The translations under genes were made by a program, and so were the position numbers. Shown in pieces: positions 1 through 64,000 of a stretch of DNA of 64,000 bases; within the stretch, counting starts at the first letter, position 1; each line of letters starts with the position of its first letter. The DNA is taken from the NCBI GenBank assembly GCA_025677605.1, contig GCA_025677605.1_4110.1; one strand, 5' to 3'. A model generated the notes under the pieces. It had not been told where the DNA came from. It ran no database searches and saw nothing but the letters and a program-made list of their open reading frames with translations. This DNA comes from a phage.

Positions 1-34
1 ATTTTAACAGTACTTGCATGGTATAGAATCATCA

Positions 35-634
35 TCAATCCTCAGTGAGAATACAGTTCAGGTACGAACACAGTTCATCGTAGAAGAGTTTGTCCAGTAC
101 TGTAAGGTAACAGATACCGTTCTCTTTCATTGCAGCCTGTATCTTATCATAACCATTCACTGTGTCAAGGATTTCTTGATAAGATAATGCATCATCATTA
201 ACAGTACTACTCTGGAATGCCATTTCTTCTATGTTATCGATGGGTTCCTCATCGGAATTTAAGAAGCCTCCATTTTGATATATAATGTAATCTTCATTCC
301 ATGATTTAGTGAAACGGAGCAGGATAGGTTCATTAGCGAACATTTCGATATCACCACTTTCAATGTCGTATGAACAATATAGATTACAGTCTTCATCTAT
401 GAATTCTGCCATAAAGATTGCAGTTCGAGAACCATCATATACATAAACTCCAGTTTTGTTCATCTCAACATCAACTGCCATTCCATTTTTGAATTGCATT
501 CGAATCGTGATTTTAAGACTTTGGAGTATGTTATTTTCTGTATCTTTAACACTATACAATCCACGATATCGTAACCACAAATCTTTGATAGTACTTAAAG
601 AATTGATTAAGTCTTCATTGGGATCTTTTTTCAT
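35..634 (-). CDS. Family A paralog, unknown function
   Basis: 199-aa ORF; motif EEMAFQSSTV; 4-nt overlap with next gene. Confidence 0.7.
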   Translation of the reverse strand: MKKDPNEDLINSLSTIKDLWLRYRGLYSVKDTENNILQSLKITIRMQFKNGMAVDVEMNKTGVYVYDGSRTAIFMAEFIDEDCNLYCSYDIESGDIEMFANEPILLRFTKSWNEDYIIYQNGGFLNSDEEPIDNIEEMAFQSSTVNDDALSYQEILDTVNGYDKIQAAMKENGICYLTVLDKLFYDELCSYLNCILTED

Positions 635-1248
635 TCAGGTATTACCATATTGTTAATTAGTGTTTCTTTCTTGATGCAATCAGGCTTGATATAAATGAAC
701 ATCTTTCGTAGACTCTTCACTTTGTACCAATCATTCAGTACTGAAACCATAAGCCATAATTCTTCTGGTGTAGTGGTAACCTCTGTGATTACACCCATCT
801 GAAACAATGCACCCTTACAATCTTCAAGTGATTTCAGATCAGTCTTATACCCAGATTCAATATCCATTAGTGTTTTAGTTTTGGCATCATATGTGATGAA
901 CGATTCTTTTAGCGTTTTTCTTCCATCATTTAAGGTTAAAAACACTGGATTACCTGGACTAAACATGCACTCTTCAAATTCAGGAAATAAATCATGTGCT
1001 TCTTCATCATCGTCTTGGGTTAATTCCAGTACTAATTCATCTGTATAGATATTACAAATCCCAACGCTATATCTATTATACAGCGTTGTATATTGTGTGG
1101 GTTTTCCCTTTTTTGATAGCTTGAGTTCACTTTTCGGACCGTACTTGTCAAATAGTGTTTGTTTAGCTCTAATTAAATCTGGTGCAATGTTTAGTAAATC
1201 ACGTAGTGCTTTCTCGTACTTAACATACTCTGTTCTAATGTTAGTCAT
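631..1248 (-). CDS. Family A paralog (divergent), unknown function
   Basis: 205-aa ORF; degenerate motif KGALFQMGVI; coupled to neighbours. Confidence 0.6.
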   Translation of the reverse strand: MTNIRTEYVKYEKALRDLLNIAPDLIRAKQTLFDKYGPKSELKLSKKGKPTQYTTLYNRYSVGICNIYTDELVLELTQDDDEEAHDLFPEFEECMFSPGNPVFLTLNDGRKTLKESFITYDAKTKTLMDIESGYKTDLKSLEDCKGALFQMGVITEVTTTPEELWLMVSVLNDWYKVKSLRKMFIYIKPDCIKKETLINNMVIPE

Positions 1249-1780
1249 TGTAACCCTCTAAAAAATAATCTAATGTATCAAGTACATCACTATCAAAAAA
1301 ACAATTATTAACTACAACGATACCAGTATTATGTTCTAAATCATAACATTTATCCAGTACATTGATGCATTCATTGTACTCAATGATATCATGAAGAGTA
1401 CTGTGCTGAAAGTGTTCTTCTTCAGTGTACTCACAGTAATTAATATCAACACTGAACGATTGGTCGTTTCTTTTGCACGGATATAATTTAGTAGACTTTC
1501 GTCCAGACCATGTAATTGAATAACAACCAATCGAATTCTGTGGGATTTGTGTACCAGCATGAAGCATAATGTACAGAGCTTGCGAACTGTATGATTCAAC
1601 GTACAAACGGTTCTTATCTGCATTCATAACACAACCATCAATTGACATGCTTAGTGAATGTGACATTCTACTGGCTTTCCTGATGCCACGGCAGAAATTA
1701 ACATAACGCTGACGTAAGCTGTTAACTTTCTCAGGCCATAGCTCAAATTCTTTAGTATTTGATAATGTTGCAATGTGCAT
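1241..1780 (-). CDS. Family A paralog, unknown function
   Basis: 179-aa ORF; motif EEEHFQHSTL. Confidence 0.7.
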   Translation of the reverse strand: MHIATLSNTKEFELWPEKVNSLRQRYVNFCRGIRKASRMSHSLSMSIDGCVMNADKNRLYVESYSSQALYIMLHAGTQIPQNSIGCYSITWSGRKSTKLYPCKRNDQSFSVDINYCEYTEEEHFQHSTLHDIIEYNECINVLDKCYDLEHNTGIVVVNNCFFDSDVLDTLDYFLEGYND

Positions 1781-1782
1781 TA

Positions 1783-2385
1783 TTATTCCTTAATAACTGG
1801 TATAGCAGACCAAATTCGTTTCATTAGTTCATCTTCTAATACCACATCAGTACTGATCTTTTTGTAGTTCATTGATAATAGAAAATTACATTTCAGTTCT
1901 GATTTTAATTTTTCATAAAGATCAATGTTCATATACATTTCTTCATACGAAGGTAAAGAATGAATTAATGAATTTTGAAAATACCATTCTTCGCTGAAAT
2001 CTTTCACTTCAACACTTTTGATATTCTTAAATGAATCCTTATCAAAATAATATGAAACATCAGAACCATTATAATGTGAAAATGTTTTGAATAATTTTAT
2101 TTCATTTGTTCTACGAAGAATTCTTTCATAGGACAGAATTTTACTATCTTCTAATTCACCATGAAGTATCAGTGAAATATCAAAATCATTTGCAAGTCCA
2201 GCACCAAGGCGTTTGAATGCTAGTGTAATTCGTTGTTCACATGCCGAGATTTCAATCCTGTAAAAATCAGTTGCATACGTTAACATAGAGTATGGGAGAT
2301 GCAACTTTTCATTATTAGAAATACTTTTAGCTAACGTAATGACAGGGTTAAGCATTTTATTAAGAATAGGCATGTCAATGATCAT
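1783..2385 (-). CDS. Family A paralog, unknown function
   Basis: 200-aa ORF; motif EEWYFQNSLI. Confidence 0.7.
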   Translation of the reverse strand: MIIDMPILNKMLNPVITLAKSISNNEKLHLPYSMLTYATDFYRIEISACEQRITLAFKRLGAGLANDFDISLILHGELEDSKILSYERILRRTNEIKLFKTFSHYNGSDVSYYFDKDSFKNIKSVEVKDFSEEWYFQNSLIHSLPSYEEMYMNIDLYEKLKSELKCNFLLSMNYKKISTDVVLEDELMKRIWSAIPVIKE

Positions 2386-2386
2386 A

Positions 2387-2890
2387 TCATAATTCTCTTA
2401 GTTTTTTCAATACATAGTGTAGTACTTCATCTTCATTTACATACGATGTGTACATGAGAAATTTGCAACAAGTACTGTTAAGATAGCACATGTAGGTGAA
2501 CATTGCACTATAATTATTCACAGTACTGTTCTGAAATTCAACTTCATCAATTTCACCCAATGATACAGGTCGCATGTTGCAATCTACACCATCAATTTTT
2601 ACAACAGTAGTTCCTGGATGAAAGACTGCGGATTGTGAACCTATGGTGCTTGTATCGAAACTTGGTGCATCATAGATAGGACTATTGCTATCAAAGAGCA
2701 TGAAAATGTCATGGTCTAAACCTCTTTTCTGCTCAAATACAACTCGGATCATACCATCTTTTTGTATTTTAAGAATAATATCTGGAGCCAGTTCGAATCG
2801 ACCATATTGTTCATTGATATATTTTTCTTCAAGAATTTTATGCAATTCCACAAAGTCTTTAGTACTAAAGTGTTCCATCATATCCCTCAA
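2387..2890 (-). CDS. Family A paralog, unknown function
   Basis: 167-aa ORF; motif DEVEFQNSTV. Confidence 0.7.
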   Translation of the reverse strand: MRDMMEHFSTKDFVELHKILEEKYINEQYGRFELAPDIILKIQKDGMIRVVFEQKRGLDHDIFMLFDSNSPIYDAPSFDTSTIGSQSAVFHPGTTVVKIDGVDCNMRPVSLGEIDEVEFQNSTVNNYSAMFTYMCYLNSTCCKFLMYTSYVNEDEVLHYVLKKLREL

Positions 2891-3323
2891 CTAATTTTGT
2901 AATTTCTGCTCTTCGTACATCAATGTCATGAGCAAATGATATGGATGTGAAACCACGTTCCGCTGCAATGGCTCTCAACTGTAGGAGAAGTAATAACGGA
3001 TATATCACTTCATCAGAATACAAAGTACTTAATTGAAATATGGTTGCTTCATCAATCTCAGTACTTAAATCTATACTTTTAATATCAATGATTAACTGTG
3101 TATTGAAATACCATACATTGTCATTGACATAATCTATAGTAGTATTATCCATTACACTATAATCAATGTATCTTTCATTTGACCATAATGTCATCATATC
3201 ATCGCCGTCCGATGGATAGCTTACGTCAAACCATGAACCTGATTTTCGAGCTTTACCATTATCCAGTTCATTGAGGCAGTACTGGATTAACTTTTTCAGT
3301 AATTCGTAATCGTCTTTATTCAT
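2865..3323 (-). CDS. Family A paralog, unknown function
   Basis: 152-aa ORF; motif EATIFQLSTL. Confidence 0.7.
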   Translation of the reverse strand: MNKDDYELLKKLIQYCLNELDNGKARKSGSWFDVSYPSDGDDMMTLWSNERYIDYSVMDNTTIDYVNDNVWYFNTQLIIDIKSIDLSTEIDEATIFQLSTLYSDEVIYPLLLLLQLRAIAAERGFTSISFAHDIDVRRAEITKLVEGYDGTL

Positions 3324-3801
3324 TGCATTTCCAGAATATAGGATGTTTGTTAAGTGTTTGAAATATCATATCAAATGTAAATTTGTAATAAGAATAAACA
3401 CCGAAATTAATTGATATAGAATTTAAATTAGTTTCATGCACCATAGCACTATGTATCAGAACTGCATTTCTATGAAACTCATTATCAAGGCTCAATTCAG
3501 CCATAAAATCATCTAAAGTTCTGTCGCCGTTCTTTTTCTCGTATATGATTTCACCACTTGGTTCAATGAATACTGAACTTTCCCTTGATAGGATCATGAT
3601 TCGTTTCTCAATGACATTTTGAGATTCTTGACAGTTGAGTTCACAAAATGTCCATGAGCCACAGAACACAGCGATAATGTCGTTGTTTTTCACGAAGTTA
3701 AAGGGAATGCCATCAATCATTATCTGTACTTCGTGCACAAATTTATGAGAATACTTCTCAAGAATTTTACAAAATTTAATAACGTCTGCTGGATTTAACA
3801 T
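3316..3801 (-). CDS. Family A-like paralog (motif degenerate)
   Basis: 161-aa ORF; DDFMAELSLD at the motif position; same size and context. Confidence 0.55.
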   Translation of the reverse strand: MLNPADVIKFCKILEKYSHKFVHEVQIMIDGIPFNFVKNNDIIAVFCGSWTFCELNCQESQNVIEKRIMILSRESSVFIEPSGEIIYEKKNGDRTLDDFMAELSLDNEFHRNAVLIHSAMVHETNLNSISINFGVYSYYKFTFDMIFQTLNKHPIFWKCNE

Positions 3802-4355
3802 TGGATTGCCTTAATATGTTCAATCATTGCCTTGGAGTTAGTACTCATGTACTCAAATATATCATCATTCATGAGTTCTGTCAAGTTCAATTCAACCGTA
3901 CATCCATCTGGTAAGTTCTTCTGACAGAACGGAGCCAGTACTGCACCGTACAGTACATACGGATCATCAATAATTAAACTCTTCTGGAAGCAATCACAAT
4001 CCATATCTTCTTCATTATCGAAGTAAGTACTGATATCTATTGCAGTACTATCTTTACACATCAACTCTACATCACCTTTTTTAATTACTACACGCTTTGT
4101 CTTGGTATTGCGTAATCGGGTGTATTCTTTTATGTGTCGTTGTTGTGTATTGATTTCAATGATATCTTTGTGGTTGTACGTTATTGTGAAGTGCATATCA
4201 TTATTCAAATCACCACTCAGAAAAAAATTAAGATCTCTTAGTACAGTGTGATTGACTTTAATGTATTCACCTTCACGAATTAAACTCAGTGCAGCTACAC
4301 AATCTTCAATAAACTTCTCAAGGAACTTCCCTCTATAGTAAAGACTATATTTCAT
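3795..4355 (-). CDS. Family A paralog, unknown function
   Basis: 186-aa ORF; motif DCDCFQKSLI. Confidence 0.7.
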   Translation of the reverse strand: MKYSLYYRGKFLEKFIEDCVAALSLIREGEYIKVNHTVLRDLNFFLSGDLNNDMHFTITYNHKDIIEINTQQRHIKEYTRLRNTKTKRVVIKKGDVELMCKDSTAIDISTYFDNEEDMDCDCFQKSLIIDDPYVLYGAVLAPFCQKNLPDGCTVELNLTELMNDDIFEYMSTNSKAMIEHIKAIQC

Positions 4356-4930
4356 GAGAACTCCCCAGTATTGTTGATAAGACTGTCCAGACCTTCATGA
4401 ATTCTTTTAAATTCACTACGTTTAAAACGATGAACAATTTGTTGTAATGGACAGTATTTGTCTTTCTTATCCAGTTCATGATTGACGATTGTACTGAAAA
4501 GTAATAAATCCAATTCGTTAGTACTGTACATAGTACTTAACTGGAATAGTTCTTCTTCTATAGTACTACTGTTAAGATTAATCTTTGGAATTTTTTTACC
4601 TGAAATAACAATCCCTGCAAATTCACTTGTCCCTGGAACTTCAGCATTTCCTCCAATAATATAATCGTAGTTAATGTACCCATCGTTATTGGTTAAATCT
4701 TCTTTATTGTACTTAATTATCAGAAAGACACGTAGATCATTCATCGAAACTACTGCATGATCATACATACCTTCCTGGTCTTTAGTAATCGCCAAACGCA
4801 TATATGGGAGATTAAATGTCTTTTTAGTTTTACATAAATCACTATTAAGAATAGCATTCACTTTCAAAACCATCTTAGTGTAATATTGATACTCTTCGGA
4901 CATGTAATTATAAAGATTTGAGAAAGGCAT
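4352..4930 (-). CDS. Family A paralog, unknown function
   Basis: 192-aa ORF; motif EEELFQLSTM. Confidence 0.7.
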   Translation of the reverse strand: MPFSNLYNYMSEEYQYYTKMVLKVNAILNSDLCKTKKTFNLPYMRLAITKDQEGMYDHAVVSMNDLRVFLIIKYNKEDLTNNDGYINYDYIIGGNAEVPGTSEFAGIVISGKKIPKINLNSSTIEEELFQLSTMYSTNELDLLLFSTIVNHELDKKDKYCPLQQIVHRFKRSEFKRIHEGLDSLINNTGEFS

Positions 4931-5480
4931 TTAATTCCTCCAATAATTCTTCTTGTGTTTCAGTACTTTCATTGTATAAATTATTGAAAGCGGAACACTC
5001 CCCACTACCAAGTTGCATTGATAGTTGATATACAAAATCAGCTTTAGCTATCATATCATAACCAGGAAGCAACGACAACTGGAAAAGATATGCTTCTCGC
5101 TCTTCTGGATTTTGTAGCTCAGGTGCAATATGAAGATATTCTTCATCATCATAATAATCATCGTACAAATTTCTGACGATTAATTCGTTAGTTTCTTTGA
5201 GTTTATTCACAGTAAGACTACAATCAGAAACTGAACCCAAAAATTTACTCTCTCTGCCTGATGCCACATAAGAAGCATCAACTGACCATATATTTTTGGT
5301 TTTATGTTGAATGCAGTGTTGTATTTGGATATTAGCATAACGATACAAAGTACTGCAATCAAAAACTAATCGGTACATTGGATTGTTGAAGTAATGAAAA
5401 ATATTCTCTGTTCTTTTTTGTTCATCTAACTTATGAGTAAGTTCTTCTAGTACTTTAAAAATATCAATTAGTGTTTTCAT
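4908..5480 (-). CDS. Family A paralog, unknown function
   Basis: 190-aa ORF; motif EAYLFQLSLL. Confidence 0.7.
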   Translation of the reverse strand: MKTLIDIFKVLEELTHKLDEQKRTENIFHYFNNPMYRLVFDCSTLYRYANIQIQHCIQHKTKNIWSVDASYVASGRESKFLGSVSDCSLTVNKLKETNELIVRNLYDDYYDDEEYLHIAPELQNPEEREAYLFQLSLLPGYDMIAKADFVYQLSMQLGSGECSAFNNLYNESTETQEELLEELNAFLKSL

Positions 5481-6018
5481 GTTCTTTTCTCGTTTGTGCG
5501 TAGTTTTTCAAGTCCTTGAGTAATACTACTAATTGATCATCAGTGAGTAATGATGCTGTTGCACTATATGACATATAATAATTATTGAGATTGAAATCAA
5601 ATTTATAGTTACGTGCTAAAGCTTCAATCGTAAGTGCATCAGTGATTAATTTATCGTGAGTTACAGAACTCTGGAAATTTTGTTCTTCTAAATTCTCAGT
5701 ACTGAACAACGCAATAGGATCATATGATGGTTCTTTGTAATCCACTGCCTCTTTCATTCGAGGATTACGTGAAATAAAAGCCCAAGAACTGTCATATGAA
5801 AAATCAACAACACAGTCTTCCTCATCACCTTCATGTGGGTAAACGCACAGAATAGTTTTATTTTCTTCTGTGAACATCTGCTGCGTTGCAATACCCTCTC
5901 CTGTGTATTCAATTTCATAATCGAAACCGATTCTTAATTTACGTCCCTGTGAATTACACGTTTCAAGAAGTTTTCCCAGTTCGTTGTAAATTTGTAAGAT
6001 TAATAGGTAATTGTCCAT
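5464..6018 (-). CDS. Family A paralog, unknown function
   Basis: Track ORF 5464..6075 trimmed to MDNYLL (GAGGA SD). The removed extension overlaps the terminator/promoter at 6047..6085. Motif EEQNFQSSVT. Confidence 0.65.
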   Translation of the reverse strand: MDNYLLILQIYNELGKLLETCNSQGRKLRIGFDYEIEYTGEGIATQQMFTEENKTILCVYPHEGDEEDCVVDFSYDSSWAFISRNPRMKEAVDYKEPSYDPIALFSTENLEEQNFQSSVTHDKLITDALTIEALARNYKFDFNLNNYYMSYSATASLLTDDQLVVLLKDLKNYAQTRKEHENTN

Positions 6019-6046
6019 ATGATATCCTCGGTTAAATAATATTAAA

Positions 6047-6085
6047 ATAATAGCAAAGAAAAAAGCCAGAGTCAATACCCTGGCT
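6047..6085 (-). promoter_or_regulatory. Terminator hairpin with embedded sigma70-type promoter
   Basis: Stem AGCCAG 6064..6069 / CTGGCT 6080..6085, followed on the minus strand by a U-tract. -35 TTGACT 6070..6075 lies in the loop; 17-bp spacer; -10 TATTAT 6047..6052. Confidence 0.6.
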
Positions 6086-6091
6086 TTAAAA

Positions 6092-7504
6092 TTATTTCAC
6101 GTTAAAAATCGAAGTGGCTTTTTGTAAAGCATGTACTTCAGACTGTTGATTGTCTACCATCATCATTGTGTCCTTGACATGCTCCGCATTTTGCTGTACT
6201 GAACGGTCCATCATATTAACACTCTCGGTAACCTGAAGGATTGCAATGCTTTGTTGTTCAGCCATTATAGCTAAATCATCAATGAACTGCAAGAGAGAAT
6301 CAACATTTTTTACAATAGAATCAATATCACTTGCAGTTTCGTTGATTTGTTCTATTCCTTGGTTGTTGTTTTTTACAGAGTTATCAACGATTTCTTTAAT
6401 TTCTTTACTACATGCATCACATTTCATTGCTAAGTTACGAACTTCCTGTGCAACAACAGAGAATCCACGTCCATGTTCACCCGCTTTAGCAGCCTCAATA
6501 CTGGCATTTAAAGAAAGAATATTAGTCTGGAAAGCAATAGTTTCTATATTTTTGAGTATAGCAACTATAGCATTAGAATCTTCTTTAATTCTATCCATCT
6601 GCTCTTTGCAATTATTAATACTTTCAATTGCATTAGTACTGGATTCTTTTGTAGTTTTAACCATACTTTTTGCAGTATTGGAGTTATCAGATGTATTTGC
6701 AGATGTAGCACTTAATTCTTCCATAGCAGCAGCGATTTGAGTAAGTGCCTGTCCTTGTGTTTCAGTTCTGAAAGCTAAATCATTACTTTTACTTTCGAGA
6801 TGATAGGAGTTGCTTTTCATTGACTGAACTGTAATTTGTACTTGTTCAATTGCCTCACGCATAGCTGATATTGTTTTACTAAAAGTCTGTGCAAATTCTG
6901 AGTTGAAATGATTATTTTGTATTTCTAAAGTAATATTGCCGTCTTCAGAATTCACCGAATGGGCAATTCGTTGAATTTCATCTGCTTCATTTGCATCTTT
7001 CTCCATAATATACGCAACGTACATCAGAACTATTGCCTGTACTACTACATATATTGCGTGCTCTATAATGTGCCATAACGAAATATGGTGAAAAGAAAAC
7101 ACGAATAATATTGGAATTCCAGCACCCTGTAACAATCCAAATAATAAATGATGTATAGCAATCAGTACTGAACCTGCTAATACACAACGCCAGTCACGCC
7201 ATACAATCAATAAACTTAAAAAGACAAAAACTGTAAAGTGCCATTCCACCATCCCTAAGCCAAGATGTATTAGTAACGCACTCCAGCACATCACATTTAT
7301 ACTTAACAACGTTCGAGTGAACGCATTACTTTCAACAAATAGTAAAGGAGTTAGCATTACTAATAATAAAACTGCACCGATTAGTGCAATAATAAAACTA
7401 CCATGAACAACACCGGAAACTAAAGTAACAGCAAATAAAGCCCCTATACAACATAGTACTAAATTATCGGCTTTTTTGCGTATATTTTCTAAATTACTTT
7501 TCAA
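6092..7504 (-). CDS. Methyl-accepting chemotaxis protein homolog (multi-TM N-terminus plus MCP signalling domain)
   Basis: 470 aa. About 5 hydrophobic helices in the first 170 aa. Contains the canonical MCP hairpin-tip signature [37 protein letters not shown]. Alignable by eye to E. coli Tsr. Confidence 0.9.
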
Positions 7505-8049
7505 CGTACTTCTCCATAATTTAAATTATCATCAATATATTTTTTTAATAACAAATGCATTTTCTCTAGTTCCTCTTGGCTTTTGGTAAGTAACTTGTCC
7601 ATAATTGTAATTTCATAATGATCTTCTAATAACCTAAGTAATTTATAACCCATTTCTAGCTTATTATAAGTTAATTGATCATATGACATAGCAGCCATGA
7701 ACATTTGTTCTTTGAAAGTGTTTGAATCAATTTTAGCTACAGCTAACTTCTCGTCATCTTCATAAGAATGTTTTACCAGTATCTTAGTGTAGCGTGATAC
7801 ATTATATAGACGAATTTCACTATCTCCGCGTAGAATTTCCATCTTGTATTCTTGTCTACGTTGTGTTGCATTAATGATCTTTACGACATAACCTAAACCA
7901 CTAATGAACAATGTAATATTAGAATATACTGATGGAGATTCTTTTGGGTTGATATTTAATTCACCTAACTCAAAATTAACAGTCTTATTATCAGGACTGT
8001 TTTTAAAAATATAAATCATGCATTCAATAATATTTACAATGCTATCCAT
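7501..8049 (-). CDS. Family A-like paralog (motif degenerate)
   Basis: 182-aa ORF; [11 protein letters not shown] at the motif position; ATGA overlap with the MCP gene. Confidence 0.6.
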
Positions 8050-8080
8050 AAAATACGCTCTCTTTTAAATAGGTTACAAT

Positions 8081-8109
8081 ATTCTAACACTCTACATTAC
8101 TAATGTCAA
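8081..8109 (-). promoter_or_regulatory. sigma70-type promoter
   Basis: -35 TTGACA 8104..8109; 17 bp; -10 TAGAAT 8081..8086; reads into 7501..8049 and the MCP gene. Confidence 0.6.
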
Positions 8110-8117
8110 CCTATAAA

Positions 8118-8141
8118 CGAAAAAAGACCCATCAGGGTCTT
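8118..8141 (-). terminator. Rho-independent terminator
   Basis: AAGACCC-ATCA-GGGTCTT hairpin covering the stop codon of 8132..8683, then UUUUU on the minus strand. Confidence 0.6.
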
Positions 8142-8683
8142 TTAAATGCTCGTAAGTCTCTCAGAATGTTTGGTAGAGTGCCTTGTTCCATTACAGAATT
8201 CAGTACATTAAGATCCATTGTAAGATAGAAACCATCAGGGATGTAATCACGCACTAACTTATCCAACTCAATGATATCCATTGTTAACTGATCATATAGA
8301 GTACTGTACTGGAAAAGCACCCCATCGTCAACATTTAAATCTATTAAGTTATCACCGTGATTGCATTGGCAAAAGTTATTAGCAAGATTTTTATGTTTAA
8401 TGCTGCTTATGTACACATATGGATAACGTGTGAGTACACGATTCTGTGCCTCCGAACAACCATCTGCAATTTCTTCATCTGATAACTCAGGGTGCAAAAG
8501 AAACAATGAACTATCACTAATGTACAAAGTACCTATAGAACCGTTTTTATTATTACTGTGTCGAATATAACATGAACCAAGATTTGATATAGGTTTTATA
8601 TCTTGTAGTACAATAGGAAAAAAGTTAATAATAACTTTAGATAGATCTTTTAGTACTGGGTTTATTGTTAATGGTAGACTCAT
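8132..8683 (-). CDS. Family A paralog, unknown function
   Basis: 183-aa ORF; motif DGVLFQYSTL. Confidence 0.7.
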   Translation of the reverse strand: MSLPLTINPVLKDLSKVIINFFPIVLQDIKPISNLGSCYIRHSNNKNGSIGTLYISDSSLFLLHPELSDEEIADGCSEAQNRVLTRYPYVYISSIKHKNLANNFCQCNHGDNLIDLNVDDGVLFQYSTLYDQLTMDIIELDKLVRDYIPDGFYLTMDLNVLNSVMEQGTLPNILRDLRAFKRP

Positions 8684-9312
8684 TTCATTATCCTTGAACC
8701 GCCTATATAGGTATCGTTAAAATAATTATCATTTTCAAACGCCATGTTATTCAAATCAGCAAGGTCATCGAAGTAACCGCCTTCAATACATATTTCTTTG
8801 AATACGTCACTGTACTTGAATAAATTTACTAAACTAAAGGTAATGTCTGCTCTTTGAACTTTAGTACATTTAAGGTGCTCATGTAGATATGGGAAAACAA
8901 TAGTATATAATAAATCATTCGGTTCATATATTAAACTATTTTGAAAGAATGATTCTTCTGAATAATCCATAACATTGAGGTTCAATCTAAGTACCTCATT
9001 ACTATCCAGTACTAATGTTTTATCTGACAAATCGAAGTTCAAGCAGTGCGTATAAAATGGTCCCAAATTACCAACTCTATTTTTATCTAAACCACTAGGA
9101 CTGAAATCAAGCCATACTTCATTCAACTCACTATCATCTGATTCTATGTACTCAAGAACATTGTTATGAAAACGCATGTCATAACATTCAAGGAACTTAT
9201 CATCCTTCAGACGTGGTAATATGTCCGTTAATGCTCGTGCATACGCAATGCAGTGCTTATACTCTAGGCGATGAAAAACGTACTTTGAAATTGGTTTTCT
9301 TTTTGTACTCAT
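8680..9312 (-). CDS. Family A paralog, unknown function
   Basis: 210-aa ORF; motif EESFFQNSLI. Confidence 0.7.
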   Translation of the reverse strand: MSTKRKPISKYVFHRLEYKHCIAYARALTDILPRLKDDKFLECYDMRFHNNVLEYIESDDSELNEVWLDFSPSGLDKNRVGNLGPFYTHCLNFDLSDKTLVLDSNEVLRLNLNVMDYSEESFFQNSLIYEPNDLLYTIVFPYLHEHLKCTKVQRADITFSLVNLFKYSDVFKEICIEGGYFDDLADLNNMAFENDNYFNDTYIGGSRIMK

Positions 9313-9316
9313 TCAA

Positions 9317-9931
9317 TTAATCTCCAATTGTACATATGTTTTCTTCAGTAATACTTTTTAATTTAAGTAATAAACCATCCCAGTCCTGTTCTTTGAATAT
9401 TTCAGGTTCTAATTTGATATACTTTGTTAATGGTAATTTAGGGGATAGATTTTTACAAAATTTAATAGCATCAATAACACAGGCGTTGTGAATTAATGAG
9501 TACTGAAACAATGTTTCGTCGAGTACATCATCATCTGGAATATCCAGAAATTCAGGTTCATGTGTTGTGACATAGTATTCTTCTTCTTCATCCATATCAA
9601 TGTAGACTTTATTAAGATAATTAAGTCCAGATGAACTAATAAAAATACCATCGCTTCTTGAGATACAAATATAAGAACTGGGCATATATATATCTAAATC
9701 TCTTTCTCTGTTGTGGTCGGTCAATTCTGTTCTTACGCAGATGATAGCTTTACAATTTTCATCCATTAAATCAAACCATTTGTCACCACGGTCAAATTTG
9801 TATGTAGAATTTTGTTCAGTACTGGTATGAAATGAAATAACACGATTTGTTAGACGCCATGCAAATTCATGAATACGAATTAGTTCTAAACTTATCTGAC
9901 TAATTTTATCTATTGTTTCGTTTGTCAGCAT
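9317..9931 (-). CDS. Family A paralog, unknown function
   Basis: 204-aa ORF; motif DETLFQYSLI. Confidence 0.7.
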   Translation of the reverse strand: MLTNETIDKISQISLELIRIHEFAWRLTNRVISFHTSTEQNSTYKFDRGDKWFDLMDENCKAIICVRTELTDHNRERDLDIYMPSSYICISRSDGIFISSSGLNYLNKVYIDMDEEEEYYVTTHEPEFLDIPDDDVLDETLFQYSLIHNACVIDAIKFCKNLSPKLPLTKYIKLEPEIFKEQDWDGLLLKLKSITEENICTIGD

Positions 9932-10412
9932 TTTTTAAAATCCTTACTTGTTTAATAAAGTGCTTCATTGAAGCAAATTCAAAACTAATTCTCTGAAACT
10001 CACTATATTTTTTAAAGTACGATAGAATAAACATAGCTTTAAGTTCAGAGTCATTGTAAATTAATGAATTTTGGAAATAATTTTCATCCGTTAAATCCGT
10101 AATGTACGGAAGTATATGATTAATAAATTGGGCTTTTCCTCTTTGGTGTGAAATATATTTTATATCAGAACCATCTGAACGAAATAGAATATAGTCTGTT
10201 TTACCTTTCTCAAACATAGAATGAGCCAGACGATCTTCAGCTTTAGTATGAAAATATATACTATGAGCACCGTGACGAATATTGAAAGACGATTCAGTAC
10301 TGTGATGGATAGCGAAATATCTATGCAAATTAACTTCATTAACGTACAAATAAGTTATTGTATCAAGACAATCCTTTGCGAACTTTATTAGTTCTGATAG
10401 TTTCCTCGACAT
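9906..10412 (-). CDS. Family A paralog, unknown function
   Basis: 168-aa ORF; motif DENYFQNSLI. Confidence 0.7.
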   Translation of the reverse strand: MSRKLSELIKFAKDCLDTITYLYVNEVNLHRYFAIHHSTESSFNIRHGAHSIYFHTKAEDRLAHSMFEKGKTDYILFRSDGSDIKYISHQRGKAQFINHILPYITDLTDENYFQNSLIYNDSELKAMFILSYFKKYSEFQRISFEFASMKHFIKQVRILKNADKRNNR

Positions 10413-10421
10413 ATAGCACCT

Positions 10422-10892
10422 TTATAAATGTTCCAAAAATGTATTAAAGAAATCCAAATCAATATAAAAGGAATTAAGTCCTTCGCTTCTTAAGTATGTT
10501 ACAATCACAGATAGTAAAAGTATATTACTTGTATATAATAATGAGTTTTGAAAGTACATCTCTTCATTACATATTTCAATATATGAAGGTAATACTTTAA
10601 AATCACTGTCATGAACACAAATTTTATCAAGGTATGAATGGTACTGAATATAATAGTAATCAAAGCTCATGAATGATTCATTATCACACACTGATTCCCC
10701 TATGTTTAAAACTTCAGTACCAGCGTAATACCATGCATTATGAGTATTTGATTTTTCAAACACTTTGTCAAATTTACCATTATTACCAGCATGATAAATC
10801 TTCATCAAAATCTTTGCAAAATCAATACACGCCGCATATGAATCGTATCGGATAACGTGACCATCCAGTACTAACTCGTCGGATTCTATCAT
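10422..10892 (-). CDS. Family A paralog, unknown function
   Basis: 156-aa ORF; motifs EEMYFQNSLL and FYIDL. Confidence 0.7.
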   Translation of the reverse strand: MIESDELVLDGHVIRYDSYAACIDFAKILMKIYHAGNNGKFDKVFEKSNTHNAWYYAGTEVLNIGESVCDNESFMSFDYYYIQYHSYLDKICVHDSDFKVLPSYIEICNEEMYFQNSLLYTSNILLLSVIVTYLRSEGLNSFYIDLDFFNTFLEHL

Positions 10893-11371
10893 AGAGAAAG
10901 TTCCTCTGCAAGTAATTCCTCAATAAGTTCAAGATGTACTAAATCCAGATAGAAAGCACTGGCATTTACACTATTGAGATATGAATACAACATTATAGCA
11001 CGAACTGTTTCTTCTGTATAGATCAAAGATAACTGAAAGTGCGTCTCTTCAGTAGGCTTATAAGAACCTATATTATCAAGTACAATTGTCTCTTCCTCCC
11101 ATTGGAAGTAACATACAAGTGTATTCCCTGGGGTAAAGGTCATGTACAAATCCATTAGATTGTATTCTGAATCATCATAAATCGTAGCGTAGATGGCCTC
11201 TCTTTTGGATTTGAATGTAGGTAGTTTTATGACAAATGAACTTTTATCACAGCTTTTAATCTTATCGACATATGAACGCTTTTGGAACTCAGTACTTTCC
11301 ATTATAAGATGAATTTTGTAAATCTTTTTTGCAAAATCAATATCTTCCTGGAATGTCATTAATCTCTCCAT
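10889..11371 (-). CDS. Family A paralog, unknown function
   Basis: 160-aa ORF; motifs EETHFQLSLI and FYLDL. Confidence 0.7.
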   Translation of the reverse strand: MERLMTFQEDIDFAKKIYKIHLIMESTEFQKRSYVDKIKSCDKSSFVIKLPTFKSKREAIYATIYDDSEYNLMDLYMTFTPGNTLVCYFQWEEETIVLDNIGSYKPTEETHFQLSLIYTEETVRAIMLYSYLNSVNASAFYLDLVHLELIEELLAEELSL

Positions 11372-11790
11372 TTTTTTCCTGGGAAATGCTTATCGTAGAA
11401 CTCATCATCACTAAGCATATAATCAGGAATTTCTCTTTCGATCTTTAAAAACTCTACATTAGTTGAAAAATATTCAGGGCTAGACTTAGGCACAAAGTCC
11501 ATTAAACCCTCCTGAATCTTCTTGAGAAGGTCAATATCACCACGGTAAGGACATACTAAGCTGTACTGAAATAGCTCGTCAGGTGGCATTACAGCGAGAT
11601 TCTCAATGTCATATTGTGAGTTATCTTTGTGAGAATAGATATAGAATTTATTCTCCGGTACTGGTTGTGTTACTTTAGAATAATACAATTCGTTATTATC
11701 ATCCAGCATTACACTATGAGTGCAACCATACGTTTGAAATCTTGTATTAAGTAAAGCCTTTGATTTAACTTTTATAATTTCAAAATACAT
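11359..11790 (-). CDS. Family A paralog, unknown function
   Basis: 143-aa ORF; motif PDELFQYSLV. Confidence 0.7.
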   Translation of the reverse strand: MYFEIIKVKSKALLNTRFQTYGCTHSVMLDDNNELYYSKVTQPVPENKFYIYSHKDNSQYDIENLAVMPPDELFQYSLVCPYRGDIDLLKKIQEGLMDFVPKSSPEYFSTNVEFLKIEREIPDYMLSDDEFYDKHFPGKKWRD

Positions 11791-12128
11791 TAATCCACCT
11801 CAAGTGTAAATTTGTGCATCATAAATGATTTAACCAGAAATAAATCTTTGTGTTTTAGTTTCTGAAGAGACTCCAACAAAATATTCTGTACATCTAATAA
11901 TTCGTATACATCATATTCAAATGCAGTGCTCATTTGAAATAGTTCTTCTTCACTTAAATTGTAAAGAAGTTCCAAATTCGTATCTTTATGTTTAGTAGAA
12001 ATAAAAGATACAATGGATTCATCCTCTTCTACAGAGAAGATAACCCAATGTCCAGCCTTGCATTCTTTTTGGACAATAAAAATTTCATCACCATCGTGCA
12101 TGTACTCAATATCAACTACTTTTCCCAT
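11790..12128 (-). CDS. Family A paralog (short form), unknown function
   Basis: 112-aa ORF; motif EEELFQMSTA. Confidence 0.7.
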   Translation of the reverse strand: MGKVVDIEYMHDGDEIFIVQKECKAGHWVIFSVEEDESIVSFISTKHKDTNLELLYNLSEEELFQMSTAFEYDVYELLDVQNILLESLQKLKHKDLFLVKSFMMHKFTLEVD

Positions 12129-12615
12129 TTAGATATCCCTTGCATACTTCAAAATCATTCAAATCAAAATAGAAGTCAGTTTCAATTTCATGCTTATATC
12201 GGAGAAAACCGTAGAGTGTTATGACATTCAATACCAACATATTCATAGTAGTACTGAACTGAAAGTAATCTTCTTCAGAAATTAGTTTTACATCTTCTTC
12301 CTTGATACTACTCTTTTTATTACGACCATTTTCATCACGTAAATCTACTACAACTTCACCTTCTTTTGAGTAAGATAGGTAATTCATGCCTACACTATAT
12401 TCACTATCATCAAATGATTCACAGAAGATTTCCATCATTTCGCCTGATTTCTGTGTATATGTTAAACAACTTTTCCTATCCCTGTTAAGACTCTTTTTTC
12501 GAGAATACATTGAACCAAATGCTGTAGTATTGTTCTTGAATTCATCATAGATTTCGTAGATATCTTTTGCGTACTGTTCAATCTCATCGTAATTAAGTTT
12601 GCTAATATCAGGCAT
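12112..12615 (-). CDS. Family A paralog, unknown function
   Basis: 167-aa ORF; motifs EEDYFQFSTT and FYFDL. Confidence 0.7.
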   Translation of the reverse strand: MPDISKLNYDEIEQYAKDIYEIYDEFKNNTTAFGSMYSRKKSLNRDRKSCLTYTQKSGEMMEIFCESFDDSEYSVGMNYLSYSKEGEVVVDLRDENGRNKKSSIKEEDVKLISEEDYFQFSTTMNMLVLNVITLYGFLRYKHEIETDFYFDLNDFEVCKGYLNGKSS

Positions 12616-13112
12616 TACAATTCTCCTACACGATTAATATGATCCAACATGATATCATAATCACTAAGGTCAAAGTAAAATTGGGCATCTGGTGGTAATT
12701 TTTTATGCAATTCAGATATTGCAGTTAATGCAAAAACCACATCTTCTGAATAGATTGTGCAGTACTGAAAGTATTCACACTCATCATTGATATCAATGAG
12801 ATCTATCTCTTCGCACTCCAAAAATTCTTTATAAAAACGAAGAGTACCTTTCGCTTTCGCATTGAATCCAAAGAATGACGAACCAAGAATTCTGACATTA
12901 TTATGTGCTTCAACTTTGCTGTATAACATATGCATACGAAATGACAGGATACTGGATACCTGTACTGTATCGGTAAACATTTCACCACTTTTGGGGTCCA
13001 CATATGTAACGTCAAAATTAGTTTCAACATCTCTTAAAAAGTTATGAATGCGAATTAAATTGTCTGCAAAAGTTATAGCATTACTGTATGAGAGTTCAGG
13101 ATTGAATTGCAT
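12615..13112 (-). CDS. Family A paralog, unknown function
   Basis: 165-aa ORF; motifs CEYFQYCTI and FYFDL. Confidence 0.7.
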   Translation of the reverse strand: MQFNPELSYSNAITFADNLIRIHNFLRDVETNFDVTYVDPKSGEMFTDTVQVSSILSFRMHMLYSKVEAHNNVRILGSSFFGFNAKAKGTLRFYKEFLECEEIDLIDINDECEYFQYCTIYSEDVVFALTAISELHKKLPPDAQFYFDLSDYDIMLDHINRVGEL

Positions 13113-13143
13113 GATATGATCCTTTTCGTATTAGATGAAAAAG

Positions 13144-13172
13144 ATTATATCATGCACAGAAGGAGGTGTCAA
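13144..13172 (-). promoter_or_regulatory. sigma70-type promoter
   Basis: -35 TTGACA 13167..13172 (overlaps the stop of the upstream gene); 17 bp; -10 TATAAT 13144..13149. Confidence 0.65.
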
Positions 13173-13705
13173 GATGGATTACGAACAAAATTCCAAATTA
13201 GATCGTAAAAAGTAAGGTCAACATAAAAAGGAGGGAAGTTATTCTGTTTAAGCCAAGAGAACATGAATTGTACACCAACTATGTACGGGTCGTCAACAGT
13301 ACTCATCTGAAAGAACAGTTCTTCGGTAAGTTCTTCTTCTATAAATGGTATAACAATGTCTGCCTCTTCATAAAAGAACTTTATTCTGTCATAGTCAGGT
13401 GAATAACTTAAAAAGCCACCGCTGTATTTTGGATCATATTCAGGGTCATTAAATTTGTTGATATTGAACATATCAACACTGTACCCGTCATCATCCAGAC
13501 CTCTTGAACGAATACTGAAGTAATCATAACTTGAATCAATAAATCTGTCAGATTTTACCCAAATAGAAGTCTCTCTGTTATTACAAATGAACTCATGGAT
13601 TTGCATAAGATCTTGAGCAGTACTGCGAGCGTGTTCAAAAGTGTCAACCTTTAAATGGTGAGTACCGTCCCAATCATCTTTCTCTATTCTGTCATAATCT
13701 AACAT
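13169..13705 (-). CDS. Family A paralog, unknown function
   Basis: 178-aa ORF; motifs EELFFQMSTV and FYVDL. Confidence 0.7.
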   Translation of the reverse strand: MLDYDRIEKDDWDGTHHLKVDTFEHARSTAQDLMQIHEFICNNRETSIWVKSDRFIDSSYDYFSIRSRGLDDDGYSVDMFNINKFNDPEYDPKYSGGFLSYSPDYDRIKFFYEEADIVIPFIEEELTEELFFQMSTVDDPYIVGVQFMFSWLKQNNFPPFYVDLTFYDLIWNFVRNPS

Positions 13706-13707
13706 AA

Positions 13708-14046
13708 TTAAACCTCTTTGTATTGGACAATAAATTCCAGTTCTCTTTGTAGTTCACATGGATAGTTATTCATTATATCTTTCATTAGTTGTTGATACTT
13801 AAATAACTTTTCAATATCTACAATTCTATTATACTCCCATACTAATGATTCCTGAAATAACTCTTCTTCACTATAATCACTGTAATCAAAAATATGAAAT
13901 ACATCTCGTGCTAAATTATTAGTGATTATCTTGAACATATTCTTTTCATATGTAAGATAATAAAAATGTTCTTTCTTGTGGTTATAACCTAACTCAATCA
14001 TTACATAGTACTGATGTTTGGCTATAGTAACTTTAACTAAATCCAT
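13708..14046 (-). CDS. Family A paralog (short form), unknown function
   Basis: 112-aa ORF; motif EEELFQESLV. Confidence 0.7.
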   Translation of the reverse strand: MDLVKVTIAKHQYYVMIELGYNHKKEHFYYLTYEKNMFKIITNNLARDVFHIFDYSDYSEEELFQESLVWEYNRIVDIEKLFKYQQLMKDIMNNYPCELQRELEFIVQYKEV

Positions 14047-14414
14047 CAGTACTCAACCTCTACATGAATAGATTCAGGAAACTTAGTCATATGATCTTCT
14101 GGATAGTTCTGCATTGCTTTGATCATCTCTACCTGTGTAGCACGGACGTATTCAATTGGTGCTCCTGGTAAATCCCAAACTGTACTTTCCTGAAAGAATT
14201 CCTCTTCTGACAGTACTGTAAGATTTACAAAATCATTACGATAATTTTTTGAATCATCATATGTGAAGATTTTAAAAGACCCATTTTCATATAGTACAAG
14301 AACAAAATGGGAGAATTTTTGTAATGCATCAAACCTTTCCACGACCGCATGATTCAGTGTACAAATGACCTCTTTTTTCCTCATACCGAATTGGATTCTA
14401 ATTTCTTTTTTCAT
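14046..14414 (-). CDS. Family A paralog (short form), unknown function
   Basis: Track ORF 14046..14459 trimmed to MKKEIRIQ (GGAG SD, ATGA coupling to the upstream stop). Motif EEEFFQESTV. Confidence 0.6.
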   Translation of the reverse strand: MKKEIRIQFGMRKKEVICTLNHAVVERFDALQKFSHFVLVLYENGSFKIFTYDDSKNYRNDFVNLTVLSEEEFFQESTVWDLPGAPIEYVRATQVEMIKAMQNYPEDHMTKFPESIHVEVEY

Positions 14415-15061
14415 AAAATCTCCTTCAGATGAGTACAAAATTTGTACAGTATATTGCAATCCGCAATGTACAATAACTCAAGAATTTTGGAATTCTGAAA
14501 TTCCTTACACAGAACATTAGAACTGTATACTGATGCTGAATCCACATTCATAATCAAATCCTGTTGGAATGCAACATCAGTACTTGGATTGAGATCCACA
14601 TCTTGTACTGCACCTTTATTATAAAATGAAGTACCTGTGCCTAAATTCTTACCCAATCCAATAATGAAAGAAGTACTGGAATTTAATGTAAGTTGATACA
14701 GATTGCTTCTTACATCGTAGAAGAAACGATTTAAATCACGATCAATCTTGAAATCATCATTGCATTTAATCAAATCACGCTTTGACATATATGGTTTAAT
14801 ATACATAAAGTTCACACCATTATATGAAAGCTCACATTCTTTTTGTGTTTTATTAAATGATTTAACTAAATCACGAAATGTAGAAGGTGATTGACTCAGT
14901 ACTGTATCGTAATAATATTCAGCAGTACTGATGAGTAGCTTAGCTTTCTCGTGAATATCAAATGTGGAAGTTTTGTTTAAATTGATCAATTCTTCTCTCC
15001 ATTTCATCAATACAAGTATCAATGTCTTCATAATTTGCATATACAAATACAGGAGCATCAT
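14411..15061 (-). CDS. Family A paralog (divergent), start uncertain
   Basis: 216-aa ORF; motif TDVAFQQDLI. The 5' end overlaps 14958..15506 by about 100 nt, so an internal start (e.g. 15007) is possible. Confidence 0.55.
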   Translation of the reverse strand: MMLLYLYMQIMKTLILVLMKWREELINLNKTSTFDIHEKAKLLISTAEYYYDTVLSQSPSTFRDLVKSFNKTQKECELSYNGVNFMYIKPYMSKRDLIKCNDDFKIDRDLNRFFYDVRSNLYQLTLNSSTSFIIGLGKNLGTGTSFYNKGAVQDVDLNPSTDVAFQQDLIMNVDSASVYSSNVLCKEFQNSKILELLYIADCNILYKFCTHLKEIL

Positions 15062-15506
15062 CCCTTAAACGAAGGATATTCCACAAAGAAATACCAAACA
15101 CTTCAATATCATTGTGCACTGTACTTAACTGAAAAACACTTTCTTCATTAATTTCAAGGTGTGGTAAATCTATGTGTTTGTCAACATCACTCAACGATGT
15201 AACATCAACTGCACTCGCTCCTGCATTAAAAGTATTCAGTACTGTCGAATCTTTTCTGTACACTAATCCATACAATTCCCCATTGTTATGGGTGCACATA
15301 GATAATTTTCCATTTGTTTCAGGAACAGAACCGAACTTAATAAGTGTTCGGCCTGAAGATCTGAAAGACATATACGTCATGTAATCGTGTTGTGAAACAT
15401 CTAGCTCACTACGGGCAAGTATACGCTCATCTTGCAGTACTACTTCCGTCAATTTGGTTAGTGTACTTAACTTATTTGCAAAAGAAATTATCTCATCATA
15501 GGTCAT
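14958..15506 (-). CDS. Family A paralog, unknown function
   Basis: 182-aa ORF; motif EESVFQLSTV. Confidence 0.7.
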   Translation of the reverse strand: MTYDEIISFANKLSTLTKLTEVVLQDERILARSELDVSQHDYMTYMSFRSSGRTLIKFGSVPETNGKLSMCTHNNGELYGLVYRKDSTVLNTFNAGASAVDVTSLSDVDKHIDLPHLEINEESVFQLSTVHNDIEVFGISLWNILRLRDDAPVFVYANYEDIDTCIDEMERRIDQFKQNFHI

Positions 15507-15732
15507 AGTGTTCGCTCATTTCATTCATATATTCATAGCACGATAGGTATATAATTTTTTTAATCATAAAAGACATATCAGATTTATCACTGTCCTCTGC
15601 AATACGAAAAATATAACGCATATTAGCAAAGATATAAAGAGGTATATCAGATGCTTCAGTACCAGAAAATATATCTATAATAAACCCATAACTGAAATCC
15701 GATGCTGGTGCTTGTTCAAAAGTATTGTCCAT
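15496..15732 (-). CDS. Hypothetical protein
   Basis: 78-aa ORF co-oriented and coupled with neighbours; no recognisable motif. Confidence 0.5.
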   Translation of the reverse strand: MDNTFEQAPASDFSYGFIIDIFSGTEASDIPLYIFANMRYIFRIAEDSDKSDMSFMIKKIIYLSCYEYMNEMSEHYDL

Positions 15733-15922
15733 TTTTCATCCTTATAATACCCAATAGGTACTTAATATACGTCTCAACTGAAGCCTCCTGGTATTGTGTC
15801 CCTATGTACATCAGTAACTGTAATTCCGACACGTCATTTTGATTGGAAGACCTGATTGCAGTGAACATTTGAGCACTGTATTGGTTAAGAATATCTTGCA
15901 TGTCTCTGTGTCTTATACCCAC
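15716..15922 (-). CDS. Family B-like small protein (xGTxYQ motif)
   Basis: 68 aa; YIGTQYQEASVETYIKYL. Confidence 0.6.
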   Translation of the reverse strand: MGIRHRDMQDILNQYSAQMFTAIRSSNQNDVSELQLLMYIGTQYQEASVETYIKYLLGIIRMKNGQYF

Positions 15923-16140
15923 GGTGACTCCCCCTTTCCTTGAACTTTATTCTGAATTAATTTCTGAAGGTTAAAAATGTAATCTTTCATCACAACCTCT
16001 TGATAATTAGTTCCAAGAAAATGATTCAACTTGTAATCATGATATGGTCGCCTCTTCTTCAAAAGGGGATGAAATGTATTCCATTTTGTGTAAATGTCAG
16101 AACACATCCTGTAGTACTGGTGTTTTGGAATATACTTCAT
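15913..16140 (-). CDS. Family B-like small protein
   Basis: 75 aa; FLGTNYQEVVMKDYIFNL. Confidence 0.6.
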   Translation of the reverse strand: MKYIPKHQYYRMCSDIYTKWNTFHPLLKKRRPYHDYKLNHFLGTNYQEVVMKDYIFNLQKLIQNKVQGKGESPWV

Positions 16141-16670
16141 AGTATACCATCAACGAATACATCTTCGAATTCAAATGTTGAAGTATCAATGTATAAATTA
16201 CTTCTGAAGTTCATTTGCATCTCCATATATAGACGTAGAATCATGTACATGTCATCAGTACATGACAATTGAAACATCTGCTCTTCAAATGCGTTGTAAT
16301 TGTATTTCGGGATTTCAATAGTACTACTCTTTACTGTATCCCACCAGTTCTGAATACCAAAATATAATTCAGTACTTTTTCCTGTATAAAACAAATTCAT
16401 GATTTGATTTTTTTCATTCAAGTACAAACGGTTCGTGCCGCATACGGCAATACCAATACCAATAAGTGTAAGTGCAGGAAGACCGTCACGTAATACACGA
16501 CAACGATGAAATGTACCACCCTTATAGACTGACTGTAGGTAGTATCCTTCTTTAATAATGTCTCGTGATGGAATCAAACCAGTACTGCAATCCTTAAGCA
16601 AAGGAACTATAATGTTGATTTTACGAGATAATTCCTGCATTTCCTCTGCATTGTAAGCATCAATAATCAT
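16137..16670 (-). CDS. Family A paralog, unknown function
   Basis: Track ORF 16137..16706 trimmed to MIIDAYN, because the -10 of the promoter at 16705..16732 overlaps the first ATG. Motif EEQMFQLSCT. Confidence 0.6.
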   Translation of the reverse strand: MIIDAYNAEEMQELSRKINIIVPLLKDCSTGLIPSRDIIKEGYYLQSVYKGGTFHRCRVLRDGLPALTLIGIGIAVCGTNRLYLNEKNQIMNLFYTGKSTELYFGIQNWWDTVKSSTIEIPKYNYNAFEEQMFQLSCTDDMYMILRLYMEMQMNFRSNLYIDTSTFEFEDVFVDGIL

Positions 16671-16704
16671 TTCATGTGCACCTTTTGAATTAATATTACT
16701 GTGC

Positions 16705-16732
16705 ATTGTAACACAGTACAGGCTCTTGTCAA
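16705..16732 (-). promoter_or_regulatory. sigma70-type promoter
   Basis: -35 TTGACA 16727..16732; 16 bp; -10 TACAAT 16705..16710. Confidence 0.55.
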
Positions 16733-16742
16733 TAGCATGAAC

Positions 16743-17189
16743 TCATTTTTTAGAACTAATCTTACGTAAGTACTCAAAGTAATCTAAATCAATGTATACC
16801 TGATCGTGCTTCAAGTTCATAGTACTAATAAGATAAAACAAACGTAATACATGTAGTTCTTCATGATTCAGTACTGTACTCAATTGAAAGTATCCTTCTT
16901 CATTACCTACACTTTGTATTGTCTCTCTGGTATACACTGTACGGTCATCACTACTGTCACGTACCACAATCAACTCGTCTGCAAGTGCATTATAGGAGAT
17001 GTAATTTGAATAAGAATTGAAAAATGATTGCTCTTCCGAGCACCCACCACAGAAAGTAAAATATACACACCCACCTTTCTCGTATTCAAGCTCACTACCC
17101 AATACGTTAGGATTATCATTGAAGTACTTGATTATTTGTACAATATCCTGAACCAACTTATCATTTACTTCATAATAATAAAAAAACAT
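16743..17189 (-). CDS. Family A paralog, unknown function
   Basis: 148-aa ORF; motifs EEGYFQLSTV and VYIDL. Confidence 0.7.
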   Translation of the reverse strand: MFFYYYEVNDKLVQDIVQIIKYFNDNPNVLGSELEYEKGGCVYFTFCGGCSEEQSFFNSYSNYISYNALADELIVVRDSSDDRTVYTRETIQSVGNEEGYFQLSTVLNHEELHVLRLFYLISTMNLKHDQVYIDLDYFEYLRKISSKK

Positions 17190-17194
17190 TACAA

Positions 17195-17650
17195 TTACCT
17201 CTTATATTTCTGTGTCTCTATGTATTCATAATCCATATAGAAACATGTTGAATCTATACTTTTAAAGTACCACATAATGACCAGAGTATCGAGTTCATGT
17301 TCAGTATATACAGTACTTTGCTGAAAGTAATACTCTTCACTATCCCACGGACCATCCAGTACTGAAAACGGAATTGTCAAATCTTTAGCATAATAATCAG
17401 GGTTGTATACGGTTATATCTGACCCTGGGTAGTAATTGATAAAGTAGTACAAAGGGTTATAACCACAATTATCATGATCATAATCATCACATTGCAGTAC
17501 TAATGTATCAGAACCATCAAAATCCTCAATATTCTTCGTGCAATATTCAGTCTCTGACATTTTGAAGATACCTGGAATTTCTCCACCTTTGACCTTAATC
17601 ATGTACTCATGAATCTTCTTTGCTTCTTTTAATGCACTTTGTAACGACAT
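17195..17650 (-). CDS. Family A paralog (recent triplet, copy 1)
   Basis: 151 aa; LDGPWDSEEYYFQQSTVYT; FYMDY. Confidence 0.75.
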   Translation of the reverse strand: MSLQSALKEAKKIHEYMIKVKGGEIPGIFKMSETEYCTKNIEDFDGSDTLVLQCDDYDHDNCGYNPLYYFINYYPGSDITVYNPDYYAKDLTIPFSVLDGPWDSEEYYFQQSTVYTEHELDTLVIMWYFKSIDSTCFYMDYEYIETQKYKR

Positions 17651-18093
17651 TACAAATCCCCTGTACTTAAATATTCACATGCTCCCCAGTCAAGAAAGAA
17701 TGGTTCAAAATTCAATTCCTTAAAGTACCACAACACAACCAAGGAATCAAGCATTTCTTGGTTAAAAATGAGACTCTGTTGGAAGTAATACTCTTCAGTA
17801 CCCCACGGGCCATCAAGTACCCCGAAGTCAACAGGTGAATTTGATGTGTCAAAAGTAATCTTAGTACCTGGAATATATACCATAAAACTAGTATATTGAC
17901 TACATGAAGAGTACTGTATAGTATTGTCTTTATCATGACCCATAAGTAAAATATCAGCAGAGTATGTCTTTATACCTGATAGATAATACTCATTACCAAA
18001 TGCACTTACTTTATCACCATAGAACCCACTTTTTATGTTATCGTGGAAGTGATGTATTTTGTTGGCTAGTTCTAGTGCTCTTTCTAAACTCAT
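17650..18093 (-). CDS. Family A paralog (recent triplet, copy 2)
   Basis: 147 aa; LDGPWGTEEYYFQQSLIFN; FFLDW. Confidence 0.75.
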   Translation of the reverse strand: MSLERALELANKIHHFHDNIKSGFYGDKVSAFGNEYYLSGIKTYSADILLMGHDKDNTIQYSSCSQYTSFMVYIPGTKITFDTSNSPVDFGVLDGPWGTEEYYFQQSLIFNQEMLDSLVVLWYFKELNFEPFFLDWGACEYLSTGDL

Positions 18094-18094
18094 T

Positions 18095-18577
18095 TCAACC
18101 CCTGTGAAGTTTATTAATACCGTTATCTACAGTTTTCTTTACGTATCTGTAATCGAAATAGAAGTTCTCAGAACCAATACTTTTAAAGTACCACATAATT
18201 ACAATACAATCAAGTTCTTCTTCATTGTATACAGTACTTTGTTGGAAGTAATACTCTTCACTATCCCACGGACCATCCAGTACTGCACACGGAATTATAA
18301 TGTCATCGGTATCGTGGACAGTACTGTAGATGGTAATATCTCCACCATTAACATAGACCATGTACTCATTATGCATATCAATGAAACATTCATAATCATT
18401 AGGGTCGGTATCTAGTACGCACGTTTCTGTATCTGGGAAGTCATTATCAATGAGGTTATCAGAGACATAATATTGAGTACTTGTGTCTTTGAAAATACCG
18501 TAAACTGAACCTTCTTTTGCCATATTCATGTACTCATGAATCTTCTTTGCTTCTTGTAATGCTCTTTTTAAACTCAT
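18095..18577 (-). CDS. Family A paralog (recent triplet, copy 3)
   Basis: 160 aa; LDGPWDSEEYYFQQSTVYN; FYFDY. Confidence 0.75.
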   Translation of the reverse strand: MSLKRALQEAKKIHEYMNMAKEGSVYGIFKDTSTQYYVSDNLIDNDFPDTETCVLDTDPNDYECFIDMHNEYMVYVNGGDITIYSTVHDTDDIIIPCAVLDGPWDSEEYYFQQSTVYNEEELDCIVIMWYFKSIGSENFYFDYRYVKKTVDNGINKLHRG

Positions 18578-18578
18578 T

Positions 18579-18749
18579 TCAACCCCTGTGAAGTGTCTTG
18601 ATATATTCTCTGTACGCCATGTGAATATTAGCTATATACAATTCTATACCGTACTTGTCATTTGTAATACAGTTCTTGTGTTGGATATCATTAACAAAAC
18701 GACGAATAACTGCATTCATTAATGATTCCATTTGTTCTTTTTTAAGCAT
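18579..18749 (-). CDS. Small hypothetical protein (56 aa, not in ORF track)
   Basis: Hand translation MLKKEQMESLMNAVIRRF...KTLHRG. Start overlaps the upstream stop (TGATG). C-terminus LHRG matches that of 18095..18577. Confidence 0.45.
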   Translation of the reverse strand: MLKKEQMESLMNAVIRRFVNDIQHKNCITNDKYGIELYIANIHMAYREYIKTLHRG

Positions 18750-19075
18750 CAGTACTCCAGATTAATAGAATAAATGCAAGAACGAACTATTTGGTCCTTG
18801 TTATCTCTGTAGTACTTTTGTAATGCAAGGTACATAAAGAAATCGATTTCTTTATCCCATACTAATGATTCCTGAAATATAAAACTTTCATAGTTCTCCA
18901 TGTATTCACATTCGATGTAATTAGGAAGCTTATCTGTTTTGGATACGTACTCAATATTACATTCATTGAAATCACGAATAATCAATATAGGTGTTTTATT
19001 CAATGTAGTAAAAAAGCACGTATAAGTAAAACCACTTCCCATTGTACTTGAAGAAACATATATTTTAGTATTCAT
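18749..19075 (-). CDS. Family A paralog (short form)
   Basis: 108 aa; motif YESFIFQESLV. Confidence 0.7.
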   Translation of the reverse strand: MNTKIYVSSSTMGSGFTYTCFFTTLNKTPILIIRDFNECNIEYVSKTDKLPNYIECEYMENYESFIFQESLVWDKEIDFFMYLALQKYYRDNKDQIVRSCIYSINLEY

Positions 19076-19419
19076 TAGAATCTACTCTTAAGAAGTTTAT
19101 TACAGTGCTCATTGTATTCTTCCTCGGAAATAACTTGAGTACTGCTATTGTTGAAATGATTTCTATAATGACCAGTATTCAAACAGAATGATGCGTTATT
19201 GCGAGTTATAATGTATTTCACAATTTCTCCGCACCAGACTTCTCCAGTGAAAGTCTTTATTTTAATTTTAGTACCATTATGTTTTTTCTGAAGTACTACT
19301 TTTATTTCTTCGAACATTTCATTAAAGAACGAAAGACTTGTCCATCCGTGCATTAAATCTTCAATTTCATATAATGTATTCTGAAGAAGATCTATTTCAC
19401 GGTATTCATTGTATGTCAT
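19075..19419 (-). CDS. Hypothetical protein
   Basis: 114-aa ORF coupled to neighbours; family A motif not evident. Confidence 0.5.
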   Translation of the reverse strand: MTYNEYREIDLLQNTLYEIEDLMHGWTSLSFFNEMFEEIKVVLQKKHNGTKIKIKTFTGEVWCGEIVKYIITRNNASFCLNTGHYRNHFNNSSTQVISEEEYNEHCNKLLKSRF

Positions 19420-19430
19420 AGTTAAGACCC

Positions 19431-19787
19431 CTATAGATTGAAATAGTACTGAACAGTCTTGTGCTTATCTTGAGTTAATTCTATCATGCACTTCGCAGAG
19501 TATTCTTTCATGATATTCTGAATACCAATAACTTCATCTAGTGTACAAATATATTTCTTATCGAACACTAATGACTCCTGAAATAGAGTCGCCTCATCCA
19601 TTTCTGTATAGTCCAGTAGAGGTTCATTAACACCACCACCCACTCGACCGTAATCAATAAAAGAAAATCCATTTGAGGTGTACTTAATATATTGGTCCAA
19701 CGAATGATTGGTATCACCCTTAACGAGATTACAATAGAACTCAACCTTTTTGTAGAAAAAACTGTGAATAGCAAAATCATTGCTCAT
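19431..19787 (-). CDS. Family A paralog (short form)
   Basis: 118 aa; motif DEATLFQESLV. Confidence 0.7.
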   Translation of the reverse strand: MSNDFAIHSFFYKKVEFYCNLVKGDTNHSLDQYIKYTSNGFSFIDYGRVGGGVNEPLLDYTEMDEATLFQESLVFDKKYICTLDEVIGIQNIMKEYSAKCMIELTQDKHKTVQYYFNL

Positions 19788-19882
19788 AATAACCTCTACT
19801 ATAATTAATAAGGTAAACTACAATATAAGGAGCACGTTCGGCGGCGGGGTATTTTTTTGTTTAAGGAAACATGAACTGTACT

Positions 19883-19938
19883 CTGAAAAACACAATATAA
19901 AATTTTATATTAAACATATACCTTAACATGTTTTTCAG
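19883..19938. repeat. Inverted repeat with nested perfect AT palindrome
   Basis: CTGAAAAACA 19883..19892 pairs with TGTTTTTCAG 19929..19938. The nested 18-bp palindrome AATATAAAATTTTATATT is at 19894..19911. Confidence 0.7.
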
Positions 19939-20000
19939 CGAAAATTTTTTTGACCCCCCAAAACGCCCCCAAAAACAAGCCTATATTTATCATTTTAAAA

Positions 20001-20567
20001 TTACCCCTTTTCCGCGACCTTATCAAACACGTACTGTATGTACTGATTCAATGCAATGAGATCGATATCTCTGTCAAATCTCAACGTTAACTTCTCTGTC
20101 AACTCCCCGAAGGTATCATAATAATGCTTAACAAAATAACGATATCGTATTGAATTATAATCGTGCAATGTACTGTACTGAAACACTACATCAGGACTAT
20201 ATGGCATCAAATCAATAAGCTCACTTACTTTTAATTTCTCATTTTCGCCATTATTTTTAACTGTTATATATTCATTTGAACTGAACCATGCACATGATAC
20301 ATCTGAACAAATTGATGTTGTACTGTAAAATCTATCTGTACTCACAAATAATACACTATGTGATTTGTTGGATTTTCTTTCGTAAATCGATAAATCCGAC
20401 ATAAGCGTAATGATTGGTTCGTGTCGAAATTTATTATGCTGGTACGTTTCCTGAAACGCATTCGGATTTTTGTAAATCCTATCTACAATTAAATACAACC
20501 CCTTGATGTATTCTAAATCATCTTCTATCGCTTTGCATGTACTTTCTATGTCCTGAAGGTCCAGCAT
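20001..20567 (-). CDS. Family A paralog, unknown function
   Basis: 188 aa; motif SPDVVFQYSTL. Confidence 0.7.
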   Translation of the reverse strand: MLDLQDIESTCKAIEDDLEYIKGLYLIVDRIYKNPNAFQETYQHNKFRHEPIITLMSDLSIYERKSNKSHSVLFVSTDRFYSTTSICSDVSCAWFSSNEYITVKNNGENEKLKVSELIDLMPYSPDVVFQYSTLHDYNSIRYRYFVKHYYDTFGELTEKLTLRFDRDIDLIALNQYIQYVFDKVAEKG

Positions 20568-21103
20568 TACTCCCCCTTAATCTCTTTGAGATCTTTTACT
20601 AACCTATCGTACCACGTTAAAGCTAAAAAGAAATTCGTTTTCACATTAGCACGTAATACATTATATACTTGCTGCACCTGTAAAACATAAGGATCTTGTA
20701 CTAAGGACTCCTGAAAATATTCTTCAGGACTCAGGATGTTAGGATTCAAGGTTGCAATATCAACGTGCTTTGTTAAACCAAAAAAGGTTTCTTCCTCTCT
20801 CTTGCTCATATCCAAATAACGAATCCAATTCACTGGAGCGAACTCTTCAGATGCTGATGTAGCCGATGTAATAGCATTGAACAAAAGACAATACTCTAAC
20901 TGCATCTTCTCACCTACAGCGTGCATTACCGTATCTCTCCTGTAATACACAATAGAGGGATACTTTTCAATATCGCTCTTAGGCTCAAGCCATCCTTCCT
21001 TGTGCTTAGGATAGATGTGGTCAAAATCCCCAGCCTCAAACGCCTGTACGATTTTTACTAAATTGTCAGCGAACTCGTACTCAAAATGTTTGTGCTGGAT
21101 CAT
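20567..21103 (-). CDS. Family A paralog, unknown function
   Basis: 178 aa; motif SPEEYFQESLV. Confidence 0.7.
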   Translation of the reverse strand: MIQHKHFEYEFADNLVKIVQAFEAGDFDHIYPKHKEGWLEPKSDIEKYPSIVYYRRDTVMHAVGEKMQLEYCLLFNAITSATSASEEFAPVNWIRYLDMSKREEETFFGLTKHVDIATLNPNILSPEEYFQESLVQDPYVLQVQQVYNVLRANVKTNFFLALTWYDRLVKDLKEIKGE

Positions 21104-21133
21104 CTAAATCACTCCCGTCTTTGTTGTATTGTG

Positions 21134-21168
21134 TGTTATTGCATGTTATTGCATGTTATTGCGTATTA
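21134..21168. repeat. Tandem decamer repeat (TGTTATTGCA x3 plus a partial copy)
   Basis: Copies at 21134, 21144 and 21154, in the 62-bp gap between two family A genes. Confidence 0.7.
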
Positions 21169-21804
21169 TAACACAATCTCTTTTAACTTCAAAATGAAAT
21201 CTTCATATACTTTTATCTGAAAATGCGGACTCTGTGCACTGAAACTAAACCCAGGTTCAATCAATTTCTTGTACTCATTTGCATATTTGCACAACTTCAG
21301 GATTTCGGTAGGGTCCACCATATCCTTCTGTACTAAGGACATTTGAAAAAGCACTTCCTCTACACCCTCGTACTCTTGACCTGCAATGTAACATATGTCA
21401 TCGTCTAACGATAATGATATGAACGTCTTTGTACTTATTACATTACCATCTTTTGAAACACCATAATCTGCAACTGAATCCACAAAGGAATCCGGCTTAG
21501 ATGAACCTGCTATGTCGCAAATGTACTTGTCAATGTATGTGATGTTATTGTTGTTATCGAATATACCAAATGCTAATGACGTGTCAAATACTTCCCTGAA
21601 ACCAATTCTGTCACTACCGATAACTAAAACTAATTTACCACAGGATGCACTGTATCTGGATGCGGAATCAAATGGAATCTCCAATTTTGAATTCTCAGGG
21701 AAAATAGCATTGAACTTCTTTAGCATTTCAAACATATAAGGAACATGAGGCTCCATGAACTTCATCACCTCATACGGTGAAGCATTTCTGGGAAAATTAT
21801 GCAT
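21166..21804 (-). CDS. Family A paralog, unknown function
   Basis: 212 aa; motif VEEVLFQMSLV. Confidence 0.7.
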   Translation of the reverse strand: MHNFPRNASPYEVMKFMEPHVPYMFEMLKKFNAIFPENSKLEIPFDSASRYSASCGKLVLVIGSDRIGFREVFDTSLAFGIFDNNNNITYIDKYICDIAGSSKPDSFVDSVADYGVSKDGNVISTKTFISLSLDDDICYIAGQEYEGVEEVLFQMSLVQKDMVDPTEILKLCKYANEYKKLIEPGFSFSAQSPHFQIKVYEDFILKLKEIVL

Positions 21805-22330
21805 ATGTACTTACCCTTAAATTTTCGAAATCCCATACATCACTGATTGTACCATTGTGCCTGTAATCATAATATTGTACTAATACATTATACAATAACT
21901 TCAACGATACAAATTCATGATTCCACGGGGCTTTATTCTCATGAACACATTTAGAGATATAAGGTATCATATATAAAGCAACCATCTCTAATGGTTCATG
22001 TACACATTGCTTTTGAAAATATTCTTCTTCTTGCATACAATGCTCAGGAATAATTAGATCACCATGTTTACCGAAGACATATGAACCTACTGTGTATTTT
22101 TTCACATCGCAAGCGAACCATATTGTACTATCCGAAACAAATGGAATGATACCATTATTGTTTGCAATGTACATCATATGGTAAGAGCTATTTGACTTGT
22201 TAAATACCTCTATACTTTTAATATTACTACAAATCGCGTATTCAATACAATCAATAATCTTATCTTTAAATACACCAATTTCATTGAATGTCATTGCTTT
22301 CTGTACTTGCGATGTTTGCGATGTTTGCAT
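21797..22330 (-). CDS. Family A paralog (divergent)
   Basis: Track ORF 21797..22366 trimmed to MQTSQTSQ (AAGGAG SD; the extension overlaps the -10). Motif QEEEYFQKQCV. Confidence 0.6.
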   Translation of the reverse strand: MQTSQTSQVQKAMTFNEIGVFKDKIIDCIEYAICSNIKSIEVFNKSNSSYHMMYIANNNGIIPFVSDSTIWFACDVKKYTVGSYVFGKHGDLIIPEHCMQEEEYFQKQCVHEPLEMVALYMIPYISKCVHENKAPWNHEFVSLKLLYNVLVQYYDYRHNGTISDVWDFENLRVSTYA

Positions 22331-22356
22331 GGGGTTCTCCTTAAAAATGTTCAGGT

Positions 22357-22385
22357 ATATTAGCACCGATTCGGTACTGTGTCAA
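22357..22385 (-). promoter_or_regulatory. sigma70-type promoter
   Basis: -35 TTGACA 22380..22385; 17 bp; -10 TAATAT 22357..22362. Confidence 0.6.
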
Positions 22386-22394
22386 TACCAAAAC

Positions 22395-22424
22395 GAAAAA
22401 AGCCCATATCTTACGATACAGGCT
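22395..22424 (-). terminator. Probable rho-independent terminator
   Basis: Imperfect hairpin AGCCCATAT / ATACAGGCT followed by U6 on the minus strand; overlaps the stop of 22411..22908. Confidence 0.45.
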
Positions 22425-22908
22425 CGGTTGGGTAAAAGGACTCATATACATTTTTCATTTGCTGGAAATAAAAATATACATGATTCTTAAGCACACCATT
22501 CTCATAAAGCATCTTGTATATTGCGTAGAAAAAGATATCAATTTCTTCATGTATTGTACTGTACTGGAACCACAACTCCGGTGTCAAGGGTTCTGGACTG
22601 TATTTGATTTCCAACAAAGCATCATCCATTGGCTTATCACGTCCTGGATACATATACCAAAGGTCATCTCTTTCCAGACGAAGATCATCTTCATCAGGAT
22701 ATACATTGTCAGGAGCAAAATTTAAAAAACTAAAAAGCACTTTACCTGAATTTGATTCTTCTAACTGATTGTTAATATAATCATATTTGTGATTTATTGA
22801 AGCATATCCTTTTCCTTCATATGCTTTCATTATATTGTATACACCTTCAATGTACTTAACGTACTGTACAGCACTCTCTAAACTAAATTCCACTTTACAT
22901 TTTTGCAT
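22411..22908 (-). CDS. Family A paralog, unknown function
   Basis: 165 aa; motif TPELWFQYSTI. Confidence 0.7.
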   Translation of the reverse strand: MQKCKVEFSLESAVQYVKYIEGVYNIMKAYEGKGYASINHKYDYINNQLEESNSGKVLFSFLNFAPDNVYPDEDDLRLERDDLWYMYPGRDKPMDDALLEIKYSPEPLTPELWFQYSTIHEEIDIFFYAIYKMLYENGVLKNHVYFYFQQMKNVYESFYPTEPVS

Positions 22909-23246
22909 AATAAAATAATCTCAACTAAAGCAAGAACTGTATTGAATTCCACTATACTTGTAATTCCCTGAAGGTACATGTACTTTGCTATTACATATTT
23001 CTGTACTAAATTATCATTCTTCTTGAATTCATCAAACGCATCATTACAACGTGTCATGTATTCTGTACTCAAAAATATCTTATGCATCTCTAATGCACTC
23101 TGATAATATGCATACAACTCACGAATATCTATACTACGTAAATCACGTTGTTCGTACTTGTGATACGGAATAGCTTCAATTTCAATATTATAAAACCATT
23201 CTGTTAACTTATTAATATCAAATGTATTATTGTACTTCGAGGTCAT
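22878..23246 (-). CDS. Hypothetical protein
   Basis: Track ORF 22878..23279 trimmed to MTSKYNN (AGGAA SD); no family motif. Confidence 0.5.
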   Translation of the reverse strand: MTSKYNNTFDINKLTEWFYNIEIEAIPYHKYEQRDLRSIDIRELYAYYQSALEMHKIFLSTEYMTRCNDAFDEFKKNDNLVQKYVIAKYMYLQGITSIVEFNTVLALVEIILLCKNVKWNLV

Positions 23247-23535
23247 AATATTTCCTTTCCCATTCGGATACATGGGCATTAAAATTCATAACAGCTTTCT
23301 GTATCTTTTTTAATAATAACACATCATATCCACCTGTGTCAATCACTAATTGCTGTTGAAACAATTCTTCGTCGGATAATGTATTGAAATCTACAAAATA
23401 ATCTGTGACTTCGTTATCATTTAAATGTGCCATGTACCAACCTGAACTACATGAATAAATCAAATTCCAACCGTCTTCATCGCCTTCTAATTCAACATAA
23501 ATCATATCTTTTGTATAAAGCATTCTATACTTCAT
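23227..23535 (-). CDS. Family A paralog (short form)
   Basis: 102 aa; motif SDEELFQQQLV. Confidence 0.65.
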   Translation of the reverse strand: MKYRMLYTKDMIYVELEGDEDGWNLIYSCSSGWYMAHLNDNEVTDYFVDFNTLSDEELFQQQLVIDTGGYDVLLLKKIQKAVMNFNAHVSEWERKYYDLEVQ

Positions 23536-24040
23536 AACTATATCCTTGCATCAAAATATCATAAACTGCTTGAATGTCAGGAACTTTTATATAAAATTTA
23601 AAACCCTTAATTAAAGGATTCGCGTACAATGAACTGAATAACTTTAGATAATGCATTTGACGAGGACTATATAATAACGATTTCTGAAATAATTCAGCAC
23701 TACAATCTGTACTAATATCAATTAAATCAATTCGTTCTTCTACTTCATCATCTTGTTTCAAATCATAAAAGAAATAATCGTTTGTGTTTACCCACAAATA
23801 CCCTTCTTTATTTTCGTATACAACAGGAGATGTTTGTACCGGATTGGCTTGGGTAAATGCTGCAATACAAACGTTAACATTCCCTGCATTATTTGCATTG
23901 TGAAACATAAACGATAATTTACCATGCCTATCTTCTATGCGTAATTCATCTATATCAATGTACTTATGTATAGGATGATTATTTTTGAGCATAAGCATTA
24001 TTGTACTAATCTTGTGCGTTAATAATTCAATTTCATTCAT
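23525..24040 (-). CDS. Family A paralog, unknown function
   Basis: 171 aa; motif CSAELFQKSLL. Confidence 0.7.
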   Translation of the reverse strand: MNEIELLTHKISTIMLMLKNNHPIHKYIDIDELRIEDRHGKLSFMFHNANNAGNVNVCIAAFTQANPVQTSPVVYENKEGYLWVNTNDYFFYDLKQDDEVEERIDLIDISTDCSAELFQKSLLYSPRQMHYLKLFSSLYANPLIKGFKFYIKVPDIQAVYDILMQGYSYEV

Positions 24041-24046
24041 ATATTA

Positions 24047-24430
24047 TTACCTATAGCATTTGAGCACTGTAACCAATCCCTCTGCATTCTTGAAATGCAT
24101 TAAAGACAATGAACTATCAACGTACTGCAATGATATAATTACATCCTGTTCTGTGTGTTTGAATAAAAATTCCTGTACCGAATTCGTACCATAATACATG
24201 TACTTCGTTGCTTCAATCTGCAAATAAGGCACTTCTGTATTGTGTAAAAAGATATTGATTATTTCATTATTCTGTAATCTGCAATCAAATTTGTATGTTT
24301 CATATAACGGTACATCCGATGATGCCTGTACTGCCTGTACTGCCTGTGCTGCATGAGCGGTGTTTATAAATGATAAAAACACAAATGTTAAAATGAATAT
24401 GATTTTATTGAACATGTTTTGTTTCCTCAA
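24047..24430 (-). CDS. Secreted/periplasmic small protein (signal peptide)
   Basis: 127 aa. N-terminus MRKQNMFNKIIFILTFVFLSFINTAHA, then AQAVQAVQA encoded by a 9-bp tandem repeat at 24324..24350. Confidence 0.6.
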   Translation of the reverse strand: MRKQNMFNKIIFILTFVFLSFINTAHAAQAVQAVQASSDVPLYETYKFDCRLQNNEIINIFLHNTEVPYLQIEATKYMYYGTNSVQEFLFKHTEQDVIISLQYVDSSLSLMHFKNAEGLVTVLKCYR

Positions 24431-24624
24431 TAATGTTTGTACTTGTGTAAAATTCTATCCTGTACTGAAAGATGCTCAAATATAATTACACTCAAATAAT
24501 AATTGTAATCATTGATACCACCCCTCAAATGCATATTGTAATACAGCTTAATACTATCTAATAATGAATCCTGTAATGCATGTAATGCATTTAATGTCTT
24601 TGCATCTATCATCATCTTTCCCAT
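24427..24624 (-). CDS. Hypothetical protein
   Basis: 65-aa ORF; ATGA coupling to the downstream gene. Confidence 0.5.
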   Translation of the reverse strand: MGKMMIDAKTLNALHALQDSLLDSIKLYYNMHLRGGINDYNYYLSVIIFEHLSVQDRILHKYKHY

Positions 24625-25013
24625 TTAATAGGGTATTCCGTTTCATTCACTACATACGACATAATCCATCCGTAATGGATAGGATGATATTTGTCTGAAT
24701 CAGGAATAAAATATAAAGCTGTACTGGGATTATAACTGAAGAAATCCCTCTCGTCAAATGTTAATCTGGCTAACTTAATTTTCCTTGGAATTGCATGAGG
24801 ACGAACTGCATTCTTTACACAGAATATACCATCTTTGTATTTTGGTTCGATAACACCCAATGCACTCTGGATTAACTCCTGAAAGACTAAATTGATTTGT
24901 GCAAATGAATCCTTGTTGTTATGCATTTCGTGCCATAAATCTCGTCTTGCATTTAACATCATTATTACTGGTCTAAGATCCTGTACTATTGTTAGATTCT
25001 GCATTGTATTCAT
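24612..25013 (-). CDS. Hypothetical protein
   Basis: 133-aa ORF, co-oriented. Confidence 0.55.
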   Translation of the reverse strand: MNTMQNLTIVQDLRPVIMMLNARRDLWHEMHNNKDSFAQINLVFQELIQSALGVIEPKYKDGIFCVKNAVRPHAIPRKIKLARLTFDERDFFSYNPSTALYFIPDSDKYHPIHYGWIMSYVVNETEYPIKWER

Positions 25014-25230
25014 TTATCTCATTCTGTAACTTAACAACCAAAATTTGCGTATGAATTTTTCGCTCAAGGTGCTTGATAAATTTCTGTACCATTTCTTCTT
25101 GTACTGATGTACCAAGATAAAATAACATATTAAATTCTGATAATCGCAGAGCAAAATCTTCATCGCCCCCCTGTAAACAAAAATCCCTGTACTTCGATGC
25201 GTACAAATGATGGTTTACATTTTTGTACAT
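24973..25230 (-). CDS. Family B-like small protein
   Basis: 85 aa; FYLGTSVQEEMVQKFIKHL. Confidence 0.6.
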   Translation of the reverse strand: MYKNVNHHLYASKYRDFCLQGGDEDFALRLSEFNMLFYLGTSVQEEMVQKFIKHLERKIHTQILVVKLQNEINEYNAESNNSTGS

Positions 25231-25433
25231 TTAGACTCCTTTGGTGTGCATACTATCTCTGTTCGTAAAGCCCTTATGTATGCATCAACGAATTGTGGCT
25301 GTGCTCTCGTTCCTAGATAAAATAATAAATCGAACTCTGCCATTTTAACATTAAAAGGATCTGAATCTACATTTCGAATAAACTGTCTGTACTTCAATTC
25401 ATATCCGTTAGGCATCTTCTTGTATACTATCAT
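25215..25433 (-). CDS. Family B-like small protein
   Basis: 72 aa; FYLGTRAQPQFVDAYIRAL. Confidence 0.6.
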   Translation of the reverse strand: MIVYKKMPNGYELKYRQFIRNVDSDPFNVKMAEFDLLFYLGTRAQPQFVDAYIRALRTEIVCTPKESKCTKM

Positions 25434-25743
25434 ATTCTATACAATCACCTCTTTTAATCGAATCCCAAACTTCTTTCATCCTCTTCTGTAAACTGCACAT
25501 AATATCTATATCAAACATATAAGGGTCATGAATTAGACTGTACTGAAATAATTCATCTTCCTGCATAAGAGAAAGATCCTGAAGCAACTCGTACTTACCT
25601 AAACTCCTGGGACTCAAATAAGCAAAATATTCTTTACCGTCCTCAAAAACATAATGTACTTCATGATTCATGTACTTCTTGTAATTCTCATGCGTATAAG
25701 CAAATATACAACCGGAATTAATTCGGTGAATGTTGAATTTCAT
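25408..25743 (-). CDS. Family A paralog (short form)
   Basis: 111 aa; motif QEDELFQYSLI. Confidence 0.7.
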   Translation of the reverse strand: MKFNIHRINSGCIFAYTHENYKKYMNHEVHYVFEDGKEYFAYLSPRSLGKYELLQDLSLMQEDELFQYSLIHDPYMFDIDIMCSLQKRMKEVWDSIKRGDCIEYDSIQEDA

Positions 25744-25752
25744 ATTAATCTC

Positions 25753-26079
25753 TTATACGTAAATTGGATGAATATTTTGAAGGAAATGCTTAGAAATATT
25801 CATACATGATATCATCTGCCTTTGTACTTCCTTCATCTCTTTGTATGTCAACCCAAAAGAATCATCGTATACTAACATGTACTGAAACTCTTCTTCTTCA
25901 GAGATATCAACTAGATTCGGTACTGCTATCGTATTTTCATATGATTTGATACCTTCTACCCAATAGAAACAATTATCAACTTTATTGTACTCAAATATCT
26001 TAACCCCAGGCCCACCCTGTACATTGGTCAACGCAATGAAACATGTATTCGCTCTTTTTATACAATTGATCTTACGCAT
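25753..26079 (-). CDS. Family A paralog (short form)
   Basis: Track ORF 25753..26109 trimmed to MRKINCIK (avoids overlap with the upstream gene; GGAG upstream). Motif SEEEEFQYMLV. Confidence 0.55.
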   Translation of the reverse strand: MRKINCIKRANTCFIALTNVQGGPGVKIFEYNKVDNCFYWVEGIKSYENTIAVPNLVDISEEEEFQYMLVYDDSFGLTYKEMKEVQRQMISCMNISKHFLQNIHPIYV

Positions 26080-26086
26080 TATCGCA

Positions 26087-26332
26087 TTATCTCCATCTCT
26101 CTCCGTCATCGCAAGAGTACTGGTACGTTGTCGTTAGGGTAGGAATCATGTTCGTAATCGGCATATTATTCACAATAACCGTTACGGGCATCATAACCGT
26201 CTCTTTTCTACTCTGTCCTGTCTTTGTGCAATTCATCTTGTGCATTTCATCTGAATCCAGATACGCTAATACAAACGGTGCAATCCCAAGAACAATACAC
26301 AAGACGATAAGGAAATTTAAAAATTTTAACAT
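26087..26332 (-). CDS. Small membrane-anchored protein
   Basis: 81 aa; N-terminal hydrophobic helix LKFLNFLIVLCIVLGIAPFVLAY. Confidence 0.55.
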   Translation of the reverse strand: MLKFLNFLIVLCIVLGIAPFVLAYLDSDEMHKMNCTKTGQSRKETVMMPVTVIVNNMPITNMIPTLTTTYQYSCDDGERWR

Positions 26333-26361
26333 AATCTGTACCCTATGATTAACGTTAGTGT

Positions 26362-26390
26362 ACTATAGCACTACAATAGAGTACTGTCAA
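26362..26390 (-). promoter_or_regulatory. sigma70-type promoter
   Basis: -35 TTGACA 26385..26390 (inside the 3' end of 26371..26601); 17 bp; -10 TATAGT 26362..26367. Confidence 0.55.
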
Positions 26391-26601
26391 CTGCTTTGTT
26401 CTCTATTATACTCATTAAACCCCAAATTAGATAACGAACACTATCAGCTTGATAGTTAGTACCTACTGTGCATTTTAAAATTAACTCATCTTTCAGTACT
26501 GCACGTTCTTCTTGGGATATAGGAAGAGAATTTATTTGTTTTATTTGTGGTTGTAAAGTATTAATAAGCTTGCAGTACTCTTCGAATGATAATCTTTTCA
26601 T
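26371..26601 (-). CDS. Family B small protein (LGTNYQ family)
   Basis: 76 aa; CTVGTNYQADSV. Confidence 0.65.
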   Translation of the reverse strand: MKRLSFEEYCKLINTLQPQIKQINSLPISQEERAVLKDELILKCTVGTNYQADSVRYLIWGLMSIIENKAVDSTLL

Positions 26602-26604
26602 GGT

Positions 26605-26946
26605 TCAGTACTCAATAATGTGTTCTTCATAAGCACTATTAGGCTCCTGTTTAGTTTCTTTTATTAGTACTATCATCTTATGTGCCAATGGCATAGGAAA
26701 CTCTAAATCCCATACTAATGATTCTTGAAAGTATTCTTCTTCAGATAAAGTACTTAAATCTTCAATGTCAATGTGTTCGTACATGTTATATTTGTAATCA
26801 GCAAAAGATATATAAAAACCTCTTGTAGAATCGTAAGTAATCGTGAATGGCTTACCTTTGTAGTCCATTACATCTTTACATAGACTGCATTTGATATATG
26901 TACTTGCAAATGATTTATAAACCTTAAGTTGAATATTAGTTTTCAT
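26605..26946 (-). CDS. Family A paralog (short form)
   Basis: 113 aa; motif SEEEYFQESLV. Confidence 0.7.
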   Translation of the reverse strand: MKTNIQLKVYKSFASTYIKCSLCKDVMDYKGKPFTITYDSTRGFYISFADYKYNMYEHIDIEDLSTLSEEEYFQESLVWDLEFPMPLAHKMIVLIKETKQEPNSAYEEHIIEY

Positions 26947-26948
26947 TT

Positions 26949-27170
26949 TTAAACACCTATTCCATTAGCAATAGCAGTACTTAACGCTAACAAATACTTC
27001 TGTACTGCTTGCTCTTGATGATCTGTACCTAAAAGTATATACACCCATAATTCACTGTAGTGTACATCTTCTGTATAAGGGTTGTTGTAACTTTTTGATA
27101 ATATAGCATCAAATTCAGATGCATGAACCCTTGTGAACTTAAGAATATCTTGTTGTGTTATGATTCTCAT
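26949..27170 (-). CDS. Family B small protein
   Basis: 73 aa; LLGTDHQEQAV. Confidence 0.65.
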   Translation of the reverse strand: MRIITQQDILKFTRVHASEFDAILSKSYNNPYTEDVHYSELWVYILLGTDHQEQAVQKYLLALSTAIANGIGV

Positions 27171-27382
27171 AGCTTTTCCTGTATAAGCTTCTTAAGTATT
27201 TCTATGTGTGAATTAACAGTTCTTTCTTGATGCTGTGTTCCTAAGAGTATCAGTACTATCATCTCTGAACGCAAAAGATTTTTTTCAAGTTCCCCTATAT
27301 CAGTTCTTGTATCAAGTACTAAAAATTTGTGATTATTCTTTCTGAATAGTTCTAAGTACTCTTGATTTGATATTGTCTTCAT
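27167..27382 (-). CDS. Family B small protein
   Basis: 71 aa; LLGTQHQERTV; ATGA coupling. Confidence 0.65.
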   Translation of the reverse strand: MKTISNQEYLELFRKNNHKFLVLDTRTDIGELEKNLLRSEMIVLILLGTQHQERTVNSHIEILKKLIQEKL

Positions 27383-27609
27383 AGTTTATCCCTGATGCCA
27401 TTTAAAAGTGCTCTAATATGCTCCTGTACGAATTTGTACTGACTGTCTGTTCCTAGAGTGAGTAACAATCTTAAATCTGAACTTTTGATATGATATTCTA
27501 AATCATTATTTGATTCTTGCCTCAGTTTCTGAAAGGATGAGAAGTTTGCTGCCATTAGTTCAATGTATTCTGCTGTTCCTAGGGGTTTGTGTATGTGCTG
27601 TCTGTGCAT
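27379..27609 (-). CDS. Family B small protein
   Basis: 76 aa; TLGTDSQYKFV. Confidence 0.65.
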   Translation of the reverse strand: MHRQHIHKPLGTAEYIELMAANFSSFQKLRQESNNDLEYHIKSSDLRLLLTLGTDSQYKFVQEHIRALLNGIRDKL

Positions 27610-27815
27610 TTTAATTGTATTACCCTTTTAAGTGTATTAATATAATCCACGATGATGTGTTCTTGATAGTTAGTTCCTATAGTAGCTAGAACATAGATTT
27701 CACTTATTAGAATATTTTTTTCATCCTGTGATAATTCTTCTGACCAGCTACGATGCAACTTTGGAATTAAACTACTTAATAGTTGGTTGTATTCAGTAGG
27801 TGAAATGATTTTCAT
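27579..27815 (-). CDS. Family B small protein
   Basis: 78 aa; TIGTNYQEHII. Confidence 0.65.
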   Translation of the reverse strand: MKIISPTEYNQLLSSLIPKLHRSWSEELSQDEKNILISEIYVLATIGTNYQEHIIVDYINTLKRVIQLKCTDSTYTNP

Positions 27816-28027
27816 TTACATCTTCTCAGTACTGATTCTTTAAGTTCATCGATGTAGTCCTCAACAAATTGTTCTTGTAGGTTTGTTCCGAGATGTAACA
27901 GTACTCTTAAATCTGCTCTAAGTACTTCTTTGTCATCTTCATCTATATCAGACAGTGATATGTTTAAGAATTTACTTGAATTCTCTATAAGTAATATTAC
28001 TTCATCACCTTCGCTTAAAATTTTCAT
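27812..28027 (-). CDS. Family B small protein
   Basis: 71 aa; HLGTNLQEQFV. Confidence 0.65.
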   Translation of the reverse strand: MKILSEGDEVILLIENSSKFLNISLSDIDEDDKEVLRADLRVLLHLGTNLQEQFVEDYIDELKESVLRRCK

Positions 28028-28239
28028 AATCTTTGTGTTTTCCTCGACAGTAGGTACAGGTAACGTTCAGTGCATTGTTCTTGATAGTTTGTTCCTAATA
28101 AATGAACTAATTGTTGTTCAGCTATAGAAAGCTGTTTATCTTCATAACAAGCGTATCGTTGTTTCCTATGGTATTCTTTATTGATAACATCAAGGATGAT
28201 AACACCGTATTCGTCATCTGTCAAGTGTTTCATGTGCAT
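28024..28239 (-). CDS. Family B small protein
   Basis: 71 aa; LLGTNYQEQCT. Confidence 0.65.
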   Translation of the reverse strand: MHMKHLTDDEYGVIILDVINKEYHRKQRYACYEDKQLSIAEQQLVHLLGTNYQEQCTERYLYLLSRKTQRL

Positions 28240-28471
28240 TTCTTTTTCTTATATGTTTAGTTAAAAGGTATATTAGTTTTCTTACGTACTCGTCTTGATA
28301 GTTAGTCCCTAATAGTGCAAGAAGTTTTGCTTCAACTAAAGCTAATTGTCGTTCTTCAAATGTGTGTTCCAGAATGTACTTGGGGTTTGATTTTTTAGAA
28401 ATTGCACTATTAGTCTTCATTATAATCTTATGATATTCATTGACTGTTAAGATTTTTATATATTTGGTCAT
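28214..28471 (-). CDS. Family B small protein
   Basis: 85 aa; LLGTNYQDEYV. Confidence 0.65.
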   Translation of the reverse strand: MTKYIKILTVNEYHKIIMKTNSAISKKSNPKYILEHTFEERQLALVEAKLLALLGTNYQDEYVRKLIYLLTKHIRKRNAHETLDR

Positions 28472-28691
28472 GTATCTTTTCCTGAATAGTCATTTTAAGA
28501 TATCTAAGAATCGATCGAACATAATACTCCTGTCTATCGGTTCCAAGAAAGTACAGGAGTTGTTGATATAATACTTCTGCACTCCTTGCAGCAGGGGTTT
28601 GATTTGGGTCTTTTGGAAGTTGATTTGTATGTTTTCTGGATTTAATTATTCTTTCTTTTATTTCATCGTCTGTTAAGTATATCATTTGCAT
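28437..28691 (-). CDS. Family B small protein
   Basis: Track ORF 28437..28727 trimmed to MQMIYLTDDE (compare MQMINLS in the next two paralogs); FLGTDRQEYYV. Confidence 0.6.
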   Translation of the reverse strand: MQMIYLTDDEIKERIIKSRKHTNQLPKDPNQTPAARSAEVLYQQLLYFLGTDRQEYYVRSILRYLKMTIQEKIHDQIYKNLNSQ

Positions 28692-28918
28692 TTTATGTTC
28701 CTCACATGAATTGTTTGGATTAAACATTCAATCCAAGATGTAACATATCTTGTTTGATATTGTGTGCCTAAGAGACTCTGCATTTTAAACTCTGCTTCAA
28801 GTTCATATCTCTTTTCTATCGTAAAGCTTAAATGACCATATTCTGCATCGTATCTTCTCAGTGATTCCCCAATTCTATCAAATCTTTCTGCTAAGTTGAT
28901 GTTATTCACAGTATTCAT
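28682..28918 (-). CDS. Family B small protein
   Basis: 78 aa; LLGTQYQTRYV. Confidence 0.65.
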   Translation of the reverse strand: MNTVNNINLAERFDRIGESLRRYDAEYGHLSFTIEKRYELEAEFKMQSLLGTQYQTRYVTSWIECLIQTIHVRNIKCK

Positions 28919-29178
28919 CGATCAGTACACCTCAGTGGTTGGGTCATTTGATAAAAGTACAGCTTACCTCTGATTTCCATTAACAACTCGGCTATGACGC
29001 GATTTACTTCTGTCTCTTGATAGTTTGTTCCTAAGAAGACACCCATCTTTAACTCACGATGCATAATCATCTTCTTACTGTGTTGAATTTCTTGGCTGTA
29101 ATAGATTGCATTACGTTTAGGTGAGATTTTTGCTAGTCGCTCGTTATATTCATCTTGACTTAAATTAATCATTTGCAT
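28915..29178 (-). CDS. Family B small protein
   Basis: 87 aa; FLGTNYQETEV. Confidence 0.65.
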   Translation of the reverse strand: MQMINLSQDEYNERLAKISPKRNAIYYSQEIQHSKKMIMHRELKMGVFLGTNYQETEVNRVIAELLMEIRGKLYFYQMTQPLRCTDR

Positions 29179-29393
29179 TTACTTTGGACCTCATTTTGAA
29201 GTGCATTAATGACCTTCAGTACAGCACTCGCTTGATAGTTTGTTCCTAAGACTGAAAGCATCTTGATCTCATTTACTACAATCCACTTATTTGATTGTTC
29301 AATAATGTGACTTTCATAAATGGCCTTGCGTAATGAATAAGTTTTTGCAAGACGTACATAATATTCATCTTTACTTAAATTAATCATTTGCAT
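29169..29393 (-). CDS. Family B small protein
   Basis: 74 aa; VLGTNYQASAV. Confidence 0.65.
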   Translation of the reverse strand: MQMINLSKDEYYVRLAKTYSLRKAIYESHIIEQSNKWIVVNEIKMLSVLGTNYQASAVLKVINALQNEVQSKCK

Positions 29394-29602
29394 TTACTTT
29401 TAACCTCTTTCTGGAGTGCATCAATCCATAGGTCTATATACGTTTGTTGATAGTTTGTGCCTAAGAGTGCCTCTACATAGAGTTCAGCTACCTTTGCGTG
29501 CTTTAGGTCAACAGGGATGCTCTTATCGCTTGATAACATTCTCCTTCTGCTGGTGCATGTTTTCAGAAGCCTGATGTATTCAACACCTTGTAATTTTCTC
29601 AT
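29384..29602 (-). CDS. Family B small protein
   Basis: 72 aa; LLGTNYQQTYI. Confidence 0.65.
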   Translation of the reverse strand: MRKLQGVEYIRLLKTCTSRRRMLSSDKSIPVDLKHAKVAELYVEALLGTNYQQTYIDLWIDALQKEVKSKCK

Positions 29603-29814
29603 TCTCTGGATATCACCTTGTTACGTAGACTTGCTAACCATGCGTCAGTATAGATGTTTTGATAGTTTGTCCCAATGAAGATAGATAGCTTCATTTCAGT
29701 TATTATAACACATTTGTCCACTTGTGCAATAGATTTGTTTAAAGAAATACTAGAAACTTTTGCTTGTATAGTTCGCAACAGCCTGTAATATTCATACCCA
29801 CTAAGGATTTTCAT
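29599..29814 (-). CDS. Family B small protein
   Basis: 71 aa; FIGTNYQNIYT. Confidence 0.65.
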   Translation of the reverse strand: MKILSGYEYYRLLRTIQAKVSSISLNKSIAQVDKCVIITEMKLSIFIGTNYQNIYTDAWLASLRNKVISRE

Positions 29815-30061
29815 TCTCTCGTCTCCAGACTTCCGTTCTTATATGTTGTTGATATGCTTCCAGATAGTTCTCTATTGCCTTAGAGATTGTTTGTGTATCG
29901 TCGCCCGTCATCAGTACAAGCATCTCTGCTTCACAGTGTATAAGTCTGCTAATATCATTAGTGAGTTTATCAGATACCGTATCATAGTGTTTGTGGATTA
30001 GTTTCTGAAATAGTTTAACGTACATAATGTGATTTATTCTGGATCGCATTGTCTTTTCCAT
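29801..30061 (-). CDS. Family B small protein (divergent)
   Basis: 86 aa; MTGDDTQTIS at the motif position. Confidence 0.55.
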   Translation of the reverse strand: MEKTMRSRINHIMYVKLFQKLIHKHYDTVSDKLTNDISRLIHCEAEMLVLMTGDDTQTISKAIENYLEAYQQHIRTEVWRRENENP

Positions 30062-30285
30062 TCTCTTTTGGCCTGTCGGGTTTTATACGCTACAAGGTTT
30101 CTTAGTGCATTGATATAACGATCAGTGAAGATATCTTGTTTATTAGTTCCAACGAATTTAAGAAGAAACACGTCACCATTAACTACATCATTCTCAGGGG
30201 AAGGATAAAGTTCATTGTTCTTGCGAAGGGTGTTTAGTAAAGAGAATAGGGCAGATTGATACTCAGTGCTTGATAATACTTTCAT
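30034..30285 (-). CDS. Family B small protein
   Basis: 83 aa; FVGTNKQDIFT. Confidence 0.65.
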   Translation of the reverse strand: MKVLSSTEYQSALFSLLNTLRKNNELYPSPENDVVNGDVFLLKFVGTNKQDIFTDRYINALRNLVAYKTRQAKREWKRQCDPE

Positions 30286-30509
30286 TAGTTCATTCCCTTT
30301 CTTTCTATATGTTTCATAAGAACATTAAGATACTCACCCACAAACCTATTCTGATACTGCGTCCCCATGAATTCAAACAGCCATACTTCAGCAACCATTT
30401 CTTCAATTTCATTCCAAGATAAGTACATCATAGTGAAGTAAATGTGGTTCTCTTTTTGAGATGCACTCCTTGAGCGAGCCTCGTATTCAAAGTTATTAAT
30501 GCAGTTCAT
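30285..30509 (-). CDS. Family B small protein
   Basis: 74 aa; FMGTQYQNRFV. Confidence 0.65.
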   Translation of the reverse strand: MNCINNFEYEARSRSASQKENHIYFTMMYLSWNEIEEMVAEVWLFEFMGTQYQNRFVGEYLNVLMKHIERKGMN

Positions 30510-30718
30510 AGTTTACTCCTGATGTATTTCTCAAGAGCTATTAGATACTCTTGGACATAAGATTTCTGGTGGTCAGTTCCTAAGAAGACACCCAGAAGTA
30601 ATTCTTTTTCCATAACTTTTGATAAGTATACATCATCCCTGTCTGCATATATCAGCAAGATTTCAATCTGCTTAGAATTGTAACGTTTCCTATATTGCTC
30701 TGGTGTTAATATAATCAT
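30506..30718 (-). CDS. Family B small protein
   Basis: 70 aa; FLGTDHQKSYV. Confidence 0.65.
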   Translation of the reverse strand: MIILTPEQYRKRYNSKQIEILLIYADRDDVYLSKVMEKELLLGVFLGTDHQKSYVQEYLIALEKYIRSKL

Positions 30719-30924
30719 AGTTTACTCTTTATATCTTCAATTAAAAATCCAATACAATCATTGACATACTCTTCCTGAAAGTTAGTCCCCAGTACAGCCA
30801 ACATGCGATACTCTGCTGACCTTATCGCTCTTTCAGTTTTTGGTAAGTTACGTGGTATAGTTACCATCAATTCAAGATACTCCACCATACGACTCAATGC
30901 TTGTCTTTGTGTTATAGTTTTCAT
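30715..30924 (-). CDS. Family B small protein
   Basis: 69 aa; VLGTNFQEEYV. Confidence 0.65.
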   Translation of the reverse strand: MKTITQRQALSRMVEYLELMVTIPRNLPKTERAIRSAEYRMLAVLGTNFQEEYVNDCIGFLIEDIKSKL

Positions 30925-31121
30925 AATTTACACCTCGCTCGTATGTCAGCTTTCAAAGATTCCAAATAGTGCGTTACCCACACTTCCTGATAGTTGGTTC
31001 CCATCGTAATCAACAGGTACAACTCAACTCTTTCTAAGTGCACATTGCTTTGGTAAATCCTTGCCGTGTTTTTACGTAGTATATGATGATATTCATCTTG
31101 GGTTAATGTACGCATTTTCAT
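30921..31121 (-). CDS. Family B small protein
   Basis: 66 aa; TMGTNYQEVWV. Confidence 0.65.
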   Translation of the reverse strand: MKMRTLTQDEYHHILRKNTARIYQSNVHLERVELYLLITMGTNYQEVWVTHYLESLKADIRARCKL

Positions 31122-31315
31122 AGTTTACCATTTATCTCTAAACATAACTCTTTTACATATAGTTTAACATATTCATTTTGTAAGTTAGTTCCTAAGAATA
31201 GTTCCATAACTAATTCACGTTTATAGGCATTACCACGTTTATGAGACTTATACATTATCATAGCCATGTTATTGATAAGTCTTTCGTGATGCTCTTCTTG
31301 TGTTAAAATACGCAT
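31118..31315 (-). CDS. Family B small protein (first gene of operon)
   Basis: 65 aa; FLGTNLQNEYV. Confidence 0.65.
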   Translation of the reverse strand: MRILTQEEHHERLINNMAMIMYKSHKRGNAYKRELVMELFLGTNLQNEYVKLYVKELCLEINGKL

Positions 31316-31349
31316 AGGGCAAATTCCATAGGTTCATATATGAAAAAAC

Positions 31350-31378
31350 ATCATACCCCATATGAGGCATGATGTCAA
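31350..31378 (-). promoter_or_regulatory. sigma70-type promoter of the family B operon
   Basis: -35 TTGACA 31373..31378; 17 bp; -10 TATGAT 31350..31355. Confidence 0.6.
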
Positions 31379-31381
31379 GTG

Positions 31382-32203
31382 TTAAAGCTTACCCATGTAA
31401 GTAAGTTCTTCCATAATAAATTTTAGTCCAGCTTCGTCGGTGAGTTCAGTACAGCCATCTTTGATTTTAACATGTTGCATATGATTAATTAAATTAGTAT
31501 ACTTCAACATATCCTCAAGGTCAGCAGCTTCAACTGAGTTTTCAAACAGTACAGCTATGATTTCTTCAGAATCGAACCTATTGTTATATTTGAATAGTTC
31601 ACGACGATTTGTTAAATTATGAGTAACTCCGTATTTGTAAACAACTTCACTATTGTGGATGAACTTATTGACATAGAAATAAGCTTCATGCGAACCATTG
31701 AATGTCTTACGCTTATAACAATCTGGGCAGTTTGTTATATTACCATTTTCAACTATATGACACATTTTTCGTTCAAAAATACAACCACATTTACATTCAA
31801 GATTGCATGTGTAATTACCATATACTCCATGTCTATTTGATTTACCTGACGGAATATACCCATTACATCTTATATCATTTCCCTGAAATTCTAGAATGCA
31901 ATTAGCAACGTAAACTATATCTTTATCAGTATATCGTATACGAGAAATATTATTAGCTTTCATCAAATAATTAGCTGACCTTGTAAGTAAAACACCATTA
32001 TATTCATAAAGGATTGGTGTTTTATTTCCTATATATTCCGATGATTTTTTGATAGCATATCCTAAGATTTTTATCGATGTGTGTTTATTTGAAATTTCAT
32101 TTGTATAAAATTTCGGTGTTTTAATATTATGAGTGTTGTAAATTACATTTATATTTTCAGCCAACATATAATTGAATGTACGACCGCCGCGTATAATTTG
32201 CAT
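31382..32203 (-). CDS. Putative nuclease: Cys-cluster plus GIY-YIG-superfamily (T5orf172-like) C-terminal domain
   Basis: 273 aa. CNLECKCGC..C..CPDC cluster. The C-terminus AYFYVNKF..VYKYGVTHNLTNRR..AADLEDML..DGCTE fits the Y..Y-KxGxT..R...E pattern of T5orf172/GIY-YIG-like domains. Confidence 0.45.
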   Translation of the reverse strand: MQIIRGGRTFNYMLAENINVIYNTHNIKTPKFYTNEISNKHTSIKILGYAIKKSSEYIGNKTPILYEYNGVLLTRSANYLMKANNISRIRYTDKDIVYVANCILEFQGNDIRCNGYIPSGKSNRHGVYGNYTCNLECKCGCIFERKMCHIVENGNITNCPDCYKRKTFNGSHEAYFYVNKFIHNSEVVYKYGVTHNLTNRRELFKYNNRFDSEEIIAVLFENSVEAADLEDMLKYTNLINHMQHVKIKDGCTELTDEAGLKFIMEELTYMGKL

Positions 32204-32360
32204 ATTAAGTCTCCCTGATAATTGTAATTATTATATCACACATATATTTTTTATCCCATCTATGAACACATTCACACGCGACTAAGCATTAATAGCCTTT
32301 ACTTTGATAATAATATAATAACAGTCCGAAACTATTTCATACGTTATAGTGTACTGGTTA

Positions 32361-32393
32361 AAATAAAAAACGATGCATTTTTAAAATGCACCG
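32361..32393 (-). terminator. Rho-independent terminator ending the early-like block
   Basis: Minus-strand hairpin GGUGCAU..AUGCAUC followed by UUUUUUAUUU. Confidence 0.6.
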
Positions 32394-32437
32394 ATTATTT
32401 TCTGACTAATAGTTTTAGTACTGAATCATTTAATTCA

Positions 32438-32647
32438 TTAATCATTACTTACTGCAATGATAATCTGCGTATCCGCGTAGTCCTGCCAGACTTCACCGCC
32501 AGCCTTTGCCCTGGTTAGTCGTGCTGTCATCTGCTTAACAGTCTTAGGCTTTAGTGGAACCTGTTGCAGTACTGTACGCATAGCATCATCGATGTTATCG
32601 TGTACGCCTGCAATAGTACCTAGAACGCTGTATACTGTATAGATCAT
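32438..32647 (-). CDS. Hypothetical small protein
   Basis: 69-aa ORF; last gene before the terminator. Confidence 0.55.
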   Translation of the reverse strand: MIYTVYSVLGTIAGVHDNIDDAMRTVLQQVPLKPKTVKQMTARLTRAKAGGEVWQDYADTQIIIAVSND

Positions 32648-32715
32648 GTGTATGTACTCCTGATATAGTTAAGGCCGCTACAAGGCGGCCTATGATGTTT
32701 GGTGATGTGTAATGC

Positions 32716-33117
32716 TTACAGTCCTAAGATTGTGCGTGCTTCGTTACGCTCCTTAGTCTGCTGCATGATGTAAGCGAGCAAGTCCTTACTAATGTATCCC
32801 GTGTCCATAGCTTCACGGATGGATACATCATAAGCACCGAACCCCGTGCGAACGATACGCACATCATTCAGGTTAGTGTTATAGATACCGCCGAGATCAA
32901 CGGCTTCAAATACTGCATCAACAGTATATTCATTGTTACCATCATTGAAGTTTTCCAGTTCAATCGTATTGTTAGTTGCCCAACGTTTACAGCTTCCAAT
33001 GATGCGGCAATATTCAGGGTGCATGTGACCATTGTTTACAGCATACTCCATGCCAGCTTTACCAAAAGTCCGAGCCAGTACTAAAACGTCAGCGTAGGAA
33101 GTGATTGAGAAAGTCAT
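32716..33117 (-). CDS. Hypothetical protein
   Basis: Track ORF 32716..33174 trimmed to MTFSITSY (AAGGAG SD); the extension is a translation of the leader hairpin and promoter. Confidence 0.6.
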   Translation of the reverse strand: MTFSITSYADVLVLARTFGKAGMEYAVNNGHMHPEYCRIIGSCKRWATNNTIELENFNDGNNEYTVDAVFEAVDLGGIYNTNLNDVRIVRTGFGAYDVSIREAMDTGYISKDLLAYIMQQTKERNEARTILGL

Positions 33118-33137
33118 GGTAGTACTCCTTAAGTTAG

Positions 33138-33200
33138 GAGGGAGAACCATTTCCCCCCTCTCTATGTAAAACATTATACACTTTACTAAGTACTATGCAA
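33138..33200 (-). promoter_or_regulatory. sigma70-type promoter plus leader hairpin
   Basis: -35 TTGCAT 33195..33200; 16 bp; -10 TATAAT 33173..33178; hairpin about 33138..33160. Confidence 0.65.
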
Positions 33201-33207
33201 GTACTTT

Positions 33208-33540
33208 TTACATTTTAATACCTGGATTCAGGTAGCGGTGAGATCCATATTCTGGATCGGTTTCGGTCCAGTACTGTAAATCGATAGTACCTTTAGCGTT
33301 AATCTTGTCTACCAGCTTATTCATCTTAGCGTATACTACGTCCGCATCGATGCGTTTAAAGCCAGTAGCTTTAGTGTAGTAGTAGTGATTTGCTTCACTA
33401 TCATTGAGGATATACCGAGCACCGTTTGCAGTTTGTGCGATAATGATTGAGTATTCTACTTCCCGATCCAGCCCGTCAATGAATACAGATGAAACATTGG
33501 TACGGATGAAAGCGTTTACGATAGCGATTGAAGTACTCAT
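33208..33540 (-). CDS. Hypothetical protein
   Basis: 110-aa ORF; GGAG SD. Confidence 0.6.
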   Translation of the reverse strand: MSTSIAIVNAFIRTNVSSVFIDGLDREVEYSIIIAQTANGARYILNDSEANHYYYTKATGFKRIDADVVYAKMNKLVDKINAKGTIDLQYWTETDPEYGSHRYLNPGIKM

Positions 33541-33593
33541 TTTGAATCTCCTAACTTTGTGGACCGTCGCACCATTGCCGCCCTACGAGATAC

Positions 33594-33622
33594 ATTATTG
33601 CAGTACTGCTATACTTTGTCAA
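33594..33622 (-). promoter_or_regulatory. sigma70-type promoter
   Basis: -35 TTGACA 33617..33622; 17 bp; -10 AATAAT 33594..33599. Confidence 0.55.
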
Positions 33623-33647
33623 TAGTTTTTTATTAATAGTTTTCACT

Positions 33648-33655
33648 CCACCAGC
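33648..33655 (-). other. Chi octamer (GCTGGTGG on minus strand)
   Basis: Plus strand reads CCACCAGC; intergenic. Confidence 0.8.
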
Positions 33656-33734
33656 AGATAGTTACTCACCGTTATTAACTATATATTTTAGATACACCTA
33701 TGCACCCGGTGGGCTAGTTTTTGTCTATGCGTAT

Positions 33735-33767
33735 ATAATAGCAAAGGGACTGACCGGAGTCAATCCC
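33735..33767 (-). promoter_or_regulatory. R-module copy 1: terminator hairpin with embedded promoter
   Basis: Hairpin GGGACTGAC / GTCAATCCC 33746..33767; -35 TTGACT 33758..33763; 17 bp; -10 TATTAT 33735..33740; conserved core 33699..33717. Confidence 0.5.
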
Positions 33768-33785
33768 TTTTTTTATTCTTTTTTG

Positions 33786-33986
33786 TTAGATGATCTTCCA
33801 ATCTTCCACGATCATTGTAAGATACCGAACCATCGATTCGAGTGATTCGAATTCACGATAATCTGTCGCCCCACCAGCGGTACAAGTACAGCCGATTAAG
33901 CCGGATTGTAGTTCCTGGATCTTTACGTCGATCAGGTTAGCTTTAGCATCTTTCAGTACTTCAACCAGGGCGATAGCGATAGACAT
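33786..33986 (-). CDS. Hypothetical small protein
   Basis: 66-aa ORF with its own promoter and hairpin; contains a Chi site. Confidence 0.55.
   Translation of the reverse strand: MSIAIALVEVLKDAKANLIDVKIQELQSGLIGCTCTAGGATDYREFESLESMVRYLTMIVEDWKII
33871..33878 (-). other. Chi octamer (minus strand)
   Basis: Plus strand reads CCACCAGC; inside a CDS. Confidence 0.8.
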
Positions 33987-34008
33987 AATGTTTTACTCCA
34001 AACTATTG

Positions 34009-34069
34009 GCGGGAGAACTATTCCCCCGCTCTATGTAAAACATTATACACTATATGATAGTACTGTCAA
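34009..34069 (-). promoter_or_regulatory. sigma70-type promoter plus leader hairpin
   Basis: -35 TTGACA 34064..34069; 16 bp; -10 TATAAT 34042..34047; hairpin GCGGGAGAA / TTCCCCCGC 34009..34029. Confidence 0.65.
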
Positions 34070-34075
34070 ATAGTT

Positions 34076-34333
34076 TTATGAGATATCCTCGATATAGTCG
34101 GCCCATTTCATTTTTTCAGTACTGTCAAGTGCAATCGGATTGTTAGGATCAAACCATTCACCATTACCGCAATACATCCCCACGGCAACGGTTTTATATC
34201 CATCCTGGGCCGTATTCCATGCAAGGCCACGATAGATACGGCCTTTAACTGGTTGCAGTACTGGTAACGTTTTATGGTCTTCTACGTAGGCCATAGCTTG
34301 AGGATTTACCCGATATTGTGTGAATTGTTCCAT
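34076..34333 (-). CDS. Hypothetical small protein (paralog of 34416..34682)
   Basis: Track ORF trimmed to MEQFTQYRV; the extension MFCIGEISSP is a translation of the promoter and hairpin. Confidence 0.6.
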   Translation of the reverse strand: MEQFTQYRVNPQAMAYVEDHKTLPVLQPVKGRIYRGLAWNTAQDGYKTVAVGMYCGNGEWFDPNNPIALDSTEKMKWADYIEDIS

Positions 34334-34355
34334 GATGTTTCCCCTTTTAATATTG

Positions 34356-34410
34356 GGGGAGGATATCTCCCCTATGCAAAACATTATACACTATCAGTTA
34401 GTACTGTCAA
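34356..34410 (-). promoter_or_regulatory. sigma70-type promoter plus leader hairpin
   Basis: -35 TTGACA 34405..34410; 16 bp; -10 TATAAT 34383..34388; hairpin 34356..34372. Confidence 0.65.
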
Positions 34411-34415
34411 TACTA

Positions 34416-34682
34416 TCAATTAAATTTAGGATGTATTTCAATGTAGTCACAATAAGGAAAATATTCAATATAACGCGTAGTGATTGGATGTAACGGATCG
34501 GACCATACACCGTCACCCTCATAGCGTGCTATTGGGCCTTTTAAGTACTTTTGTTGTTTCCTTGACCAGTATATGGATTGATAGACTACACCAACGGCAG
34601 GAACAACGAGCGGGAGCATAGAGTGATCTAATACAACGGATTGATAATTTTTATTATAGCGATATGTTGTTTTCTTTTTCAT
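34416..34682 (-). CDS. Hypothetical small protein (paralog of 34076..34333)
   Basis: 88 aa; shares the pattern ..LP..P..G..Y....W......Y......Y.G.G.W.DP..PI. Confidence 0.6.
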   Translation of the reverse strand: MKKKTTYRYNKNYQSVVLDHSMLPLVVPAVGVVYQSIYWSRKQQKYLKGPIARYEGDGVWSDPLHPITTRYIEYFPYCDYIEIHPKFN

Positions 34683-34734
34683 TGTTAACCTATTATAGAA
34701 ATTATTAAGGGGATATTATCATCCCCTTTTATTG

Positions 34735-34959
34735 TTATACTAGATTATTTAATCCTCTTATGGTTGATGCTTTTTCTTCTTTCTCCCATTGGCGGTAATA
34801 CTTCCATGCTTCGTGATAGGTGGCGATCAGTTTATCTTTCTCTTCCTGGGGGCTATTCAGGAATGTATCCCGATAATCAGTACTATAGATTACATCGAAT
34901 GGTTTTTTCTCAAAGGCCAGGTCTGCAACTACTGATTCAAGTACTTCGTATGTGGTCAT
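34735..34959 (-). CDS. Hypothetical small protein
   Basis: 74-aa ORF. Confidence 0.55.
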   Translation of the reverse strand: MTTYEVLESVVADLAFEKKPFDVIYSTDYRDTFLNSPQEEKDKLIATYHEAWKYYRQWEKEEKASTIRGLNNLV

Positions 34960-34977
34960 GATATTACACCTTTTAGT

Positions 34978-35034
34978 GGGGGAGGATATCTCCCCCTATG
35001 CAAAACATTATACTTTGTTTTACTTACTATGCAA
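34978..35034 (-). promoter_or_regulatory. sigma70-type promoter plus leader hairpin
   Basis: -35 TTGCAT 35029..35034 (overlaps the stop of the upstream gene); 16 bp; -10 TATAAT 35007..35012; hairpin 34978..34996. Confidence 0.65.
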
Positions 35035-35290
35035 GTACTTTTTTCATATAAAGGTTATATTCTACACCGCCGTAACCTTCTACGATGATATGTTTTGCGT
35101 TATCACGTTTGCACATAGTGAAACCGTTGTTGATGTGTTCTGCATTTTCCAGGGATACATCACCGATAGCGGCACATACAGCACTTATAACAGTATTCCG
35201 CAAAGTACTGGTATCGTTAGCGGTCATAGTAGTTTGCAGTACTACGTTGTCGTATACGTGTGCATTGATAGTGATTTCGATAGTGTTCAT
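35027..35290 (-). CDS. Hypothetical small protein
   Basis: 87-aa ORF; GGAG SD. Confidence 0.6.
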   Translation of the reverse strand: MNTIEITINAHVYDNVVLQTTMTANDTSTLRNTVISAVCAAIGDVSLENAEHINNGFTMCKRDNAKHIIVEGYGGVEYNLYMKKVLA

Positions 35291-35308
35291 GGTGTATCTC
35301 CTGGACTT

Positions 35309-35369
35309 GAGGGGAAACCATTTCCCCTCTCGATATAAAACATTATACGTTAATCTAACTACAATGCAA
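35309..35369 (-). promoter_or_regulatory. sigma70-type promoter plus leader hairpin
   Basis: -35 TTGCAT 35364..35369; 16 bp; -10 TATAAT 35342..35347; hairpin GAGGGGAAA / TTTCCCCTC 35309..35329. Confidence 0.65.
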
Positions 35370-35376
35370 GTACTTT

Positions 35377-35568
35377 TTAAATTTTATTTCCGATATAGTC
35401 CGGCCTATTCTTTTCAGTCATACGCTTTGCTAATGTTTGTATATGGCTTATCGCGTTTAAGGTGTCTTCCTCCAGGGATGAATCAACATAATCAGGATCA
35501 TTCTTAACCTTGCAATGATTATGATAGCGTAGTACTGCAAGTACTTTTTTAACTTCTTCAACTGTCAT
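35377..35568 (-). CDS. Hypothetical small protein
   Basis: 63-aa ORF; ATGA coupling to 35565..35837. Confidence 0.55.
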   Translation of the reverse strand: MTVEEVKKVLAVLRYHNHCKVKNDPDYVDSSLEEDTLNAISHIQTLAKRMTEKNRPDYIGNKI

Positions 35569-35837
35569 AATAAGTATTCCACTTCGTTAGCTTTCAGGTT
35601 AGTATCAATCATTAGTGGATTTTTGTAGTCCACAAAACGTTTAGTTTTCTCGATAGCGAAGCCCATATAATCCATCTTGCTTACAGTGCATTCATTCTTA
35701 AAAACTTCTTTCGCTGCATTGATGGCTGATTCCATTGATAACCGACCATCTAAGTTAATATTTCCAAATGATCCACCAGCAGAAGTAGGATTACCGTTCA
35801 TATCTTTAATGATCATAGTAGCGGAGTAGCTAGACAT
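35565..35837 (-). CDS. Hypothetical small protein
   Basis: 90-aa ORF; contains a Chi site. Confidence 0.6.
   Translation of the reverse strand: MSSYSATMIIKDMNGNPTSAGGSFGNINLDGRLSMESAINAAKEVFKNECTVSKMDYMGFAIEKTKRFVDYKNPLMIDTNLKANEVEYLL
35773..35780 (-). other. Chi octamer (minus strand)
   Basis: Plus strand reads CCACCAGC; inside a CDS. Confidence 0.8.
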
Positions 35838-35859
35838 AATTTTGTTTCCTTTTATTGGT

Positions 35860-35918
35860 GGGGAGAACTATTCTCCCCTTGATGTAAACTATTATACAGT
35901 ACTGATATACTTTGTCAA
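35860..35918 (-). promoter_or_regulatory. sigma70-type promoter plus leader hairpin
   Basis: -35 TTGACA 35913..35918; 16 bp; -10 TATAAT 35891..35896 (TG-extended); hairpin GGGGAGAA / TTCTCCCC 35860..35878. Confidence 0.7.
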
Positions 35919-35924
35919 GTACTT

Positions 35925-36329
35925 TTATTCGCCCATATAGATTAGATTATCATCGCCCACATAGGGATCGCAAACGTTGATTTCTTCGCAGTACTTAGTG
36001 AATACATCGTCATAGTGACCGATATCACGATCCCAAAAGCCAGTACCGTGACCTTCGCGAGTAAGAAAGAGATCATGACCTGCATGATTATAAGTATAAT
36101 CAGGATTATGGTGTTTTTGTACTGCTTCCATTTCATTACTAAACTTTTCAAGGAAACGAGAACATGCAATCACCGCCGCTTGATGGGCTTGCTCTGATAA
36201 TTCGTAATCTTCCAGGTAGTCGCCGTTCTCATTGTGTACAGTACTGAATTGCATAGCTTCAATGTAACCAGCGACCATAGCAGCATGATTTTTATCGTTG
36301 GCGATGTTCCGGGCTTGATTAGTAGTCAT
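35925..36329 (-). CDS. Hypothetical protein
   Basis: 134-aa ORF. Confidence 0.6.
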   Translation of the reverse strand: MTTNQARNIANDKNHAAMVAGYIEAMQFSTVHNENGDYLEDYELSEQAHQAAVIACSRFLEKFSNEMEAVQKHHNPDYTYNHAGHDLFLTREGHGTGFWDRDIGHYDDVFTKYCEEINVCDPYVGDDNLIYMGE

Positions 36330-36348
36330 GATTTTATTCCTTTGTGCT

Positions 36349-36407
36349 GGGGAGAACTATTCTCCCCTTGATGAAAACTATTATACAGTACTAAGATACT
36401 TTGTCAA
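36349..36407 (-). promoter_or_regulatory. sigma70-type promoter plus leader hairpin
   Basis: -35 TTGACA 36402..36407; 16 bp; -10 TATAAT 36380..36385; hairpin 36349..36367. Confidence 0.7.
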
Positions 36408-36410
36408 TAC

Positions 36411-36632
36411 TTAATTACGTTTAAAATGATATGTGCCTTTATCATCCTGTACGCCCCATACTGATTTACCATCAACACCAGTGAAGCCGGATTGTAATTC
36501 AATATGGAAACCATTATTATCAACTACAAAAACTTTTTTATTTTCATCCCGATAACATTGATATTCTGAATCAACATTAAAGGCCGCATCATTCAGAAGA
36601 TTGGAAGCGTAAATGCAAGTCATTGTAGTCAT
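36411..36632 (-). CDS. Hypothetical small protein
   Basis: Track ORF 36411..36707 trimmed to MTTMTCIY; the extension covers the hairpin and promoter. Confidence 0.55.
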   Translation of the reverse strand: MTTMTCIYASNLLNDAAFNVDSEYQCYRDENKKVFVVDNNGFHIELQSGFTGVDGKSVWGVQDDKGTYHFKRN

Positions 36633-36651
36633 GATTTTATTCCTTATTACC

Positions 36652-36712
36652 AGGGAGAACCGTTCCCCCCTCTCGATATAAAACATTATACTTGATTCTA
36701 AGTACAATGCAA
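36652..36712 (-). promoter_or_regulatory. sigma70-type promoter plus leader hairpin
   Basis: -35 TTGCAT 36707..36712; 16 bp; -10 TATAAT 36685..36690; hairpin 36652..36671. Confidence 0.65.
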
Positions 36713-36807
36713 GTACTTTTTAAAAATAGTTTTCAGTACTGACAATACTTATATTATAGATACACTTATGCACCCTATGGGTCAGTGAGTTATCTCTCAA
36801 TGACTAT

Positions 36808-36840
36808 ATAATAGCAAAGGGACTGACTGGAGTCAATCCC
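36808..36840 (-). promoter_or_regulatory. R-module copy 2: terminator hairpin with embedded promoter
   Basis: Hairpin 36819..36840; -35 TTGACT 36831..36836; 17 bp; -10 TATTAT 36808..36813; core 36768..36785. Confidence 0.5.
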
Positions 36841-36854
36841 TTTTTTAATCTTTT

Positions 36855-37439
36855 TTATCGTGTTATAGTTACGGCTTTTACGTCGCGTTGTTTATAGTAC
36901 TGATTCCAGATATTGCGGGTTAAACCGTAATCAAGTACTTTAATCAGGCCATTGCGATCTTGGCCTATGTTCTGCTTTCTGATATCTCTTATCGTTAGTG
37001 TTGATAAGGTATCATCAACGTGTTGTAGTGCATCAGCGAAATGGTGTTGGCGTTCAATAGTGTTACGTTTGACATTGTACTTTAATTCATTGCAAGCGTT
37101 AACGTGCTTTACACTGCCTTTGCTTGCAGTACTCAAACGATCCATAACAATAAACATATTATCAGGATCGCTTAAATGCATATGCACCTTAGCAAAGTAC
37201 TGTTTAAGGTGAGGGCGGTCATAATCTAAAAAATTCCATACCTTACATTCTGTTTCATTTTGTTCTACGCCAGCGTCACAATTAGCGACCTTAATCACTA
37301 ACCGATCATTTAAAGCGAATACGATACGGGATGATCCGGCCCCGATGATCTCCAGACCAGCCAACCGACAAGCTGTAAGGATCTCTTTGTTAGTTTCCAT
37401 TTCTGCCAGTGTACGGATGAATTTAGTATAATTACGCAT
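36855..37439 (-). CDS. Small protein kinase-like protein (Ser/Thr kinase fold)
   Basis: 194 aa. Gly-loop GAGSSRIVF; VIKVA (VAIK-like Lys); catalytic-loop-like IRDIRKQN; KVLDYG (DFG-like). Confidence 0.6.
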   Translation of the reverse strand: MRNYTKFIRTLAEMETNKEILTACRLAGLEIIGAGSSRIVFALNDRLVIKVANCDAGVEQNETECKVWNFLDYDRPHLKQYFAKVHMHLSDPDNMFIVMDRLSTASKGSVKHVNACNELKYNVKRNTIERQHHFADALQHVDDTLSTLTIRDIRKQNIGQDRNGLIKVLDYGLTRNIWNQYYKQRDVKAVTITR

Positions 37440-37459
37440 TGCATTTACTCTTTAAGATA

Positions 37460-37519
37460 GCAGGGAGGTATTCCCTGCCTTGATGTGACTATTATATGTT
37501 AGTACTAATTAGATTGCAA
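37460..37519 (-). promoter_or_regulatory. sigma70-type promoter plus leader hairpin
   Basis: -35 TTGCAA 37514..37519; 17 bp; -10 TATAAT 37491..37496; hairpin GCAGGGA / TCCCTGC 37460..37478. Confidence 0.6.
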
Positions 37520-37736
37520 CAGTTTTATTTGCAATTACAGAATGAATTGCGGTTTTACCTGATTTAGTACTGAATACATTAGCACGACCATTTTCAATAG
37601 TGATGCGGTATTCACCTTTACTATCAATGAGGTTGATAAATTCAGGAGTACTAAACCGAGTTACTTTAAAAGTCAGTACATTGAGTAGGTCCACCAGCGT
37701 AGTAGTTTCTTTGATGCGTTCTAAGATATTAATCAT
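37509..37736 (-). CDS. Hypothetical small protein
   Basis: 75-aa ORF; contains a Chi site. Confidence 0.55.
   Translation of the reverse strand: MINILERIKETTTLVDLLNVLTFKVTRFSTPEFINLIDSKGEYRITIENGRANVFSTKSGKTAIHSVIANKTVAI
37691..37698 (-). other. Chi octamer (minus strand)
   Basis: Plus strand reads CCACCAGC; inside a CDS. Confidence 0.8.
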
Positions 37737-37765
37737 TTTGTTTCTCCCCGTGTTGGTATAGATAC

Positions 37766-37794
37766 ATAGTACTAAAACAATTGAGTACTGTCAA
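37766..37794 (-). promoter_or_regulatory. sigma70-type promoter (repeat copy 1)
   Basis: -35 TTGACA 37789..37794; 17 bp; -10 TACTAT 37766..37771; about 58 bp nearly identical to 38011..38070. Confidence 0.6.
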
Positions 37795-38013
37795 TTAGAT
37801 AATTGCATATTTCTTTAAAGATAATGCGTCTTGTGTTGGCTGATACTCGATACCGTTACCGTTATCTACTTTAACTAATAAACCTTTGTCAATTAGTTTT
37901 TTAATAGTCCGTTGGCCTTGTTGAAAATTGGTAAAATGTGAATCATTACGAAAGGTATAACCGTGCTTAACTGCTTCATCAATAGTTTTCTTTTCGATTT
38001 TAGATAATTTCAT
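37795..38013 (-). CDS. Hypothetical small protein, possible winged-helix DNA binder
   Basis: Track ORF trimmed to MKLSKIEKK (the extension covers the promoter). The wHTH suggestion rests only on a ..TIKKLIDKGLLVKV.. helix-strand pattern. Confidence 0.45.
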   Translation of the reverse strand: MKLSKIEKKTIDEAVKHGYTFRNDSHFTNFQQGQRTIKKLIDKGLLVKVDNGNGIEYQPTQDALSLKKYAII

Positions 38014-38041
38014 TTTGTTTCTCCCGTGTTGGTATAGATAC

Positions 38042-38070
38042 ATAGTACTAAAACAATTGAGTACTGTCAA
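38042..38070 (-). promoter_or_regulatory. sigma70-type promoter (repeat copy 2)
   Basis: -35 TTGACA 38065..38070; 17 bp; -10 TACTAT 38042..38047. Confidence 0.6.
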
Positions 38071-38321
38071 CGTGATATTAGTTTTATTTTCTTATTATAT
38101 TGTTGGTGTTCATATAGGTTTATCTTTCCTGTATTCTCGATTACTATTCTGTTGTTGGTGTCCACGTCGATTACACGCAGTTTGCCGTTGCTTAACTTCC
38201 TGGGCAATAGATTACCATTAATAAACTCATTAGCAAGCTGTACGGCCTTTGTGATGATTCTCTGTGGTGCTTTATAGTGTACCCGCAAGATATTATCTTT
38301 TGATAGTTGAACCTTAATCAT
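38067..38321 (-). CDS. Hypothetical small protein
   Basis: 84-aa ORF. Confidence 0.55.
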   Translation of the reverse strand: MIKVQLSKDNILRVHYKAPQRIITKAVQLANEFINGNLLPRKLSNGKLRVIDVDTNNRIVIENTGKINLYEHQQYNKKIKLISR

Positions 38322-38335
38322 TTTAGTTTATCCTA

Positions 38336-38361
38336 TAAAAAAGGCGGGAACTGATCCCGCC
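38336..38361 (-). terminator. Rho-independent terminator
   Basis: Minus-strand hairpin GGCGGGA-UCAGU-UCCCGCC followed by UUUUUUAU. Confidence 0.7.
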
Positions 38362-38383
38362 GTGTTGTTAGTACTGCAAGTTA

Positions 38384-38788
38384 TTAGATAACCTGGCGGC
38401 GTTTACTGTATACGGTAACACGGTTTCCCTTACGGTCATGACGGATCTCTCGTTTGTTGCGAATCAGTTCACTTGGACGCTTCAGGTTTACCAGGTGATC
38501 CGCGTGAGTCCATGCATTCGAATTTACCTGTACTTTAATATCAGAACCAGCGATAAATTCATCTTGAGCGTTAAGTACTGCTGACAGTTCATCAGCTTTC
38601 TTCTGTTCTGCTGCTGTCAGTACTGGCTCCGGTGAATTCACAATATCAGAGATTTCTTTGAACTGTACGGCCCAGCGTTGACCTTTCGGTGCGGTCGTGC
38701 CCATGTCTTTAAATGCTGCTCCTTCCTCGCGTGCAACAATACGGGCAGCTTCACGGGTAGCGTAGAATTTAGTAATCATGGTATACAT
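38384..38788 (-). CDS. Hypothetical protein (paralog of 50198..50464)
   Basis: 134 aa; shares FYATREAAR..GA.FKDMG...G.RWAV and C-terminal HDRKGNRVTVYS. Confidence 0.6.
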   Translation of the reverse strand: MYTMITKFYATREAARIVAREEGAAFKDMGTTAPKGQRWAVQFKEISDIVNSPEPVLTAAEQKKADELSAVLNAQDEFIAGSDIKVQVNSNAWTHADHLVNLKRPSELIRNKREIRHDRKGNRVTVYSKRRQVI

Positions 38789-38823
38789 CCTATTAGTTAA
38801 GTTAGTACTACAAGTTAGAGTCT

Positions 38824-38852
38824 ATTATAAAGTACTATCTGGGCAATGTCAA
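38824..38852 (-). promoter_or_regulatory. sigma70-type promoter
   Basis: -35 TTGACA 38847..38852; 17 bp; -10 TATAAT 38824..38829. Confidence 0.65.
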
Positions 38853-38874
38853 ATAGTACTTTAAATGGATTCTA

Positions 38875-39198
38875 TTACATATCTTTCTTACGTTTTACAT
38901 CGTTGTAGCGAACTGTGATTTCTTTGTTGATCTCTTTCTCAATGTGGTGAATAACTTTTTCTTTCGGGTTGAAACCTATAACCGTTTCTTTAATGATCTC
39001 CAAGCCCGTGTATTCGCCTTGTGTACCGTAACCGTAAGTAAAGGTTTCATGTCCCAGGTCTTCCCAGCGGTCGCCAATCAACGCAGACACGTAGCAAGAG
39101 TGGTAAGTATTGCCGTGTGAATCAGTCCACCGATTAACTTTAATGTCAAAGGATGTTACAATTTTCAGTTCTACTTTCTGGGTAAGGATCATAGCCAT
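38875..39198 (-). CDS. Hypothetical protein (paralog of 44672..45016)
   Basis: 107 aa; shares GNTY.S, F.YGYG and C-terminal DVKRKKD. Confidence 0.6.
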   Translation of the reverse strand: MAMILTQKVELKIVTSFDIKVNRWTDSHGNTYHSCYVSALIGDRWEDLGHETFTYGYGTQGEYTGLEIIKETVIGFNPKEKVIHHIEKEINKEITVRYNDVKRKKDM

Positions 39199-39221
39199 TT
39201 TTATTTCTCTCTTTTAGTTAG

Positions 39222-39283
39222 GAGGGGAACCGTTTCCCCTCACTCGATGTAAACTATTATACAGTACTAAGATACTTTGTCAA
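39222..39283 (-). promoter_or_regulatory. sigma70-type promoter plus leader hairpin (88-bp repeat copy 1)
   Basis: -35 TTGACA 39278..39283; 16 bp; -10 TATAAT 39256..39261; hairpin 39222..39241. Confidence 0.7.
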
Positions 39284-39286
39284 TAC

Positions 39287-39469
39287 TTATTTTTTGGAAA
39301 GTTTACGCATTAATTCTACGCTTTCTTGTGAACGTTTTGCTACCTGGCAATCTGCATGGGCAGTAAACATTTTTGTATAGTCTGACGCTTTGCCACCGAA
39401 CCGAGCGGCACGTTCACGGGCACTTGGAACTAATACAATTTCTTTCTTACAGATAGTGCACTTAGCCAT
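39287..39469 (-). CDS. Hypothetical small basic protein
   Basis: 60-aa ORF; CxxC near the N-terminus. Confidence 0.5.
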   Translation of the reverse strand: MAKCTICKKEIVLVPSARERAARFGGKASDYTKMFTAHADCQVAKRSQESVELMRKLSKK

Positions 39470-39492
39470 TTTTATTTCTCTCTTTTAGTTAG

Positions 39493-39553
39493 GAGGGGAA
39501 CCATTCCCCTCACTTGATGTAAACTATTATACAGTACTAAGATACTTTGTCAA
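39493..39553 (-). promoter_or_regulatory. sigma70-type promoter plus leader hairpin (88-bp repeat copy 2)
   Basis: -35 TTGACA 39548..39553; 16 bp; -10 TATAAT 39526..39531; hairpin 39493..39511. Confidence 0.7.
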
Positions 39554-39556
39554 TAC

Positions 39557-39832
39557 TTAAGTATTGTAAATGTCGTGAATAGTGATAAAGTTTTTACGAC
39601 CGTAAACCTGTAAATCAGTATCAATGTAGTGCTTATCAAGTACATCCTCGACGCTTAACGCGGTGTCGTGAATATCTTCATAGAATTGAGGATCTACAAT
39701 CTTGCTTAAGTCATCCGGCGTTAACTTATCGTTAAGCCATTGAACCGCCTGGATATCTGCTTCACGTTTCCAGTCTTGCAGGTTAGTAGTCAGTACTTGC
39801 TCGATTTCGTTAGCTGTCAGTAGAATCCGCAT
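39557..39832 (-). CDS. Hypothetical small acidic protein
   Basis: 91-aa ORF. Confidence 0.55.
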   Translation of the reverse strand: MRILLTANEIEQVLTTNLQDWKREADIQAVQWLNDKLTPDDLSKIVDPQFYEDIHDTALSVEDVLDKHYIDTDLQVYGRKNFITIHDIYNT

Positions 39833-39864
39833 TTTATGTTTCCTTATCAGTAGTTGATGTAAGT

Positions 39865-39892
39865 ATTATACTCGTTTACTTTCTATTGTCAA
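39865..39892 (-). promoter_or_regulatory. sigma70-type promoter (proximal of a tandem pair)
   Basis: -35 TTGACA 39887..39892; 16 bp; -10 TATAAT 39865..39870. Confidence 0.6.
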
Positions 39893-39980
39893 ACTATTTT
39901 ATCAGGGGAGTTTTTCGTATGTCTTACTCCTGGACTACTTAACGGGGTTACTTGTTTCATTCCCCGTCCTGATGTAAAAC

Positions 39981-40008
39981 ATTATACTTGATTCTAAGTA
40001 CAATGCAA
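39981..40008 (-). promoter_or_regulatory. sigma70-type promoter (distal of a tandem pair)
   Basis: -35 TTGCAT 40003..40008; 16 bp; -10 TATAAT 39981..39986; structured leader 39893..39975. Confidence 0.6.
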
Positions 40009-40039
40009 GTACTTTTTTAAAAATAGTTTTCAGTACTAG

Positions 40040-40047
40040 CCACCAGC
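40040..40047 (-). other. Chi octamer (minus strand)
   Basis: Plus strand reads CCACCAGC; intergenic. Confidence 0.8.
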
Positions 40048-40099
40048 AAACAATAGATACATTTATGCACCCGGTGGGCTAGTTTTTGTCTATGCATAT

Positions 40100-40132
40100 A
40101 TAATAGCAAAGGGACTGACCGGAGTCAATCCC
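40100..40132 (-). promoter_or_regulatory. R-module copy 3: terminator hairpin with embedded promoter
   Basis: Hairpin 40111..40132; -35 TTGACT 40123..40128; 17 bp; -10 TATTAT 40100..40105; core 40064..40082. Confidence 0.5.
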
Positions 40133-40147
40133 TTTTTTCAATTTATT

Positions 40148-40297
40148 TTATGCCTCGCGAGGGTTGCGATATGTGATAGCGTTCGGGTACATTTGTTTTA
40201 AGTTATTCCACGCCTGGTTAACACTGTATCCGCTGGACCGTATCAGTTGATGCATACCTTTACCCAAAAACGTAACTTCGAAAATGTATTCTTTCAT
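40148..40297 (-). CDS. Small hypothetical protein (49 aa, not in ORF track)
   Basis: Hand translation MKEYIFEVTFLGKGMHQLIR...NPREA; ATGA coupling to the upstream ORF. Confidence 0.45.
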   Translation of the reverse strand: MKEYIFEVTFLGKGMHQLIRSSGYSVNQAWNNLKQMYPNAITYRNPREA

Positions 40298-40467
40298 GCT
40301 ACGGCCCCCTTGTCGGCTTTACCTTTACGCCAGGACGTTACTAATTGTTCGCGTTGCCATAAGTCGAGTGATACAAAAAGTTTTGCGGTATCACCCTTCG
40401 GATATTCGCCAGTAGTACCCATCCGATAAAACAAATCTTTCAGTACTGACAATTCTACATGGATCAT
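40294..40467 (-). CDS. Small hypothetical protein (57 aa, not in ORF track)
   Basis: Hand translation MIHVELSVLKDLFYRMGTTG...DKGAVA; begins 1 nt after the upstream stop. Confidence 0.45.
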   Translation of the reverse strand: MIHVELSVLKDLFYRMGTTGEYPKGDTAKLFVSLDLWQREQLVTSWRKGKADKGAVA

Positions 40468-40468
40468 T

Positions 40469-40558
40469 TTAGATAACTCCTGCTTTGCTTAAGTAAACTA
40501 ATACGGCCTGTACTGCCATAATGATTGCAATTACTACTATGAACGGATTCATGTGCAT
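40469..40558 (-). CDS. Small hydrophobic peptide (29 aa, not in ORF track)
   Basis: Hand translation MHMNPFIVVIAIIMAVQAVLVYLSKAGVI; first ORF after the promoter and hairpin. Confidence 0.4.
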   Translation of the reverse strand: MHMNPFIVVIAIIMAVQAVLVYLSKAGVI

Positions 40559-40578
40559 AACTGTTACCCTTATATGGT

Positions 40579-40637
40579 GGGGAGAAAACTTCTCCCCTTG
40601 ATGTAATTAATTATACAGTACTGTGATACTTTGTCAA
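40579..40637 (-). promoter_or_regulatory. sigma70-type promoter plus leader hairpin
   Basis: -35 TTGACA 40632..40637; 16 bp; -10 TATAAT 40610..40615; hairpin 40579..40597. Confidence 0.7.
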
Positions 40638-40645
40638 ATACTTTT

Positions 40646-40858
40646 TTAATCTTTCAGCCAATGATCTTGGATGAATTTTTCACCGAAGCCTTGCTGCATG
40701 GATTGTAACAGGCGTTCACGGTGTGCGGCGGCAAACTGCTCAGTACTATGCGTTACACCTGGTTGATATCTGGATTCACCATTGGGGGCGATGTATTGTA
40801 CATCCCACGGTTTAGCGTTAGTATCAGACCATTTACGAACGATTAGTTGACCTTGCAT
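40646..40858 (-). CDS. Hypothetical small protein
   Basis: Track ORF 40646..40888 trimmed to MQGQLIVRK; the extension covers the hairpin. Confidence 0.55.
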   Translation of the reverse strand: MQGQLIVRKWSDTNAKPWDVQYIAPNGESRYQPGVTHSTEQFAAAHRERLLQSMQQGFGEKFIQDHWLKD

Positions 40859-40876
40859 TTTTCTTTCCTCAGTACT

Positions 40877-40936
40877 GGGGAGAATCATTTCTCCCCTTCA
40901 TGTAACTTATTATACAGTACTATAATCTATTGTCTA
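40877..40936 (-). promoter_or_regulatory. sigma70-type promoter plus leader hairpin
   Basis: -35 TAGACA 40931..40936; 16 bp; -10 TATAAT 40909..40914; hairpin 40877..40896. Confidence 0.6.
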
Positions 40937-40944
40937 GTACTTTT

Positions 40945-41139
40945 TTAAAGTTTATGTATCAGTTCTTTATCTAAGCGATAGCGTACATTATTAATAGTAA
41001 CGGCATTGTTTTTAATGCTACGCTGTACAGGTCCACCAGCAATAACAAACGTTGCCTTATTACCCCGAACAATGATAGCACTTCCTGGATTGCCGTATTC
41101 ATCTTGTACTAAAATACTTGATAAGTTTTCCATTTTCAT
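40945..41139 (-). CDS. Hypothetical small protein
   Basis: 64-aa ORF; the start may instead be the second Met (41133), given the AGAGGA spacing; contains a Chi site. Confidence 0.55.
   Translation of the reverse strand: MKMENLSSILVQDEYGNPGSAIIVRGNKATFVIAGGPVQRSIKNNAVTINNVRYRLDKELIHKL
41033..41040 (-). other. Chi octamer (minus strand)
   Basis: Plus strand reads CCACCAGC; inside a CDS. Confidence 0.8.
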
Positions 41140-41150
41140 TTCCTCTTAGT

Positions 41151-41208
41151 AGGGGAAGATGTTTCCCCTTCATGTAAAACATTATACACTATCTTTCAGT
41201 ACTGTCAA
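41151..41208 (-). promoter_or_regulatory. sigma70-type promoter plus leader hairpin
   Basis: -35 TTGACA 41203..41208; 16 bp; -10 TATAAT 41181..41186; hairpin 41151..41169. Confidence 0.65.
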
Positions 41209-41292
41209 TTACTTTTTAGTACTTATTTAAACGCTCTCAATCGCATTCTAACGAGCTAATCTATTTTGTAGTACTATCGGATAGGTATATAC

Positions 41293-41323
41293 TAAAAAGC
41301 CCACCAGCGTTAACCAGTGGGCT
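41293..41323 (-). terminator. Rho-independent terminator (Chi in the loop)
   Basis: AGCCCAC..GTGGGCT stem followed by UUUUU on the minus strand; the loop carries the Chi at 41301..41308. Confidence 0.6.
41301..41308 (-). other. Chi octamer (minus strand)
   Basis: Plus strand reads CCACCAGC. Confidence 0.8.
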
Positions 41324-41329
41324 ATAATC

Positions 41330-41473
41330 TTACATCTTGCGGATAATCTTAACAGTATCTTTCACCGATTTACCGTCTTGCTGGCATTGTTCGATCATTG
41401 CGTATTGTTCTGCGGTCAGATCTTCGCCAGTTTTTGCCAGTACTGCTTCGATGAATGAATCCAGTGCGATCAT
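41330..41473 (-). CDS. Small hypothetical protein (47 aa, not in ORF track)
   Basis: Hand translation MIALDSFIEAVLAKTGEDLTAEQYAMIEQCQQDGKSVKDTVKIIRKM; has its own promoter and terminator. Confidence 0.5.
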   Translation of the reverse strand: MIALDSFIEAVLAKTGEDLTAEQYAMIEQCQQDGKSVKDTVKIIRKM

Positions 41474-41517
41474 TTTGTTTCTCTCTTAGGTTAAGTTAAC
41501 TACTGTTTATAAAACTT

Positions 41518-41545
41518 ATTATACAGTACTATCAAACTATGTCAA
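41518..41545 (-). promoter_or_regulatory. sigma70-type promoter
   Basis: -35 TTGACA 41540..41545; 16 bp; -10 TATAAT 41518..41523. Confidence 0.65.
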
Positions 41546-41572
41546 TATCTTTAATAGTACTGGTAATATATT

Positions 41573-41752
41573 TTAGCGGTAGTCGTCGTATGCTTTATTC
41601 ACCTGGCGAATGTAACTTTCAAAGGCTTCGTCTACCGTTTCATACTCCCGAACATAATCACCATAGGAAACTACATACATCCCTTTTTGATCTTCAAACG
41701 TCATGATGATAGAATCCAGGCCGATGATTTCAGTTTTTGCGATGATAGCCAT
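41573..41752 (-). CDS. Hypothetical small protein (related to 45097..45309)
   Basis: Track ORF 41573..41815 trimmed to MAIIAKTE, because the track start lies inside the -35 of its own promoter; AAGGAA SD. Confidence 0.55.
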   Translation of the reverse strand: MAIIAKTEIIGLDSIIMTFEDQKGMYVVSYGDYVREYETVDEAFESYIRQVNKAYDDYR

Positions 41753-41786
41753 TTTTAATTCCTTAGTAGTGTAGTTGATAAAATCT

Positions 41787-41815
41787 ATTATGCCAGTACT
41801 ATCAATCTTTGTCAA
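41787..41815 (-). promoter_or_regulatory. sigma70-type promoter (repeat family with 45049 and 45345)
   Basis: -35 TTGACA 41810..41815; 17 bp; -10 CATAAT 41787..41792. Confidence 0.6.
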
Positions 41816-41834
41816 TAGTACTGTGATAATATTT

Positions 41835-42047
41835 TTAATCGATAATGGTTAATGTAAAGTTATAATCACCGCATCGATATAGCACGTTATTCCCAAATGT
41901 TCCAACCAATCGCACATCACACAAAACGCCAGTTTTTTCTTTTACTTCCTTGATACTTGTAACTCCTGTAATATCTTTATTAAAGTATTCATGGTCTGAA
42001 AATAAAACTTGTTTTGCATTTTTCAATTTCGACCGGATATTAGCCAT
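41835..42047 (-). CDS. Hypothetical small protein
   Basis: 70-aa ORF. Confidence 0.55.
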   Translation of the reverse strand: MANIRSKLKNAKQVLFSDHEYFNKDITGVTSIKEVKEKTGVLCDVRLVGTFGNNVLYRCGDYNFTLTIID

Positions 42048-42069
42048 TTTGTTTTCTCTCTCTGTTAGT

Positions 42070-42128
42070 GGGGAGAACTATTCTCCCCTTGATGTAAACT
42101 ATTATACAGTACTATAATCTATTGTCAA
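42070..42128 (-). promoter_or_regulatory. sigma70-type promoter plus leader hairpin
   Basis: -35 TTGACA 42123..42128; 16 bp; -10 TATAAT 42101..42106; hairpin GGGGAGAA / TTCTCCCC 42070..42088. Confidence 0.7.
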
Positions 42129-42142
42129 ACTATTTTTTAATA

Positions 42143-42484
42143 TTATTCGAAATCTTCTGGACCGGACTGATAATCATCTTCACCGTATGCACTTTCTAAC
42201 TTCTCGCCAGTGCAATCATCAGTTAGTGAGTCATCCTCATAGTTCACGTCTACGCCCGTGATGTAAAACTGGCTATCGTATGGATCATTGAAATTAATTT
42301 TCTGAATGTTTACAATAACTGTATTGATGCCCAGGACACCGCCATCAGCCGTTACAAAGTACTGATAGTTTTCACATCCACCACTATTGAAACCGTAATT
42401 GATTTCGGCCCGACCATCATTTAAACGCAGTGCCTGAGCGATGAATTCGTTTTCAAAGTTAGATTGAGCAATTGCAATAGTCAT
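42143..42484 (-). CDS. Hypothetical acidic protein
   Basis: 113-aa ORF. Confidence 0.6.
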   Translation of the reverse strand: MTIAIAQSNFENEFIAQALRLNDGRAEINYGFNSGGCENYQYFVTADGGVLGINTVIVNIQKINFNDPYDSQFYITGVDVNYEDDSLTDDCTGEKLESAYGEDDYQSGPEDFE

Positions 42485-42503
42485 GATTCGTTTCCTTATT
42501 ACC

Positions 42504-42563
42504 AGGGGAAACGGTTTCCCCTTGCTATGTAAAACATTATACTTGATTCTAAGTACAATGCAA
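42504..42563 (-). promoter_or_regulatory. sigma70-type promoter plus leader hairpin
   Basis: -35 TTGCAT 42558..42563; 16 bp; -10 TATAAT 42536..42541; hairpin 42504..42522. Confidence 0.65.
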
Positions 42564-42583
42564 GTACTTTTTGCAAAATACTT

Positions 42584-42766
42584 TTAATCCCTTTGATACT
42601 CACATAACGCCATATCATACGCAATTGACGCTGATTTGAAATCATCGTGTCGCTCAATCTCTTTCATGTCAACATAGATGATCCATAGGTTTACGTCTTC
42701 CTGGCGTATGATAACGGCAGGTTTACCGATGATATGTGATGCCGCTAGTTCGATTGGATTAAACAT
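42584..42766 (-). CDS. Hypothetical small protein
   Basis: 60-aa ORF. Confidence 0.5.
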   Translation of the reverse strand: MFNPIELAASHIIGKPAVIIRQEDVNLWIIYVDMKEIERHDDFKSASIAYDMALCEYQRD

Positions 42767-42847
42767 TGTAGTACTCCTTATTAGATTGATATATTTTATT
42801 TACACTTCCGCACCCTGTGGGCTAGTGAGCTATCTCTCAATGAATAT

Positions 42848-42879
42848 ATAATAGCAAAATGGCTGACCGAAGTCAACCA
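42848..42879 (-). promoter_or_regulatory. R-module copy 4: hairpin with embedded promoter
   Basis: Hairpin 42860..42879; -35 TTGACT 42871..42876; 17 bp; -10 TATTAT 42848..42853; core 42808..42825. Confidence 0.45.
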
Positions 42880-42885
42880 CTTTTT

Positions 42886-43023
42886 TCATTTATTTTTAGC
42901 TTTTAGAATCGCCGCTTTTCGCGTCATGCCTTGCTTGATGTACTCCTTTACTTTCGCTTTACGTGCTTTCGCTTTATCTGCTTTCGTTTTAGGAGTACTG
43001 TAAATTAAACCGTTAGGATTCAT
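42886..43023 (-). CDS. Small basic protein (45 aa, not in ORF track)
   Basis: Hand translation MNPNGLIYSTPKTKADKAKARKAKVKEYIKQGMTRKAAILKAKNK. Confidence 0.45.
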   Translation of the reverse strand: MNPNGLIYSTPKTKADKAKARKAKVKEYIKQGMTRKAAILKAKNK

Positions 43024-43113
43024 TTAAATCACCATAAAGAATAGATAGGTTACTAACAATGCCGCGATCAATGCACCGATCACCGCCGAACTGTAATAAG
43101 CCAATGATTTCAT
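43024..43113 (-). CDS. Small hydrophobic peptide (29 aa, not in ORF track)
   Basis: Hand translation MKSLAYYSSAVIGALIAALLVTYLFFMVI; ATGA coupling. Confidence 0.4.
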   Translation of the reverse strand: MKSLAYYSSAVIGALIAALLVTYLFFMVI

Positions 43114-43262
43114 TTTTTAGCCTGGAAGTAATGTTTAATTTGTGCGGCGGTCAATGCACAATTACGCAGGAAGTTTTCTGTATAACTGCGACGAGTACTG
43201 AAAGAAAATTGACCTTTGCCGTTGCCGATAGTAACATCAAACCGAGCATTATATTGTTTCAT
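43110..43262 (-). CDS. Small hypothetical protein (50 aa, not in ORF track)
   Basis: Hand translation MKQYNARFDVTIGNGKGQFSFSTRRSYTENFLRNCALTAAQIKHYFQAKK; GGAG SD after the hairpin. Confidence 0.5.
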   Translation of the reverse strand: MKQYNARFDVTIGNGKGQFSFSTRRSYTENFLRNCALTAAQIKHYFQAKK

Positions 43263-43281
43263 TTTGATTCTCCTAGTATCA

Positions 43282-43343
43282 GGGGAGAACCATTTCCCCC
43301 CCCTCTATGTAAAACATTATACAGTACTAAAAACTAATTGCAA
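43282..43343 (-). promoter_or_regulatory. sigma70-type promoter plus leader hairpin
   Basis: -35 TTGCAA 43338..43343; 16 bp; -10 TATAAT 43316..43321; hairpin about 43282..43301. Confidence 0.65.
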
Positions 43344-43346
43344 GTA

Positions 43347-43493
43347 CTATTTTTTAGATTTACGCAAACTTTCTACCATCTCAGGAGTAAGGCCCGGCGG
43401 GTAGGAAACCACTTCATCAACGAAACGTAAAGGGAATACCCCAGCGAAAGGTGAACATGCTTTCTTAGTATTACTCTTTTTTGATGCTTTCAT
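43347..43493 (-). CDS. Small hypothetical protein (48 aa, not in ORF track)
   Basis: Hand translation MKASKKSNTKKACSPFAGVFPLRFVDEVVSYPPGLTPEMVESLRKSKK. Confidence 0.45.
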   Translation of the reverse strand: MKASKKSNTKKACSPFAGVFPLRFVDEVVSYPPGLTPEMVESLRKSKK

Positions 43494-43512
43494 TTCATAT
43501 TCCTTAATTAGT

Positions 43513-43572
43513 GGGAAGTACTATTTCTCCCCTTCATGTAAAACATTATACAGTACTAAAAACTAATTGCAA
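43513..43572 (-). promoter_or_regulatory. sigma70-type promoter plus weak leader hairpin
   Basis: -35 TTGCAA 43567..43572; 16 bp; -10 TATAAT 43545..43550. Confidence 0.6.
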
Positions 43573-43575
43573 GTA

Positions 43576-43818
43576 TTATTTTAAACTTTGTGCGACTAAT
43601 TTCGCACGGTCAATCATATACTGCCATTTTTTGATCTCTTCTGGTAGAAAACGATATTCACCAATAACAATAGTGATACACTTTTCAGCCTGGTCAATGT
43701 ATGTAGTGTCAATCTCGACTTGAACGGGTACACGTTCGCCGTAATCAGTGCCAGGGATAATACAATCATTATCATAAGTAACAGTAGTAGCAGTGTCTTT
43801 GATTAAAATTGTTTCCAT
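43576..43818 (-). CDS. Hypothetical small protein
   Basis: 80-aa ORF. Confidence 0.55.
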   Translation of the reverse strand: METILIKDTATTVTYDNDCIIPGTDYGERVPVQVEIDTTYIDQAEKCITIVIGEYRFLPEEIKKWQYMIDRAKLVAQSLK

Positions 43819-43840
43819 TATACTTTCCTCGTTAGGTGTA

Positions 43841-43898
43841 AGGGGAAAAAGTTTCCCCTCTATGTAAACAATTATACAGTACTGAAAACTAATTGCAA
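43841..43898 (-). promoter_or_regulatory. sigma70-type promoter plus leader hairpin
   Basis: -35 TTGCAA 43893..43898 (in the 3' end of the upstream CDS); 16 bp; -10 TATAAT 43871..43876; hairpin 43841..43859. Confidence 0.65.
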
Positions 43899-44098
43899 GT
43901 ATTATTTTCTAAAAAATGATTGTATGCTGCATCAACCACTCTTTCGATAACATACGCCAACGGCACGTATCCAACTACATGACTACAATAGAAAGGACTA
44001 CGATTAGAATCATCGTATGCAAATACTTTACCAGGTACGGCATCAATCACATACATATTAACCTTTAAGATGTCGATCTTATCCTGTACAGTAAGCAT
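43889..44098 (-). CDS. Hypothetical small protein
   Basis: Track ORF 43889..44125 trimmed to MLTVQDKI, which begins 1 nt after the stop of 44100..44270. Confidence 0.5.
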   Translation of the reverse strand: MLTVQDKIDILKVNMYVIDAVPGKVFAYDDSNRSPFYCSHVVGYVPLAYVIERVVDAAYNHFLENNTCN

Positions 44099-44099
44099 A

Positions 44100-44270
44100 T
44101 TACGCCGCCTTATCAGTACTAGCAACCGGACGGATACGGGCCATCGCCTGGGCTTGTTCTACGCTGTATTGTTCGTATAGTCTGCATTCTTCCGGTGTAG
44201 GAATAGCATCAATACGTTTCATTGGTTTAATGATGCTTTCAACTTCATTCAGTACTTGATTAACGTTCAT
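44100..44270 (-). CDS. Small hypothetical protein (56 aa, not in ORF track)
   Basis: Hand translation MNVNQVLNEVESIIKPMKRIDAIPTPEECRLYEQYSVEQAQAMARIRPVASTDKAA; GAGGA SD. Confidence 0.5.
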   Translation of the reverse strand: MNVNQVLNEVESIIKPMKRIDAIPTPEECRLYEQYSVEQAQAMARIRPVASTDKAA

Positions 44271-44321
44271 GGTATTATCCTCAATATTAGCGGCCTAAAT
44301 CAACCGCTAACGATGTTTTGA

Positions 44322-44591
44322 TTAATAGGTGTATGGTTGACGCTCAAACAATGAATAGACGTTATACGCCCCGCTAATGGGCTTCGCTGGCAAATCAATT
44401 TTATATTGTTCACGCTTAAAGATAATAAAACGGCAATTGTTTTTTACATCAAAATTGATTGAACGTTCCAGGAGTTTTCCATCGTGTACAAATACAAGAT
44501 AACCGCTTGGTACTTGTTTTGTAGTACTGGTTGCAACCATAGACCGACGAACATGCGTACCTGCATCGATTAAAGTACTGATATTTTTCAT
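44322..44591 (-). CDS. Hypothetical small protein
   Basis: 89-aa ORF. Confidence 0.55.
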   Translation of the reverse strand: MKNISTLIDAGTHVRRSMVATSTTKQVPSGYLVFVHDGKLLERSINFDVKNNCRFIIFKREQYKIDLPAKPISGAYNVYSLFERQPYTY

Positions 44592-44637
44592 TATACTATC
44601 CTCTTAAGTTAATTTAATTTCTTTCCCCTATGCAGAC

Positions 44638-44666
44638 ACTATATCAAAGTATCTGCATAAAGTAAA
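44638..44666 (-). promoter_or_regulatory. sigma70-type promoter
   Basis: -35 TTTACT 44661..44666; 17 bp; -10 TATAGT 44638..44643; flanked by the 7-bp inverted repeat ATGCAGA / TCTGCAT. Confidence 0.5.
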
Positions 44667-44671
44667 GCTAA

Positions 44672-45016
44672 TTAAAGATCTTTTTTGCGTTTAACATCAG
44701 TTACCGAACTGTAAACAGTGATATTATTGTCACGGCAAAAACGGGAAAGATAAGAACCGCGTAAAAACTCTTTACCTTCCATATCAATAACCTTGCTAAA
44801 TTCATCCATTGCTACGGTGTCAAAGTGATCCCCGTATCCATATTGGAACGGCACGTTTACTACTTCAATAAAATTACCATCAATTTCTACGTCTACACTT
44901 AAAGAGAAATAAGTGTTACCATATGAAGCCTGGAACCAACGCCGAGCGGCAATATGTACAACTTCAACAGAAGACAGGTTGATATTTTGTGCTGTGATAG
45001 TGTTGATGTTAGCCAT
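44672..45016 (-). CDS. Hypothetical protein (paralog of 38875..39198)
   Basis: 114 aa; GNTYFS, FQYGYG, C-terminal DVKRKKDL. Confidence 0.6.
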   Translation of the reverse strand: MANINTITAQNINLSSVEVVHIAARRWFQASYGNTYFSLSVDVEIDGNFIEVVNVPFQYGYGDHFDTVAMDEFSKVIDMEGKEFLRGSYLSRFCRDNNITVYSSVTDVKRKKDL

Positions 45017-45048
45017 TTTTAGTTTCCTCAGTTGTTTTGATAAAATCT

Positions 45049-45077
45049 ATTATGCCAGTACTATCAATCTATGTCAA
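45049..45077 (-). promoter_or_regulatory. sigma70-type promoter
   Basis: -35 TTGACA 45072..45077; 17 bp; -10 CATAAT 45049..45054. Confidence 0.6.
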
Positions 45078-45096
45078 TAGTACTGTGATAATAATT

Positions 45097-45309
45097 TTAC
45101 TTACTTTCTTTCGATGCTTTATGTTGTGCAACTGCCATTACTACATCAGCACGAACAAAGTTTTTAACCGTGTCAGTGTAATAATTGATTGCATCGTCTA
45201 TATCTGCGAACGTCCGATACATACCGCACCAAGATACTTTATAACCTGCTTTCACTTGTTCCAGCTTAACCAGTGATTTGTTTACTTTGATTTTAGTAAT
45301 GATAGCCAT
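45097..45309 (-). CDS. Hypothetical small protein
   Basis: 70-aa ORF; N-terminus MAIITK resembles that of 41573..41752. Confidence 0.55.
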   Translation of the reverse strand: MAIITKIKVNKSLVKLEQVKAGYKVSWCGMYRTFADIDDAINYYTDTVKNFVRADVVMAVAQHKASKESK

Positions 45310-45344
45310 TTTTTGTTTCCTCTTAGTTGTCTTGATAAAATCTA

Positions 45345-45372
45345 TTATGCCAGTACTATCAAACTATGTCAA
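45345..45372 (-). promoter_or_regulatory. sigma70-type promoter
   Basis: -35 TTGACA 45367..45372; 16 bp; -10 CATAAT 45345..45350. Confidence 0.6.
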
Positions 45373-45391
45373 TAGTACTGTGATAATATTT

Positions 45392-45535
45392 TTACTTACT
45401 TTTTGCTTTCTTTGCTGCTTCCACCTGGTCGGCCCACTCTTTACCCCATACTTGAGCATTATAGTGATACTGACAAAGAGCAACGCCCCGCTTCAAACCA
45501 GTAATAGATTTTTTACCACATTGACAAGTTTTCAT
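45392..45535 (-). CDS. Small Cys-containing protein (47 aa, not in ORF track)
   Basis: Hand translation MKTCQCGKKSITGLKRGVALCQYHYNAQVWGKEWADQVEAAKKAKSK. Confidence 0.45.
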   Translation of the reverse strand: MKTCQCGKKSITGLKRGVALCQYHYNAQVWGKEWADQVEAAKKAKSK

Positions 45536-45552
45536 TTTAGTTTCCTCTTAGT

Positions 45553-45613
45553 GGGGAGAACCATTTTCTCCCCTTGATGTAATGTATTATACTTTATCTG
45601 ATTTACTTTGCAA
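45553..45613 (-). promoter_or_regulatory. sigma70-type promoter plus leader hairpin
   Basis: -35 TTGCAA 45608..45613; 16 bp; -10 TATAAT 45586..45591; hairpin 45553..45573. Confidence 0.65.
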
Positions 45614-45622
45614 GTACTTTTT

Positions 45623-45850
45623 TTAATTTAATTCATCCAGGCAAAGGATACGCTCAACGCCCAAATCAGTTAAACTAATAGACGGCACTTGATAGGTTTC
45701 AACGTATTCTACACTCGCCCACTGACCGAACTCATTCACCGCCCAGGTATTCATTGCAAAATGTAATTCCGCACCTTTCTTATTAGTAATTACAGCAACA
45801 GTAGAAGAATTGCCAGTAGTACCAGATACGCGAGTGATTACGATAGCCAT
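45623..45850 (-). CDS. Hypothetical small protein
   Basis: 75-aa ORF. Confidence 0.55.
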   Translation of the reverse strand: MAIVITRVSGTTGNSSTVAVITNKKGAELHFAMNTWAVNEFGQWASVEYVETYQVPSISLTDLGVERILCLDELN

Positions 45851-45883
45851 TGTTTTGATTCCTATTCAGTAGTTGATGTATGT

Positions 45884-45912
45884 ATTATCGCAGTACTTAA
45901 AACTATTGTCAA
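45884..45912 (-). promoter_or_regulatory. sigma70-type promoter
   Basis: -35 TTGACA 45907..45912; 17 bp; -10 GATAAT 45884..45889. Confidence 0.6.
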
Positions 45913-45920
45913 ACTATTTT

Positions 45921-46073
45921 TTAAAGTTTATCAATGATTGATGCCGTTTCATTGATAGTCTTGCCGTGTTTTGCACACGCGATAACTGCTTTAAATTCCT
46001 TTGATGACCAATCTTTTTTACTGCATACTGACATTACTTGTAAAGTGAAACAATCCAGTTCATAAGTATTCAT
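45921..46073 (-). CDS. Small hypothetical protein (50 aa, not in ORF track)
   Basis: Hand translation MNTYELDCFTLQVMSVCSKKDWSSKEFKAVIACAKHGKTINETASIIDKL; GAGGA SD. Confidence 0.45.
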   Translation of the reverse strand: MNTYELDCFTLQVMSVCSKKDWSSKEFKAVIACAKHGKTINETASIIDKL

Positions 46074-46117
46074 CTTTATATCCTCAGTTAGTTAAGGTGT
46101 CTCGCCTTGATGAAATT

Positions 46118-46145
46118 AATTATACGCTAATCTCTTAATCGTGCA
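46118..46145 (-). promoter_or_regulatory. sigma70-type promoter
   Basis: -35 TTGCAC 46140..46145; 16 bp; -10 TATAAT 46118..46123. Confidence 0.6.
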
Positions 46146-46211
46146 AGTACTTTTTATTAGTTTTTGCAAAATACTTTAAACGCCCGCAATCGCATTCTAA
46201 CGACCTTAACG

Positions 46212-46219
46212 CCACCAGC
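46212..46219 (-). other. Chi octamer (minus strand)
   Basis: Plus strand reads CCACCAGC; intergenic, inside a 9-bp-stem inverted repeat (ATTCTAACG / CGTTAGAAT). Confidence 0.8.
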
Positions 46220-46299
46220 TAGGGCGATGCATCAGATAATCAGTTTAATGCGTTAGAATCGATTCTAGGCGGTGCTGGGGGCATGGTAAACGATAAACA

Positions 46300-46327
46300 C
46301 AAAAAAGCCCACTGTTTAAGGTGGGCT
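46300..46327 (-). terminator. Rho-independent terminator
   Basis: AGCCCAC-8 nt-GTGGGCT followed by UUUUUU on the minus strand; near-identical copy at 47030..47058. Confidence 0.7.
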
Positions 46328-46348
46328 AGTGATTCAGTACTTTAATTG

Positions 46349-46831
46349 TTATGCTTCAACTTTGCGATGAGCTTCGATCCATTCCTCGCGAGTCAATCCG
46401 CTTTCTTTGATAGCATCCAGTACTACGGCAATGCAGTTACCGCGTACTGGTACAGTGTATTCCTCGCCATTATCCAGAACTACCGGCACGCGTTCCTGAA
46501 TCCATTTTTTAGCTTTTACTTCTGGCTTGTCTTCCCCGTATTTCGCTGCCAGGGCTTTACGTGCCATTTCGGTTACTACTTCCAGATCAAGCCCAGCGAC
46601 GGCGGCGTTAATATCTTCAATCGTTTTCTGCAATTCAGCTTCGCGTGCTGCCTTCTCAGCTTCAAGTGCCGCCGCTTTATTAGCTTGTAGTTCTTTCGCT
46701 TCGCTGTACGCAATGTTAAAATTGTTGCGTACTGCTTTCATGGTATCGCTATCCAGTTCAGCCAGGATCTCAGCCGCTACGTTAGTTTCATTTGCTACCA
46801 GTGCTTTGATGAATGATTTTACATTAGCCAT
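46349..46831 (-). CDS. Ala/Glu/Lys-rich helical protein, unknown function
   Basis: Track ORF trimmed to MANVKSFIK (GAGGA SD); coiled-coil-like AAALEAEKAAREAELQK; locally higher GC. Confidence 0.6.
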   Translation of the reverse strand: MANVKSFIKALVANETNVAAEILAELDSDTMKAVRNNFNIAYSEAKELQANKAAALEAEKAAREAELQKTIEDINAAVAGLDLEVVTEMARKALAAKYGEDKPEVKAKKWIQERVPVVLDNGEEYTVPVRGNCIAVVLDAIKESGLTREEWIEAHRKVEA

Positions 46832-46954
46832 TATATAATTCCTCAATTAAAGTTTAGTTTACGTTTATTAGTGTATCAAAGTTTTCTTGACGTGTCCAGT
46901 TTTTCGTTCGACTTACTGGCGGTCTACTTAGTGTTCCCCGTCTTGATGTAATAC

Positions 46955-46982
46955 ATTCTACGCTTTTCTTCGGTAATGTCAA
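46955..46982 (-). promoter_or_regulatory. sigma70-type promoter with long leader
   Basis: -35 TTGACA 46977..46982; 16 bp; -10 TAGAAT 46955..46960; the leader is related to 39893..39975. Confidence 0.5.
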
Positions 46983-47029
46983 CTACTTTTTTAAAACTAT
47001 TTTCAAAGTATCTCAGTACTACACCACTA

Positions 47030-47058
47030 CAAAAAAAGCCCACTGTTTAAGGTGGGCT
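47030..47058 (-). terminator. Rho-independent terminator
   Basis: AGCCCAC-8 nt-GTGGGCT followed by UUUUUUU on the minus strand. Confidence 0.7.
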
Positions 47059-47075
47059 ATTGATTCAGTACTAGA

Positions 47076-47375
47076 TTATAAACAGTTAATTACTCCTGTG
47101 TGCGTTACTTTCTCAGTATCCATAACCGTGACCGAACCGCGTTTTTTCTTCGCATCATAATAAATTGTTGTGCTACCTTTCGCATCTTCTTCATGGAACG
47201 GGCCATTTTTAAATGCTTCTGGCTGTAATTCCAGATCCTTTAAAACAATCTCGCCAGTACTTTCATCGGTCATTGCTACGGTGCACTGAATGAATTTATC
47301 ACCAGGTACATCTAACGACGCATTAACAGCGAAAGAGGAAACAGATAAAGCCAGGGCGATGATTGCTACTTTCAT
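47076..47375 (-). CDS. Secreted/periplasmic small protein (signal peptide)
   Basis: 99 aa; MKVAIIALALSVSSFAVNA followed by a mature domain. Confidence 0.6.
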   Translation of the reverse strand: MKVAIIALALSVSSFAVNASLDVPGDKFIQCTVAMTDESTGEIVLKDLELQPEAFKNGPFHEEDAKGSTTIYYDAKKKRGSVTVMDTEKVTHTGVINCL

Positions 47376-47394
47376 TTGATTATCCTTAGTTACC

Positions 47395-47455
47395 AGGGGA
47401 ACCGTTCCCCCCCTTGCTATGTAAAATATTATACAGTACTAAAAACTAATTGCAA
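47395..47455 (-). promoter_or_regulatory. sigma70-type promoter plus leader hairpin
   Basis: -35 TTGCAA 47450..47455; 16 bp; -10 TATAAT 47428..47433; hairpin 47395..47413. Confidence 0.65.
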
Positions 47456-47460
47456 GTACT

Positions 47461-47697
47461 TTATGATTTTTTATAAAACATTTCGGCAGTGATATTTTTA
47501 CCCGTTGGTTGTACTTTATCCAGGATTTTTTGATGCCCGGACCGTCCAAATGAATATGATCCGTAAACCGTAAACCAGTAGTTACCCTCAGTGTTTACAT
47601 GTACAGCACAATAGGGAACGCCCCGCGATTCATCACTAGTAAAGTGTGCTACCGTTCCCGTTACATTCGAAGACGTTGATTTGATTTGTTCGACCAT
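47461..47697 (-). CDS. Hypothetical small protein
   Basis: 78-aa ORF. Confidence 0.55.
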   Translation of the reverse strand: MVEQIKSTSSNVTGTVAHFTSDESRGVPYCAVHVNTEGNYWFTVYGSYSFGRSGHQKILDKVQPTGKNITAEMFYKKS

Positions 47698-47718
47698 TTT
47701 CTTATTCCTTAGTTACCA

Positions 47719-47772
47719 GGGGAACCGCTCCCCCTATGCAAAACATTATACGCGTTTAAAAACTATTAGCAA
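47719..47772 (-). promoter_or_regulatory. sigma70-type promoter plus leader hairpin
   Basis: -35 TTGCTA 47767..47772; 16 bp; -10 TATAAT 47745..47750; hairpin 47719..47735. Confidence 0.6.
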
Positions 47773-47805
47773 GTATTTTAATAAAAAGTATTTGAAAAAT
47801 AGTTC

Positions 47806-47834
47806 TTGACAACTGCATCCAATACTGGCATAAT
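47806..47834 (+). promoter_or_regulatory. sigma70-type promoter on the opposite (plus) strand
   Basis: -35 TTGACA 47806..47811; 17 bp; -10 CATAAT 47829..47834; no ORF downstream. Confidence 0.6.
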
Positions 47835-47840
47835 TACTAC

Positions 47841-47947
47841 ATAAAGACAAAACAGTCTCTAACCCACCGGGTGCATAGATCCGTCTATTAAATGATTCAG
47901 TACTGAAAAAAGAAAGGGGATCAATTGATCCCCTCGTTGTTATTTTG
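47841..47947 (+). ncRNA. Candidate small RNA carrying the R-module conserved core
   Basis: Lies between the plus promoter and the hairpin AGGGGATCA / TGATCCCCT (47915..47934) plus a U-rich tail. Contains AGAC-loop-GTCT and the core CTAACCCACCGGGTGCATAG. Confidence 0.3.
47905..47934 (-). terminator. Bidirectional terminator
   Basis: Same hairpin as above, followed on the minus strand by UUUCUUUUUU; directly downstream of the stop of 47940..48161. Confidence 0.65.
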
Positions 47948-48161
47948 TAAGGTATAAACAGAAGTCACCTTTATTTGCTACGCCGCCAGTGTAACGCGAT
48001 GAATAGTTAGAAACGTCCTGGACTTCTGCTATTACCAGTGTATCATCATTCAATTCGTCGCAGAAGCAAACGGCTGGATCTTTTACGCCGATATTGTCGG
48101 CATGTTCCCGCATAGATTTAACCAGTGCTTCAAGTTGGGAAAGGGTAGTAATGTTAGCCAT
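47940..48161 (-). CDS. Hypothetical small protein
   Basis: Track ORF 47940..48191 trimmed to MANITTLSQ; the extension covers the hairpin. Confidence 0.55.
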   Translation of the reverse strand: MANITTLSQLEALVKSMREHADNIGVKDPAVCFCDELNDDTLVIAEVQDVSNYSSRYTGGVANKGDFCLYLTK

Positions 48162-48180
48162 TTTATTTTCCTCATTACCA

Positions 48181-48239
48181 GGGAGAACCATTTCTCCCCT
48201 CTATGTAAACCATTATACAGTACTAAAAACTAATTGCAA
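48181..48239 (-). promoter_or_regulatory. sigma70-type promoter plus leader hairpin
   Basis: -35 TTGCAA 48234..48239; 16 bp; -10 TATAAT 48212..48217; hairpin 48181..48199. Confidence 0.65.
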
Positions 48240-48246
48240 GTACTTT

Positions 48247-48450
48247 TTAATTTAATTGCTTAAAAACATACTCAAAGACACGACGCACATCATTGATCAT
48301 CGCCTGGCGGTTAGCAGGTAACGCATCAGGATCGCCACTATCCCAGGCATTGATAAAACTCCCCAAATCATGATAGATTTTATTCTGTAAGCCGATTAAC
48401 TGCAATTCTTTTTCTTCAAGCTCTTTGATACGTTCAATTAAATCACTCAT
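48247..48450 (-). CDS. Hypothetical small helical protein
   Basis: Track ORF 48247..48486 trimmed to MSDLIERIK (AAGGA SD; avoids overlap with the upstream CDS). Confidence 0.55.
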   Translation of the reverse strand: MSDLIERIKELEEKELQLIGLQNKIYHDLGSFINAWDSGDPDALPANRQAMINDVRRVFEYVFKQLN

Positions 48451-48467
48451 TATATAATCCTTAGTAC

Positions 48468-48752
48468 TTAACTGTAAGATCCGCAACGGTCGCAGTAGTG
48501 CCCGTCCTCGTCATCGTCAACGAATTGACCGACGAAATGATCTACTTTCGCTTTCAGGTTATTATAATCGTTTTCTACTTCCTTTAAACGCTTCTGGTAG
48601 TATTCCAGTGCTTTAAGATATGCCGCATCAGCAGTTTTCTCCTGCATAGCTAAATTCATGCCACGCGTTTCATCGTACAGCCAAAAACCATCGGTGCACT
48701 GGCTAATAGATAATGACTTGCTTAGTACTGTATAGTTAATTACTTTGCTCAT
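48468..48752 (-). CDS. Hypothetical small protein
   Basis: 94-aa ORF. Confidence 0.55.
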   Translation of the reverse strand: MSKVINYTVLSKSLSISQCTDGFWLYDETRGMNLAMQEKTADAAYLKALEYYQKRLKEVENDYNNLKAKVDHFVGQFVDDDEDGHYCDRCGSYS

Positions 48753-48770
48753 TAGATAATCCTCAGTAAA

Positions 48771-48830
48771 GGCGGGAACTATTCCCCGCCTCGATATAAA
48801 GTATTATACGTTAATCTAACTACAATGCAA
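48771..48830 (-). promoter_or_regulatory. sigma70-type promoter plus leader hairpin
   Basis: -35 TTGCAT 48825..48830; 16 bp; -10 TATAAT 48803..48808; hairpin GGCGGGAA / TTCCCCGCC 48771..48790. Confidence 0.65.
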
Positions 48831-48837
48831 GTACTTT

Positions 48838-49110
48838 TTAGTTTTTTAATTCTTTTACTGCATCAGGTGCGACAGAACCATCAATGTATTGAACATCGTT
48901 TTCAACTTCACGGGCGGCATCATTCAGCAGATCAAAATTAAATTCCATTTCTTCCAGATCATCAAAATCAGGCTCATAACCATTAATTGTTGAATAAGTC
49001 CAAGTACCTTTTTCATAAGTCACGACACTTACATCAGGGAAGAAATCTTGCACATGATCCATTGCATCCCGAACCAGTTGATGTGCAGTTGTGATATTTA
49101 AAGTTTTCAT
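48838..49110 (-). CDS. Hypothetical acidic small protein
   Basis: 90-aa ORF. Confidence 0.55.
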   Translation of the reverse strand: MKTLNITTAHQLVRDAMDHVQDFFPDVSVVTYEKGTWTYSTINGYEPDFDDLEEMEFNFDLLNDAAREVENDVQYIDGSVAPDAVKELKN

Positions 49111-49131
49111 TTTGTTACCCTTTTAGTGTGA

Positions 49132-49191
49132 GCGGGGAACCACTCCCCGCCTCGATATAAAGTATTATACGCTTTTAAACTTAGTATGCAA
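49132..49191 (-). promoter_or_regulatory. sigma70-type promoter plus leader hairpin
   Basis: -35 TTGCAT 49186..49191; 16 bp; -10 TATAAT 49164..49169; hairpin 49132..49150. Confidence 0.65.
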
Positions 49192-49203
49192 GTACTTTTT
49201 AAA

Positions 49204-49878
49204 TTAATATTCGATTGATTCTACTACGCCATCAATAACATTGAATTGATATTCGTTACCCTCAATCAGTGCCGTAATGTTTTCAGTAGTGAATTGATCC
49301 TCATATGCATTCTCTAAATCACGGTACAACTTGCGGGATAATTCACGAATAGTTTCAGTGAGTAGTTCCTCAAGCTCATTAACTAACGCTTCTTGTTTTG
49401 CGGTTAAATCAGTGTAAGCCGATTCAATGTACCCGCTTACAGTGTTTTCATGCGAGTAGTTGGAGTGAGAACGCTTTACACTCATTGCCAAATCATCTTC
49501 ATTCAGCAGGTGACGGATTGAGCGATACTTAGTTAATGCTCTAACCTTGCGTAAAAACTTCTCAGCGTCAACGTGGTCAGTACTAATTGATGCACCGTCA
49601 CCCTGCGACCAAAAACCACTGAATTGTATTTCAGCGTCATTAATGCCATATTCCGGTAGTACTGTTTCTTTATAGTATTCAATTTCACTTTCAGAAAAAT
49701 AATCGTCGTTTAAGTTTTTTTCACGTTCCCGAACCAGTTCGATAGCTGACGTTTGTTGTTCTGCGTTCAATTCAGAAAAATCCATAACGAAAGTAGTATT
49801 AGTGACAGTTTTCGCTTTGCAACCCTCATTCAATTCAGAAAAATCCATAACGAAAGTAGTAGTAGTGATAGTTTTCAT
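49204..49878 (-). CDS. Acidic protein with duplicated N-terminus, unknown function
   Basis: 224 aa. TTFVMDFSELN occurs twice, encoded by a 66-bp-spaced direct DNA repeat at about 49745..49878. Motif FSGFWSQGDGAS. Confidence 0.6.
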   Translation of the reverse strand: MKTITTTTFVMDFSELNEGCKAKTVTNTTFVMDFSELNAEQQTSAIELVREREKNLNDDYFSESEIEYYKETVLPEYGINDAEIQFSGFWSQGDGASISTDHVDAEKFLRKVRALTKYRSIRHLLNEDDLAMSVKRSHSNYSHENTVSGYIESAYTDLTAKQEALVNELEELLTETIRELSRKLYRDLENAYEDQFTTENITALIEGNEYQFNVIDGVVESIEY

Positions 49879-49910
49879 TTTGTAACTCTCATTCAGTAGT
49901 TGATGTAAGT

Positions 49911-49938
49911 ATTATACGCTTTTAAAAACAATTGTCAA
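49911..49938 (-). promoter_or_regulatory. sigma70-type promoter (proximal of a tandem pair)
   Basis: -35 TTGACA 49933..49938; 16 bp; -10 TATAAT 49911..49916. Confidence 0.6.
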
Positions 49939-50028
49939 ACTATTTTATCAGGGGAGTTTTTCGTGTGCCTTACTCCTGGGCTACTTAACGGGGAGTTACT
50001 TATTTCGTTCCCCGTCCTGATGTAAAAC

Positions 50029-50056
50029 ATTATACGCCTTTAAACATAGTTTGCAA
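50029..50056 (-). promoter_or_regulatory. sigma70-type promoter (distal of a tandem pair)
   Basis: -35 TTGCAA 50051..50056; 16 bp; -10 TATAAT 50029..50034. Confidence 0.6.
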
Positions 50057-50149
50057 GTACTTTTTATCAAATAGTTTTCAGTACTGGCATTGTACTTAAT
50101 CACTTTACTATAGATACACTTCCGCACCCTATGGGCTATCGCCTTGTGT

Positions 50150-50191
50150 CCGGCTTGTAAGTATTATCTCACTAAGCCGGATAATGGTCAA
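50150..50191 (-). promoter_or_regulatory. R-module copy 5: hairpin with embedded promoter
   Basis: Stem CCGGCTT 50150..50156 / AAGCCGG 50174..50180; -35 TTGACC 50186..50191; 17 bp; -10 GATAAT 50163..50168; core about 50121..50139. Confidence 0.4.
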
Positions 50192-50197
50192 GTACTT

Positions 50198-50464
50198 TTA
50201 TTCAAGTACTGCAATCTTTTTAGTACTGTACACGGTAACACGGTTTCCCTTGCGGTCGTGCTTTATTTCTACCACTCGACGCGATACACTATCAGGACTT
50301 TTTAACGCCGCTAACCAGTACTGAATTGATCGGGCTGTACTTTGCTTTACTACGGCCCAACGTTTACCCCTGGCTGATTGTACGCCCATATCTTTAAACG
50401 TTGCACCGTCAACCTTTGCCGCTTGCCGAGCTTGTTCACGCGTCGCAAAGTATATAATATTCAT
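50198..50464 (-). CDS. Hypothetical protein (paralog of 38384..38788)
   Basis: Track ORF 50198..50518 trimmed to MNIIYFATREQ; shares the FATRE..R..A...GA.FKDMG and HDRKGNRVTVYS blocks. Confidence 0.6.
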   Translation of the reverse strand: MNIIYFATREQARQAAKVDGATFKDMGVQSARGKRWAVVKQSTARSIQYWLAALKSPDSVSRRVVEIKHDRKGNRVTVYSTKKIAVLE

Positions 50465-50546
50465 GCTGTTACCCCTATCGTTGTTGTATAAAAGAAATCT
50501 ATTATAAAGTACTATCACCGTGCAATAGTACTTTTAATCTATTCTC

Positions 50547-50786
50547 TTACATGCCAACCATTGCAGCACGGATCGCAGTAGTGCTATACTTGAATCCGTC
50601 CGGTGTTTTATCTTGTCCAGTCTGTTCTAAAAATAGCATCATATGACGGGCCGCATCATTTCGATTAGTGTTAGCGGCAATAAAGTCCAGGGCCAACCGG
50701 TATAATGATTCATCGTTATTAATCCAAAGGCTTACATTCCATTGAGTTTTGTTTTTGTGACCTAAGAACATTTTTGATTTAGCCAT
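50547..50786 (-). CDS. Hypothetical small protein
   Basis: 79-aa ORF. Confidence 0.55.
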   Translation of the reverse strand: MAKSKMFLGHKNKTQWNVSLWINNDESLYRLALDFIAANTNRNDAARHMMLFLEQTGQDKTPDGFKYSTTAIRAAMVGM

Positions 50787-50807
50787 TTTTAAATCCTCTT
50801 AATTATA

Positions 50808-50866
50808 GTGGGGAACTATTCCCCACCGGATAGAAAGTATTATACATTAATCTAATTACTTTGCAA
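50808..50866 (-). promoter_or_regulatory. sigma70-type promoter plus leader hairpin
   Basis: -35 TTGCAA 50861..50866; 16 bp; -10 TATAAT 50839..50844; hairpin GTGGGGAA / TTCCCCAC 50808..50826. Confidence 0.65.
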
Positions 50867-50879
50867 GTACTTTTTTAAC

Positions 50880-51242
50880 TTATTCGTAAATCTTGCCACT
50901 GTCAGCCCATACCAGGAAACGAGGCATATTATCCCATGCATCTTGTTTTAAGTTTAAGCCGTGCAATACTTCGGTACTTTCCATCCCAGGCACTGGTTTA
51001 CTATACACCGCAAATAGTTCGCCCATGTACTGATAAGCCATCGTTAAATCACTGGCAATCATCTTGTGGATCATCGCATCAAGCATCACAGTAGCGGCGT
51101 ATTGTTCACGCTTAAGCGGCAACATTGCAATCAATTCCCGATAAGCTGATATATGAATCTTTACAGTCTCAGCCGGAAGATCTTTCATCTCTTCGCGAAA
51201 GTTAACCAGGTTAGCAATGATTTTAGTGATTTGAGTCGCCAT
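50880..51242 (-). CDS. Hypothetical protein
   Basis: 120-aa ORF. Confidence 0.6.
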   Translation of the reverse strand: MATQITKIIANLVNFREEMKDLPAETVKIHISAYRELIAMLPLKREQYAATVMLDAMIHKMIASDLTMAYQYMGELFAVYSKPVPGMESTEVLHGLNLKQDAWDNMPRFLVWADSGKIYE

Positions 51243-51298
51243 CGTTTTAATTCCTATTAAAGTGAGTTAGGAGCGTTTCCCCCGTCTCGATGTAAAAC

Positions 51299-51326
51299 AT
51301 TATACGCCCTTAAACATAGTATGCAA
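51299..51326 (-). promoter_or_regulatory. sigma70-type promoter
   Basis: -35 TTGCAT 51321..51326; 16 bp; -10 TATAAT 51299..51304. Confidence 0.6.
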
Positions 51327-51534
51327 GTACTTTCTACAAATACTTTTAAAATAGTTTTCTTTCTATATAGGAGTACTATCATTCAGTACTGAATCAATCC
51401 AGTGGTACAATTATTCAGTACTATACCCTTAAAACGGCCTCAATCGCGTTCTAACGCATTAATACACCTAAGCTATACATTTGCACCACTCCCAACAATC
51501 CAGGGCTTTACGGGCCGTTTAAACACCAGTACTG

Positions 51535-52044
51535 TTAAGAGTACTTTTTAAAATATTTTATTATTGTTTCCTTTGTAACTCCAAATTTTCTACCCAATGC
51601 AGTAGCACCATAAACGCGATCCCCTGGCTTATAATGTGTTATAATGTATTGTGTATCGTCGGCGGTCAAACGTGCCTTATCGTTATCATATCCCGTTAAA
51701 CGTGGTTTAACTAATCCAGAATCAAACGCATGTTTAACATTTTCGCTATTGGTTGCCCATTCCAACGCGGTGTAATGATTGTTCGCCTTTCCCTTTAAAT
51801 GATTAACTTGAACTATCTTATAGTGAGTTTTTGCAGCCCATGCGATTTGTTCCGCAGTAGGCGGTGATAGATAGTTATTAGCAACCAATCTATGAACAAA
51901 ATGATCCCCATCGTTTAACGATACTCTTTGATAACCTTTTTCGGTTATACGTGGTTTAAGATTGGTTGTAGTGCCAATCTTTCTAACATCCCCATACTCG
52001 CTAACTTCATATAAATTATTTTCTTTTAGTACCTTCCATTGCAT
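51535..52044 (-). CDS. HNH homing endonuclease
   Basis: 169 aa. N-terminal YEVSEYGDVR and GYQRVSL..HRLVA (NUMOD4/HNH_3-type). VNHLKGKANNHYTALEWATNSEN is the HNH core. C-terminal HTH-like GRKFGVTKETIIKY. Confidence 0.8.
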   Translation of the reverse strand: MQWKVLKENNLYEVSEYGDVRKIGTTTNLKPRITEKGYQRVSLNDGDHFVHRLVANNYLSPPTAEQIAWAAKTHYKIVQVNHLKGKANNHYTALEWATNSENVKHAFDSGLVKPRLTGYDNDKARLTADDTQYIITHYKPGDRVYGATALGRKFGVTKETIIKYFKKYS

Positions 52045-52118
52045 ACACGATCCCCTGATGTAACATTTATTTGATACTATTATATCATAAAAATATGTTC
52101 CATCTCATAAAATAGTAC

Positions 52119-52146
52119 TTGCATTCTGTACGGCATAGCGTATAAT
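52119..52146 (+). promoter_or_regulatory. Plus-strand sigma70-type promoter followed by the R core
   Basis: -35 TTGCAT 52119..52124; 16 bp; -10 TATAAT 52141..52146; downstream GCC-loop-GGC then CTAACCCACAGGGTGCCGAG. Confidence 0.5.
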
Positions 52147-52334
52147 TACTACATAAGCCGGAAACAAGGCACTAACCCACAGGGTGCCGAGATCCGCCCA
52201 AAATTCATATAATTTAAAAAGGATACACTCCCGCACCCTAGCAGGTCAAAGCACTTTCTCAGTACTGAATCATAGTACCATAGTACGCCCCAGGATGGCA
52301 AGCAAATTAATTAAAACTTTTTACACTTAGGCTA

Positions 52335-52363
52335 TTGCTTTTATAATTCAGTACTGCTATAAT
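52335..52363 (+). promoter_or_regulatory. Plus-strand sigma70-type promoter followed by the R core
   Basis: -35 TTGCTT 52335..52340; 17 bp; -10 TATAAT 52358..52363; downstream AGTC-loop-GACT then CTAGCCCACCGGGTGCATAG. Confidence 0.5.
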
Positions 52364-52459
52364 TATTTCATCAAGTCGAGAAAGACTCTAGCCCACCGGG
52401 TGCATAGTTACGCCCAAAATTCAGTACTAGATTATTTTTAAAAATATTCATCCAGGCGG

Positions 52460-52540
52460 TTGACATACCCCGCTAAAACTGGGATAATGTTTCCAGATTC
52501 AGAAAAATCTAACTCCAGATACTGCGGGGAAACCATCCCC
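52460..52540 (+). promoter_or_regulatory. Plus-strand sigma70-type promoter plus leader hairpin firing into the repeat array
   Basis: -35 TTGACA 52460..52465; 17 bp; -10 GATAAT 52483..52488; hairpin GGGGA-AACCA-TCCCC 52526..52540; no ORF follows. Confidence 0.55.
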
Positions 52541-52587
52541 ACGCGGTAGGGGAACTATTGGAAAAAACAAAATAAAAATTTTGATTT

Positions 52588-52765
52588 AGCCGTCTATACA
52601 TCCAGACGTGTAACCATCTAGCCATCTAGCCGTCCAAACGTCTAGCAGTACAGCCATCTAGAAATCTAGCCATCTAGAAATCTAGCCATCCAGCCGTCTA
52701 GAGGGATAGCCATCTTTACTTCCAGACTTCTGGAGGGCTAGACATCTCTACGTCCAAAATCCACC
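52588..52765. repeat. Iteron-like array of about 15-18 degenerate 8-9-bp units (consensus ATCTAGCC / GTCTAGAN)
   Basis: For example CCATCTAGCCATCTAGCCGTCCAAACGTCTAGCAG...CCATCTAGAAATCTAGCCATCTAGAAATCTAGCCATCCAGCCGTCTAGAG. Confidence 0.75.
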
Positions 52766-53118
52766 CAGGGTTACTACGCCCAAAATCCGTCAGTACTATA
52801 CCATAGATCTATCTTTAAGAAGGGAGTATTCAGTACTGCCATCATAGTCCTCACTATGTTACCCTAGGAGGATGAAGACTATCATGTAGTACTGAATACT
52901 TTTAAGGGGAATATCATCACATTGCGTGATGCATTATATATTAGATTAATATCAGTACTGCTACCATTCTGTTAATAACAGTACTGTTTATATTACGAAA
53001 AAAGAGGTTGTCAAAGATGAACCACTGCATAGGAGGATTCAATCTCTTCTGTACTGTCTCACGACAGGAGGGTTAAGGCTCTGAATTGTTTGCGGCAATT
53101 CATCACTCTATGTAGAAC

Positions 53119-53146
53119 ATTATACAGTACTGAATCATAATGTCAA
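53119..53146 (-). promoter_or_regulatory. sigma70-type promoter with no downstream ORF
   Basis: -35 TTGACA 53141..53146; 16 bp; -10 TATAAT 53119..53124; more than 1 kb downstream lacks any credible ORF. Confidence 0.5.
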
Positions 53147-53591
53147 TAGATTTCTTCCATTATTCAGTACTGAAAACATATCTTCTGTATCTCTTCAAAA
53201 CTCATTATATCCCACTAATCCTATATGTCCCAATGTAAATTTCAACTTTCGAAGATCCAACTTTTATTTCATAGGTACTCCAAAATTTTTACGATCCAGA
53301 TTTACGATGGAGTACTAACCAACTTTTTGCTGGAGCCTCAAGGGGTATTCGGAATTTTCCCCAATGGGTATTCGGGATTTTTGACGAAGGGTAAATTGAA
53401 CTTTTTTGAATAGGTGATTGGGAGTTTTCAGTACTGGTCATTCCGTGATTACTTTTGATTGGAAATGATTTGTTTTGCAATTGTTCAGTACTGTAAAATT
53501 ATGTAAATTTTGGGCGACTTCATTTGCCTACTTAGTGGGATATCAGTACTGAATCATTCCTGCACTCTAGTACTCAATACTCTTCACTACA

Positions 53592-53651
53592 ATGATTATA
53601 AATGATTACTTAAATGTTTATATATGATTACTTATGACTACCTATGATTAC
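53592..53651. repeat. Five phased copies of ATGAT/CTAC/T
   Basis: Copies start at 53592, 53602, 53624, 53634 and 53644 (10-bp register within each group). Confidence 0.7.
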
Positions 53652-53691
53652 GGGGTTTAGCCTGGGGAGAATCCTAGTGATCGCATTTGTC

Positions 53692-53731
53692 CAGGCTGAA
53701 TTTTAACATATGCAACATATGTTAAAGCCTG
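53692..53731. repeat. Large palindrome/hairpin
   Basis: Perfect 11-bp arms TTTAACATATG 53702..53712 and CATATGTTAAA 53716..53726, extended by CAGGCT / AGCCTG; TGTATAAT immediately follows on the plus strand. Confidence 0.75.
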
Positions 53732-53776
53732 TATAATGCTTGCACTACGGAGCTTCCCCTAGCTATATGTGTTTAA

Positions 53777-53974
53777 TTACTTCCTATATATAAGCATTAA
53801 GATATAGTAGTACTGATTGTACTGTACATTCTCTAGAACAGGAGAAGGGTCTATTGCTATATTAGTACATTTATTAAATTCATATCGAGTCATTGGTAGA
53901 GGGATTAGAGCGTTAATCCATACTTGTTCATTCTCTTTGAGTTTACTTATATAGAATTCTTTATGGTCATTCAT
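53777..53974 (-). CDS. Family C tiny protein
   Basis: Track ORF 53777..54085 trimmed to MNDHKEFY (abuts the upstream stop); ends LMLIYRK. Confidence 0.55.
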   Translation of the reverse strand: MNDHKEFYISKLKENEQVWINALIPLPMTRYEFNKCTNIAIDPSPVLENVQYNQYYYILMLIYRK

Positions 53975-53975
53975 A

Positions 53976-54167
53976 TTAGTGTCTGTATATAAGTAATAGT
54001 AAGAATACGTACTGCACCTGTTCATCTTTAGTATTGAGTACTGTACGTATTGCGTCCTTAAACAAGAATATAGAACTTGGGTCATGGGAATTTAAAGGGA
54101 TTACGGGGACGGCATCTTTGTAGTTCTCTTTAACAAATTGTTTATAGTATTCTTTATAATTATCCAT
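53976..54167 (-). CDS. Family C tiny protein
   Basis: 63 aa; MDNYKEYY...LLLLIYRH. Confidence 0.6.
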   Translation of the reverse strand: MDNYKEYYKQFVKENYKDAVPVIPLNSHDPSSIFLFKDAIRTVLNTKDEQVQYVFLLLLIYRH

Positions 54168-54360
54168 AGATATATACTAGCAACATTAGGTTAGAGTATA
54201 GTGCTTTAGTGTCATCTTGTTCTAGAGCTTCAATTGAGTTCGTTGTAGCTTTCCTAAAGCCCATTTTTGCGTATGCACTTTTTGGATTAACGGGGGCGGC
54301 GGCTTCGCACCAGATTCTTTCGGTGCTTGATAGTTTACTCATATAGAATTCTTTATACAT
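54160..54360 (-). CDS. Family C tiny protein
   Basis: 66 aa; MYKEFY...LMLLVYIYG. Confidence 0.6.
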   Translation of the reverse strand: MYKEFYMSKLSSTERIWCEAAAPVNPKSAYAKMGFRKATTNSIEALEQDDTKALYSNLMLLVYIYG

Positions 54361-54361
54361 A

Positions 54362-54544
54362 TTAGTACCTGAATATTAGCATTGTTATGTAGTACAGCAT
54401 ATATGGATTGTCATCGTATATTAGGGTGTACTTAGTACATTGTTGGAACATTATCTTTGCGTGATCTTTTATTCCTATTGGTTCTGTTGGTACAAGGTGT
54501 TGGAGATGCATTGGGAGATGATCTTTATAAAATTCTTTATACAT
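54362..54544 (-). CDS. Family C tiny protein
   Basis: 60 aa; MYKEFY...ITMLIFRY. Confidence 0.6.
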   Translation of the reverse strand: MYKEFYKDHLPMHLQHLVPTEPIGIKDHAKIMFQQCTKYTLIYDDNPYMLYYITMLIFRY

Positions 54545-54552
54545 ATTAGTCC

Positions 54553-54741
54553 TTAGTACTGGAACGCGAGATACAGAGTGTGGTACAGTTGCACTTGAGA
54601 ATTGTTTTCATTAAGTACTTGTTCAGTACATGTGCGGAAGTAATCAGCTTCGTATATACAGTTAATATCGCGAGGTTCATCTTCTAATAGATTGCCTTGT
54701 AGAAACTTTGGTAGTTCTTTTATGTAGTATTCTTTATGCAT
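54553..54741 (-). CDS. Family C tiny protein
   Basis: 62 aa; MHKEYY...TLYLAFQY. Confidence 0.6.
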   Translation of the reverse strand: MHKEYYIKELPKFLQGNLLEDEPRDINCIYEADYFRTCTEQVLNENNSQVQLYHTLYLAFQY

Positions 54742-54750
54742 ATGATTTCC

Positions 54751-54939
54751 TTAGTACACGAATGCGAGGTACAGGGTGTGGTACAGTACTCGATGATAGC
54801 TATCATAATCTTGTATACATGCTTTAGTGCACATAGTAAAGTACTTTTTATCGTTTTGTGCATTGATACCGCGAGGTTTATCTAATAGATTAGTTATGAG
54901 GTACATTGGGAAATATTTTGTGTAGTATTCTTTGTGCAT
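54751..54939 (-). CDS. Family C tiny protein
   Basis: 62 aa; MHKEYY...TLYLAFVY. Confidence 0.6.
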   Translation of the reverse strand: MHKEYYTKYFPMYLITNLLDKPRGINAQNDKKYFTMCTKACIQDYDSYHRVLYHTLYLAFVY

Positions 54940-54940
54940 A

Positions 54941-55123
54941 TTAGTACCTGTATATAAGTGTTAGTACATTGTACAAGTTATAGATATCATCTTCATTTAT
55001 TGCAGATTCTGTTTGATATCGGTAGAATATAGTTTGGCTTTTATCTTTGAAATCTACAGGTTTTTGGGGAATAAGTTTTTGGAGATCTATTGTAAGTTTA
55101 CTTACGTAGTATTCTTTATACAT
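54941..55123 (-). CDS. Family C tiny protein
   Basis: Track ORF 54941..55186 trimmed to MYKEYYVSKL; ends VLTLIYRY. Confidence 0.55.
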   Translation of the reverse strand: MYKEYYVSKLTIDLQKLIPQKPVDFKDKSQTIFYRYQTESAINEDDIYNLYNVLTLIYRY

Positions 55124-55787
55124 AGTTTGTAATATAAGTAATGAGGTGATGAATTTTCTTATCAGTACTGATAAGTTCCTGTACATGTTTTGTTAGTTTG
55201 TACGCGTTTTTGTACAGTACAGGATTATCGATTACAGTACTGTACATGAATAGATCTTCTTCCTGTAGTTCTTTGTGTTCTAGTTCTTTGAGGAATTCTA
55301 CAATTGATTTAGTTTCTTCTGTACGTTGCTGTTGGAAGAAATGCATGTTATCGTGTATTTCTTCTGAACCCATACTGTATATGCCACCCATTTGGAATTG
55401 TGCTGTATTGACATCGTGGGAGGTGTTACAATTCCCGAAGAAGTATGTATTCCCGAAGTATAGCATTAAAGTGCACGGGGTATTATCCAACTGCATATGG
55501 ATGATGAAGGATGCGTTCTTTAGTACCTTCATGCTCGTATTAGTACTCAATACTTTTAAATCAGTATTATAGATATTCATATAATGAACAGCTATATTAT
55601 TTTTCTTCATGTACAATTCAAGGTTCTTTGATACGTTAACTCCATTTGTACTGGTTTTTTTACTTTTCTTTAGGTTCTTTAGTACATTAGGGTGATAAGT
55701 ATATGCATTAGTGGTAGATTCAGCCTGGATTGATTGCAGGTACTTGAAGTGCTGTAGGTATCGTTTACTTTGTGGATTGAGTTTCAT
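55116..55787 (-). CDS. Family A-like outlier within the family C array
   Basis: 223 aa; LQEEDLFMYSTVIDN at the motif position. Confidence 0.55.
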   Translation of the reverse strand: MKLNPQSKRYLQHFKYLQSIQAESTTNAYTYHPNVLKNLKKSKKTSTNGVNVSKNLELYMKKNNIAVHYMNIYNTDLKVLSTNTSMKVLKNASFIIHMQLDNTPCTLMLYFGNTYFFGNCNTSHDVNTAQFQMGGIYSMGSEEIHDNMHFFQQQRTEETKSIVEFLKELEHKELQEEDLFMYSTVIDNPVLYKNAYKLTKHVQELISTDKKIHHLITYITNYV

Positions 55788-55815
55788 TTTAGTCTCCTTA
55801 AATTGCTTATACTGC

Positions 55816-55995
55816 TTATACTGTTACAAGCGAGATTATTTCTCTGTATGGGTTATTTTTTGTCAGGACGTGATGAATGCAGCTATTGAGATTAATAGTT
55901 TTAGTACTTTTTGTTCCTATGTTGTAGTACTTCACGAAGGTGTCGTACATGAAACGATCCTTAGTACTGAGATTATCGGTGTAGTACTCTAGCAT
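55816..55995 (-). CDS. Family C tiny protein (59 aa, not in ORF track)
   Basis: Hand translation MLEYYTDNLSTKDRFMYDTF...NPYREIISLVTV. Confidence 0.5.
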   Translation of the reverse strand: MLEYYTDNLSTKDRFMYDTFVKYYNIGTKSTKTINLNSCIHHVLTKNNPYREIISLVTV

Positions 55996-56005
55996 AGTTT
56001 ATTCC

Positions 56006-56185
56006 TTATATAGAGATTAGTTTCAGTACTTCTCTGTACGTGTACTTTTCGTTTTGTGCTTCTACTGTACATGATAGCAGGTATCGTTTTTTATCTCTTT
56101 TGTTCCCGACTGTGTAGTACCTTTGGAATTGATTATAGATGTATCTATCTTTGTTCTGGAGTTTATAGATATAGAATTCTTGCAT
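56006..56185 (-). CDS. Family C tiny protein (59 aa, not in ORF track)
   Basis: Hand translation MQEFYIYKLQNKDRYIYNQF...KYTYREVLKLISI. Confidence 0.5.
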   Translation of the reverse strand: MQEFYIYKLQNKDRYIYNQFQRYYTVGNKRDKKRYLLSCTVEAQNEKYTYREVLKLISI

Positions 56186-56193
56186 AGTGTACC

Positions 56194-56373
56194 TTAGATA
56201 GAAATTAGTTTCAGTACTTCATTATATGTGAACATTTCGTCCTGTGCCAATTTAGTACAATTCAGGAGTAATTTTCTTTGTTTTCTTTGCGAACTACAAT
56301 GATAGCTCATTGAGAAGTAATTGAAGCCGTATCTATCTTCTGGGTAAATTACGCTTAGGTAGTATTCTAGCAT
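56194..56373 (-). CDS. Family C tiny protein (59 aa, not in ORF track)
   Basis: Hand translation MLEYYLSVIYPEDRYGFNYF...MFTYNEVLKLISI. Confidence 0.5.
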   Translation of the reverse strand: MLEYYLSVIYPEDRYGFNYFSMSYHCSSQRKQRKLLLNCTKLAQDEMFTYNEVLKLISI

Positions 56374-56381
56374 TGTATTCT

Positions 56382-56567
56382 CTACATTTCAATAAGTTTA
56401 AGTACTGCTCTGTACGTGTACTTAGTTGTTAGTACTTCTTTTATAGCAGTACAGAAGTAATGTTGTTTGTCTCTTATACTGCCGCGTTTGTAGTACCATA
56501 CATGGGAGTTGTGGCTGTACTTGTCTCTGTCGGATAGTTGTTGGTAATAGTAGCTTATATGATTCAT
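56382..56567 (-). CDS. Family C tiny protein
   Basis: 61 aa; ...KYTYRAVLKLIEM. Confidence 0.6.
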   Translation of the reverse strand: MNHISYYYQQLSDRDKYSHNSHVWYYKRGSIRDKQHYFCTAIKEVLTTKYTYRAVLKLIEM

Positions 56568-56776
56568 TGTAATGTAATTAGCCTTACTATATTAAAGTAC
56601 TCGGTCCCTGTTGCACCTTGTAGAATATTACGCACGACATGTTTGTGGTGCAGGATGATTGCTGAAGGTGCGGTTCTTTTAAGTTTTTTAAAAGTACTGA
56701 ATTCTTGTTTAAGTATGAACTGTACATCTTTAGGGAGAATATCTATGTAGTACTGATGAATGTTTGTAATTTTCAT
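56564..56776 (-). CDS. Family C tiny protein (divergent)
   Basis: 70 aa; MKITNIHQYY...NIVRLITLQ. Confidence 0.55.
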   Translation of the reverse strand: MKITNIHQYYIDILPKDVQFILKQEFSTFKKLKRTAPSAIILHHKHVVRNILQGATGTEYFNIVRLITLQ

Positions 56777-56787
56777 ATAGTACCTTT

Positions 56788-56979
56788 TTAGAACTTAAAG
56801 ATGAGGTACATGATAGATAGGTACTTAGTTGAAGTAAATGGTTGTTCTATTGCATAACGTGTCTCCAACCTGAAATCGTAATTATAAAAGGGACTATTCT
56901 TTCTCATAGGTTCTTGAGGGAATGAGTCCCTGTATTGTTCGTGTAGTTTACTACAGTAGAAATCTTTATGATTATTCAT
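56788..56979 (-). CDS. Family C tiny protein
   Basis: 63 aa; MNNHKDFY...IMYLIFKF. Confidence 0.6.
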   Translation of the reverse strand: MNNHKDFYCSKLHEQYRDSFPQEPMRKNSPFYNYDFRLETRYAIEQPFTSTKYLSIMYLIFKF

Positions 56980-57181
56980 AGAAGTATATTAGTCCGATTA
57001 AACTTGAGTACTGCATATTTTTGTTATTGCATTCAATAGCTTCTAGAGTACTACGTATACAATTATTAAAGCAATTCCTTGTGTTGGGTGTGTCTATACT
57101 TACAGGTGGTACACTCCTTAGAAACATTTGTTCTTCGTTGCTGAGGTATTTGGTGTAGAATTCTTTATGTTCAGTATTCAT
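56972..57181 (-). CDS. Family C tiny protein
   Basis: 69 aa; MNTEHKEFY...LIGLIYFYE. Confidence 0.6.
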   Translation of the reverse strand: MNTEHKEFYTKYLSNEEQMFLRSVPPVSIDTPNTRNCFNNCIRSTLEAIECNNKNMQYSSLIGLIYFYE

Positions 57182-57182
57182 A

Positions 57183-57383
57183 TTAGTACTCCAATAGTAG
57201 TGTTAAGATGAAATAGTACTGCATACTTTCGTTACCTTCTATTGCATTCCAGATGAGGTTATTCCTGTTTGAGTTCAGGAGTCCTGGTATGCGTTTAGCA
57301 TTTTTCAGTACTGTTTTTTGGTTCTTCATTGCATCTTGTAGCCCAGGGTGCAATGCATTGATGTAGTACGGGTTAATGTTCAT
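57183..57383 (-). CDS. Family C tiny protein
   Basis: 66 aa; MNINPYY...ILTLLLEY. Confidence 0.6.
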   Translation of the reverse strand: MNINPYYINALHPGLQDAMKNQKTVLKNAKRIPGLLNSNRNNLIWNAIEGNESMQYYFILTLLLEY

Positions 57384-57607
57384 ATAGCCACTAGTACTAA
57401 GATGTTTAAAAATTGTTTACGGGTATCCCCTAATAGTGTATTGTGTACAATGCTCACAGTAAGGGTATTCAGTGCACTACCAAGCATAAGGTTACACCCT
57501 GTGCTCTTATGATTTTTTAGTTCAATTAGCCACGATTGGTCAGAGAGAACCTTTGCGTACTCTAGTTCATTTAGTTCATTGATGTAGTACTTTAGAGCAT
57601 ATGGCAT
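57380..57607 (-). CDS. Family C tiny protein (first gene of operon)
   Basis: 75 aa; MPYALKYY...NILVLVAI; AAGGAG SD. Confidence 0.6.
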   Translation of the reverse strand: MPYALKYYINELNELEYAKVLSDQSWLIELKNHKSTGCNLMLGSALNTLTVSIVHNTLLGDTRKQFLNILVLVAI

Positions 57608-57632
57608 GTACGATTCTCCTTAGATTTCTCAT

Positions 57633-57661
57633 ATAGTACATCAGTACTGAAAGGGTGTCAA
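57633..57661 (-). promoter_or_regulatory. sigma70-type promoter of the family C operon
   Basis: -35 TTGACA 57656..57661; 17 bp; -10 TACTAT 57633..57638. Confidence 0.6.
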
Positions 57662-57673
57662 GGGTTTTCTTTT

Positions 57674-57709
57674 TTGATTAAATATAGTATAATGAATAAA
57701 GGAGGAATT
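57674..57709 (+). promoter_or_regulatory. Conserved cassette leader (TATAAT box without -35, plus SD)
   Basis: TTGATTAAATATAGTATAATGAATAAAGGAGGAATT; TATAAT 57688..57693; repeated 5 times in front of the beta-propeller genes. Confidence 0.5.
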
Positions 57710-58606
57710 ATGTTACCTTTTGTTAGAATGTTTAAGTACGGGAATGTAGGTCCATTACCTGGCCCAAATGGTGGAGTACGAACACCATTTACTACAACAC
57801 CCGTACCTTCAGCACGAAATAACTTTGGTTATACGTATGATGCGGAAAGTAATATTGCTTATATATTTGGTGGTATACAGAATGCGGTGCAGACGGATAA
57901 TCAGTTATGGAGTTTTAATTTAACTACAAGAACGTGGTCACAATTAGCCAATGCACCTGTATCTACATTTGGTAGTGCGTTATGTGCTTATCAGGGAAAA
58001 ATATATTTGTTTGGTGGTTCAGGTAATAGTAGTAATAATTTTTATGTATATAATATAAGTACAAATACATGGATTCTGAACACTAACAGTATTGGGAAGC
58101 CTAGTCAACTGGCGTATAGTAAGATGATTACTGCTGGGGATAAGATATATTTGTGGGGTTCGCCTACTAATAATTCGTTATACAGTTATACTCCAAGTAC
58201 TAATACATGGTCATCATTAGGTACAAGTGATGGAACAAATAACAATGGAGGTGGTGATATGTGTACGGATGGTACTTACATATATATTACTGGTCAAGGT
58301 ACTAGTACTGCACAAAAATATCATATACAAAGTGCGGTGTGGTCTAACATAGCACCAGTTGGTGGTAATAACCCTAGTAAAATATGTTACAGTACATATG
58401 ATAAAAATATATATGCAGTGTCGTATGGTGCATTAAATTTATTGAGATACGATGCAGAAGAAGACATATGGATTCCCTTAGCGGTTAATACTACTTTGAG
58501 TAGTAGTACTGGTGCGTTATTTGGTTCTAAGAATAGTGCTGAGATATTTTATGTACTTGGTTTTGACAATGGCACTCGTGTTAATACGCAGTATGTTTTT
58601 AAATAA
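57710..58606 (+). CDS. Kelch-repeat beta-propeller protein with conserved MLPFVRM N-terminus
   Basis: Track ORF trimmed to MLPFVRMFKYGN (AAAGGAGG SD). 5-6 Kelch-like units, e.g. IYIFGG..LWSFNLTTRTW, KIYLFGG..YVYNISTNTW, KIYLWG..YSYTPSTNTW. Confidence 0.75.
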   Translation: MLPFVRMFKYGNVGPLPGPNGGVRTPFTTTPVPSARNNFGYTYDAESNIAYIFGGIQNAVQTDNQLWSFNLTTRTWSQLANAPVSTFGSALCAYQGKIYLFGGSGNSSNNFYVYNISTNTWILNTNSIGKPSQLAYSKMITAGDKIYLWGSPTNNSLYSYTPSTNTWSSLGTSDGTNNNGGGDMCTDGTYIYITGQGTSTAQKYHIQSAVWSNIAPVGGNNPSKICYSTYDKNIYAVSYGALNLLRYDAEEDIWIPLAVNTTLSSSTGALFGSKNSAEIFYVLGFDNGTRVNTQYVFK

Positions 58607-58618
58607 TTTGGAGGAATT

Positions 58619-59761
58619 ATGTTACCTTTTGTTAGAATGTTAGAGTACGGGAATATTGCACCAGAACCAAAACCTCTATTTAAAAATAGATTACAAGCAA
58701 ATTATAATACTCGTTTTTATTTGCATGTTAATGGTGACTTGTACTGGTATGGTTCATCTTCATTTGGACAAGGTGGTAATGGTTCATTACAATCATCCAC
58801 CGTATGGACCCGTGTGAATAATAATATTGAACGTTACTGGGGTGGTGTTCTTGGTTCCATTGCCATTAAGAATGATGGAACTATTTGGTTCACAGGTGCT
58901 AGTATAGTAATGCCACAAATCGGAACAAATACAAATGGGGTTTGGATTGATGTAACCCAGTACTTCACTGATTTTGGTGTCAGTGCTGATGATATTGATG
59001 GTATTGCTGTTGGGCAGAATTTGCGTGTATTTTTAAAAAATGGAAAATGGTTCTACTGTGGTGCTGGCGAAGGTGGTGTATTTGGTAACGCGTCAACAGC
59101 TAATGTCACATCGTTCAGATACAGCACTATAGAAAATGTTAAAAGTTATGGCTGTTCTTTGCTCAGTACTGGGTTAGTACTTGATGATGGCTCCTATTGG
59201 TATGCAGGAAATACTGTTGCTCCTGGTAGTACAAAAACATCAAATATATTAAGTTTTACAAAAGACAATACGATCACCAATGCTATACAAGCTGTAAATA
59301 CATACCGTACTTCATATATATTTCTTAATGATGGTTCAGTGAAGGTTGCTTCACCAAATGCATATGGTCAAGCTGGTGTAGGTACAGTATCAGCAGTACC
59401 AATGAGTACATTAATTCCCAATTTATCATTCCAAGGTGAAATAGAGTTGGTGGGTGGTTTATCCAACAACGAAGGGAATGGATGTGTTGTTAAAAATAAT
59501 AATAAGTTATATACTTGTGGTCGAAATACCTATGGTGCATGTGGTGTTAATCAAACATCCGAAAATATACTAACTTTCACCGAAATGGTTCTTGATGCAT
59601 TAGAAGGAAGACGAATTTCAGGCTTCGTAATTGATAATTTCTATTCAATGATAATTGATGAAAATAACAATTTGTATATGAGTGGTTTACCTGAACTTGG
59701 AAATGTTCCAGCCGTTAGAGTACCAACCAGAGTTCCTGATTCACTTCTACCGTGGAAATAA
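58619..59761 (+). CDS. RCC1-like repeat beta-propeller protein with MLPFVRM N-terminus
   Basis: 380 aa; GGAGG SD. Repeats such as LYWYGSSSFGQGGNG, WFYCGAGEGGVFGN, SPNAYGQAGVG, LYTCGRNTYGACGVN. Confidence 0.7.
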   Translation: MLPFVRMLEYGNIAPEPKPLFKNRLQANYNTRFYLHVNGDLYWYGSSSFGQGGNGSLQSSTVWTRVNNNIERYWGGVLGSIAIKNDGTIWFTGASIVMPQIGTNTNGVWIDVTQYFTDFGVSADDIDGIAVGQNLRVFLKNGKWFYCGAGEGGVFGNASTANVTSFRYSTIENVKSYGCSLLSTGLVLDDGSYWYAGNTVAPGSTKTSNILSFTKDNTITNAIQAVNTYRTSYIFLNDGSVKVASPNAYGQAGVGTVSAVPMSTLIPNLSFQGEIELVGGLSNNEGNGCVVKNNNKLYTCGRNTYGACGVNQTSENILTFTEMVLDALEGRRISGFVIDNFYSMIIDENNNLYMSGLPELGNVPAVRVPTRVPDSLLPWK

Positions 59762-59768
59762 TATAATA

Positions 59769-59797
59769 GCCAGTACTCTGTACTGGCTTTTCTTATT
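59769..59797 (+). terminator. Rho-independent terminator
   Basis: GCCAGTAC-TCT-GTACTGGC followed by TTTTCTTATTT. Confidence 0.75.
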
Positions 59798-59833
59798 TGT
59801 ATTAAATATAGTATAATGAATAAAGGAGGAATT
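59798..59833 (+). promoter_or_regulatory. Conserved cassette leader
   Basis: TATAAT 59812..59817; AAAGGAGG SD. Confidence 0.5.
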
Positions 59834-60943
59834 ATGTTACCTTTTGTTAGAATGTTAGAGTATGGGAATATTGTACCCGGTCCTAAAAATATAATTAAAG
59901 TTGGTGCTTCTACACAAGGTCAATTCTTATTGACTGATTCACATGATTTATATTACATAGGTAGAAATCAAGGTGGTGAATCTGGAAATGGTAATAACAA
60001 CACGGTATCTTCATGGATATTAGTAAGTTCAGATGTTTCTAATTTTTTCGTGGGTGGTCGTACACTTGTTATTATTAAAAATGATAATACGATATGGACA
60101 TCGGGTGAAACGTACTGGTTCTCATCTTCTACAACTACTTCTTACAGTACTATATTAGTTGAAAGGACTAATTGGTTTACCAATGCTATACCAGTGAGTG
60201 AAATTGCTAATATTGTATGTACAAATGGTTTAATATTTGTACTTAGCACTAGTTCAGTACTCTATGGTGCAGGAGATAATGGATATCGTGGTTCTTTAGG
60301 TATTGGCTCATCATCGATTTACACATTAACTCAATGTGCTACTAACGTGCGTAAAGTAATGACTAATGCAAATGATAGTATGTATATTACATTAGATAAT
60401 AAGCTATATAGTTCTGGATGGAATAGCAGTGGGCAGCATGGTACAGGGGACCAAACACAAATTAACACTTGGGGATTACGTAGTTCTGGTGTAATCGATG
60501 CAGCGATTGGTGGTAATGCATTTAATTACTATAATGGTACATCATATTTCGTATGTGGTCAAACTCCAAACTTTCTTAGTTCAGGTACGACTACATTCCG
60601 TGCAGTTCCTGTAAGTACTTTGCCTAATAGTTCTCCGTTGTTTATGACGAATTCACCTGCATTAAATACTGCTACACAAATGGTAATTACTAGTACATAT
60701 CAGAAGGGTGTTGGGGCGAACCGTGGTTTGGGATTAAACAATTCTCAAACTGGTGCTATATATAGTGCTACAAATTTACAATTACCCGTTGAAGTTAGTG
60801 AGATTAGGGATGTTCTTTTTAGTGATGGTTTGACTTCAATATTAACCAAAGATGGAGATGTATATAGTACTGGAACGTATTACGCCATTCCTGGTGCAAG
60901 CGAGGATGTTGCAGTCTTTACTAAAATTGATTTACCAAAATAA
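59834..60943 (+). CDS. RCC1-like repeat beta-propeller protein with MLPFVRM N-terminus
   Basis: Track ORF trimmed to MLPFVRMLEYGN. Repeats LYYIGRNQGGESGNG, LYGAGDNGYRGSLGIG, LYSSGWNSSGQHGTGD. Confidence 0.7.
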   Translation: MLPFVRMLEYGNIVPGPKNIIKVGASTQGQFLLTDSHDLYYIGRNQGGESGNGNNNTVSSWILVSSDVSNFFVGGRTLVIIKNDNTIWTSGETYWFSSSTTTSYSTILVERTNWFTNAIPVSEIANIVCTNGLIFVLSTSSVLYGAGDNGYRGSLGIGSSSIYTLTQCATNVRKVMTNANDSMYITLDNKLYSSGWNSSGQHGTGDQTQINTWGLRSSGVIDAAIGGNAFNYYNGTSYFVCGQTPNFLSSGTTTFRAVPVSTLPNSSPLFMTNSPALNTATQMVITSTYQKGVGANRGLGLNNSQTGAIYSATNLQLPVEVSEIRDVLFSDGLTSILTKDGDVYSTGTYYAIPGASEDVAVFTKIDLPK

Positions 60944-60949
60944 CATAAT

Positions 60950-60977
60950 GCCAGTACTTGATACTGGCTTTCTTATT
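60950..60977 (+). terminator. Rho-independent terminator
   Basis: GCCAGTA-CTTGA-TACTGGC followed by TTTCTTATTT. Confidence 0.75.
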
Positions 60978-61014
60978 TGTATTAAATATAGTATAATGAA
61001 TAAAGGAGGAATAT
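60978..61014 (+). promoter_or_regulatory. Conserved cassette leader
   Basis: TATAAT 60992..60997; AAAGGAGG SD. Confidence 0.5.
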
Positions 61015-62194
61015 ATGTTACCTTTTGTTAGATTGTTTGATTATGGGAATGTTGCCCCTATTAAAGATACTGTTGTTAAAATTAATAGTGATGAAAATTC
61101 AATAAGCGTATTATACAGTGACGGGTCATTATATATGCGTGGACGGAAACCAATCAGCAAAAATGGGAGTTACTGGTTCATCTTTTTTAGATAGATGGGT
61201 TTTATGTCCTTATAGTGTTGATGATTTCTGGAGTTCTTTATATTGTACTATAATTAGAACAAAACAAGGGGAATTGTACTATAGTGGAACTAACTCAGTT
61301 TTTGGTATATCATCTTCTGTTTCAACATGGACTCGTTGTGAATCATATTTTGGATCTATCTCGGCGAGTTCTATAAAAGATATAAAAATAACATCAACAA
61401 CCAGTACTAACAATTCTATGCTAATACTCACAAGTGACGGTCAGTTATATGGTATAGGCATGAATGGTGCAAGTGAATTGGGTACAGCAACTGCACCAAT
61501 TACATCTCCACTCTTAATTGACACTAGTGTAACTGCAATTGCATCTAGCGAAATGAGCAGAAACTTTCACTATATAAAAGATGGTATATATTATCGTTGT
61601 GGTGAGAATACTTTTTATCAATTAGGGACAGGTGATAATAATCCAATTACGACTTTTACTGCATTGAATCTTGCAAGTTCTCAAGTAATTGCAGTACAAG
61701 CTACACGATGGGTAACACGTTTGATTGTTCAAAGTAGTACATCTGCTTTGTCTTTAATGGCGGCTGGTTGGAACACACAGTTGACTATAGGTGGTTCTGA
61801 AAATACTGGTATAATAAGGTCATCATTTACTACAAATCCCTATACCGATATAACAGCAAATTCATTCGATAAACTTTCACCAGTATCCTATGTTAATGCA
61901 ATAAAATCCAGTACTAACATTATTAATACGAATGGTAAGGGATATAATTCTAATGGTGCTGGTTTAGGCCGCAACGCATTCTCTGGGAATTATGGTTCAA
62001 TATTACCAATAGAATTCTTTGATGATAGTGTTGACTTATCACATGTTGAGTGGTTTGGTACGATTGGTAATGGTTCAGTATCGGTAGTTAGTATAGGTGA
62101 GGATTTATACTGGACTGGAAACCCTGGGTATTTTACTGAACAAGGTGAGACTGGATATATATATAAATTCAAAAAGTGCATTCCTTTTAGATAA
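61015..62194 (+). pseudogene. Frameshifted RCC1-like beta-propeller paralog
   Basis: MLPFVRLFDYGN...LYSDGSLYMRG is in frame 1 (stop at 61192..61194). The homologous continuation GNQSAKMGVTG... is in the +1 frame (track ORF 61118..62194). One extra nucleotide near 61144. Confidence 0.6.
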
Positions 62195-62202
62195 TCACAA
62201 TA

Positions 62203-62229
62203 CCAGTACTTGATACTGGCTTTTCTTTT
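62203..62229 (+). terminator. Rho-independent terminator
   Basis: CCAGTA-CTTGA-TACTGG followed by CTTTTCTTTTTT. Confidence 0.7.
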
Positions 62230-62265
62230 TTGATTAAATATAGTATAATGAATAAAGGAGGAAAT
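62230..62265 (+). promoter_or_regulatory. Conserved cassette leader
   Basis: TATAAT 62244..62249; AAAGGAGG SD. Confidence 0.5.
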
Positions 62266-63456
62266 ATGTTACCTTTTGTTAGAATGTTTGATTACGGGAA
62301 TATAACACCAGTCCCTATTCAAATTAAGAAAATATCACCAACTGATTTAGATGTTGTCGTTCTTTATACGGATGGTCAACTATACGCACGTGGAAATAAT
62401 AGTTTTGGGAAGTTTGGTAGAGGAAATAGTAATGCAGTAAAGTCATGGACCTTAATTAGAGAAAATGTTAAAGATTTCTGGGTGTCACAAGGAACTTTGT
62501 TAGTACAAGATAATGACTTAAATTATTTTTATTGTGGATACGGTGATCATGTTGGTTTACCAACTAGTACTACAACATTTTTAAGTTATAACCAATATAT
62601 TGAAAATTTATACACACAAAGTTCAAGTACTTCAATTAAACAGATGTATGCAGGCACTACGTGGTTTACTTTCTTAATGGATAATAATACAATATGGAGT
62701 ACTGGTTGGAGTGGGGCTAGACAATTCGCTGATGGTACTGGAAAAACTCAACAAATAACAGATGGATCATTTGTAAAAGCTGTCACGCCTAATGTTGATA
62801 TTGCACAAATACAGTCAACAAATAACTGTGTAATGTTTTTTGATACACAAAATAATTTATATATTGGTGGTGGTACGTCAGGTATAAGTACCAGTACCAC
62901 ATGGACACCATTTAATGAATATACTTTATATAAACCAAGTACAACATACACAAAAACGTTACAATACACTGGATGCTCAAGTGGTGCAGTCAGTGCTTTG
63001 GTTGAGAATCCAAGTACTGGTGCACGTCAGTTTCTAGTTGGTGGTTTAGCGAGTAATGGTGCATGGGGTAACAATACCACAACCAGTTCGGCACTTGCTG
63101 TATTAGGGAGCAATAGTACGACATTACCAACTGGAACTTTGTATTCAATTCATACAGGATACCCAACACAATCTAGTATACTAGTTACGAGTACTGGTGT
63201 ATATGCAACTGGTTTAAATGCGAGTAGTTATGCTGGTTCGTTGGGTGTTGGTTCTAATGTTACTATTGGTAGATTTACTATATGTCCAATGCCAGCAGAA
63301 ATATCATATTCTATGTATGATAAAATAAAAATATATCGCGGTTCGTATCGTACTTTTCTAACTGCTGATATGAAAAATATATATTCAACCGGAACGTATG
63401 ATGATGGTGGTCCTAGTACAAATAGATATGTTCTGGATACACCTAGACAATTGTAA
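62266..63456 (+). CDS. RCC1-like repeat beta-propeller protein with MLPFVRM N-terminus
   Basis: Track ORF trimmed to MLPFVRMFDYGN. Repeats LYARGNNSFGKFGRGN, IWSTGWSGARQFADGTG, GGLASNGAWGN. Confidence 0.65.
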   Translation: MLPFVRMFDYGNITPVPIQIKKISPTDLDVVVLYTDGQLYARGNNSFGKFGRGNSNAVKSWTLIRENVKDFWVSQGTLLVQDNDLNYFYCGYGDHVGLPTSTTTFLSYNQYIENLYTQSSSTSIKQMYAGTTWFTFLMDNNTIWSTGWSGARQFADGTGKTQQITDGSFVKAVTPNVDIAQIQSTNNCVMFFDTQNNLYIGGGTSGISTSTTWTPFNEYTLYKPSTTYTKTLQYTGCSSGAVSALVENPSTGARQFLVGGLASNGAWGNNTTTSSALAVLGSNSTTLPTGTLYSIHTGYPTQSSILVTSTGVYATGLNASSYAGSLGVGSNVTIGRFTICPMPAEISYSMYDKIKIYRGSYRTFLTADMKNIYSTGTYDDGGPSTNRYVLDTPRQL

Positions 63457-63463
63457 TAATTTC

Positions 63464-63491
63464 GCCAGTACTTGATACTGGCTTTTCTTTT
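63464..63491 (+). terminator. Rho-independent terminator
   Basis: GCCAGTA-CTTGA-TACTGGC followed by TTTTCTTTTTT. Confidence 0.75.
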
Positions 63492-63527
63492 TTGATTAAA
63501 TATAGTATAATGAATAAAGGAGGAAAT
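63492..63527 (+). promoter_or_regulatory. Conserved cassette leader
   Basis: TATAAT 63506..63511; AAAGGAGG SD. Confidence 0.5.
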
Positions 63528-64000
63528 ATGTTACCTTTTGTAAGAATGTTGGATTATGGAAATAAAGTTTTACCATATATTCCCAATTTTGTTAAATTAG
63601 TTACACCATCGTGTGGTTATTCATATACATGTACAATGATGCTTGATAAAAATGGTTCAATATGGGCTATAGGTTTTCAGAATGGTGGAATTTTTGGTTT
63701 AGGTCATACTAATCCAGTAACTGAATGGACAAAAATATATAGCAATGTTAAAGATTTTTGGTGCAGTACAATGAACGCTTTTTGTCTAATACGCACAAAT
63801 GATGATAGATTCTTTTATAGTGGTTTAGATAAATGGCTGGGTAATAATACAACCAATAATATAACAACATTCACAGAATGTACAAGCTATTTTACACAAT
63901 TTGGAATTTCAAGAATTAAAGATATATACGTGGGTTATGATTATGCTTTGATTTTAGGTACAGATAATAGTTTATATTTGTTAGGTGATAATACTGGTTA
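63528..64000 (+). CDS. Beta-propeller paralog with MLPFVRM N-terminus (partial; runs off the window)
   Basis: Hand translation MLPFVRMLDYGNKVLPYIPNF...IWAIGFQNGGIFGLGHTN... is open to the window end; not in the track because no stop is reached. Confidence 0.65.
   Translation, partial: MLPFVRMLDYGNKVLPYIPNFVKLVTPSCGYSYTCTMMLDKNGSIWAIGFQNGGIFGLGHTNPVTEWTKIYSNVKDFWCSTMNAFCLIRTNDDRFFYSGLDKWLGNNTTNNITTFTECTSYFTQFGISRIKDIYVGYDYALILGTDNSLYLLGDNTG

Follow-up and report, generated by a model that had tools for sequence, protein, structure and literature searches.

The window (the whole stretch analysed, 64,000 bp of DNA from an Asteriusvirus, a RaK2-like jumbo coliphage) carries arrays of small genes, an early region and plus-strand RCC1/Kelch-like β-propeller genes, and is saturated with AGTACT, a hexamer identical to the ScaI/Eco255I recognition site. 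The features that carry or lack this hexamer are collected in Table 1. Phage G17 has a direct terminal repeat of 20,668 bp, and the region at 32286..53510 is its equivalent, with boundaries inferred by homology. Over 50 small early genes lie in this region, and every one of them has a σ70-type promoter and a 5'-UTR stem-loop of its own. The right boundary of the repeat (~53,510) falls within the ORF-free stretch, where AGTACT sites are mostly of the TC-AGTACT-GA type and lie alongside other repeats. GC skew changes sign sharply at ~53.0 kb, at the right boundary of the repeat and independently of gene orientation, and the repeat contains eight co-oriented genuine E. coli Chi sites compared with 0.27 expected. 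Many of the AGTACT sites in the leftmost gene array encode a conserved Ser-Thr that follows an FQx motif. No earlier account of AGTACT saturation was found in the literature.

Table 1. Features of the window in relation to AGTACT.
Feature	Coordinates	Strand	Details
All AGTACT sites	1..64000		n = 269, exact count
Packed genes of 110-210 aa, mostly paralogous families	1..19445	-	71 AGTACT, 3.65/kb
Block 1, zero AGTACT	19446..26115	-	43 AGTACA on coding strand
Palindrome island between blocks	26116..27926		14 AGTACT, ~7/kb
Block 2, zero AGTACT	27927..32416	+	Weak AGTACA excess of opposite polarity
Terminal-repeat equivalent	32286..53510	-	Boundaries inferred by homology to phage G17
Example early promoter with two fixed sites	48192..48246	-	AGTACT at 48,239-48,244 and 48,219-48,224
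ORF-free stretch, 1.7 kb	52045..53776		17 AGTACT
Three terminator hairpins GCCAGTACTTGATACTGGC	60950..63482	+	At 60,950, 62,202 and 63,464

AGTACT ranks first among all 4,096 hexamers of the window. Its 269 copies (4.2/kb) compare with 19.1 ± 4.2 (maximum 28) in dinucleotide-preserving shuffles and 20.0 under an order-1 Markov model, an excess of about 13-fold and thus even stronger than the more than 10-fold excess estimated by eye in the initial annotation. The local counts given there also hold, with 15 sites in 1-3,300, 24 in 33,000-36,000 (about 23 by eye) and a dense group of 15 at 52.2-53.6 kb. The excess claimed for the window as a whole is real but uneven, as 19,446-26,115 and 27,927-32,416 hold no AGTACT at all. 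All other 6-bp palindromes in the window stay at or below 1.6 times expectation, and 25 that are G+C-rich are missing entirely. Noncoding DNA, at 9.3 AGTACT/kb, is denser in sites than coding DNA (3.3/kb). Markov expectations climb with model order, to 111 at order 3 and 230 at order 4; a count within about 2-fold of such a value had been proposed as refuting the excess, and this comparison was run and judged an invalid test because its parameters come from AGTA, GTAC, TACT, AGTAC and GTACT, words that are frequent only through the abundance of AGTACT.

The sites possess extended and symmetric flanks. The favoured extended form in the window, C-AGTACT-G, accounts for 58 copies of CAGTACTG, the longest preferred form is TTCAGTACTGAA, two-fold symmetric to about 12 bp, and the word is best written as (TT)C-AGTACT-G(AA). 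There is a 3-7 fold preference for NNC|AGT, with TTC the leading flank triplet in coding and noncoding DNA alike and GTG the most depleted one (0.14× expectation). Positions ±1 to ±4 are symmetric with sites oriented by transcription. A symmetric, extended flank preference of this kind is typical of a dimer operator. No helical phasing is found between neighbouring sites beyond the promoter pairs described below.

In coding DNA, for which we regard protein-aware null models as the fair test, 176 sites are observed in the window while 61 ± 7 are expected with synonymous codons shuffled within genes, 45 with codons drawn from global usage and 25 under codon permutation. All three codon phases are occupied (85, 37 and 54 sites), as had been noted from the sequence alone, and the proposed preference for AGT-ACT at Ser-Thr is confirmed, with 85 of 158 cases compared with 14% expected from codon usage. 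The most over-represented dipeptides of the proteome of the Asteriusvirus 121Q are QY (1.48×), ST (1.45×) and VL (1.39×), the three that AGTACT encodes, while the reversed dipeptides stand at ~1.0. The composition of the proteome is bent towards QY, ST and VL by AGTACT as a DNA word.

Early promoters carry AGTACT in two fixed registers. Thirty-one of the 35 σ70-type early promoters of the terminal repeat have the site at -40..-35 and/or -19..-14, corresponding to offsets of -5 from the -35 hexamer and -7 from the -10 hexamer. The centres of the two registers are 21 bp apart and lie on the same helical face. In the example promoter, which reads TAAAA[AGTACT]TGCAATTAGTTTTT[AGTACT]GTATAATGG on the minus strand, the first site of Table 1 occupies -40..-35 and the second -19..-14. 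The fixed promoter positions described in the initial annotation are real and stereotyped, with AAGTACTTGCA at the -35 and AGTACTGTATAAT at the -10 element, and the same registers are found in phages GAP32 and CBB. Late TATAAATA promoters are without AGTACT in these registers. The terminators with AGTACT stems that had been described are likewise present, in three copies downstream of the β-propeller genes.

AGTACT density peaks in the terminal repeat at 6.3-6.7/kb, compared with 0.8/kb immediately beyond the left edge of the repeat and 1.2-2.7/kb in other parts, and by gene class it decreases from early to middle to late. Gaps between core sites are all ≤2.1 kb and the sites are spaced a little more regularly than at random (CV 0.85-0.92 vs 0.99 ± 0.055). 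The longest core gap (~2 kb) lies at or below the Poisson 5th percentile and corresponds to about one Okazaki fragment. A sample of E. coli DNA has three sites in 50 kb (~0.06/kb).

Enrichment is common to four genera of phages infecting gut and plant bacteria of the Enterobacterales (Escherichia, Klebsiella, Cronobacter, Pectobacterium and Erwinia). Besides Asteriusvirus, represented by the window and by 121Q, where AGTACT is again the top hexamer (903 sites in the whole genome vs 100 expected, 9-fold), these are Alcyoneusvirus (RaK2, 119 vs 12 expected), Mimasvirus (GAP32, 253 vs 14; CBB, 178 vs 9) and Eneladusvirus (34 vs 6). No enrichment is seen in Pseudomonas phage PA5oct (4 vs 13 expected), Xanthomonas phage XacN1 (0 vs 4) or T4 (12 vs 9).

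Divergence at the sites is 2-10 times slower than at flanking or synonymous positions. Over all positions, divergence inside and outside sites is 1.9% and 4.5% relative to A4 and 6.2% and 14.0% relative to 121Q. Synonymous third positions differ at 4/246 inside and 643/12,011 outside sites for A4 (p = 0.006) and at 11/167 and 1,162/6,703 for 121Q (p = 1e-4), and noncoding divergence from A4 is 0.6% inside and 5.9% outside (p = 2e-9). The four genera are no longer alignable at the DNA level; over 18.7 kb of core genes, 121Q and RaK2 have 34 sites each, of which just eight share a position. Density is thus kept while most positions turn over between genera. Natural selection maintains AGTACT, acting as purifying selection at synonymous and noncoding positions. 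The central proposal of the initial annotation, that enrichment implies a function, agrees with this selection, with the spread over four genera, with the stable density and with the QY/ST/VL bias.

Two palindrome-free blocks, 11 kb in all, are conserved beside the terminal repeat. Block 1 contains no AGTACA on the strand opposite to its coding (minus) strand, and the pentamer AGTAC is likewise confined to the coding strand, with 52 copies compared with none on the other. The AGTACA sites of block 1 occupy every codon phase, in contexts that are all unique. In 121Q the orthologous region (161.8-169.4 kb) carries 41 coding-strand AGTACA and none opposite, with an AGTAC strand ratio of 41:1. Relative to a local model, the shortage of the pentamer on the opposite strand is only weakly significant (0 vs 3.0 and 1 vs 2.4). 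Block 2 adjoins the putative left edge of the terminal repeat, contains nine AGTACA on the plus strand vs two TGTACT, and is also site-free in 121Q (155.5-159.6 kb) and A4, while the intervening island is kept in 121Q at 159.6-161.8 kb. Beyond this locus there is no genome-wide polarity, and non-palindromic variants show no coding-strand bias outside block 1. The initial annotation mentions neither the blocks nor the strand-specific AGTACA variant, and it also lacks the match between peak density and the terminal repeat and the taxonomic breadth.

The reading that best accommodates these observations, to which we assign a probability of roughly 40%, is that a lineage-specific factor binding DNA symmetrically marks phage DNA and gates early promoters. 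In this view AGTACT, scattered over the genome, would be the recognition word of a sequence-specific factor reading duplex DNA with two-fold symmetry. A protein-binding site or self-marking target was among the options raised from the sequence alone, and it fits best given the two-fold symmetric flanks and the fixed early-promoter register. The likeliest candidate is a dimeric DNA-binding protein that RaK2-like phages of Enterobacterales either encode or bring with them. The search for such a reader gave no protein: Pfam reveals no conserved DNA-binding domain among the 149 predicted proteins of the window, and the sole NUMOD4/HNH protein (51,535-52,044) is strain-specific.

A possible but doubtful alternative is that the polar pentamer 5'-AGTAC-3' is read on single-stranded DNA as a replication or recombination signal. 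Such a signal could be read by the phage primase-helicase, as a priming site on the lagging-strand template, or by a helicase-nuclease, as a Chi-like cue to switch from degradation to recombination. AGTACT would be the two-directional form, suited to T4-type recombination-dependent replication, in which forks or nucleases arrive from both directions, and block 1 would always be traversed one way. The 52:0 and 41:1 strand ratios, the weaker opposite polarity across the island, the density conserved despite turnover, the slightly even core spacing with a longest gap near the Okazaki length, the concentration of sites at the genome ends where exonucleases enter, the Chi sites in the terminal repeat and the skew change at its right boundary are all consistent with such a signal. 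It leaves unexplained the two promoter registers, the symmetric 12-bp flanks and the exclusion of palindromes from block 1, although palindromes supply the needed strand; the confinement of polarity to the block locus and the weak significance of other-strand avoidance also count against it. To our knowledge, primase sites are trinucleotides and Chi sites non-palindromic 5-8-mers, with no 6-bp palindrome in either.

It is unlikely that AGTACT is the target of a phage Type II-like endonuclease or nickase acting on its own DNA, with cuts or nicks that seed recombination-dependent replication or process concatemers. The identity with the ScaI/Eco255I site and the T4-type recombination proteins of these phages (UvsX, UvsY, gp46/47-like and endonuclease VII) favour this, as do the conserved 11 kb by the repeat boundary, which would be spared double-strand cuts while their one-stranded half-sites are nicked. 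However, the nucleases annotated in 121Q belong to homing-endonuclease types and include no recognisable restriction-like enzyme, restriction enzymes are usually indifferent to flanks, some 900 cleavage sites in its own genome would be dangerous and the promoter registers are unexplained.

We likewise consider it improbable that the site is the target of a sequence-specific modification that renders it harmless to ScaI-type enzymes and serves as an epigenetic self mark. Elimination of 25 palindromes while ~900 copies of one restriction site are kept requires tolerance, and many restriction enzymes reportedly fail to cut RaK2 DNA (PMC3622015), which would fit. Bisulfite data indicate, however, that RaK2 DNA is CpG-methylated (PMC3622015), and the two methyltransferases of the relatives are of C5-cytosine and Dam type, targets that probably all fall outside AGTACT, so the suggestion of a modification that makes the site harmless is unsupported. 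Protection alone also leaves the enrichment, the promoter registers and the polar block unexplained, and a 12-bp flank preference is unusual for methyltransferases.

Less probable still is an Enterobacterales-specific host protein, SlmA or another, that the phage uses or titrates. The trait is restricted to Enterobacterales phages and missing from the Pseudomonas and Xanthomonas relatives, but we know of no other E. coli regulator with an AGTACT site, LexA is rejected with zero boxes, and T4, with the same host and G+C content, lacks the enrichment. AGTACT is the core of the SlmA site, yet SlmA requires G, T and a purine at positions 1-3 (PMC3020112), and the proposed link fails since C is preferred at position 3 and the SlmA determinants are avoided: GT.AGTACT.AC is present at 0/269 window sites and 2/903 sites of 121Q, GAGTACTC occurs 0 times vs 8 expected and 3 times vs 26 expected, and the GTG flank is depleted as noted above.

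A functionless word produced by lineage-specific repair or gene conversion of near-matches, similar to very-short-patch repair creating CCWGG, would mimic enrichment and apparent conservation in all codon phases, but is rejected as highly improbable because no one-mismatch neighbour is depleted as a precursor would be (8/9 classes are 1.2-2.2× enriched), conserved blocks stand at zero while mobile HNH genes have normal density, and neither the fixed registers nor the one-strand variant is explained. Equally remote is an RNA-level signal, in which a phage ribonuclease or RNA-binding protein would time mRNA decay by cutting or binding AGUAC(U); the coding-strand variant and the ranking from early to late genes, with block 1 mRNAs bearing just AGUACA, would suit it, but flanks are symmetric relative to transcription, sites occupy untranscribed promoter spacers at fixed register and lie just upstream of or overlap the first base of the -35 hexamer, a palindrome is superfluous for RNA reading, and variants lack coding-strand bias outside block 1.

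Several observations also weigh against the symmetric DNA-binding factor. The 43:0 distribution of AGTACA in block 1 suggests that strand-specific reading is possible, and this half-version, on one strand at equally high density, falls outside a symmetric-dimer model. The fixed promoter registers could reflect inheritance of an ancestral promoter cassette instead of function, roadblocks within late genes would seem costly, and six base pairs are short for a specific operator. If such a factor exists, its binding at -40..-35 and -19..-14 would occlude host RNA polymerase and would therefore gate or shut off early transcription, in the manner of TF1 (SPO1) and p6 (phi29), both genome-coating proteins. 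Intragenic copies may mark phage DNA as self for the same factor, for compaction, protection or roadblocking, and the two palindrome-free blocks may represent genes that need to escape it.

AGTACT is the commonest hexamer of the window. The palindrome occurs 269 times, compared with 19.1 ± 4.2 copies (maximum 28) in dinucleotide-preserving shuffles and 20.0 expected under an order-1 Markov model, i.e. 13.5 times expectation. Ranks two and three are taken by GTACTG and CAGTAC, both extensions of AGTACT. The over-representation of this word claimed by the initial annotation thus stands at about 13-fold, and the counts it gave for individual regions, the promoter contexts and the terminator it cited all held up when checked. 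Hexamer counting with Markov orders 3 and 4, suggested there as a refutation, gives expectations of 111 and 230 but is not a valid test: it is circular, because the 4- and 5-mers it relies on are abundant solely through the abundance of AGTACT. Phages are expected to purge short palindromes. In the window 25 of the 64 six-base palindromes, G+C-rich ones, are absent, CGATCG, ACCGGT and CACGTG occur once each and all palindromes other than AGTACT stay at or below 1.6 times expectation, so this phage clearly practises very strong restriction-site avoidance, with AGTACT as the exception. BLAST searches against phage records assign the window to the genus Asteriusvirus. Its members are E. coli jumbo myoviruses, RaK2-like and about 350 kb in genome size. 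Among the records phage A4 comes closest, at 94-97% identity, and phage 121Q is about 86-88% identical over the aligned parts. Predicted genes lie mostly on the minus strand (137, with 12 on the plus strand) and the coding fraction is 84%.

AGTACT enrichment is a trait of RaK2-like phages of Enterobacterales and not of coliphages generally or of the host. The complete 121Q genome contains 903 copies where 100 are expected, AGTACT is again the top hexamer and every 5-kb bin is enriched. Density in 121Q is 6.7/kb in the terminal-repeat equivalent, 3.4/kb in paralog families, 2.7/kb in metabolism genes, 1.8/kb in tail genes, 1.5/kb in replication genes and 1.2/kb in head genes. The word is enriched in four genera, 9-19 fold across lytic jumbo phage genomes; a general coliphage or host-composition effect is rejected by the lack of any excess in T4 and E. 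coli DNA. Repeats and paralogs are not the sole cause, since single-copy core genes still carry 1.8 sites/kb at positions that differ among genera. Core sites of 121Q are spaced slightly more evenly than random (CV 0.85-0.92 vs 0.99 ± 0.055), with gaps of at most 2.1 kb throughout 273 kb.

AGTACT counts in sampled phage and host DNA
Genome (host)	Sample	Observed	Expected
RaK2 (Klebsiella)	50 kb	119	12
GAP32 (Cronobacter)	50 kb	253	14
CBB (Pectobacterium)	30 kb	178	9
pEa_SNUABM_44 (Erwinia; Eneladusvirus)	21 kb, late region	34	6
PA5oct (Pseudomonas)	50 kb	4	13
XacN1 (Xanthomonas)	25 kb	0	4
T4 (E. coli)	50 kb	12	9
E. coli K-12 chromosome	50 kb	3	5

The word has shaped the coding sequence rather than arisen from it. 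AGTACT is threefold denser in noncoding (9.3/kb) than in coding DNA (3.3/kb) and is present in terminator stems. Within coding DNA it occupies every codon phase (85, 37 and 54 sites), as had been proposed. The 176 coding sites compare with nulls of 61 ± 7 (synonymous codons shuffled gene by gene), 45 (draws from pooled codon usage) and 25 (permuted codons). Codon-pair or dipeptide usage, put forward in the initial annotation as a possible refutation, consequently does not explain the enrichment (nulls of 25-61), and causality runs in the opposite direction. Ser-Thr is encoded as AGT-ACT in 85 of 158 cases (14% expected). The top over-represented dipeptides of the 121Q proteome are QY (1.48×), ST (1.45×) and VL (1.39×), the three readings of AGTACT, while the reversed dipeptides YQ, TS and LV lie at 0.97-1.08, indicating that the DNA word reshaped the proteins and not the reverse. 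The tRNAs annotated in the 121Q record include tRNA-Ser(ACT) and tRNA-Thr(TGT). The tRNA-Ser anticodon ACT reads AGT and the tRNA-Thr anticodon TGT reads ACA, matching codons pushed up by AGTACT and by the variant AGTACA, and the phage tRNA complement may be adapted to the DNA word.

Sites bear signs of selection: they diverge less than the DNA around them, while on longer time scales their positions turn over. Over all positions, divergence inside and outside sites is 1.9% and 4.5% relative to A4, and 6.2% and 14.0% relative to 121Q. The same holds for synonymous third positions (A4: 4/246 inside, 643/12,011 outside, p = 0.006; 121Q: 11/167 inside, 1,162/6,703 outside, p = 1e-4) and for noncoding DNA (A4: 0.6% inside, 5.9% outside, p = 2e-9; 121Q: 5.2% inside, 13.2% outside, p = 4e-8). 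Intact sites are retained at 93% relative to A4 (76% expected) and at 80% relative to 121Q (40% expected). Between 121Q and RaK2, 18 orthologous core genes (18.7 kb, ~71% identity) contain 34 sites each with only 8 positions in common. AGTACT density is held over these longer times as positions turn over.

AGTACT is locked to two registers in early promoters of the terminal repeat. The record of the related phage G17 contains an exact direct terminal repeat of 20,668 bp, and by homology to it the window appears to hold one whole collapsed repeat. Both boundaries are approximate because at the left one the first 150 bp are unaligned; the right boundary falls inside an ORF-free stretch. G+C content rises across the repeat equivalent. 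In G17, AGTACT density is 6.4/kb within the repeat vs 0.8/kb just beyond its left edge, and the annotated repeat of CBB has the same density of 6.4/kb. Small genes, more than 50 in number, fill the repeat. Upstream of every one lie a σ70-type promoter and a 5'-UTR stem-loop, and AGTACT is found in 31 of 35 such promoters. In 17 of them its final base is the first T of the −35 hexamer (AAAAGTACTTGCA, −40 to −35) and in 14 it lies one base 5' of the −10 hexamer (AGTACTGTATAAT, −19 to −14). Where both registers are occupied the two sites are 20-22 bp apart; these promoter pairs alone stand out, and neighbouring sites otherwise show no helical phasing. Both registers recur in GAP32 and CBB. Late-type TATAAATA promoters of 121Q (n = 16) are associated with AGTACT at background level only. 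Judging from established promoter geometry, σ70 holoenzyme would collide with a protein occupying either of these registers.

The flanks of the word indicate how it is read. Position −1 is C in 47% and position +1 is G in 44% of sites in the window, with G at −1 and C at +1 avoided (8% each). All NNC flanks are favoured 3-7 fold in 121Q (e.g. GCC 7.4×, TTC 4.6×), and the longest form of the site is the 12-bp palindrome TTCAGTACTGAA. Orienting coding sites by transcription leaves the flanks from ±1 to ±4 symmetric. This argues for AGTACT being read on duplex DNA with two-fold symmetry and disfavours an RNA signal. The best fit, to which we assign a probability of roughly 0.4, is a dedicated reader, i.e. 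a factor recognizing duplex AGTACT on phage DNA, that would control early promoters and mark the genome throughout.

Several further features lie in or beside the terminal-repeat equivalent. The early-gene cassettes follow a repeated layout of promoter, 5'-UTR stem-loop (GGGGAGAATAGTTCTCCCC and variants), Shine-Dalgarno sequence and small ORF, which resembles the promoter-early-stem-loop (PeSL) modules of T4-type phages. The minus strand carries eight E. coli Chi sites (GCTGGTGG) and the plus strand has none (0.27 expected, p ~6e-10), and they are confined to the left two-thirds of the repeat equivalent. Oriented in this way, they would stop RecBCD that comes in from the inferred left end of the genome. 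A co-oriented Chi cluster is also found in the G17 repeat and in 121Q. The ORF-free stretch of 1.7 kb contains tandem repeats of the GGCTAGATGG/TTCTAGATGG type and three copies of an element of about 35 nt (GAATTTTGGGCG...CACCCnGTGGG...), and GC skew changes sign within it while genes remain on the minus strand up to 57.6 kb. It is a candidate replication origin, packaging site or injection signal. The stretch matches no Rfam family, and the window as a whole contains no Rfam family and no tRNA.

Coordinates of features in the window, or in another genome where named
Feature	Position	Strand	Details
Methyl-accepting chemotaxis protein signalling domain	6,092-7,504	minus	PF00015, E = 5e-37
Block 1, AGTACT-free	19,446-26,115		zero-site probability 3e-11
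Block 2, AGTACT-free	27,927-32,416		zero-site probability 7e-8
Terminal-repeat equivalent (by homology to G17)	~32,286-53,510		
Early-gene cassettes	33,000-51,300	minus	e.g. 35,838-35,924
Chi sites, as CCACCAGC on plus strand	33648, 33871, 35773, 37691, 40040, 41033, 41301, 46212	minus	range 33,648-46,212
I-HmuI-like HNH homing endonuclease	51,535-52,044	minus	169 aa; NUMOD4 motif E = 5e-7; PDB 1U3E match E = 2e-4
ORF-free stretch	52,045-53,776		
GC skew change	~53.0 kb		−0.17 to +0.18
RCC1-like/Kelch β-propeller paralogs	57,692-63,456	plus	five in tandem, 300-400 aa
G17 terminal repeat	1-20,668 and 350,150-370,817		exact direct repeat
121Q Chi cluster	136-154 kb		co-oriented
121Q tRNA-Ser(ACT) and tRNA-Thr(TGT)	75,464-75,555 and 77,896-77,969		

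Two blocks beside the left repeat boundary are free of the palindrome, and one of them carries a strand-polar variant. Neither block contains a single AGTACT, the tabulated probabilities referring to the neighbouring density of 3.65/kb, and a 1.8-kb island between them holds 14. Their counterparts in 121Q, where identity is 72-89%, are the sole gaps above 2.2 kb in that whole genome. Recent import of the blocks is rejected, as the site-free state is kept in relatives with 72-89% identity and mobile HNH genes have normal site density. In block 1, AGTACA occurs 43 times on the coding strand and never on the opposite strand, in all codon phases (12, 18 and 11) and in unique contexts; the pentamer AGTAC is distributed 52:0, and GTACA is the most strand-asymmetric 5-mer of the coding strand (56 vs 8.5 expected). 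The 121Q counterpart has 41 AGTACA on the coding strand and 0 opposite (AGTAC 41:1). Polarity in block 2 is weaker and reversed (9:2), and variants of AGTACT show no such polarity anywhere else in 121Q. This shows that block 1 actively excludes AGTACT, and that on one strand there is positive selection for a half-version. The proteins of block 1 have no known function in Pfam and PHROGs scans. Polar block 1 keeps alive the idea of an AGTAC unit that acts as a priming or Chi-like signal and is read on one strand, which we regard as unlikely. The same block leaves some room for a nuclease or nickase target, an explanation of low probability.

Similarly low is the probability that AGTACT serves as a modification target. 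The word is the same 6-bp palindrome as the ScaI/Eco255I site; such sites are normally depleted in phages, but AGTACT is 13-fold enriched here. Relatives of the phage encode CpG-type and Dam-type methyltransferases, in 121Q gp91 (PF00145, C5-cytosine) and gp417 (PF05869, Dam), and RaK2 DNA was reported to be CpG-methylated based on bisulfite data (PMC3622015). Neither a CpG nor a Dam target lies within AGTACT, although the specificity of a methyltransferase is not readable from sequence, and the annotated 121Q genes include no evident ScaI-like nuclease and no evident N4-cytosine methyltransferase cognate to the site.

Binding by a host factor is very unlikely. The SlmA-binding sequence of E. 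coli (SBS, GTGAGTACTCAC), to which the initial annotation had linked the word, is likewise palindromic with the same central six bases, and SlmA sites are also spread over a genome (PMC3020112). The published half-site has G, T and purine at positions 1-3 and A, G and pyrimidine at positions 4-6 (PMC3020112). The central AGTACT is by definition present in all 269 sites, but the resemblance is limited to this core, as the outer positions GT[GA]AGT... do not match and are those most avoided in the phage. GT.AGTACT.AC is found at 0 of 269 sites in the window and 2 of 903 in 121Q, GAGTACTC is absent where about 8 copies are expected and the GTG flank is at 0.14× expectation. At half-site position 3, C is found in 47% of sites and purines make up 28% (46% in the background). 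The published specificity thus contradicts the flank statistics, and SlmA recruitment is rejected since the required outer flanks are missing and avoided. Many TACTG/CAGTA half-matches resemble the LexA site, but the full SOS box CTGT-N8-ACAG occurs 0 times in the window and once in 121Q, which removes LexA as a candidate.

A neutral mutational drive, which would generate AGTACT without selection, is highly improbable. Eight of nine classes of one-mismatch neighbours are 1.2-2.2× enriched (AGGACT/AGTCCT is low, at 0.59×) and mobile HNH and GIY-YIG genes in 121Q have normal AGTACT density, making a repair-type drive unlikely; very-short-patch repair of the Dcm/Vsr type is rejected because its one-mismatch precursor words are not depleted. 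An RNA signal is equally remote given the flank symmetry under transcription orientation.

Domain searches returned no candidate for the proposed reader. Pfam identified no conserved DNA-binding domain among the 149 predicted proteins of the window, no HU-like or p6-like protein was identified among the proteins scanned and no cognate repressor gene was found by conserved domains among the 149 proteins and the annotated 121Q regulators. Nor did Pfam detect a conserved candidate reader when applied to the nucleases, regulators and sigma factor annotated in 121Q. The one DNA-binding match in the window is the HNH homing endonuclease, which has an apparent C-terminal helix-turn-helix. Its gene is absent from 121Q and from the locus-covering parts of A4 and G17, indicating a strain-specific mobile gene at the terminal-repeat edge. 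A terminator follows each of the five tandem RCC1-like/Kelch paralogs; about 15 genes of this kind are present in 121Q, where their annotation as 'DNA condensation' proteins is purely by name similarity. The chemotaxis signalling domain is odd cargo for a lytic phage.

Conceptually, AGTACT belongs with the selected genomic words Chi, DUS and stoperators and with viral genome-coating proteins. SPO1 TF1 and phi29 p6 are phage proteins that coat the viral genome and whose preferred sites overlap strong early promoters, which they repress; in SPO1 these promoters are located in the terminal redundancy. In position AGTACT is similar, overlapping early core promoters in the terminal repeat and being spread genome-wide. 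TF1 is selective for DNA that contains hydroxymethyluracil, p6 for bendability; unlike the AGTACT system, neither has a defined 6-bp palindrome, and to our knowledge no comparable reshaping of codons and dipeptides has been reported for their phages. Stoperators of cluster A mycobacteriophages (L5 gp71) are 13-bp asymmetric sites for the immunity repressor of a temperate phage, about 30 per genome, mostly intergenic but also within transcription units, and oriented with transcription. Shared with them are the many copies of one short site genome-wide, including promoter-overlapping copies and copies within transcription units, and the single orientation of the 43 variant sites in block 1. In contrast, AGTACT is a 6-bp palindrome with about 900 mostly intragenic copies in a lytic jumbo phage, polar in just one 7-kb block. 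Chi, DUS/USS and KOPS are non-palindromic, strand-polar words read by RecBCD, uptake machinery and FtsK, respectively. AGTACT resembles these own-DNA markers in being over-represented, in using all codon phases and terminator stems and in keeping its density despite turnover, but it is palindromic, viral and also locked to promoter positions.

We found no prior description of an AGTACT bias in these phages in the full-text literature or in the RaK2 and CBB genome papers, and we know of no other case that combines enrichment of a 6-bp restriction-type palindrome, fixed promoter registers, a proteome imprint and a conserved block with a one-strand variant. It is surprising that one restriction-type palindrome became the top 6-mer of a 350-kb genome and was maintained in four genera. 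Its maintenance, in view of the 25 other palindromes that this phage purges, implies a strong benefit and a reader. We tentatively propose, as a possibility, a 'genome word' system of RaK2-like phages in which a putative reader tells phage from host DNA by AGTACT density (~40× higher in the phage), symmetrically or strand-specifically (AGTAC), coupling early-promoter control at terminal repeats with genome-wide protection, replication or recombination licensing. In practical terms, AGTACT is a cheap metagenome diagnostic for the RaK2-like clade and a design rule for recoding or engineering its genomes; it also calls for caution in phage therapy, as heavy restriction is to be expected in hosts with ScaI/Eco255I-type systems if the site lacks protection. 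Finding a reader could explain the shut-off of more than 50 strong early promoters in terminal repeats, the role of block 1, be it in injection, repeat duplication, replication direction or otherwise, and how jumbo phages that do not form a nucleus distinguish their own unmodified DNA from that of the host. If true, the 'genome word' system would represent a virus-encoded counterpart of Chi/DUS-type self-recognition, strong enough to have reshaped codon use, dipeptides and possibly the phage tRNA set.

What the first reader, a model, noticed from the sequence alone, without database searches (positions are those of the whole stretch)
35..26946. About 45 tandem paralogs of one uncharacterised protein family with an acidic-x-[FYLW]-F-Q-x-S-[TL] motif
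**What the sequence shows.** Nearly every minus-strand gene from 35 to 26,946, plus an outlier at 55116..55787, belongs to one highly diverged family of 102-216 aa. The members share four parts:
- an N-terminal helix (..A..I..IH.F..);
- a variable beta-rich middle;
- an acidic run ending in F-Q-x-S-[T/L]-[V/I/L], e.g. EEELFQLSTM, DENYFQNSLI, SEEYYFQQSTV, EEVLFQMSLV;
- about 35-40 residues later, a [FV]Y[FILV]D[LY] motif (FYLDL, FYIDL, FYFDL, FYVDL, FYMDY).

Short members (about 110 aa) lack the N-terminal helix region. I recognise no known domain. An expansion this large, about 40% of the window and split into several sigma70-promoter units, is very unusual for a phage.

**Inference.** The invariant motif resembles cleavage sites of 3C/NIa-type proteases (TEV ENLYFQ/S, HRV-3C LEVLFQ/GP), although an extra residue separates Q and S here. 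Three readings seem possible:
1. a processing or recognition site that releases a roughly 50-aa C-terminal helical module;
2. a structural hinge;
3. a decoy, immunity-like or anti-defence repertoire diversified by duplication.

Only the family and motif are observed. The function is speculation.
Basis: partly seen in the sequence, partly recalled or inferred. Interest (0 to 1): 0.85.

Follow-up and report, generated by a model that had tools for sequence, protein, structure and literature searches.

The report
Fast-evolving FQ-motif gene family in jumbo phage
A giant E. coli phage of the RaK2/121Q group carries 42 or more back-to-back copies of a small, acidic protein of unknown function; the copies share almost nothing except an EE-x-x-F-Q-x-S helix, diverge far faster than their neighbours, and are most likely early host-interaction proteins rather than protease substrates.

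Summary
The window comes from an Asteriusvirus jumbo phage; bases 1-20000 are 98.8% identical to Escherichia phage A4. In 35..26946, 42 of the 51 minus-strand ORFs of at least 80 aa carry [ST]-E-E-x-[YLF]-F-Q-x-S-[TL]-[VIL]-[YH]-[DN] 40-87 residues from the C terminus. FQ.S[TL] occurs in 34/42 members, 0/146 other ORFs, and 0.16 times by chance.

Only this motif is general. The FY.D[LY] motif is in 8/42 and the N-helix signature in 3/42. The 55116..55787 outlier is unproven.

There is no Pfam, NCBIfam or PDB sequence relative, and PHROGs splits the family over 30 unknown-function families. An exhaustive search of 1.84 billion proteins gave 176 clusters; every cluster traced was from a RaK2-like phage. 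121Q has at least 42 copies and a Klebsiella RaK2-like phage at least 31.

Collinear orthologues in 121Q are 35% identical (median), against 86% for neighbouring genes, yet selection is purifying (dN/dS 0.19-0.44). The genes follow sigma70-like promoters just inside the terminal repeat and their phAPEC6 homologues are absent from virions.

Best reading: an early, diversified host-interaction repertoire. Its function is untested.

The parts
35..634 (-). family member, 199 aa, motif IEEMAFQSSTVND (194-232)
   Evidence: HMM E 1.7e-14 (seed); motif; A4_390 orthologue
631..1248 (-). family member, 205 aa, divergent motif CKGALFQMGVITE
   Evidence: HMM E 5e-13
1241..1780 (-). family member, 179 aa, TEEEHFQHSTLHD
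   Evidence: HMM E 1.8e-27; phrog_29816
1783..2385 (-). family member, 200 aa, SEEWYFQNSLIHS
2387..2890 (-). family member, 167 aa (A4 annotation starts at 2878), IDEVEFQNSTVNN
2865..3323 (-). family member, 152 aa, DEATIFQLSTLYS
3316..3801 (-). possible degenerate member, 161 aa, LDNEFHRNAVLIHS (Q replaced by H)
   Evidence: position in the array only; no HMM or hhalign support
3795..4355 (-). family member, 186 aa, MDCDCFQKSLIID
4352..4930 (-). family member, 192 aa, IEEELFQLSTMYS
4908..5480 (-). family member, 190 aa, REAYLFQLSLLPG
5464..6075 (-). family member, 203 aa as longest ORF (A4 annotation starts at 6018), LEEQNFQSSVTHD
7501..8049 (-). possible degenerate member, 182 aa, [12 protein letters not shown] (Q replaced by M)
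   Evidence: position in the array and a collinear 121Q orthologue; no profile support
8132..8683 (-). family member, 183 aa, DDGVLFQYSTLYD
8680..9312 (-). family member, 210 aa, SEESFFQNSLIYE
   Evidence: phrog_22855
9317..9931 (-). family member, 204 aa, LDETLFQYSLIHN
9906..10412 (-). family member, 168 aa, TDENYFQNSLIYN (the only basic member, pI 9.3)
10422..10892 (-). family member, 156 aa, NEEMYFQNSLLYT, plus FYIDL
10889..11371 (-). family member, 160 aa (A4 annotation starts at 11359), TEETHFQLSLIYT, plus FYLDL
11359..11790 (-). family member, 143 aa, PPDELFQYSLVCP
11790..12128 (-). short family member, 112 aa, SEEELFQMSTAFE
12112..12615 (-). family member, 167 aa, SEEDYFQFSTTMN, plus FYFDL
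12615..13112 (-). family member, 165 aa, DECEYFQYCTIYS, plus FYFDL
13169..13705 (-). family member, 178 aa, TEELFFQMSTVDD, plus FYVDL
13708..14046 (-). short family member, 112 aa, SEEELFQESLVWE; the protein modelled in the second AlphaFold run
14046..14459 (-). short family member, 137 aa as longest ORF (A4 annotation starts at 14414), SEEEFFQESTVWD
14411..15061 (-). family member, 216 aa as longest ORF (A4 annotation starts at 14989), divergent motif STDVAFQQDLIMN
14958..15506 (-). family member, 182 aa, NEESVFQLSTVHN
16137..16706 (-). family member, 189 aa as longest ORF (A4 annotation starts at 16670), FEEQMFQLSCTDD
16743..17189 (-). family member, 148 aa, NEEGYFQLSTVLN, plus VYIDL
17195..17650 (-). 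family member, 151 aa, SEEYYFQQSTVYT; one of three recent paralogues
17650..18093 (-). family member, 147 aa, TEEYYFQQSLIFN; one of three recent paralogues
18095..18577 (-). family member, 160 aa, SEEYYFQQSTVYN; the protein modelled in the first AlphaFold run
18749..19075 (-). short family member, 108 aa, YESFIFQESLVWD
19431..19787 (-). short family member, 118 aa, DEATLFQESLVFD
20001..20567 (-). family member, 188 aa, SPDVVFQYSTLHD
20567..21103 (-). family member, 178 aa, SPEEYFQESLVQD; its A4 orthologue is annotated 'DNA ligase', with no Pfam support
21166..21804 (-). family member, 212 aa, VEEVLFQMSLVQK
21797..22366 (-). family member, 189 aa (GTG start, uncertain), QEEEYFQKQCVHE
22411..22908 (-). 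family member, 165 aa, TPELWFQYSTIHE
23227..23535 (-). short family member, 102 aa, SDEELFQQQLVID
23525..24040 (-). family member, 171 aa, CSAELFQKSLLYS
25408..25743 (-). short family member, 111 aa, QEDELFQYSLIHD
25753..26109 (-). short family member, 118 aa, SEEEEFQYMLVYD
26605..26946 (-). short family member, 113 aa, SEEEYFQESLVWD
55116..55787 (-). possible outlying member, 223 aa, QEEDLFMYSTVID (Q replaced by M), 47 aa from the C terminus
   Evidence: hmmsearch E 0.065; hhalign aligns the motif in register over 22 columns, E 0.002, probability 14%; phrog_29152
13144..13172 (-). sigma70-like promoter, 12/12 match with an extended -10 TG, in the gap upstream of gene 12615..13112
   Evidence: consensus match only
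16705..16732 (-). sigma70-like promoter, 11/12, upstream of gene 16137..16670
8081..8109 (-). sigma70-like promoter, 11/12, just downstream of the terminator-like hairpin at 8122-8143
26362..26390 (-). sigma70-like promoter, 11/12, in the gap 26332-26605
22357..22385 (-). sigma70-like promoter, 10/12 with TG, next to the terminator-like hairpin at 22400-22425
21165..21192 (-). sigma70-like promoter, 10/12 with TG, in the gap 21103-21166
6062..6087 (-). terminator-like hairpin (11 bp stem plus T run) after the MCP-domain gene

Best explanation
The genes are a lineage-specific multigene family of RaK2-like jumbo phages (Asteriusvirus and Alcyoneusvirus). They encode small, mostly acidic, non-virion alpha+beta proteins.

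**Transcription (inferred).** The genes lie in several units just inside the left terminal repeat. They follow host sigma70-type promoters, so they are probably expressed early.

**Fold (predicted).**
- Each protein has a variable beta-meander sheet. Long members add an N-terminal helix and a variable insert.
- A conserved C-terminal part of helix, helix and strand follows the sheet.
- The [ST]-E-E-x-[YF]-F-Q-x-S-[TL]-[VIL]-[YH]-[DN] motif is the first of those helices. I read it as an N-cap box, then acidic first turns, then the F anchor on the hydrophobic face, then Q and S beside it.
- I therefore treat the motif as the keystone of the scaffold and not as a protease site.

**Function (inferred, not shown).** The paralogues are a repertoire of binding proteins. 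Their variable sheet and N-terminal surfaces engage different host factors, such as defence or take-over targets. The repertoire is maintained by birth-and-death duplication and by exchange between phages.
For: **Family and motif are real.**

**Restricted to these phages.**
- An exhaustive profile search of 1.84 billion representatives gave only 176 clusters. All are 65-212 aa, none is fused to another domain, and all carry the motif.
- The ten clusters I traced come from about 350-kb phage contigs or named Asteriusvirus phages.
- tblastn with a Klebsiella-phage member hits only Klebsiella and Escherichia jumbo phages.

**Fold.**
- The two AlphaFold models have pTM 0.73 and 0.78.
- The motif is helical (H107-113 and H60-69) in blocks with mean pLDDT 93-96. 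A helix and a strand follow it.
- BFVD models of 121Q, RaK2 and SP27 homologues superpose with TM up to 0.76 at 15-32% identity.
- No conserved catalytic-type residue set is present.

**The genes are functional.**
- dN/dS is 0.19 against phage A4 over 38 genes.
- dN/dS is 0.44 against 121Q for the alignable pairs, compared with 0.19 for neighbouring genes.

**Fast turnover.**
- Collinear reciprocal-best orthologues in 121Q have median identity 35% (n=32). The figure is 66% for the adjacent LGTNYQ family and 86% for 38 other neighbouring genes.
- Only 6-10% of the array DNA aligns to other Asteriusviruses, against 58-77% for window 39-64 kb.
- Phage A4 has two extra copies despite 98.8% identity.

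**Early, non-structural context.**
- All ten promoter matches of 11-12/12 are on the coding strand, and several lie in intergenic gaps.
- The array lies just inside the position of the 21.5-kb direct terminal repeat annotated in vB_Ec-M-J.
- In the relative PA5oct, the terminal-repeat genes are early and the host RNA polymerase is used.
- No phAPEC6 product between gp348 and gp548 is in the virion proteome, and the family members gp426c and gp442c fall in that range.

**Charge.** Median pI is 4.9 and mean net charge is -9.7.
Against: - No target, interaction, phenotype or expression datum exists for any member. The host-interaction function is inferred from evolutionary pattern and context alone.
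- Strict invariance of the polar Q, and 90% S and about 80% E-E, exceeds what core packing usually demands. Hydrophobic positions of the next helix are conserved only as a class. The motif may therefore be a functional site and not just a keystone.
- The invariance is partly an ascertainment effect, because the profile is dominated by the motif.
- I could not inspect model coordinates, so burial of F and Q is not shown.
- High dS in diverged orthologues (up to 1-2) means much of the divergence may reflect old alleles swapped by recombination and not fast adaptive change.
- Promoter calls are consensus matches, and their total count is not above the shuffled expectation.
Confidence: 0.4

Rival explanations
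1. Adaptor family. The invariant EE-x-x-F-Q-x-S helix is a docking surface for one shared partner, either a host hub or a phage protein. The variable part selects different substrates. This would be analogous to F-box/PRANC or other viral adaptor families.
For: - F and Q are identical in 206/206 sequences, S in 90% and E-E in about 80%, although overall column identity is 8-11%.
- Conservation is at protein level, across both serine codon families.
- The variable N-terminal and sheet half contrasts with the constant C-terminal half.
- Many paralogues are kept under purifying selection.
Against: - No candidate partner is identified.
- The motif is predicted as an integral helix, and its hydrophobic residues would face the sheet (inference).
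- The invariance is partly circular, because the profile is driven by the motif.
- Positional candidates with Q replaced by H or M exist.
Confidence: 0.22
2. Processing site. A Gln-specific 3C/NIa-like or other protease cuts after F-Q and releases a C-terminal peptide of about 50 aa.
For: - The consensus E-E-x-Y-F-Q matches the TEV determinants E-x-x-Y-x-Q at P6, P3 and P1 (TEV specificity is from my own knowledge).
- The position is constant, 40-87 aa from the C terminus.
- One ORF in the terminal-repeat region (46349..46846) has a sub-threshold hit to the papain-fold Tox-PL-2 domain, E 0.004.
Against: - The motif is helical in the highest-confidence part of both models, not in a linker.
- The C-terminal segment contributes a strand, presumably to the N-terminal sheet, so it is not an independent module.
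- The P1' position (+2) is mostly Y, Q, N or L; G or S is uncommon there.
- tblastn with TEV NIa-Pro finds nothing in 50,697 phage records.
- Only the T4-type prohead protease is reported for RaK2 and phAPEC6. That enzyme cuts after Glu (my own knowledge).
- The Tox-PL-2 hit is below threshold, and that ORF has no PDB relative.
Confidence: 0.04
3. MAM33/p32-like acidic decoy. The proteins are remote structural relatives of the mitochondrial acidic matrix protein family. They act as acidic chaperones or nucleic-acid mimics that sequester basic DNA- or RNA-binding host proteins, including restriction or defence nucleases.
For: - Long members add an N-terminal helix before the sheet, as p32 does (p32 topology is from my own knowledge).
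- The proteins are acidic.
Against: - hhalign against human p32 gives probability 0.1%.
- PF02330 never appears in Pfam scans of the 42 members.
- A pI near 4.9 is far less extreme than the DNA mimics Ocr or ArdA (my own knowledge).
- The ArdA Pfam hit was a single one at E 0.074.
Confidence: 0.12
4. Genome filler. The array is the residue of tandem duplications that merely fill an enlarged capsid, following the ratchet model of Hua et al. 2017. The genes have little or no present function.
For: [quoted passage not shown]
- Paralogues and orthologues are extremely divergent.
Against: - Reading frames are intact, with dN/dS 0.19-0.44.
- A protein-level motif is preserved across two phage genera with free synonymous change.
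- Gene order is collinear with 121Q.
- There are no long DNA repeats, so the duplications are old yet have been retained.
Confidence: 0.05

Closest known systems
Terminal multigene families of large eukaryotic DNA viruses (ASFV MGF110/360/505; poxvirus host-range families and 'genomic accordions')
   Same: - Dozens of tandem, same-strand paralogues sit next to a genome terminus or terminal repeat.
- The paralogues are strongly divergent.
- Copy number differs between close strains.
- The genes are not in the virion, and a host-interaction role is suspected.
- The accordion idea for large phages is discussed in PMC13359090.
   Different: - This is a bacteriophage, and the protein fold and motif are unrelated.
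- No recent amplification is seen: there are no long DNA repeats, so the duplications are old.
- No host-range or immune-evasion phenotype has been shown.
Other phage lineage-specific expansions: the roughly 35-copy zinc-ribbon family of Bacillus phage G (Iyer et al. 2021, PMC7824862) and the '>30 very similar genes' array of 121Q (Hua et al. 2017, PMC5646251)
   Same: They are also tandem arrays of small proteins of unknown function in jumbo phages and have been read as duplication products.
   Different: - The phage G family is a zinc ribbon, so possibly DNA-binding.
- The 121Q remark probably refers to the much more similar 70-aa LGTNYQ array that lies next to this family. I did not find the FQ-motif family described as one family in any paper searched.
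MAM33 / p32 / gC1qBP family (PF02330)
   Same: - Both are acidic alpha+beta proteins.
- Both have an antiparallel beta-meander sheet backed by C-terminal helices. p32 has an N-terminal helix, as do the long members here.
   Different: - There is no sequence or profile similarity.
- This family has fewer strands and an extra C-terminal strand.
- The trimeric doughnut of p32 could not be tested.
TEV NIa / picornaviral 3C protease recognition sites
   Same: The consensus E-E-x-Y-F-Q has the same P6, P3, P2 and P1 residues as ENLYFQ.
   Different: - Here the sequence lies in a predicted helix of a folded domain.
- P1' is rarely G or S.
- No such protease was detected in phages.
SPO1 host-takeover module and T5 pre-early region (from my own knowledge)
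   Same: Both are clusters of small early genes with strong host-type promoters in or beside the terminal redundancy. This matches the position and promoter pattern found here.
   Different: - Those modules are sets of unrelated genes, not one expanded family.
- Early expression is not demonstrated here.

Membership tests
3C/NIa-type protease substrate (cleavage-site reading) | Recognition sequence E-x-x-Y-x-Q followed by G or S | tested here: inconclusive
   P6 is E in 82%, P3 is Y in 46% and P1 is Q in 100%. P1' (+2) is mostly Y, Q, N or L, and the conserved S is at +3.
3C/NIa-type protease substrate (cleavage-site reading) | Site lies in an exposed, extended linker between separable modules | tested here: not met
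   The motif is helical, in blocks with mean pLDDT 93-96, in both models. The C-terminal segment supplies a beta-strand, and the only other strands are N-terminal. These are predictions only.
3C/NIa-type protease substrate (cleavage-site reading) | Cognate Gln-specific protease encoded by the phage or host | tested here: not met
   tblastn with TEV NIa-Pro against 50,697 phage records found no match at E up to 1. The literature names only the T4-type prohead protease. Sensitivity is low, and a full-genome profile scan was not done.
3C/NIa-type protease substrate (cleavage-site reading) | Cleaved products observed | not testable with these tools
   This needs N-terminomics or a western blot.
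MAM33/p32/gC1qBP (PF02330) | Significant sequence or profile match to the family | tested here: not met
   There was no PF02330 hit among the 42 members at E up to 1. hhalign of A1 and A2 against human p32 gave probability 0.1%. The PDB profile searches did not list p32 or Mam33.
MAM33/p32/gC1qBP (PF02330) | Fold: N-terminal helix, antiparallel beta-sheet, two C-terminal helices | tested here: inconclusive
MAM33/p32/gC1qBP (PF02330) | Homotrimeric doughnut with an acidic face | not testable with these tools
   Only monomer prediction was available.
ArdA antirestriction protein (PF07275) | Match to the Pfam model above the gathering score (27 bits) | tested here: not met
   One member of 42 gave 14.1 bits, E 0.074.
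Viral tandem multigene family (birth-and-death or accordion kind) | Many tandem same-strand paralogues descended from one ancestor | tested here: met
   There are 42 members in the window, at least 42 in 121Q and at least 31 in a RaK2-like Klebsiella phage.
Viral tandem multigene family (birth-and-death or accordion kind) | Copy-number change and accelerated divergence compared with flanking genes | tested here: met
   A4 has extra copies. Median orthologue identity is 35% against 86% for neighbours. Omega is 0.44 against 0.19.
Viral tandem multigene family (birth-and-death or accordion kind) | Demonstrated role in host range or immune evasion | not testable with these tools
   This needs deletion and complementation experiments.
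Any single PHROG or Pfam family | All members fall in one curated family | tested here: not met
   The members are spread over 30 PHROGs, all of unknown function. There is no Pfam or NCBIfam family.

The most novel reading that the evidence does not exclude
The invariant EE-x-x-F-Q-x-S helix is a functional module shared by all paralogues, not merely a fold keystone. It could be a docking or recognition element for a single host or phage factor, or a site of modification or processing at the Gln. On this reading the array would be a phage-encoded library of 40 or more adaptors or decoys, each coupling a different host target to one common effector. That would be a bacteriophage counterpart of eukaryotic-virus F-box/PRANC or ASFV MGF-type families, built on a previously undescribed fold.
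Probability: 0.2. Interest if true: 0.85.

Novelty: new variant of a known kind. Interest (0 to 1): 0.6.

Why it matters
- **Scale.** RaK2-like jumbo phages of E. coli and Klebsiella are being developed as therapeutic phages. The 42 members alone occupy about 21 kb, roughly 6% of a ~355-kb genome, and nothing is known about the family.
- **Database gap.** Databases currently scatter the family over 30 unrelated 'unknown function' groups. Recognising it as one family gives a single handle, the EE-x-x-F-Q-x-S helix, for mutagenesis, pull-downs and structural work.
- **Evolutionary signal.** Orthologues are 35% identical where neighbouring genes are 86% identical, yet selection is purifying. This is the signature expected of genes in direct conflict with the host. 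The array is therefore a good place to look for new counter-defence or host-takeover activities and for determinants of host range.
- **Possible tool.** If the scaffold-plus-variable-surface reading is right, the family is also a natural library of binders on one small fold.
- **Practical caution (inference).** Several members carry near-perfect TEV-like sequences, for example EEYYFQ. They could be cut if expressed with TEV-cleavable tags and partly unfolded.

Tried and rejected
- **ArdA lead.** A single Pfam hit (E 0.074) plus a remembered 'ELMFQDYEG' in ColIb-P9 ArdA. It did not recur in any other of the 42 members, so I dropped it.
- **p32/MAM33 at sequence level.** hhalign and Pfam were negative. 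Only a weak fold resemblance remains.
- **The search for homologous proteins with alignments A1 and A3.** Both returned only near relatives of the first sequence, 19 and 18 hits. This added nothing beyond the exhaustive search.
- **DNA-pattern scan of IMG/VR for EE.YFQ.ST.** It gave 42 loci, but by my own estimate about 20 are expected by chance. The loci were not readable by the script tool. It served only to locate the RaK2 array.
- **AFDB50 fold search.** The library was not available. Fold novelty is therefore judged against the PDB and BFVD only.
- **PDB sequence and profile searches.** Only chance hits sharing 'E.(V/I)FQ', in the acetylcholine receptor and an acyl carrier protein.
- **Papain-fold lead for 46349..46846.** Tox-PL-2 at E 0.004, below threshold, with no PDB relative. 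Not pursued.
- **TEV NIa-Pro tblastn.** No match.
- **Degenerate candidates 3316..3801 and 7501..8049.** No profile support.
- **Rfam scan and tRNA scan of the window.** Nothing found.
- **Literature.** Five full-text searches and nine papers gave no description of this family. The only mentions are general remarks on paralogues in RaK2 and 121Q.

Full report
**Source of the window.** Bases 1-20000 are 98.8% identical to Escherichia phage A4 (ON286972, 355.5 kb, Asteriusvirus). The other matches are RaK2-like jumbo coliphages such as 121Q, SP27 and CMSTMSU. They cover only 6-10% of this stretch, at 84-91% identity. By contrast, window 39-64 kb aligns over 58-77% at about 89% identity to many Asteriusviruses. 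The array is therefore much more divergent than its surroundings.

**Checking the observation.**
- Of the 51 minus-strand ORFs of at least 80 aa in 35..26946, 42 carry F-Q-x-[S..]-[TLV..] preceded by acidic residues, 40-87 residues from the C terminus.
- In a MAFFT alignment of the 42, only the initiator Met, F and Q are invariant, and mean column identity is 11%.
- FQ.S[TL] occurs in 34/42 members and in 0/146 other ORFs of the window. Shuffling predicts 0.155 occurrences.
- The conservation is at protein level. F uses TTT or TTC (31/11), Q uses CAG or CAA (27/15), and S uses both AGY (21) and TCN (15) codons.
- The only DNA repeats are short stretches encoding the motif, plus one trio of recent paralogues at 17195-18577.
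- An HMM built from the window detects non-seed members:
  - four more in A4, of which two lie beyond the window's left edge and two are extra copies;
  - 42 in 121Q;
  - 31 in a Klebsiella RaK2-like phage.

  All of these carry the motif.
- Over 206 distinct sequences the consensus is [ST](65%)-E(82%)-E(80%)-x-[Y46/L/H/F]-F-Q-x-S(90%)-[T48/L45]-[V/I/L]-[Y48/H19]-[D/N/S]. An amphipathic helix follows.

**Limits of the observation.**
- Outside the motif the family is barely recognisable. Pairwise phmmer links 23 members and leaves 19 as singletons. Leave-one-out profiles without the motif detect 1/42 N-terminal halves and 6/42 C-terminal halves.
- The strict N-helix signature is in 3/42.
- Non-members inside the interval include:
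  - an MCP-signalling-domain protein at 6092..7504 (PF00015, E 6e-37);
  - a signal-peptide protein at 24047..24430;
  - members of a second small family.
- The outlier 55116..55787 has EEDLFMYSTVID. It gets only marginal support: hmmsearch E 0.065, and hhalign over 22 columns with probability 14%.
- 3316..3801 and 7501..8049 get no support.

**Relation to known families.**
- Pfam gave nothing recurrent among the 42 members. The single ArdA hit had E 0.074.
- NCBIfam gave nothing.
- PDB sequence and profile searches gave only chance hits.
- PHROGs scatters the 42 over 30 families, all of unknown function.
- An exhaustive hmmsearch of 1.84 billion representative proteins found 176 clusters. They are 65-212 aa, with no fusions, and all carry the motif.
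- The clusters I traced come from about 350-kb phage contigs, including contigs labelled 'E. coli', or from named Asteriusviruses.
- tblastn with a Klebsiella-phage member finds only Klebsiella and Escherichia jumbo phages.

**Structure.**
- Long member 18095..18577: pLDDT 75.8, pTM 0.73. It has an N-terminal helix at 3-21, a low-confidence insert at 28-57, four strands at 63-95, helices at 97-101, 107-113 (EEYYFQQ) and 119-133, a strand at 139-142 (FYFD) and a helix at 143-156.
- Short member 13708..14046: pLDDT 83.2, pTM 0.78. It has five meander strands at 3-52, a helix at 60-69 (EEELFQESLV), a helix at 78-94 and a strand at 103-110.
- In both models the motif lies in the blocks with the highest confidence (93-96).
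- The [STDN]-E-E start has the composition of a helix N-cap box. By i/i+3/i+4 periodicity, F groups with positions -1, +3 and +4. This is my inference, because coordinates could not be inspected.
- hhalign against human p32 gives probability 0.1% (p32 sequence verified).
- Foldseek against BFVD returns only uncharacterised proteins of 121Q, RaK2, SP27, GAP32 and Serratia phage BF.
- The AlphaFold-database library was unavailable.
- Overall this is a small alpha+beta domain with at most a weak p32-like resemblance.

**Evolution.**
- Against A4, 38 family genes give dN/dS 0.19, which indicates functional genes.
- For 33/42 members the best match anywhere is a collinear gene of 121Q and not a paralogue. 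The duplications therefore predate the split of these two phages.
- Reciprocal-best collinear orthologues have these median identities:

| Gene class | n | Median identity |
|---|---|---|
| FQ-motif family | 32 | 35% |
| Adjacent LGTNYQ family | 18 | 66% |
| Other neighbouring genes | 38 | 86% |

- For pairs that can still be aligned at codon level, pooled omega is 0.44 for the family and 0.19 for neighbours. dS is also high for the more diverged pairs. Old alleles exchanged by recombination may contribute as much as fast change.

**Context.**
- All ten promoter matches of 11-12/12 to the sigma70 consensus are on the coding strand. Several sit in the few intergenic gaps (13172, 16732, 8109, 26390), and some lie beside terminator-like hairpins. 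The total number of matches is not above the shuffled expectation.
- In vB_Ec-M-J the direct terminal repeat is 1..21525. It aligns to roughly window 32-54 kb, and GC skew flips at about 54 kb. The LGTNYQ array and then the FQ array therefore lie just inside the left terminal repeat and are transcribed inward.
- In the related phage PA5oct the terminal-repeat genes are early and transcription depends on host RNA polymerase (PMC7318152).
- The phAPEC6 virion proteome of 62 proteins contains nothing between gp348 and gp548. The family members gp426c and gp442c fall in that range.
- The proteins are acidic, with median pI 4.9 and mean charge -9.7.

**Interpretation.**
- *Shown:* a real, large, phage-lineage-specific family; a protein-level motif; purifying selection; exceptional divergence; homologues absent from the phAPEC6 virion.
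- *Predicted:* the fold, and the helical state of the motif.
- *Inferred:* early expression, and a role as diversified host-interaction or counter-defence binders with the motif helix as scaffold keystone.
- The cleavage-site reading is disfavoured by the models, by the P1' composition, and by the lack of any detectable NIa-like protease or any named protease other than the prohead protease.
- I cannot exclude that the motif is a shared docking or modification site. The identity-level conservation of Q, S and E-E argues for some function beyond packing.

**Literature.**
- RaK2: 'nearly 10% of gene products are paralogues' (PMC3622015).
[quoted passage not shown] This more likely describes the LGTNYQ array.
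- phAPEC6 repeats the 121Q remark.
- Reviews discuss accordion-like expansion in large phages in general terms.
- None of the papers I searched defines this family or its motif.

Noticed in passing
window 26949..31315 (-), plus 15716..16140, 24973..25433 and 26371..26601: There is a second tandem family of about 25 genes, 65-96 aa each, sharing an [LFM]-[LM]-G-T-[ND]-x-Q (LGTNYQ) motif. The copies are partly interleaved with the FQ array. They match phrog_4148 (unknown function) and have no Pfam hit. Orthologues in 121Q are 66% identical (median). This is probably the '>30 very similar genes' array that Hua et al. 2017 noted in 121Q.
   Followed up: partly
window 6092..7504 (-): A 470-aa protein with N-terminal hydrophobic helices and a methyl-accepting chemotaxis signalling domain (PF00015, E 6e-37) is embedded in the array. 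It has its own terminator-like hairpin at 6062-6087. A phage-encoded MCP-like protein is unusual.
   Followed up: partly
window 57674..63456 (+): Five consecutive 310-408 aa Kelch/RCC1-like beta-propeller paralogues lie here. In other Asteriusviruses their counterparts are annotated as DNA or chromosome condensation proteins, and proteins so named (gp003-gp010, gp549, gp551) are in the phAPEC6 virion proteome.
   Followed up: partly
window about 32000-54000: This stretch has higher GC (0.37-0.40 against 0.32-0.34) and is filled with very short ORFs. It aligns with the 21.5-kb direct terminal repeat annotated in vB_Ec-M-J. GC skew changes sign near 54 kb, which suggests the physical genome end lies there.
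   Followed up: partly
window 20567..21103 (-): The orthologue in phage A4 (A4_348) is annotated 'DNA ligase'. The protein is an ordinary FQ-family member with no Pfam ligase domain, so the annotation looks wrong.
   Followed up: yes
window 46349..46846 (-): A 165-aa Ala/Glu/Lys-rich protein gives a sub-threshold hit to the papain-fold toxin domain Tox-PL-2 (E 0.004, 17.9 bits against a cut-off of 25). It has a single Cys in the sequence GNCIAVV. It has no PDB relative and matches phrog_27871, of unknown function.
   Followed up: partly
window 36855..37439 (-): A 194-aa protein gives weak protein-kinase domain hits (PF00069 and PF07714, E 1e-3, below threshold). A homologous region in phage Turkey3 is annotated as serine/threonine kinase PknA.
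   Followed up: no
window 31382..32203 (-) and 51535..52044 (-): The first ORF is a 273-aa match to an endonuclease PHROG (phrog_681, E 4e-14). The second is a 169-aa protein with a NUMOD4 domain. Both are likely homing-endonuclease-type genes flanking the terminal-repeat region.
   Followed up: no
window 24047..24430 (-): A 127-aa protein inside the array has a signal-peptide-like N terminus (MRKQNMFNKIIFILTFVFLSFINTAHA). It is unrelated to the family.
   Followed up: no
database records, not the window: Many family homologues are deposited as 'Escherichia coli' proteins on contigs of 343-358 kb. Asteriusvirus genomes therefore seem to be co-assembled often with E. coli isolates, through contamination or a carrier state.
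   Followed up: no
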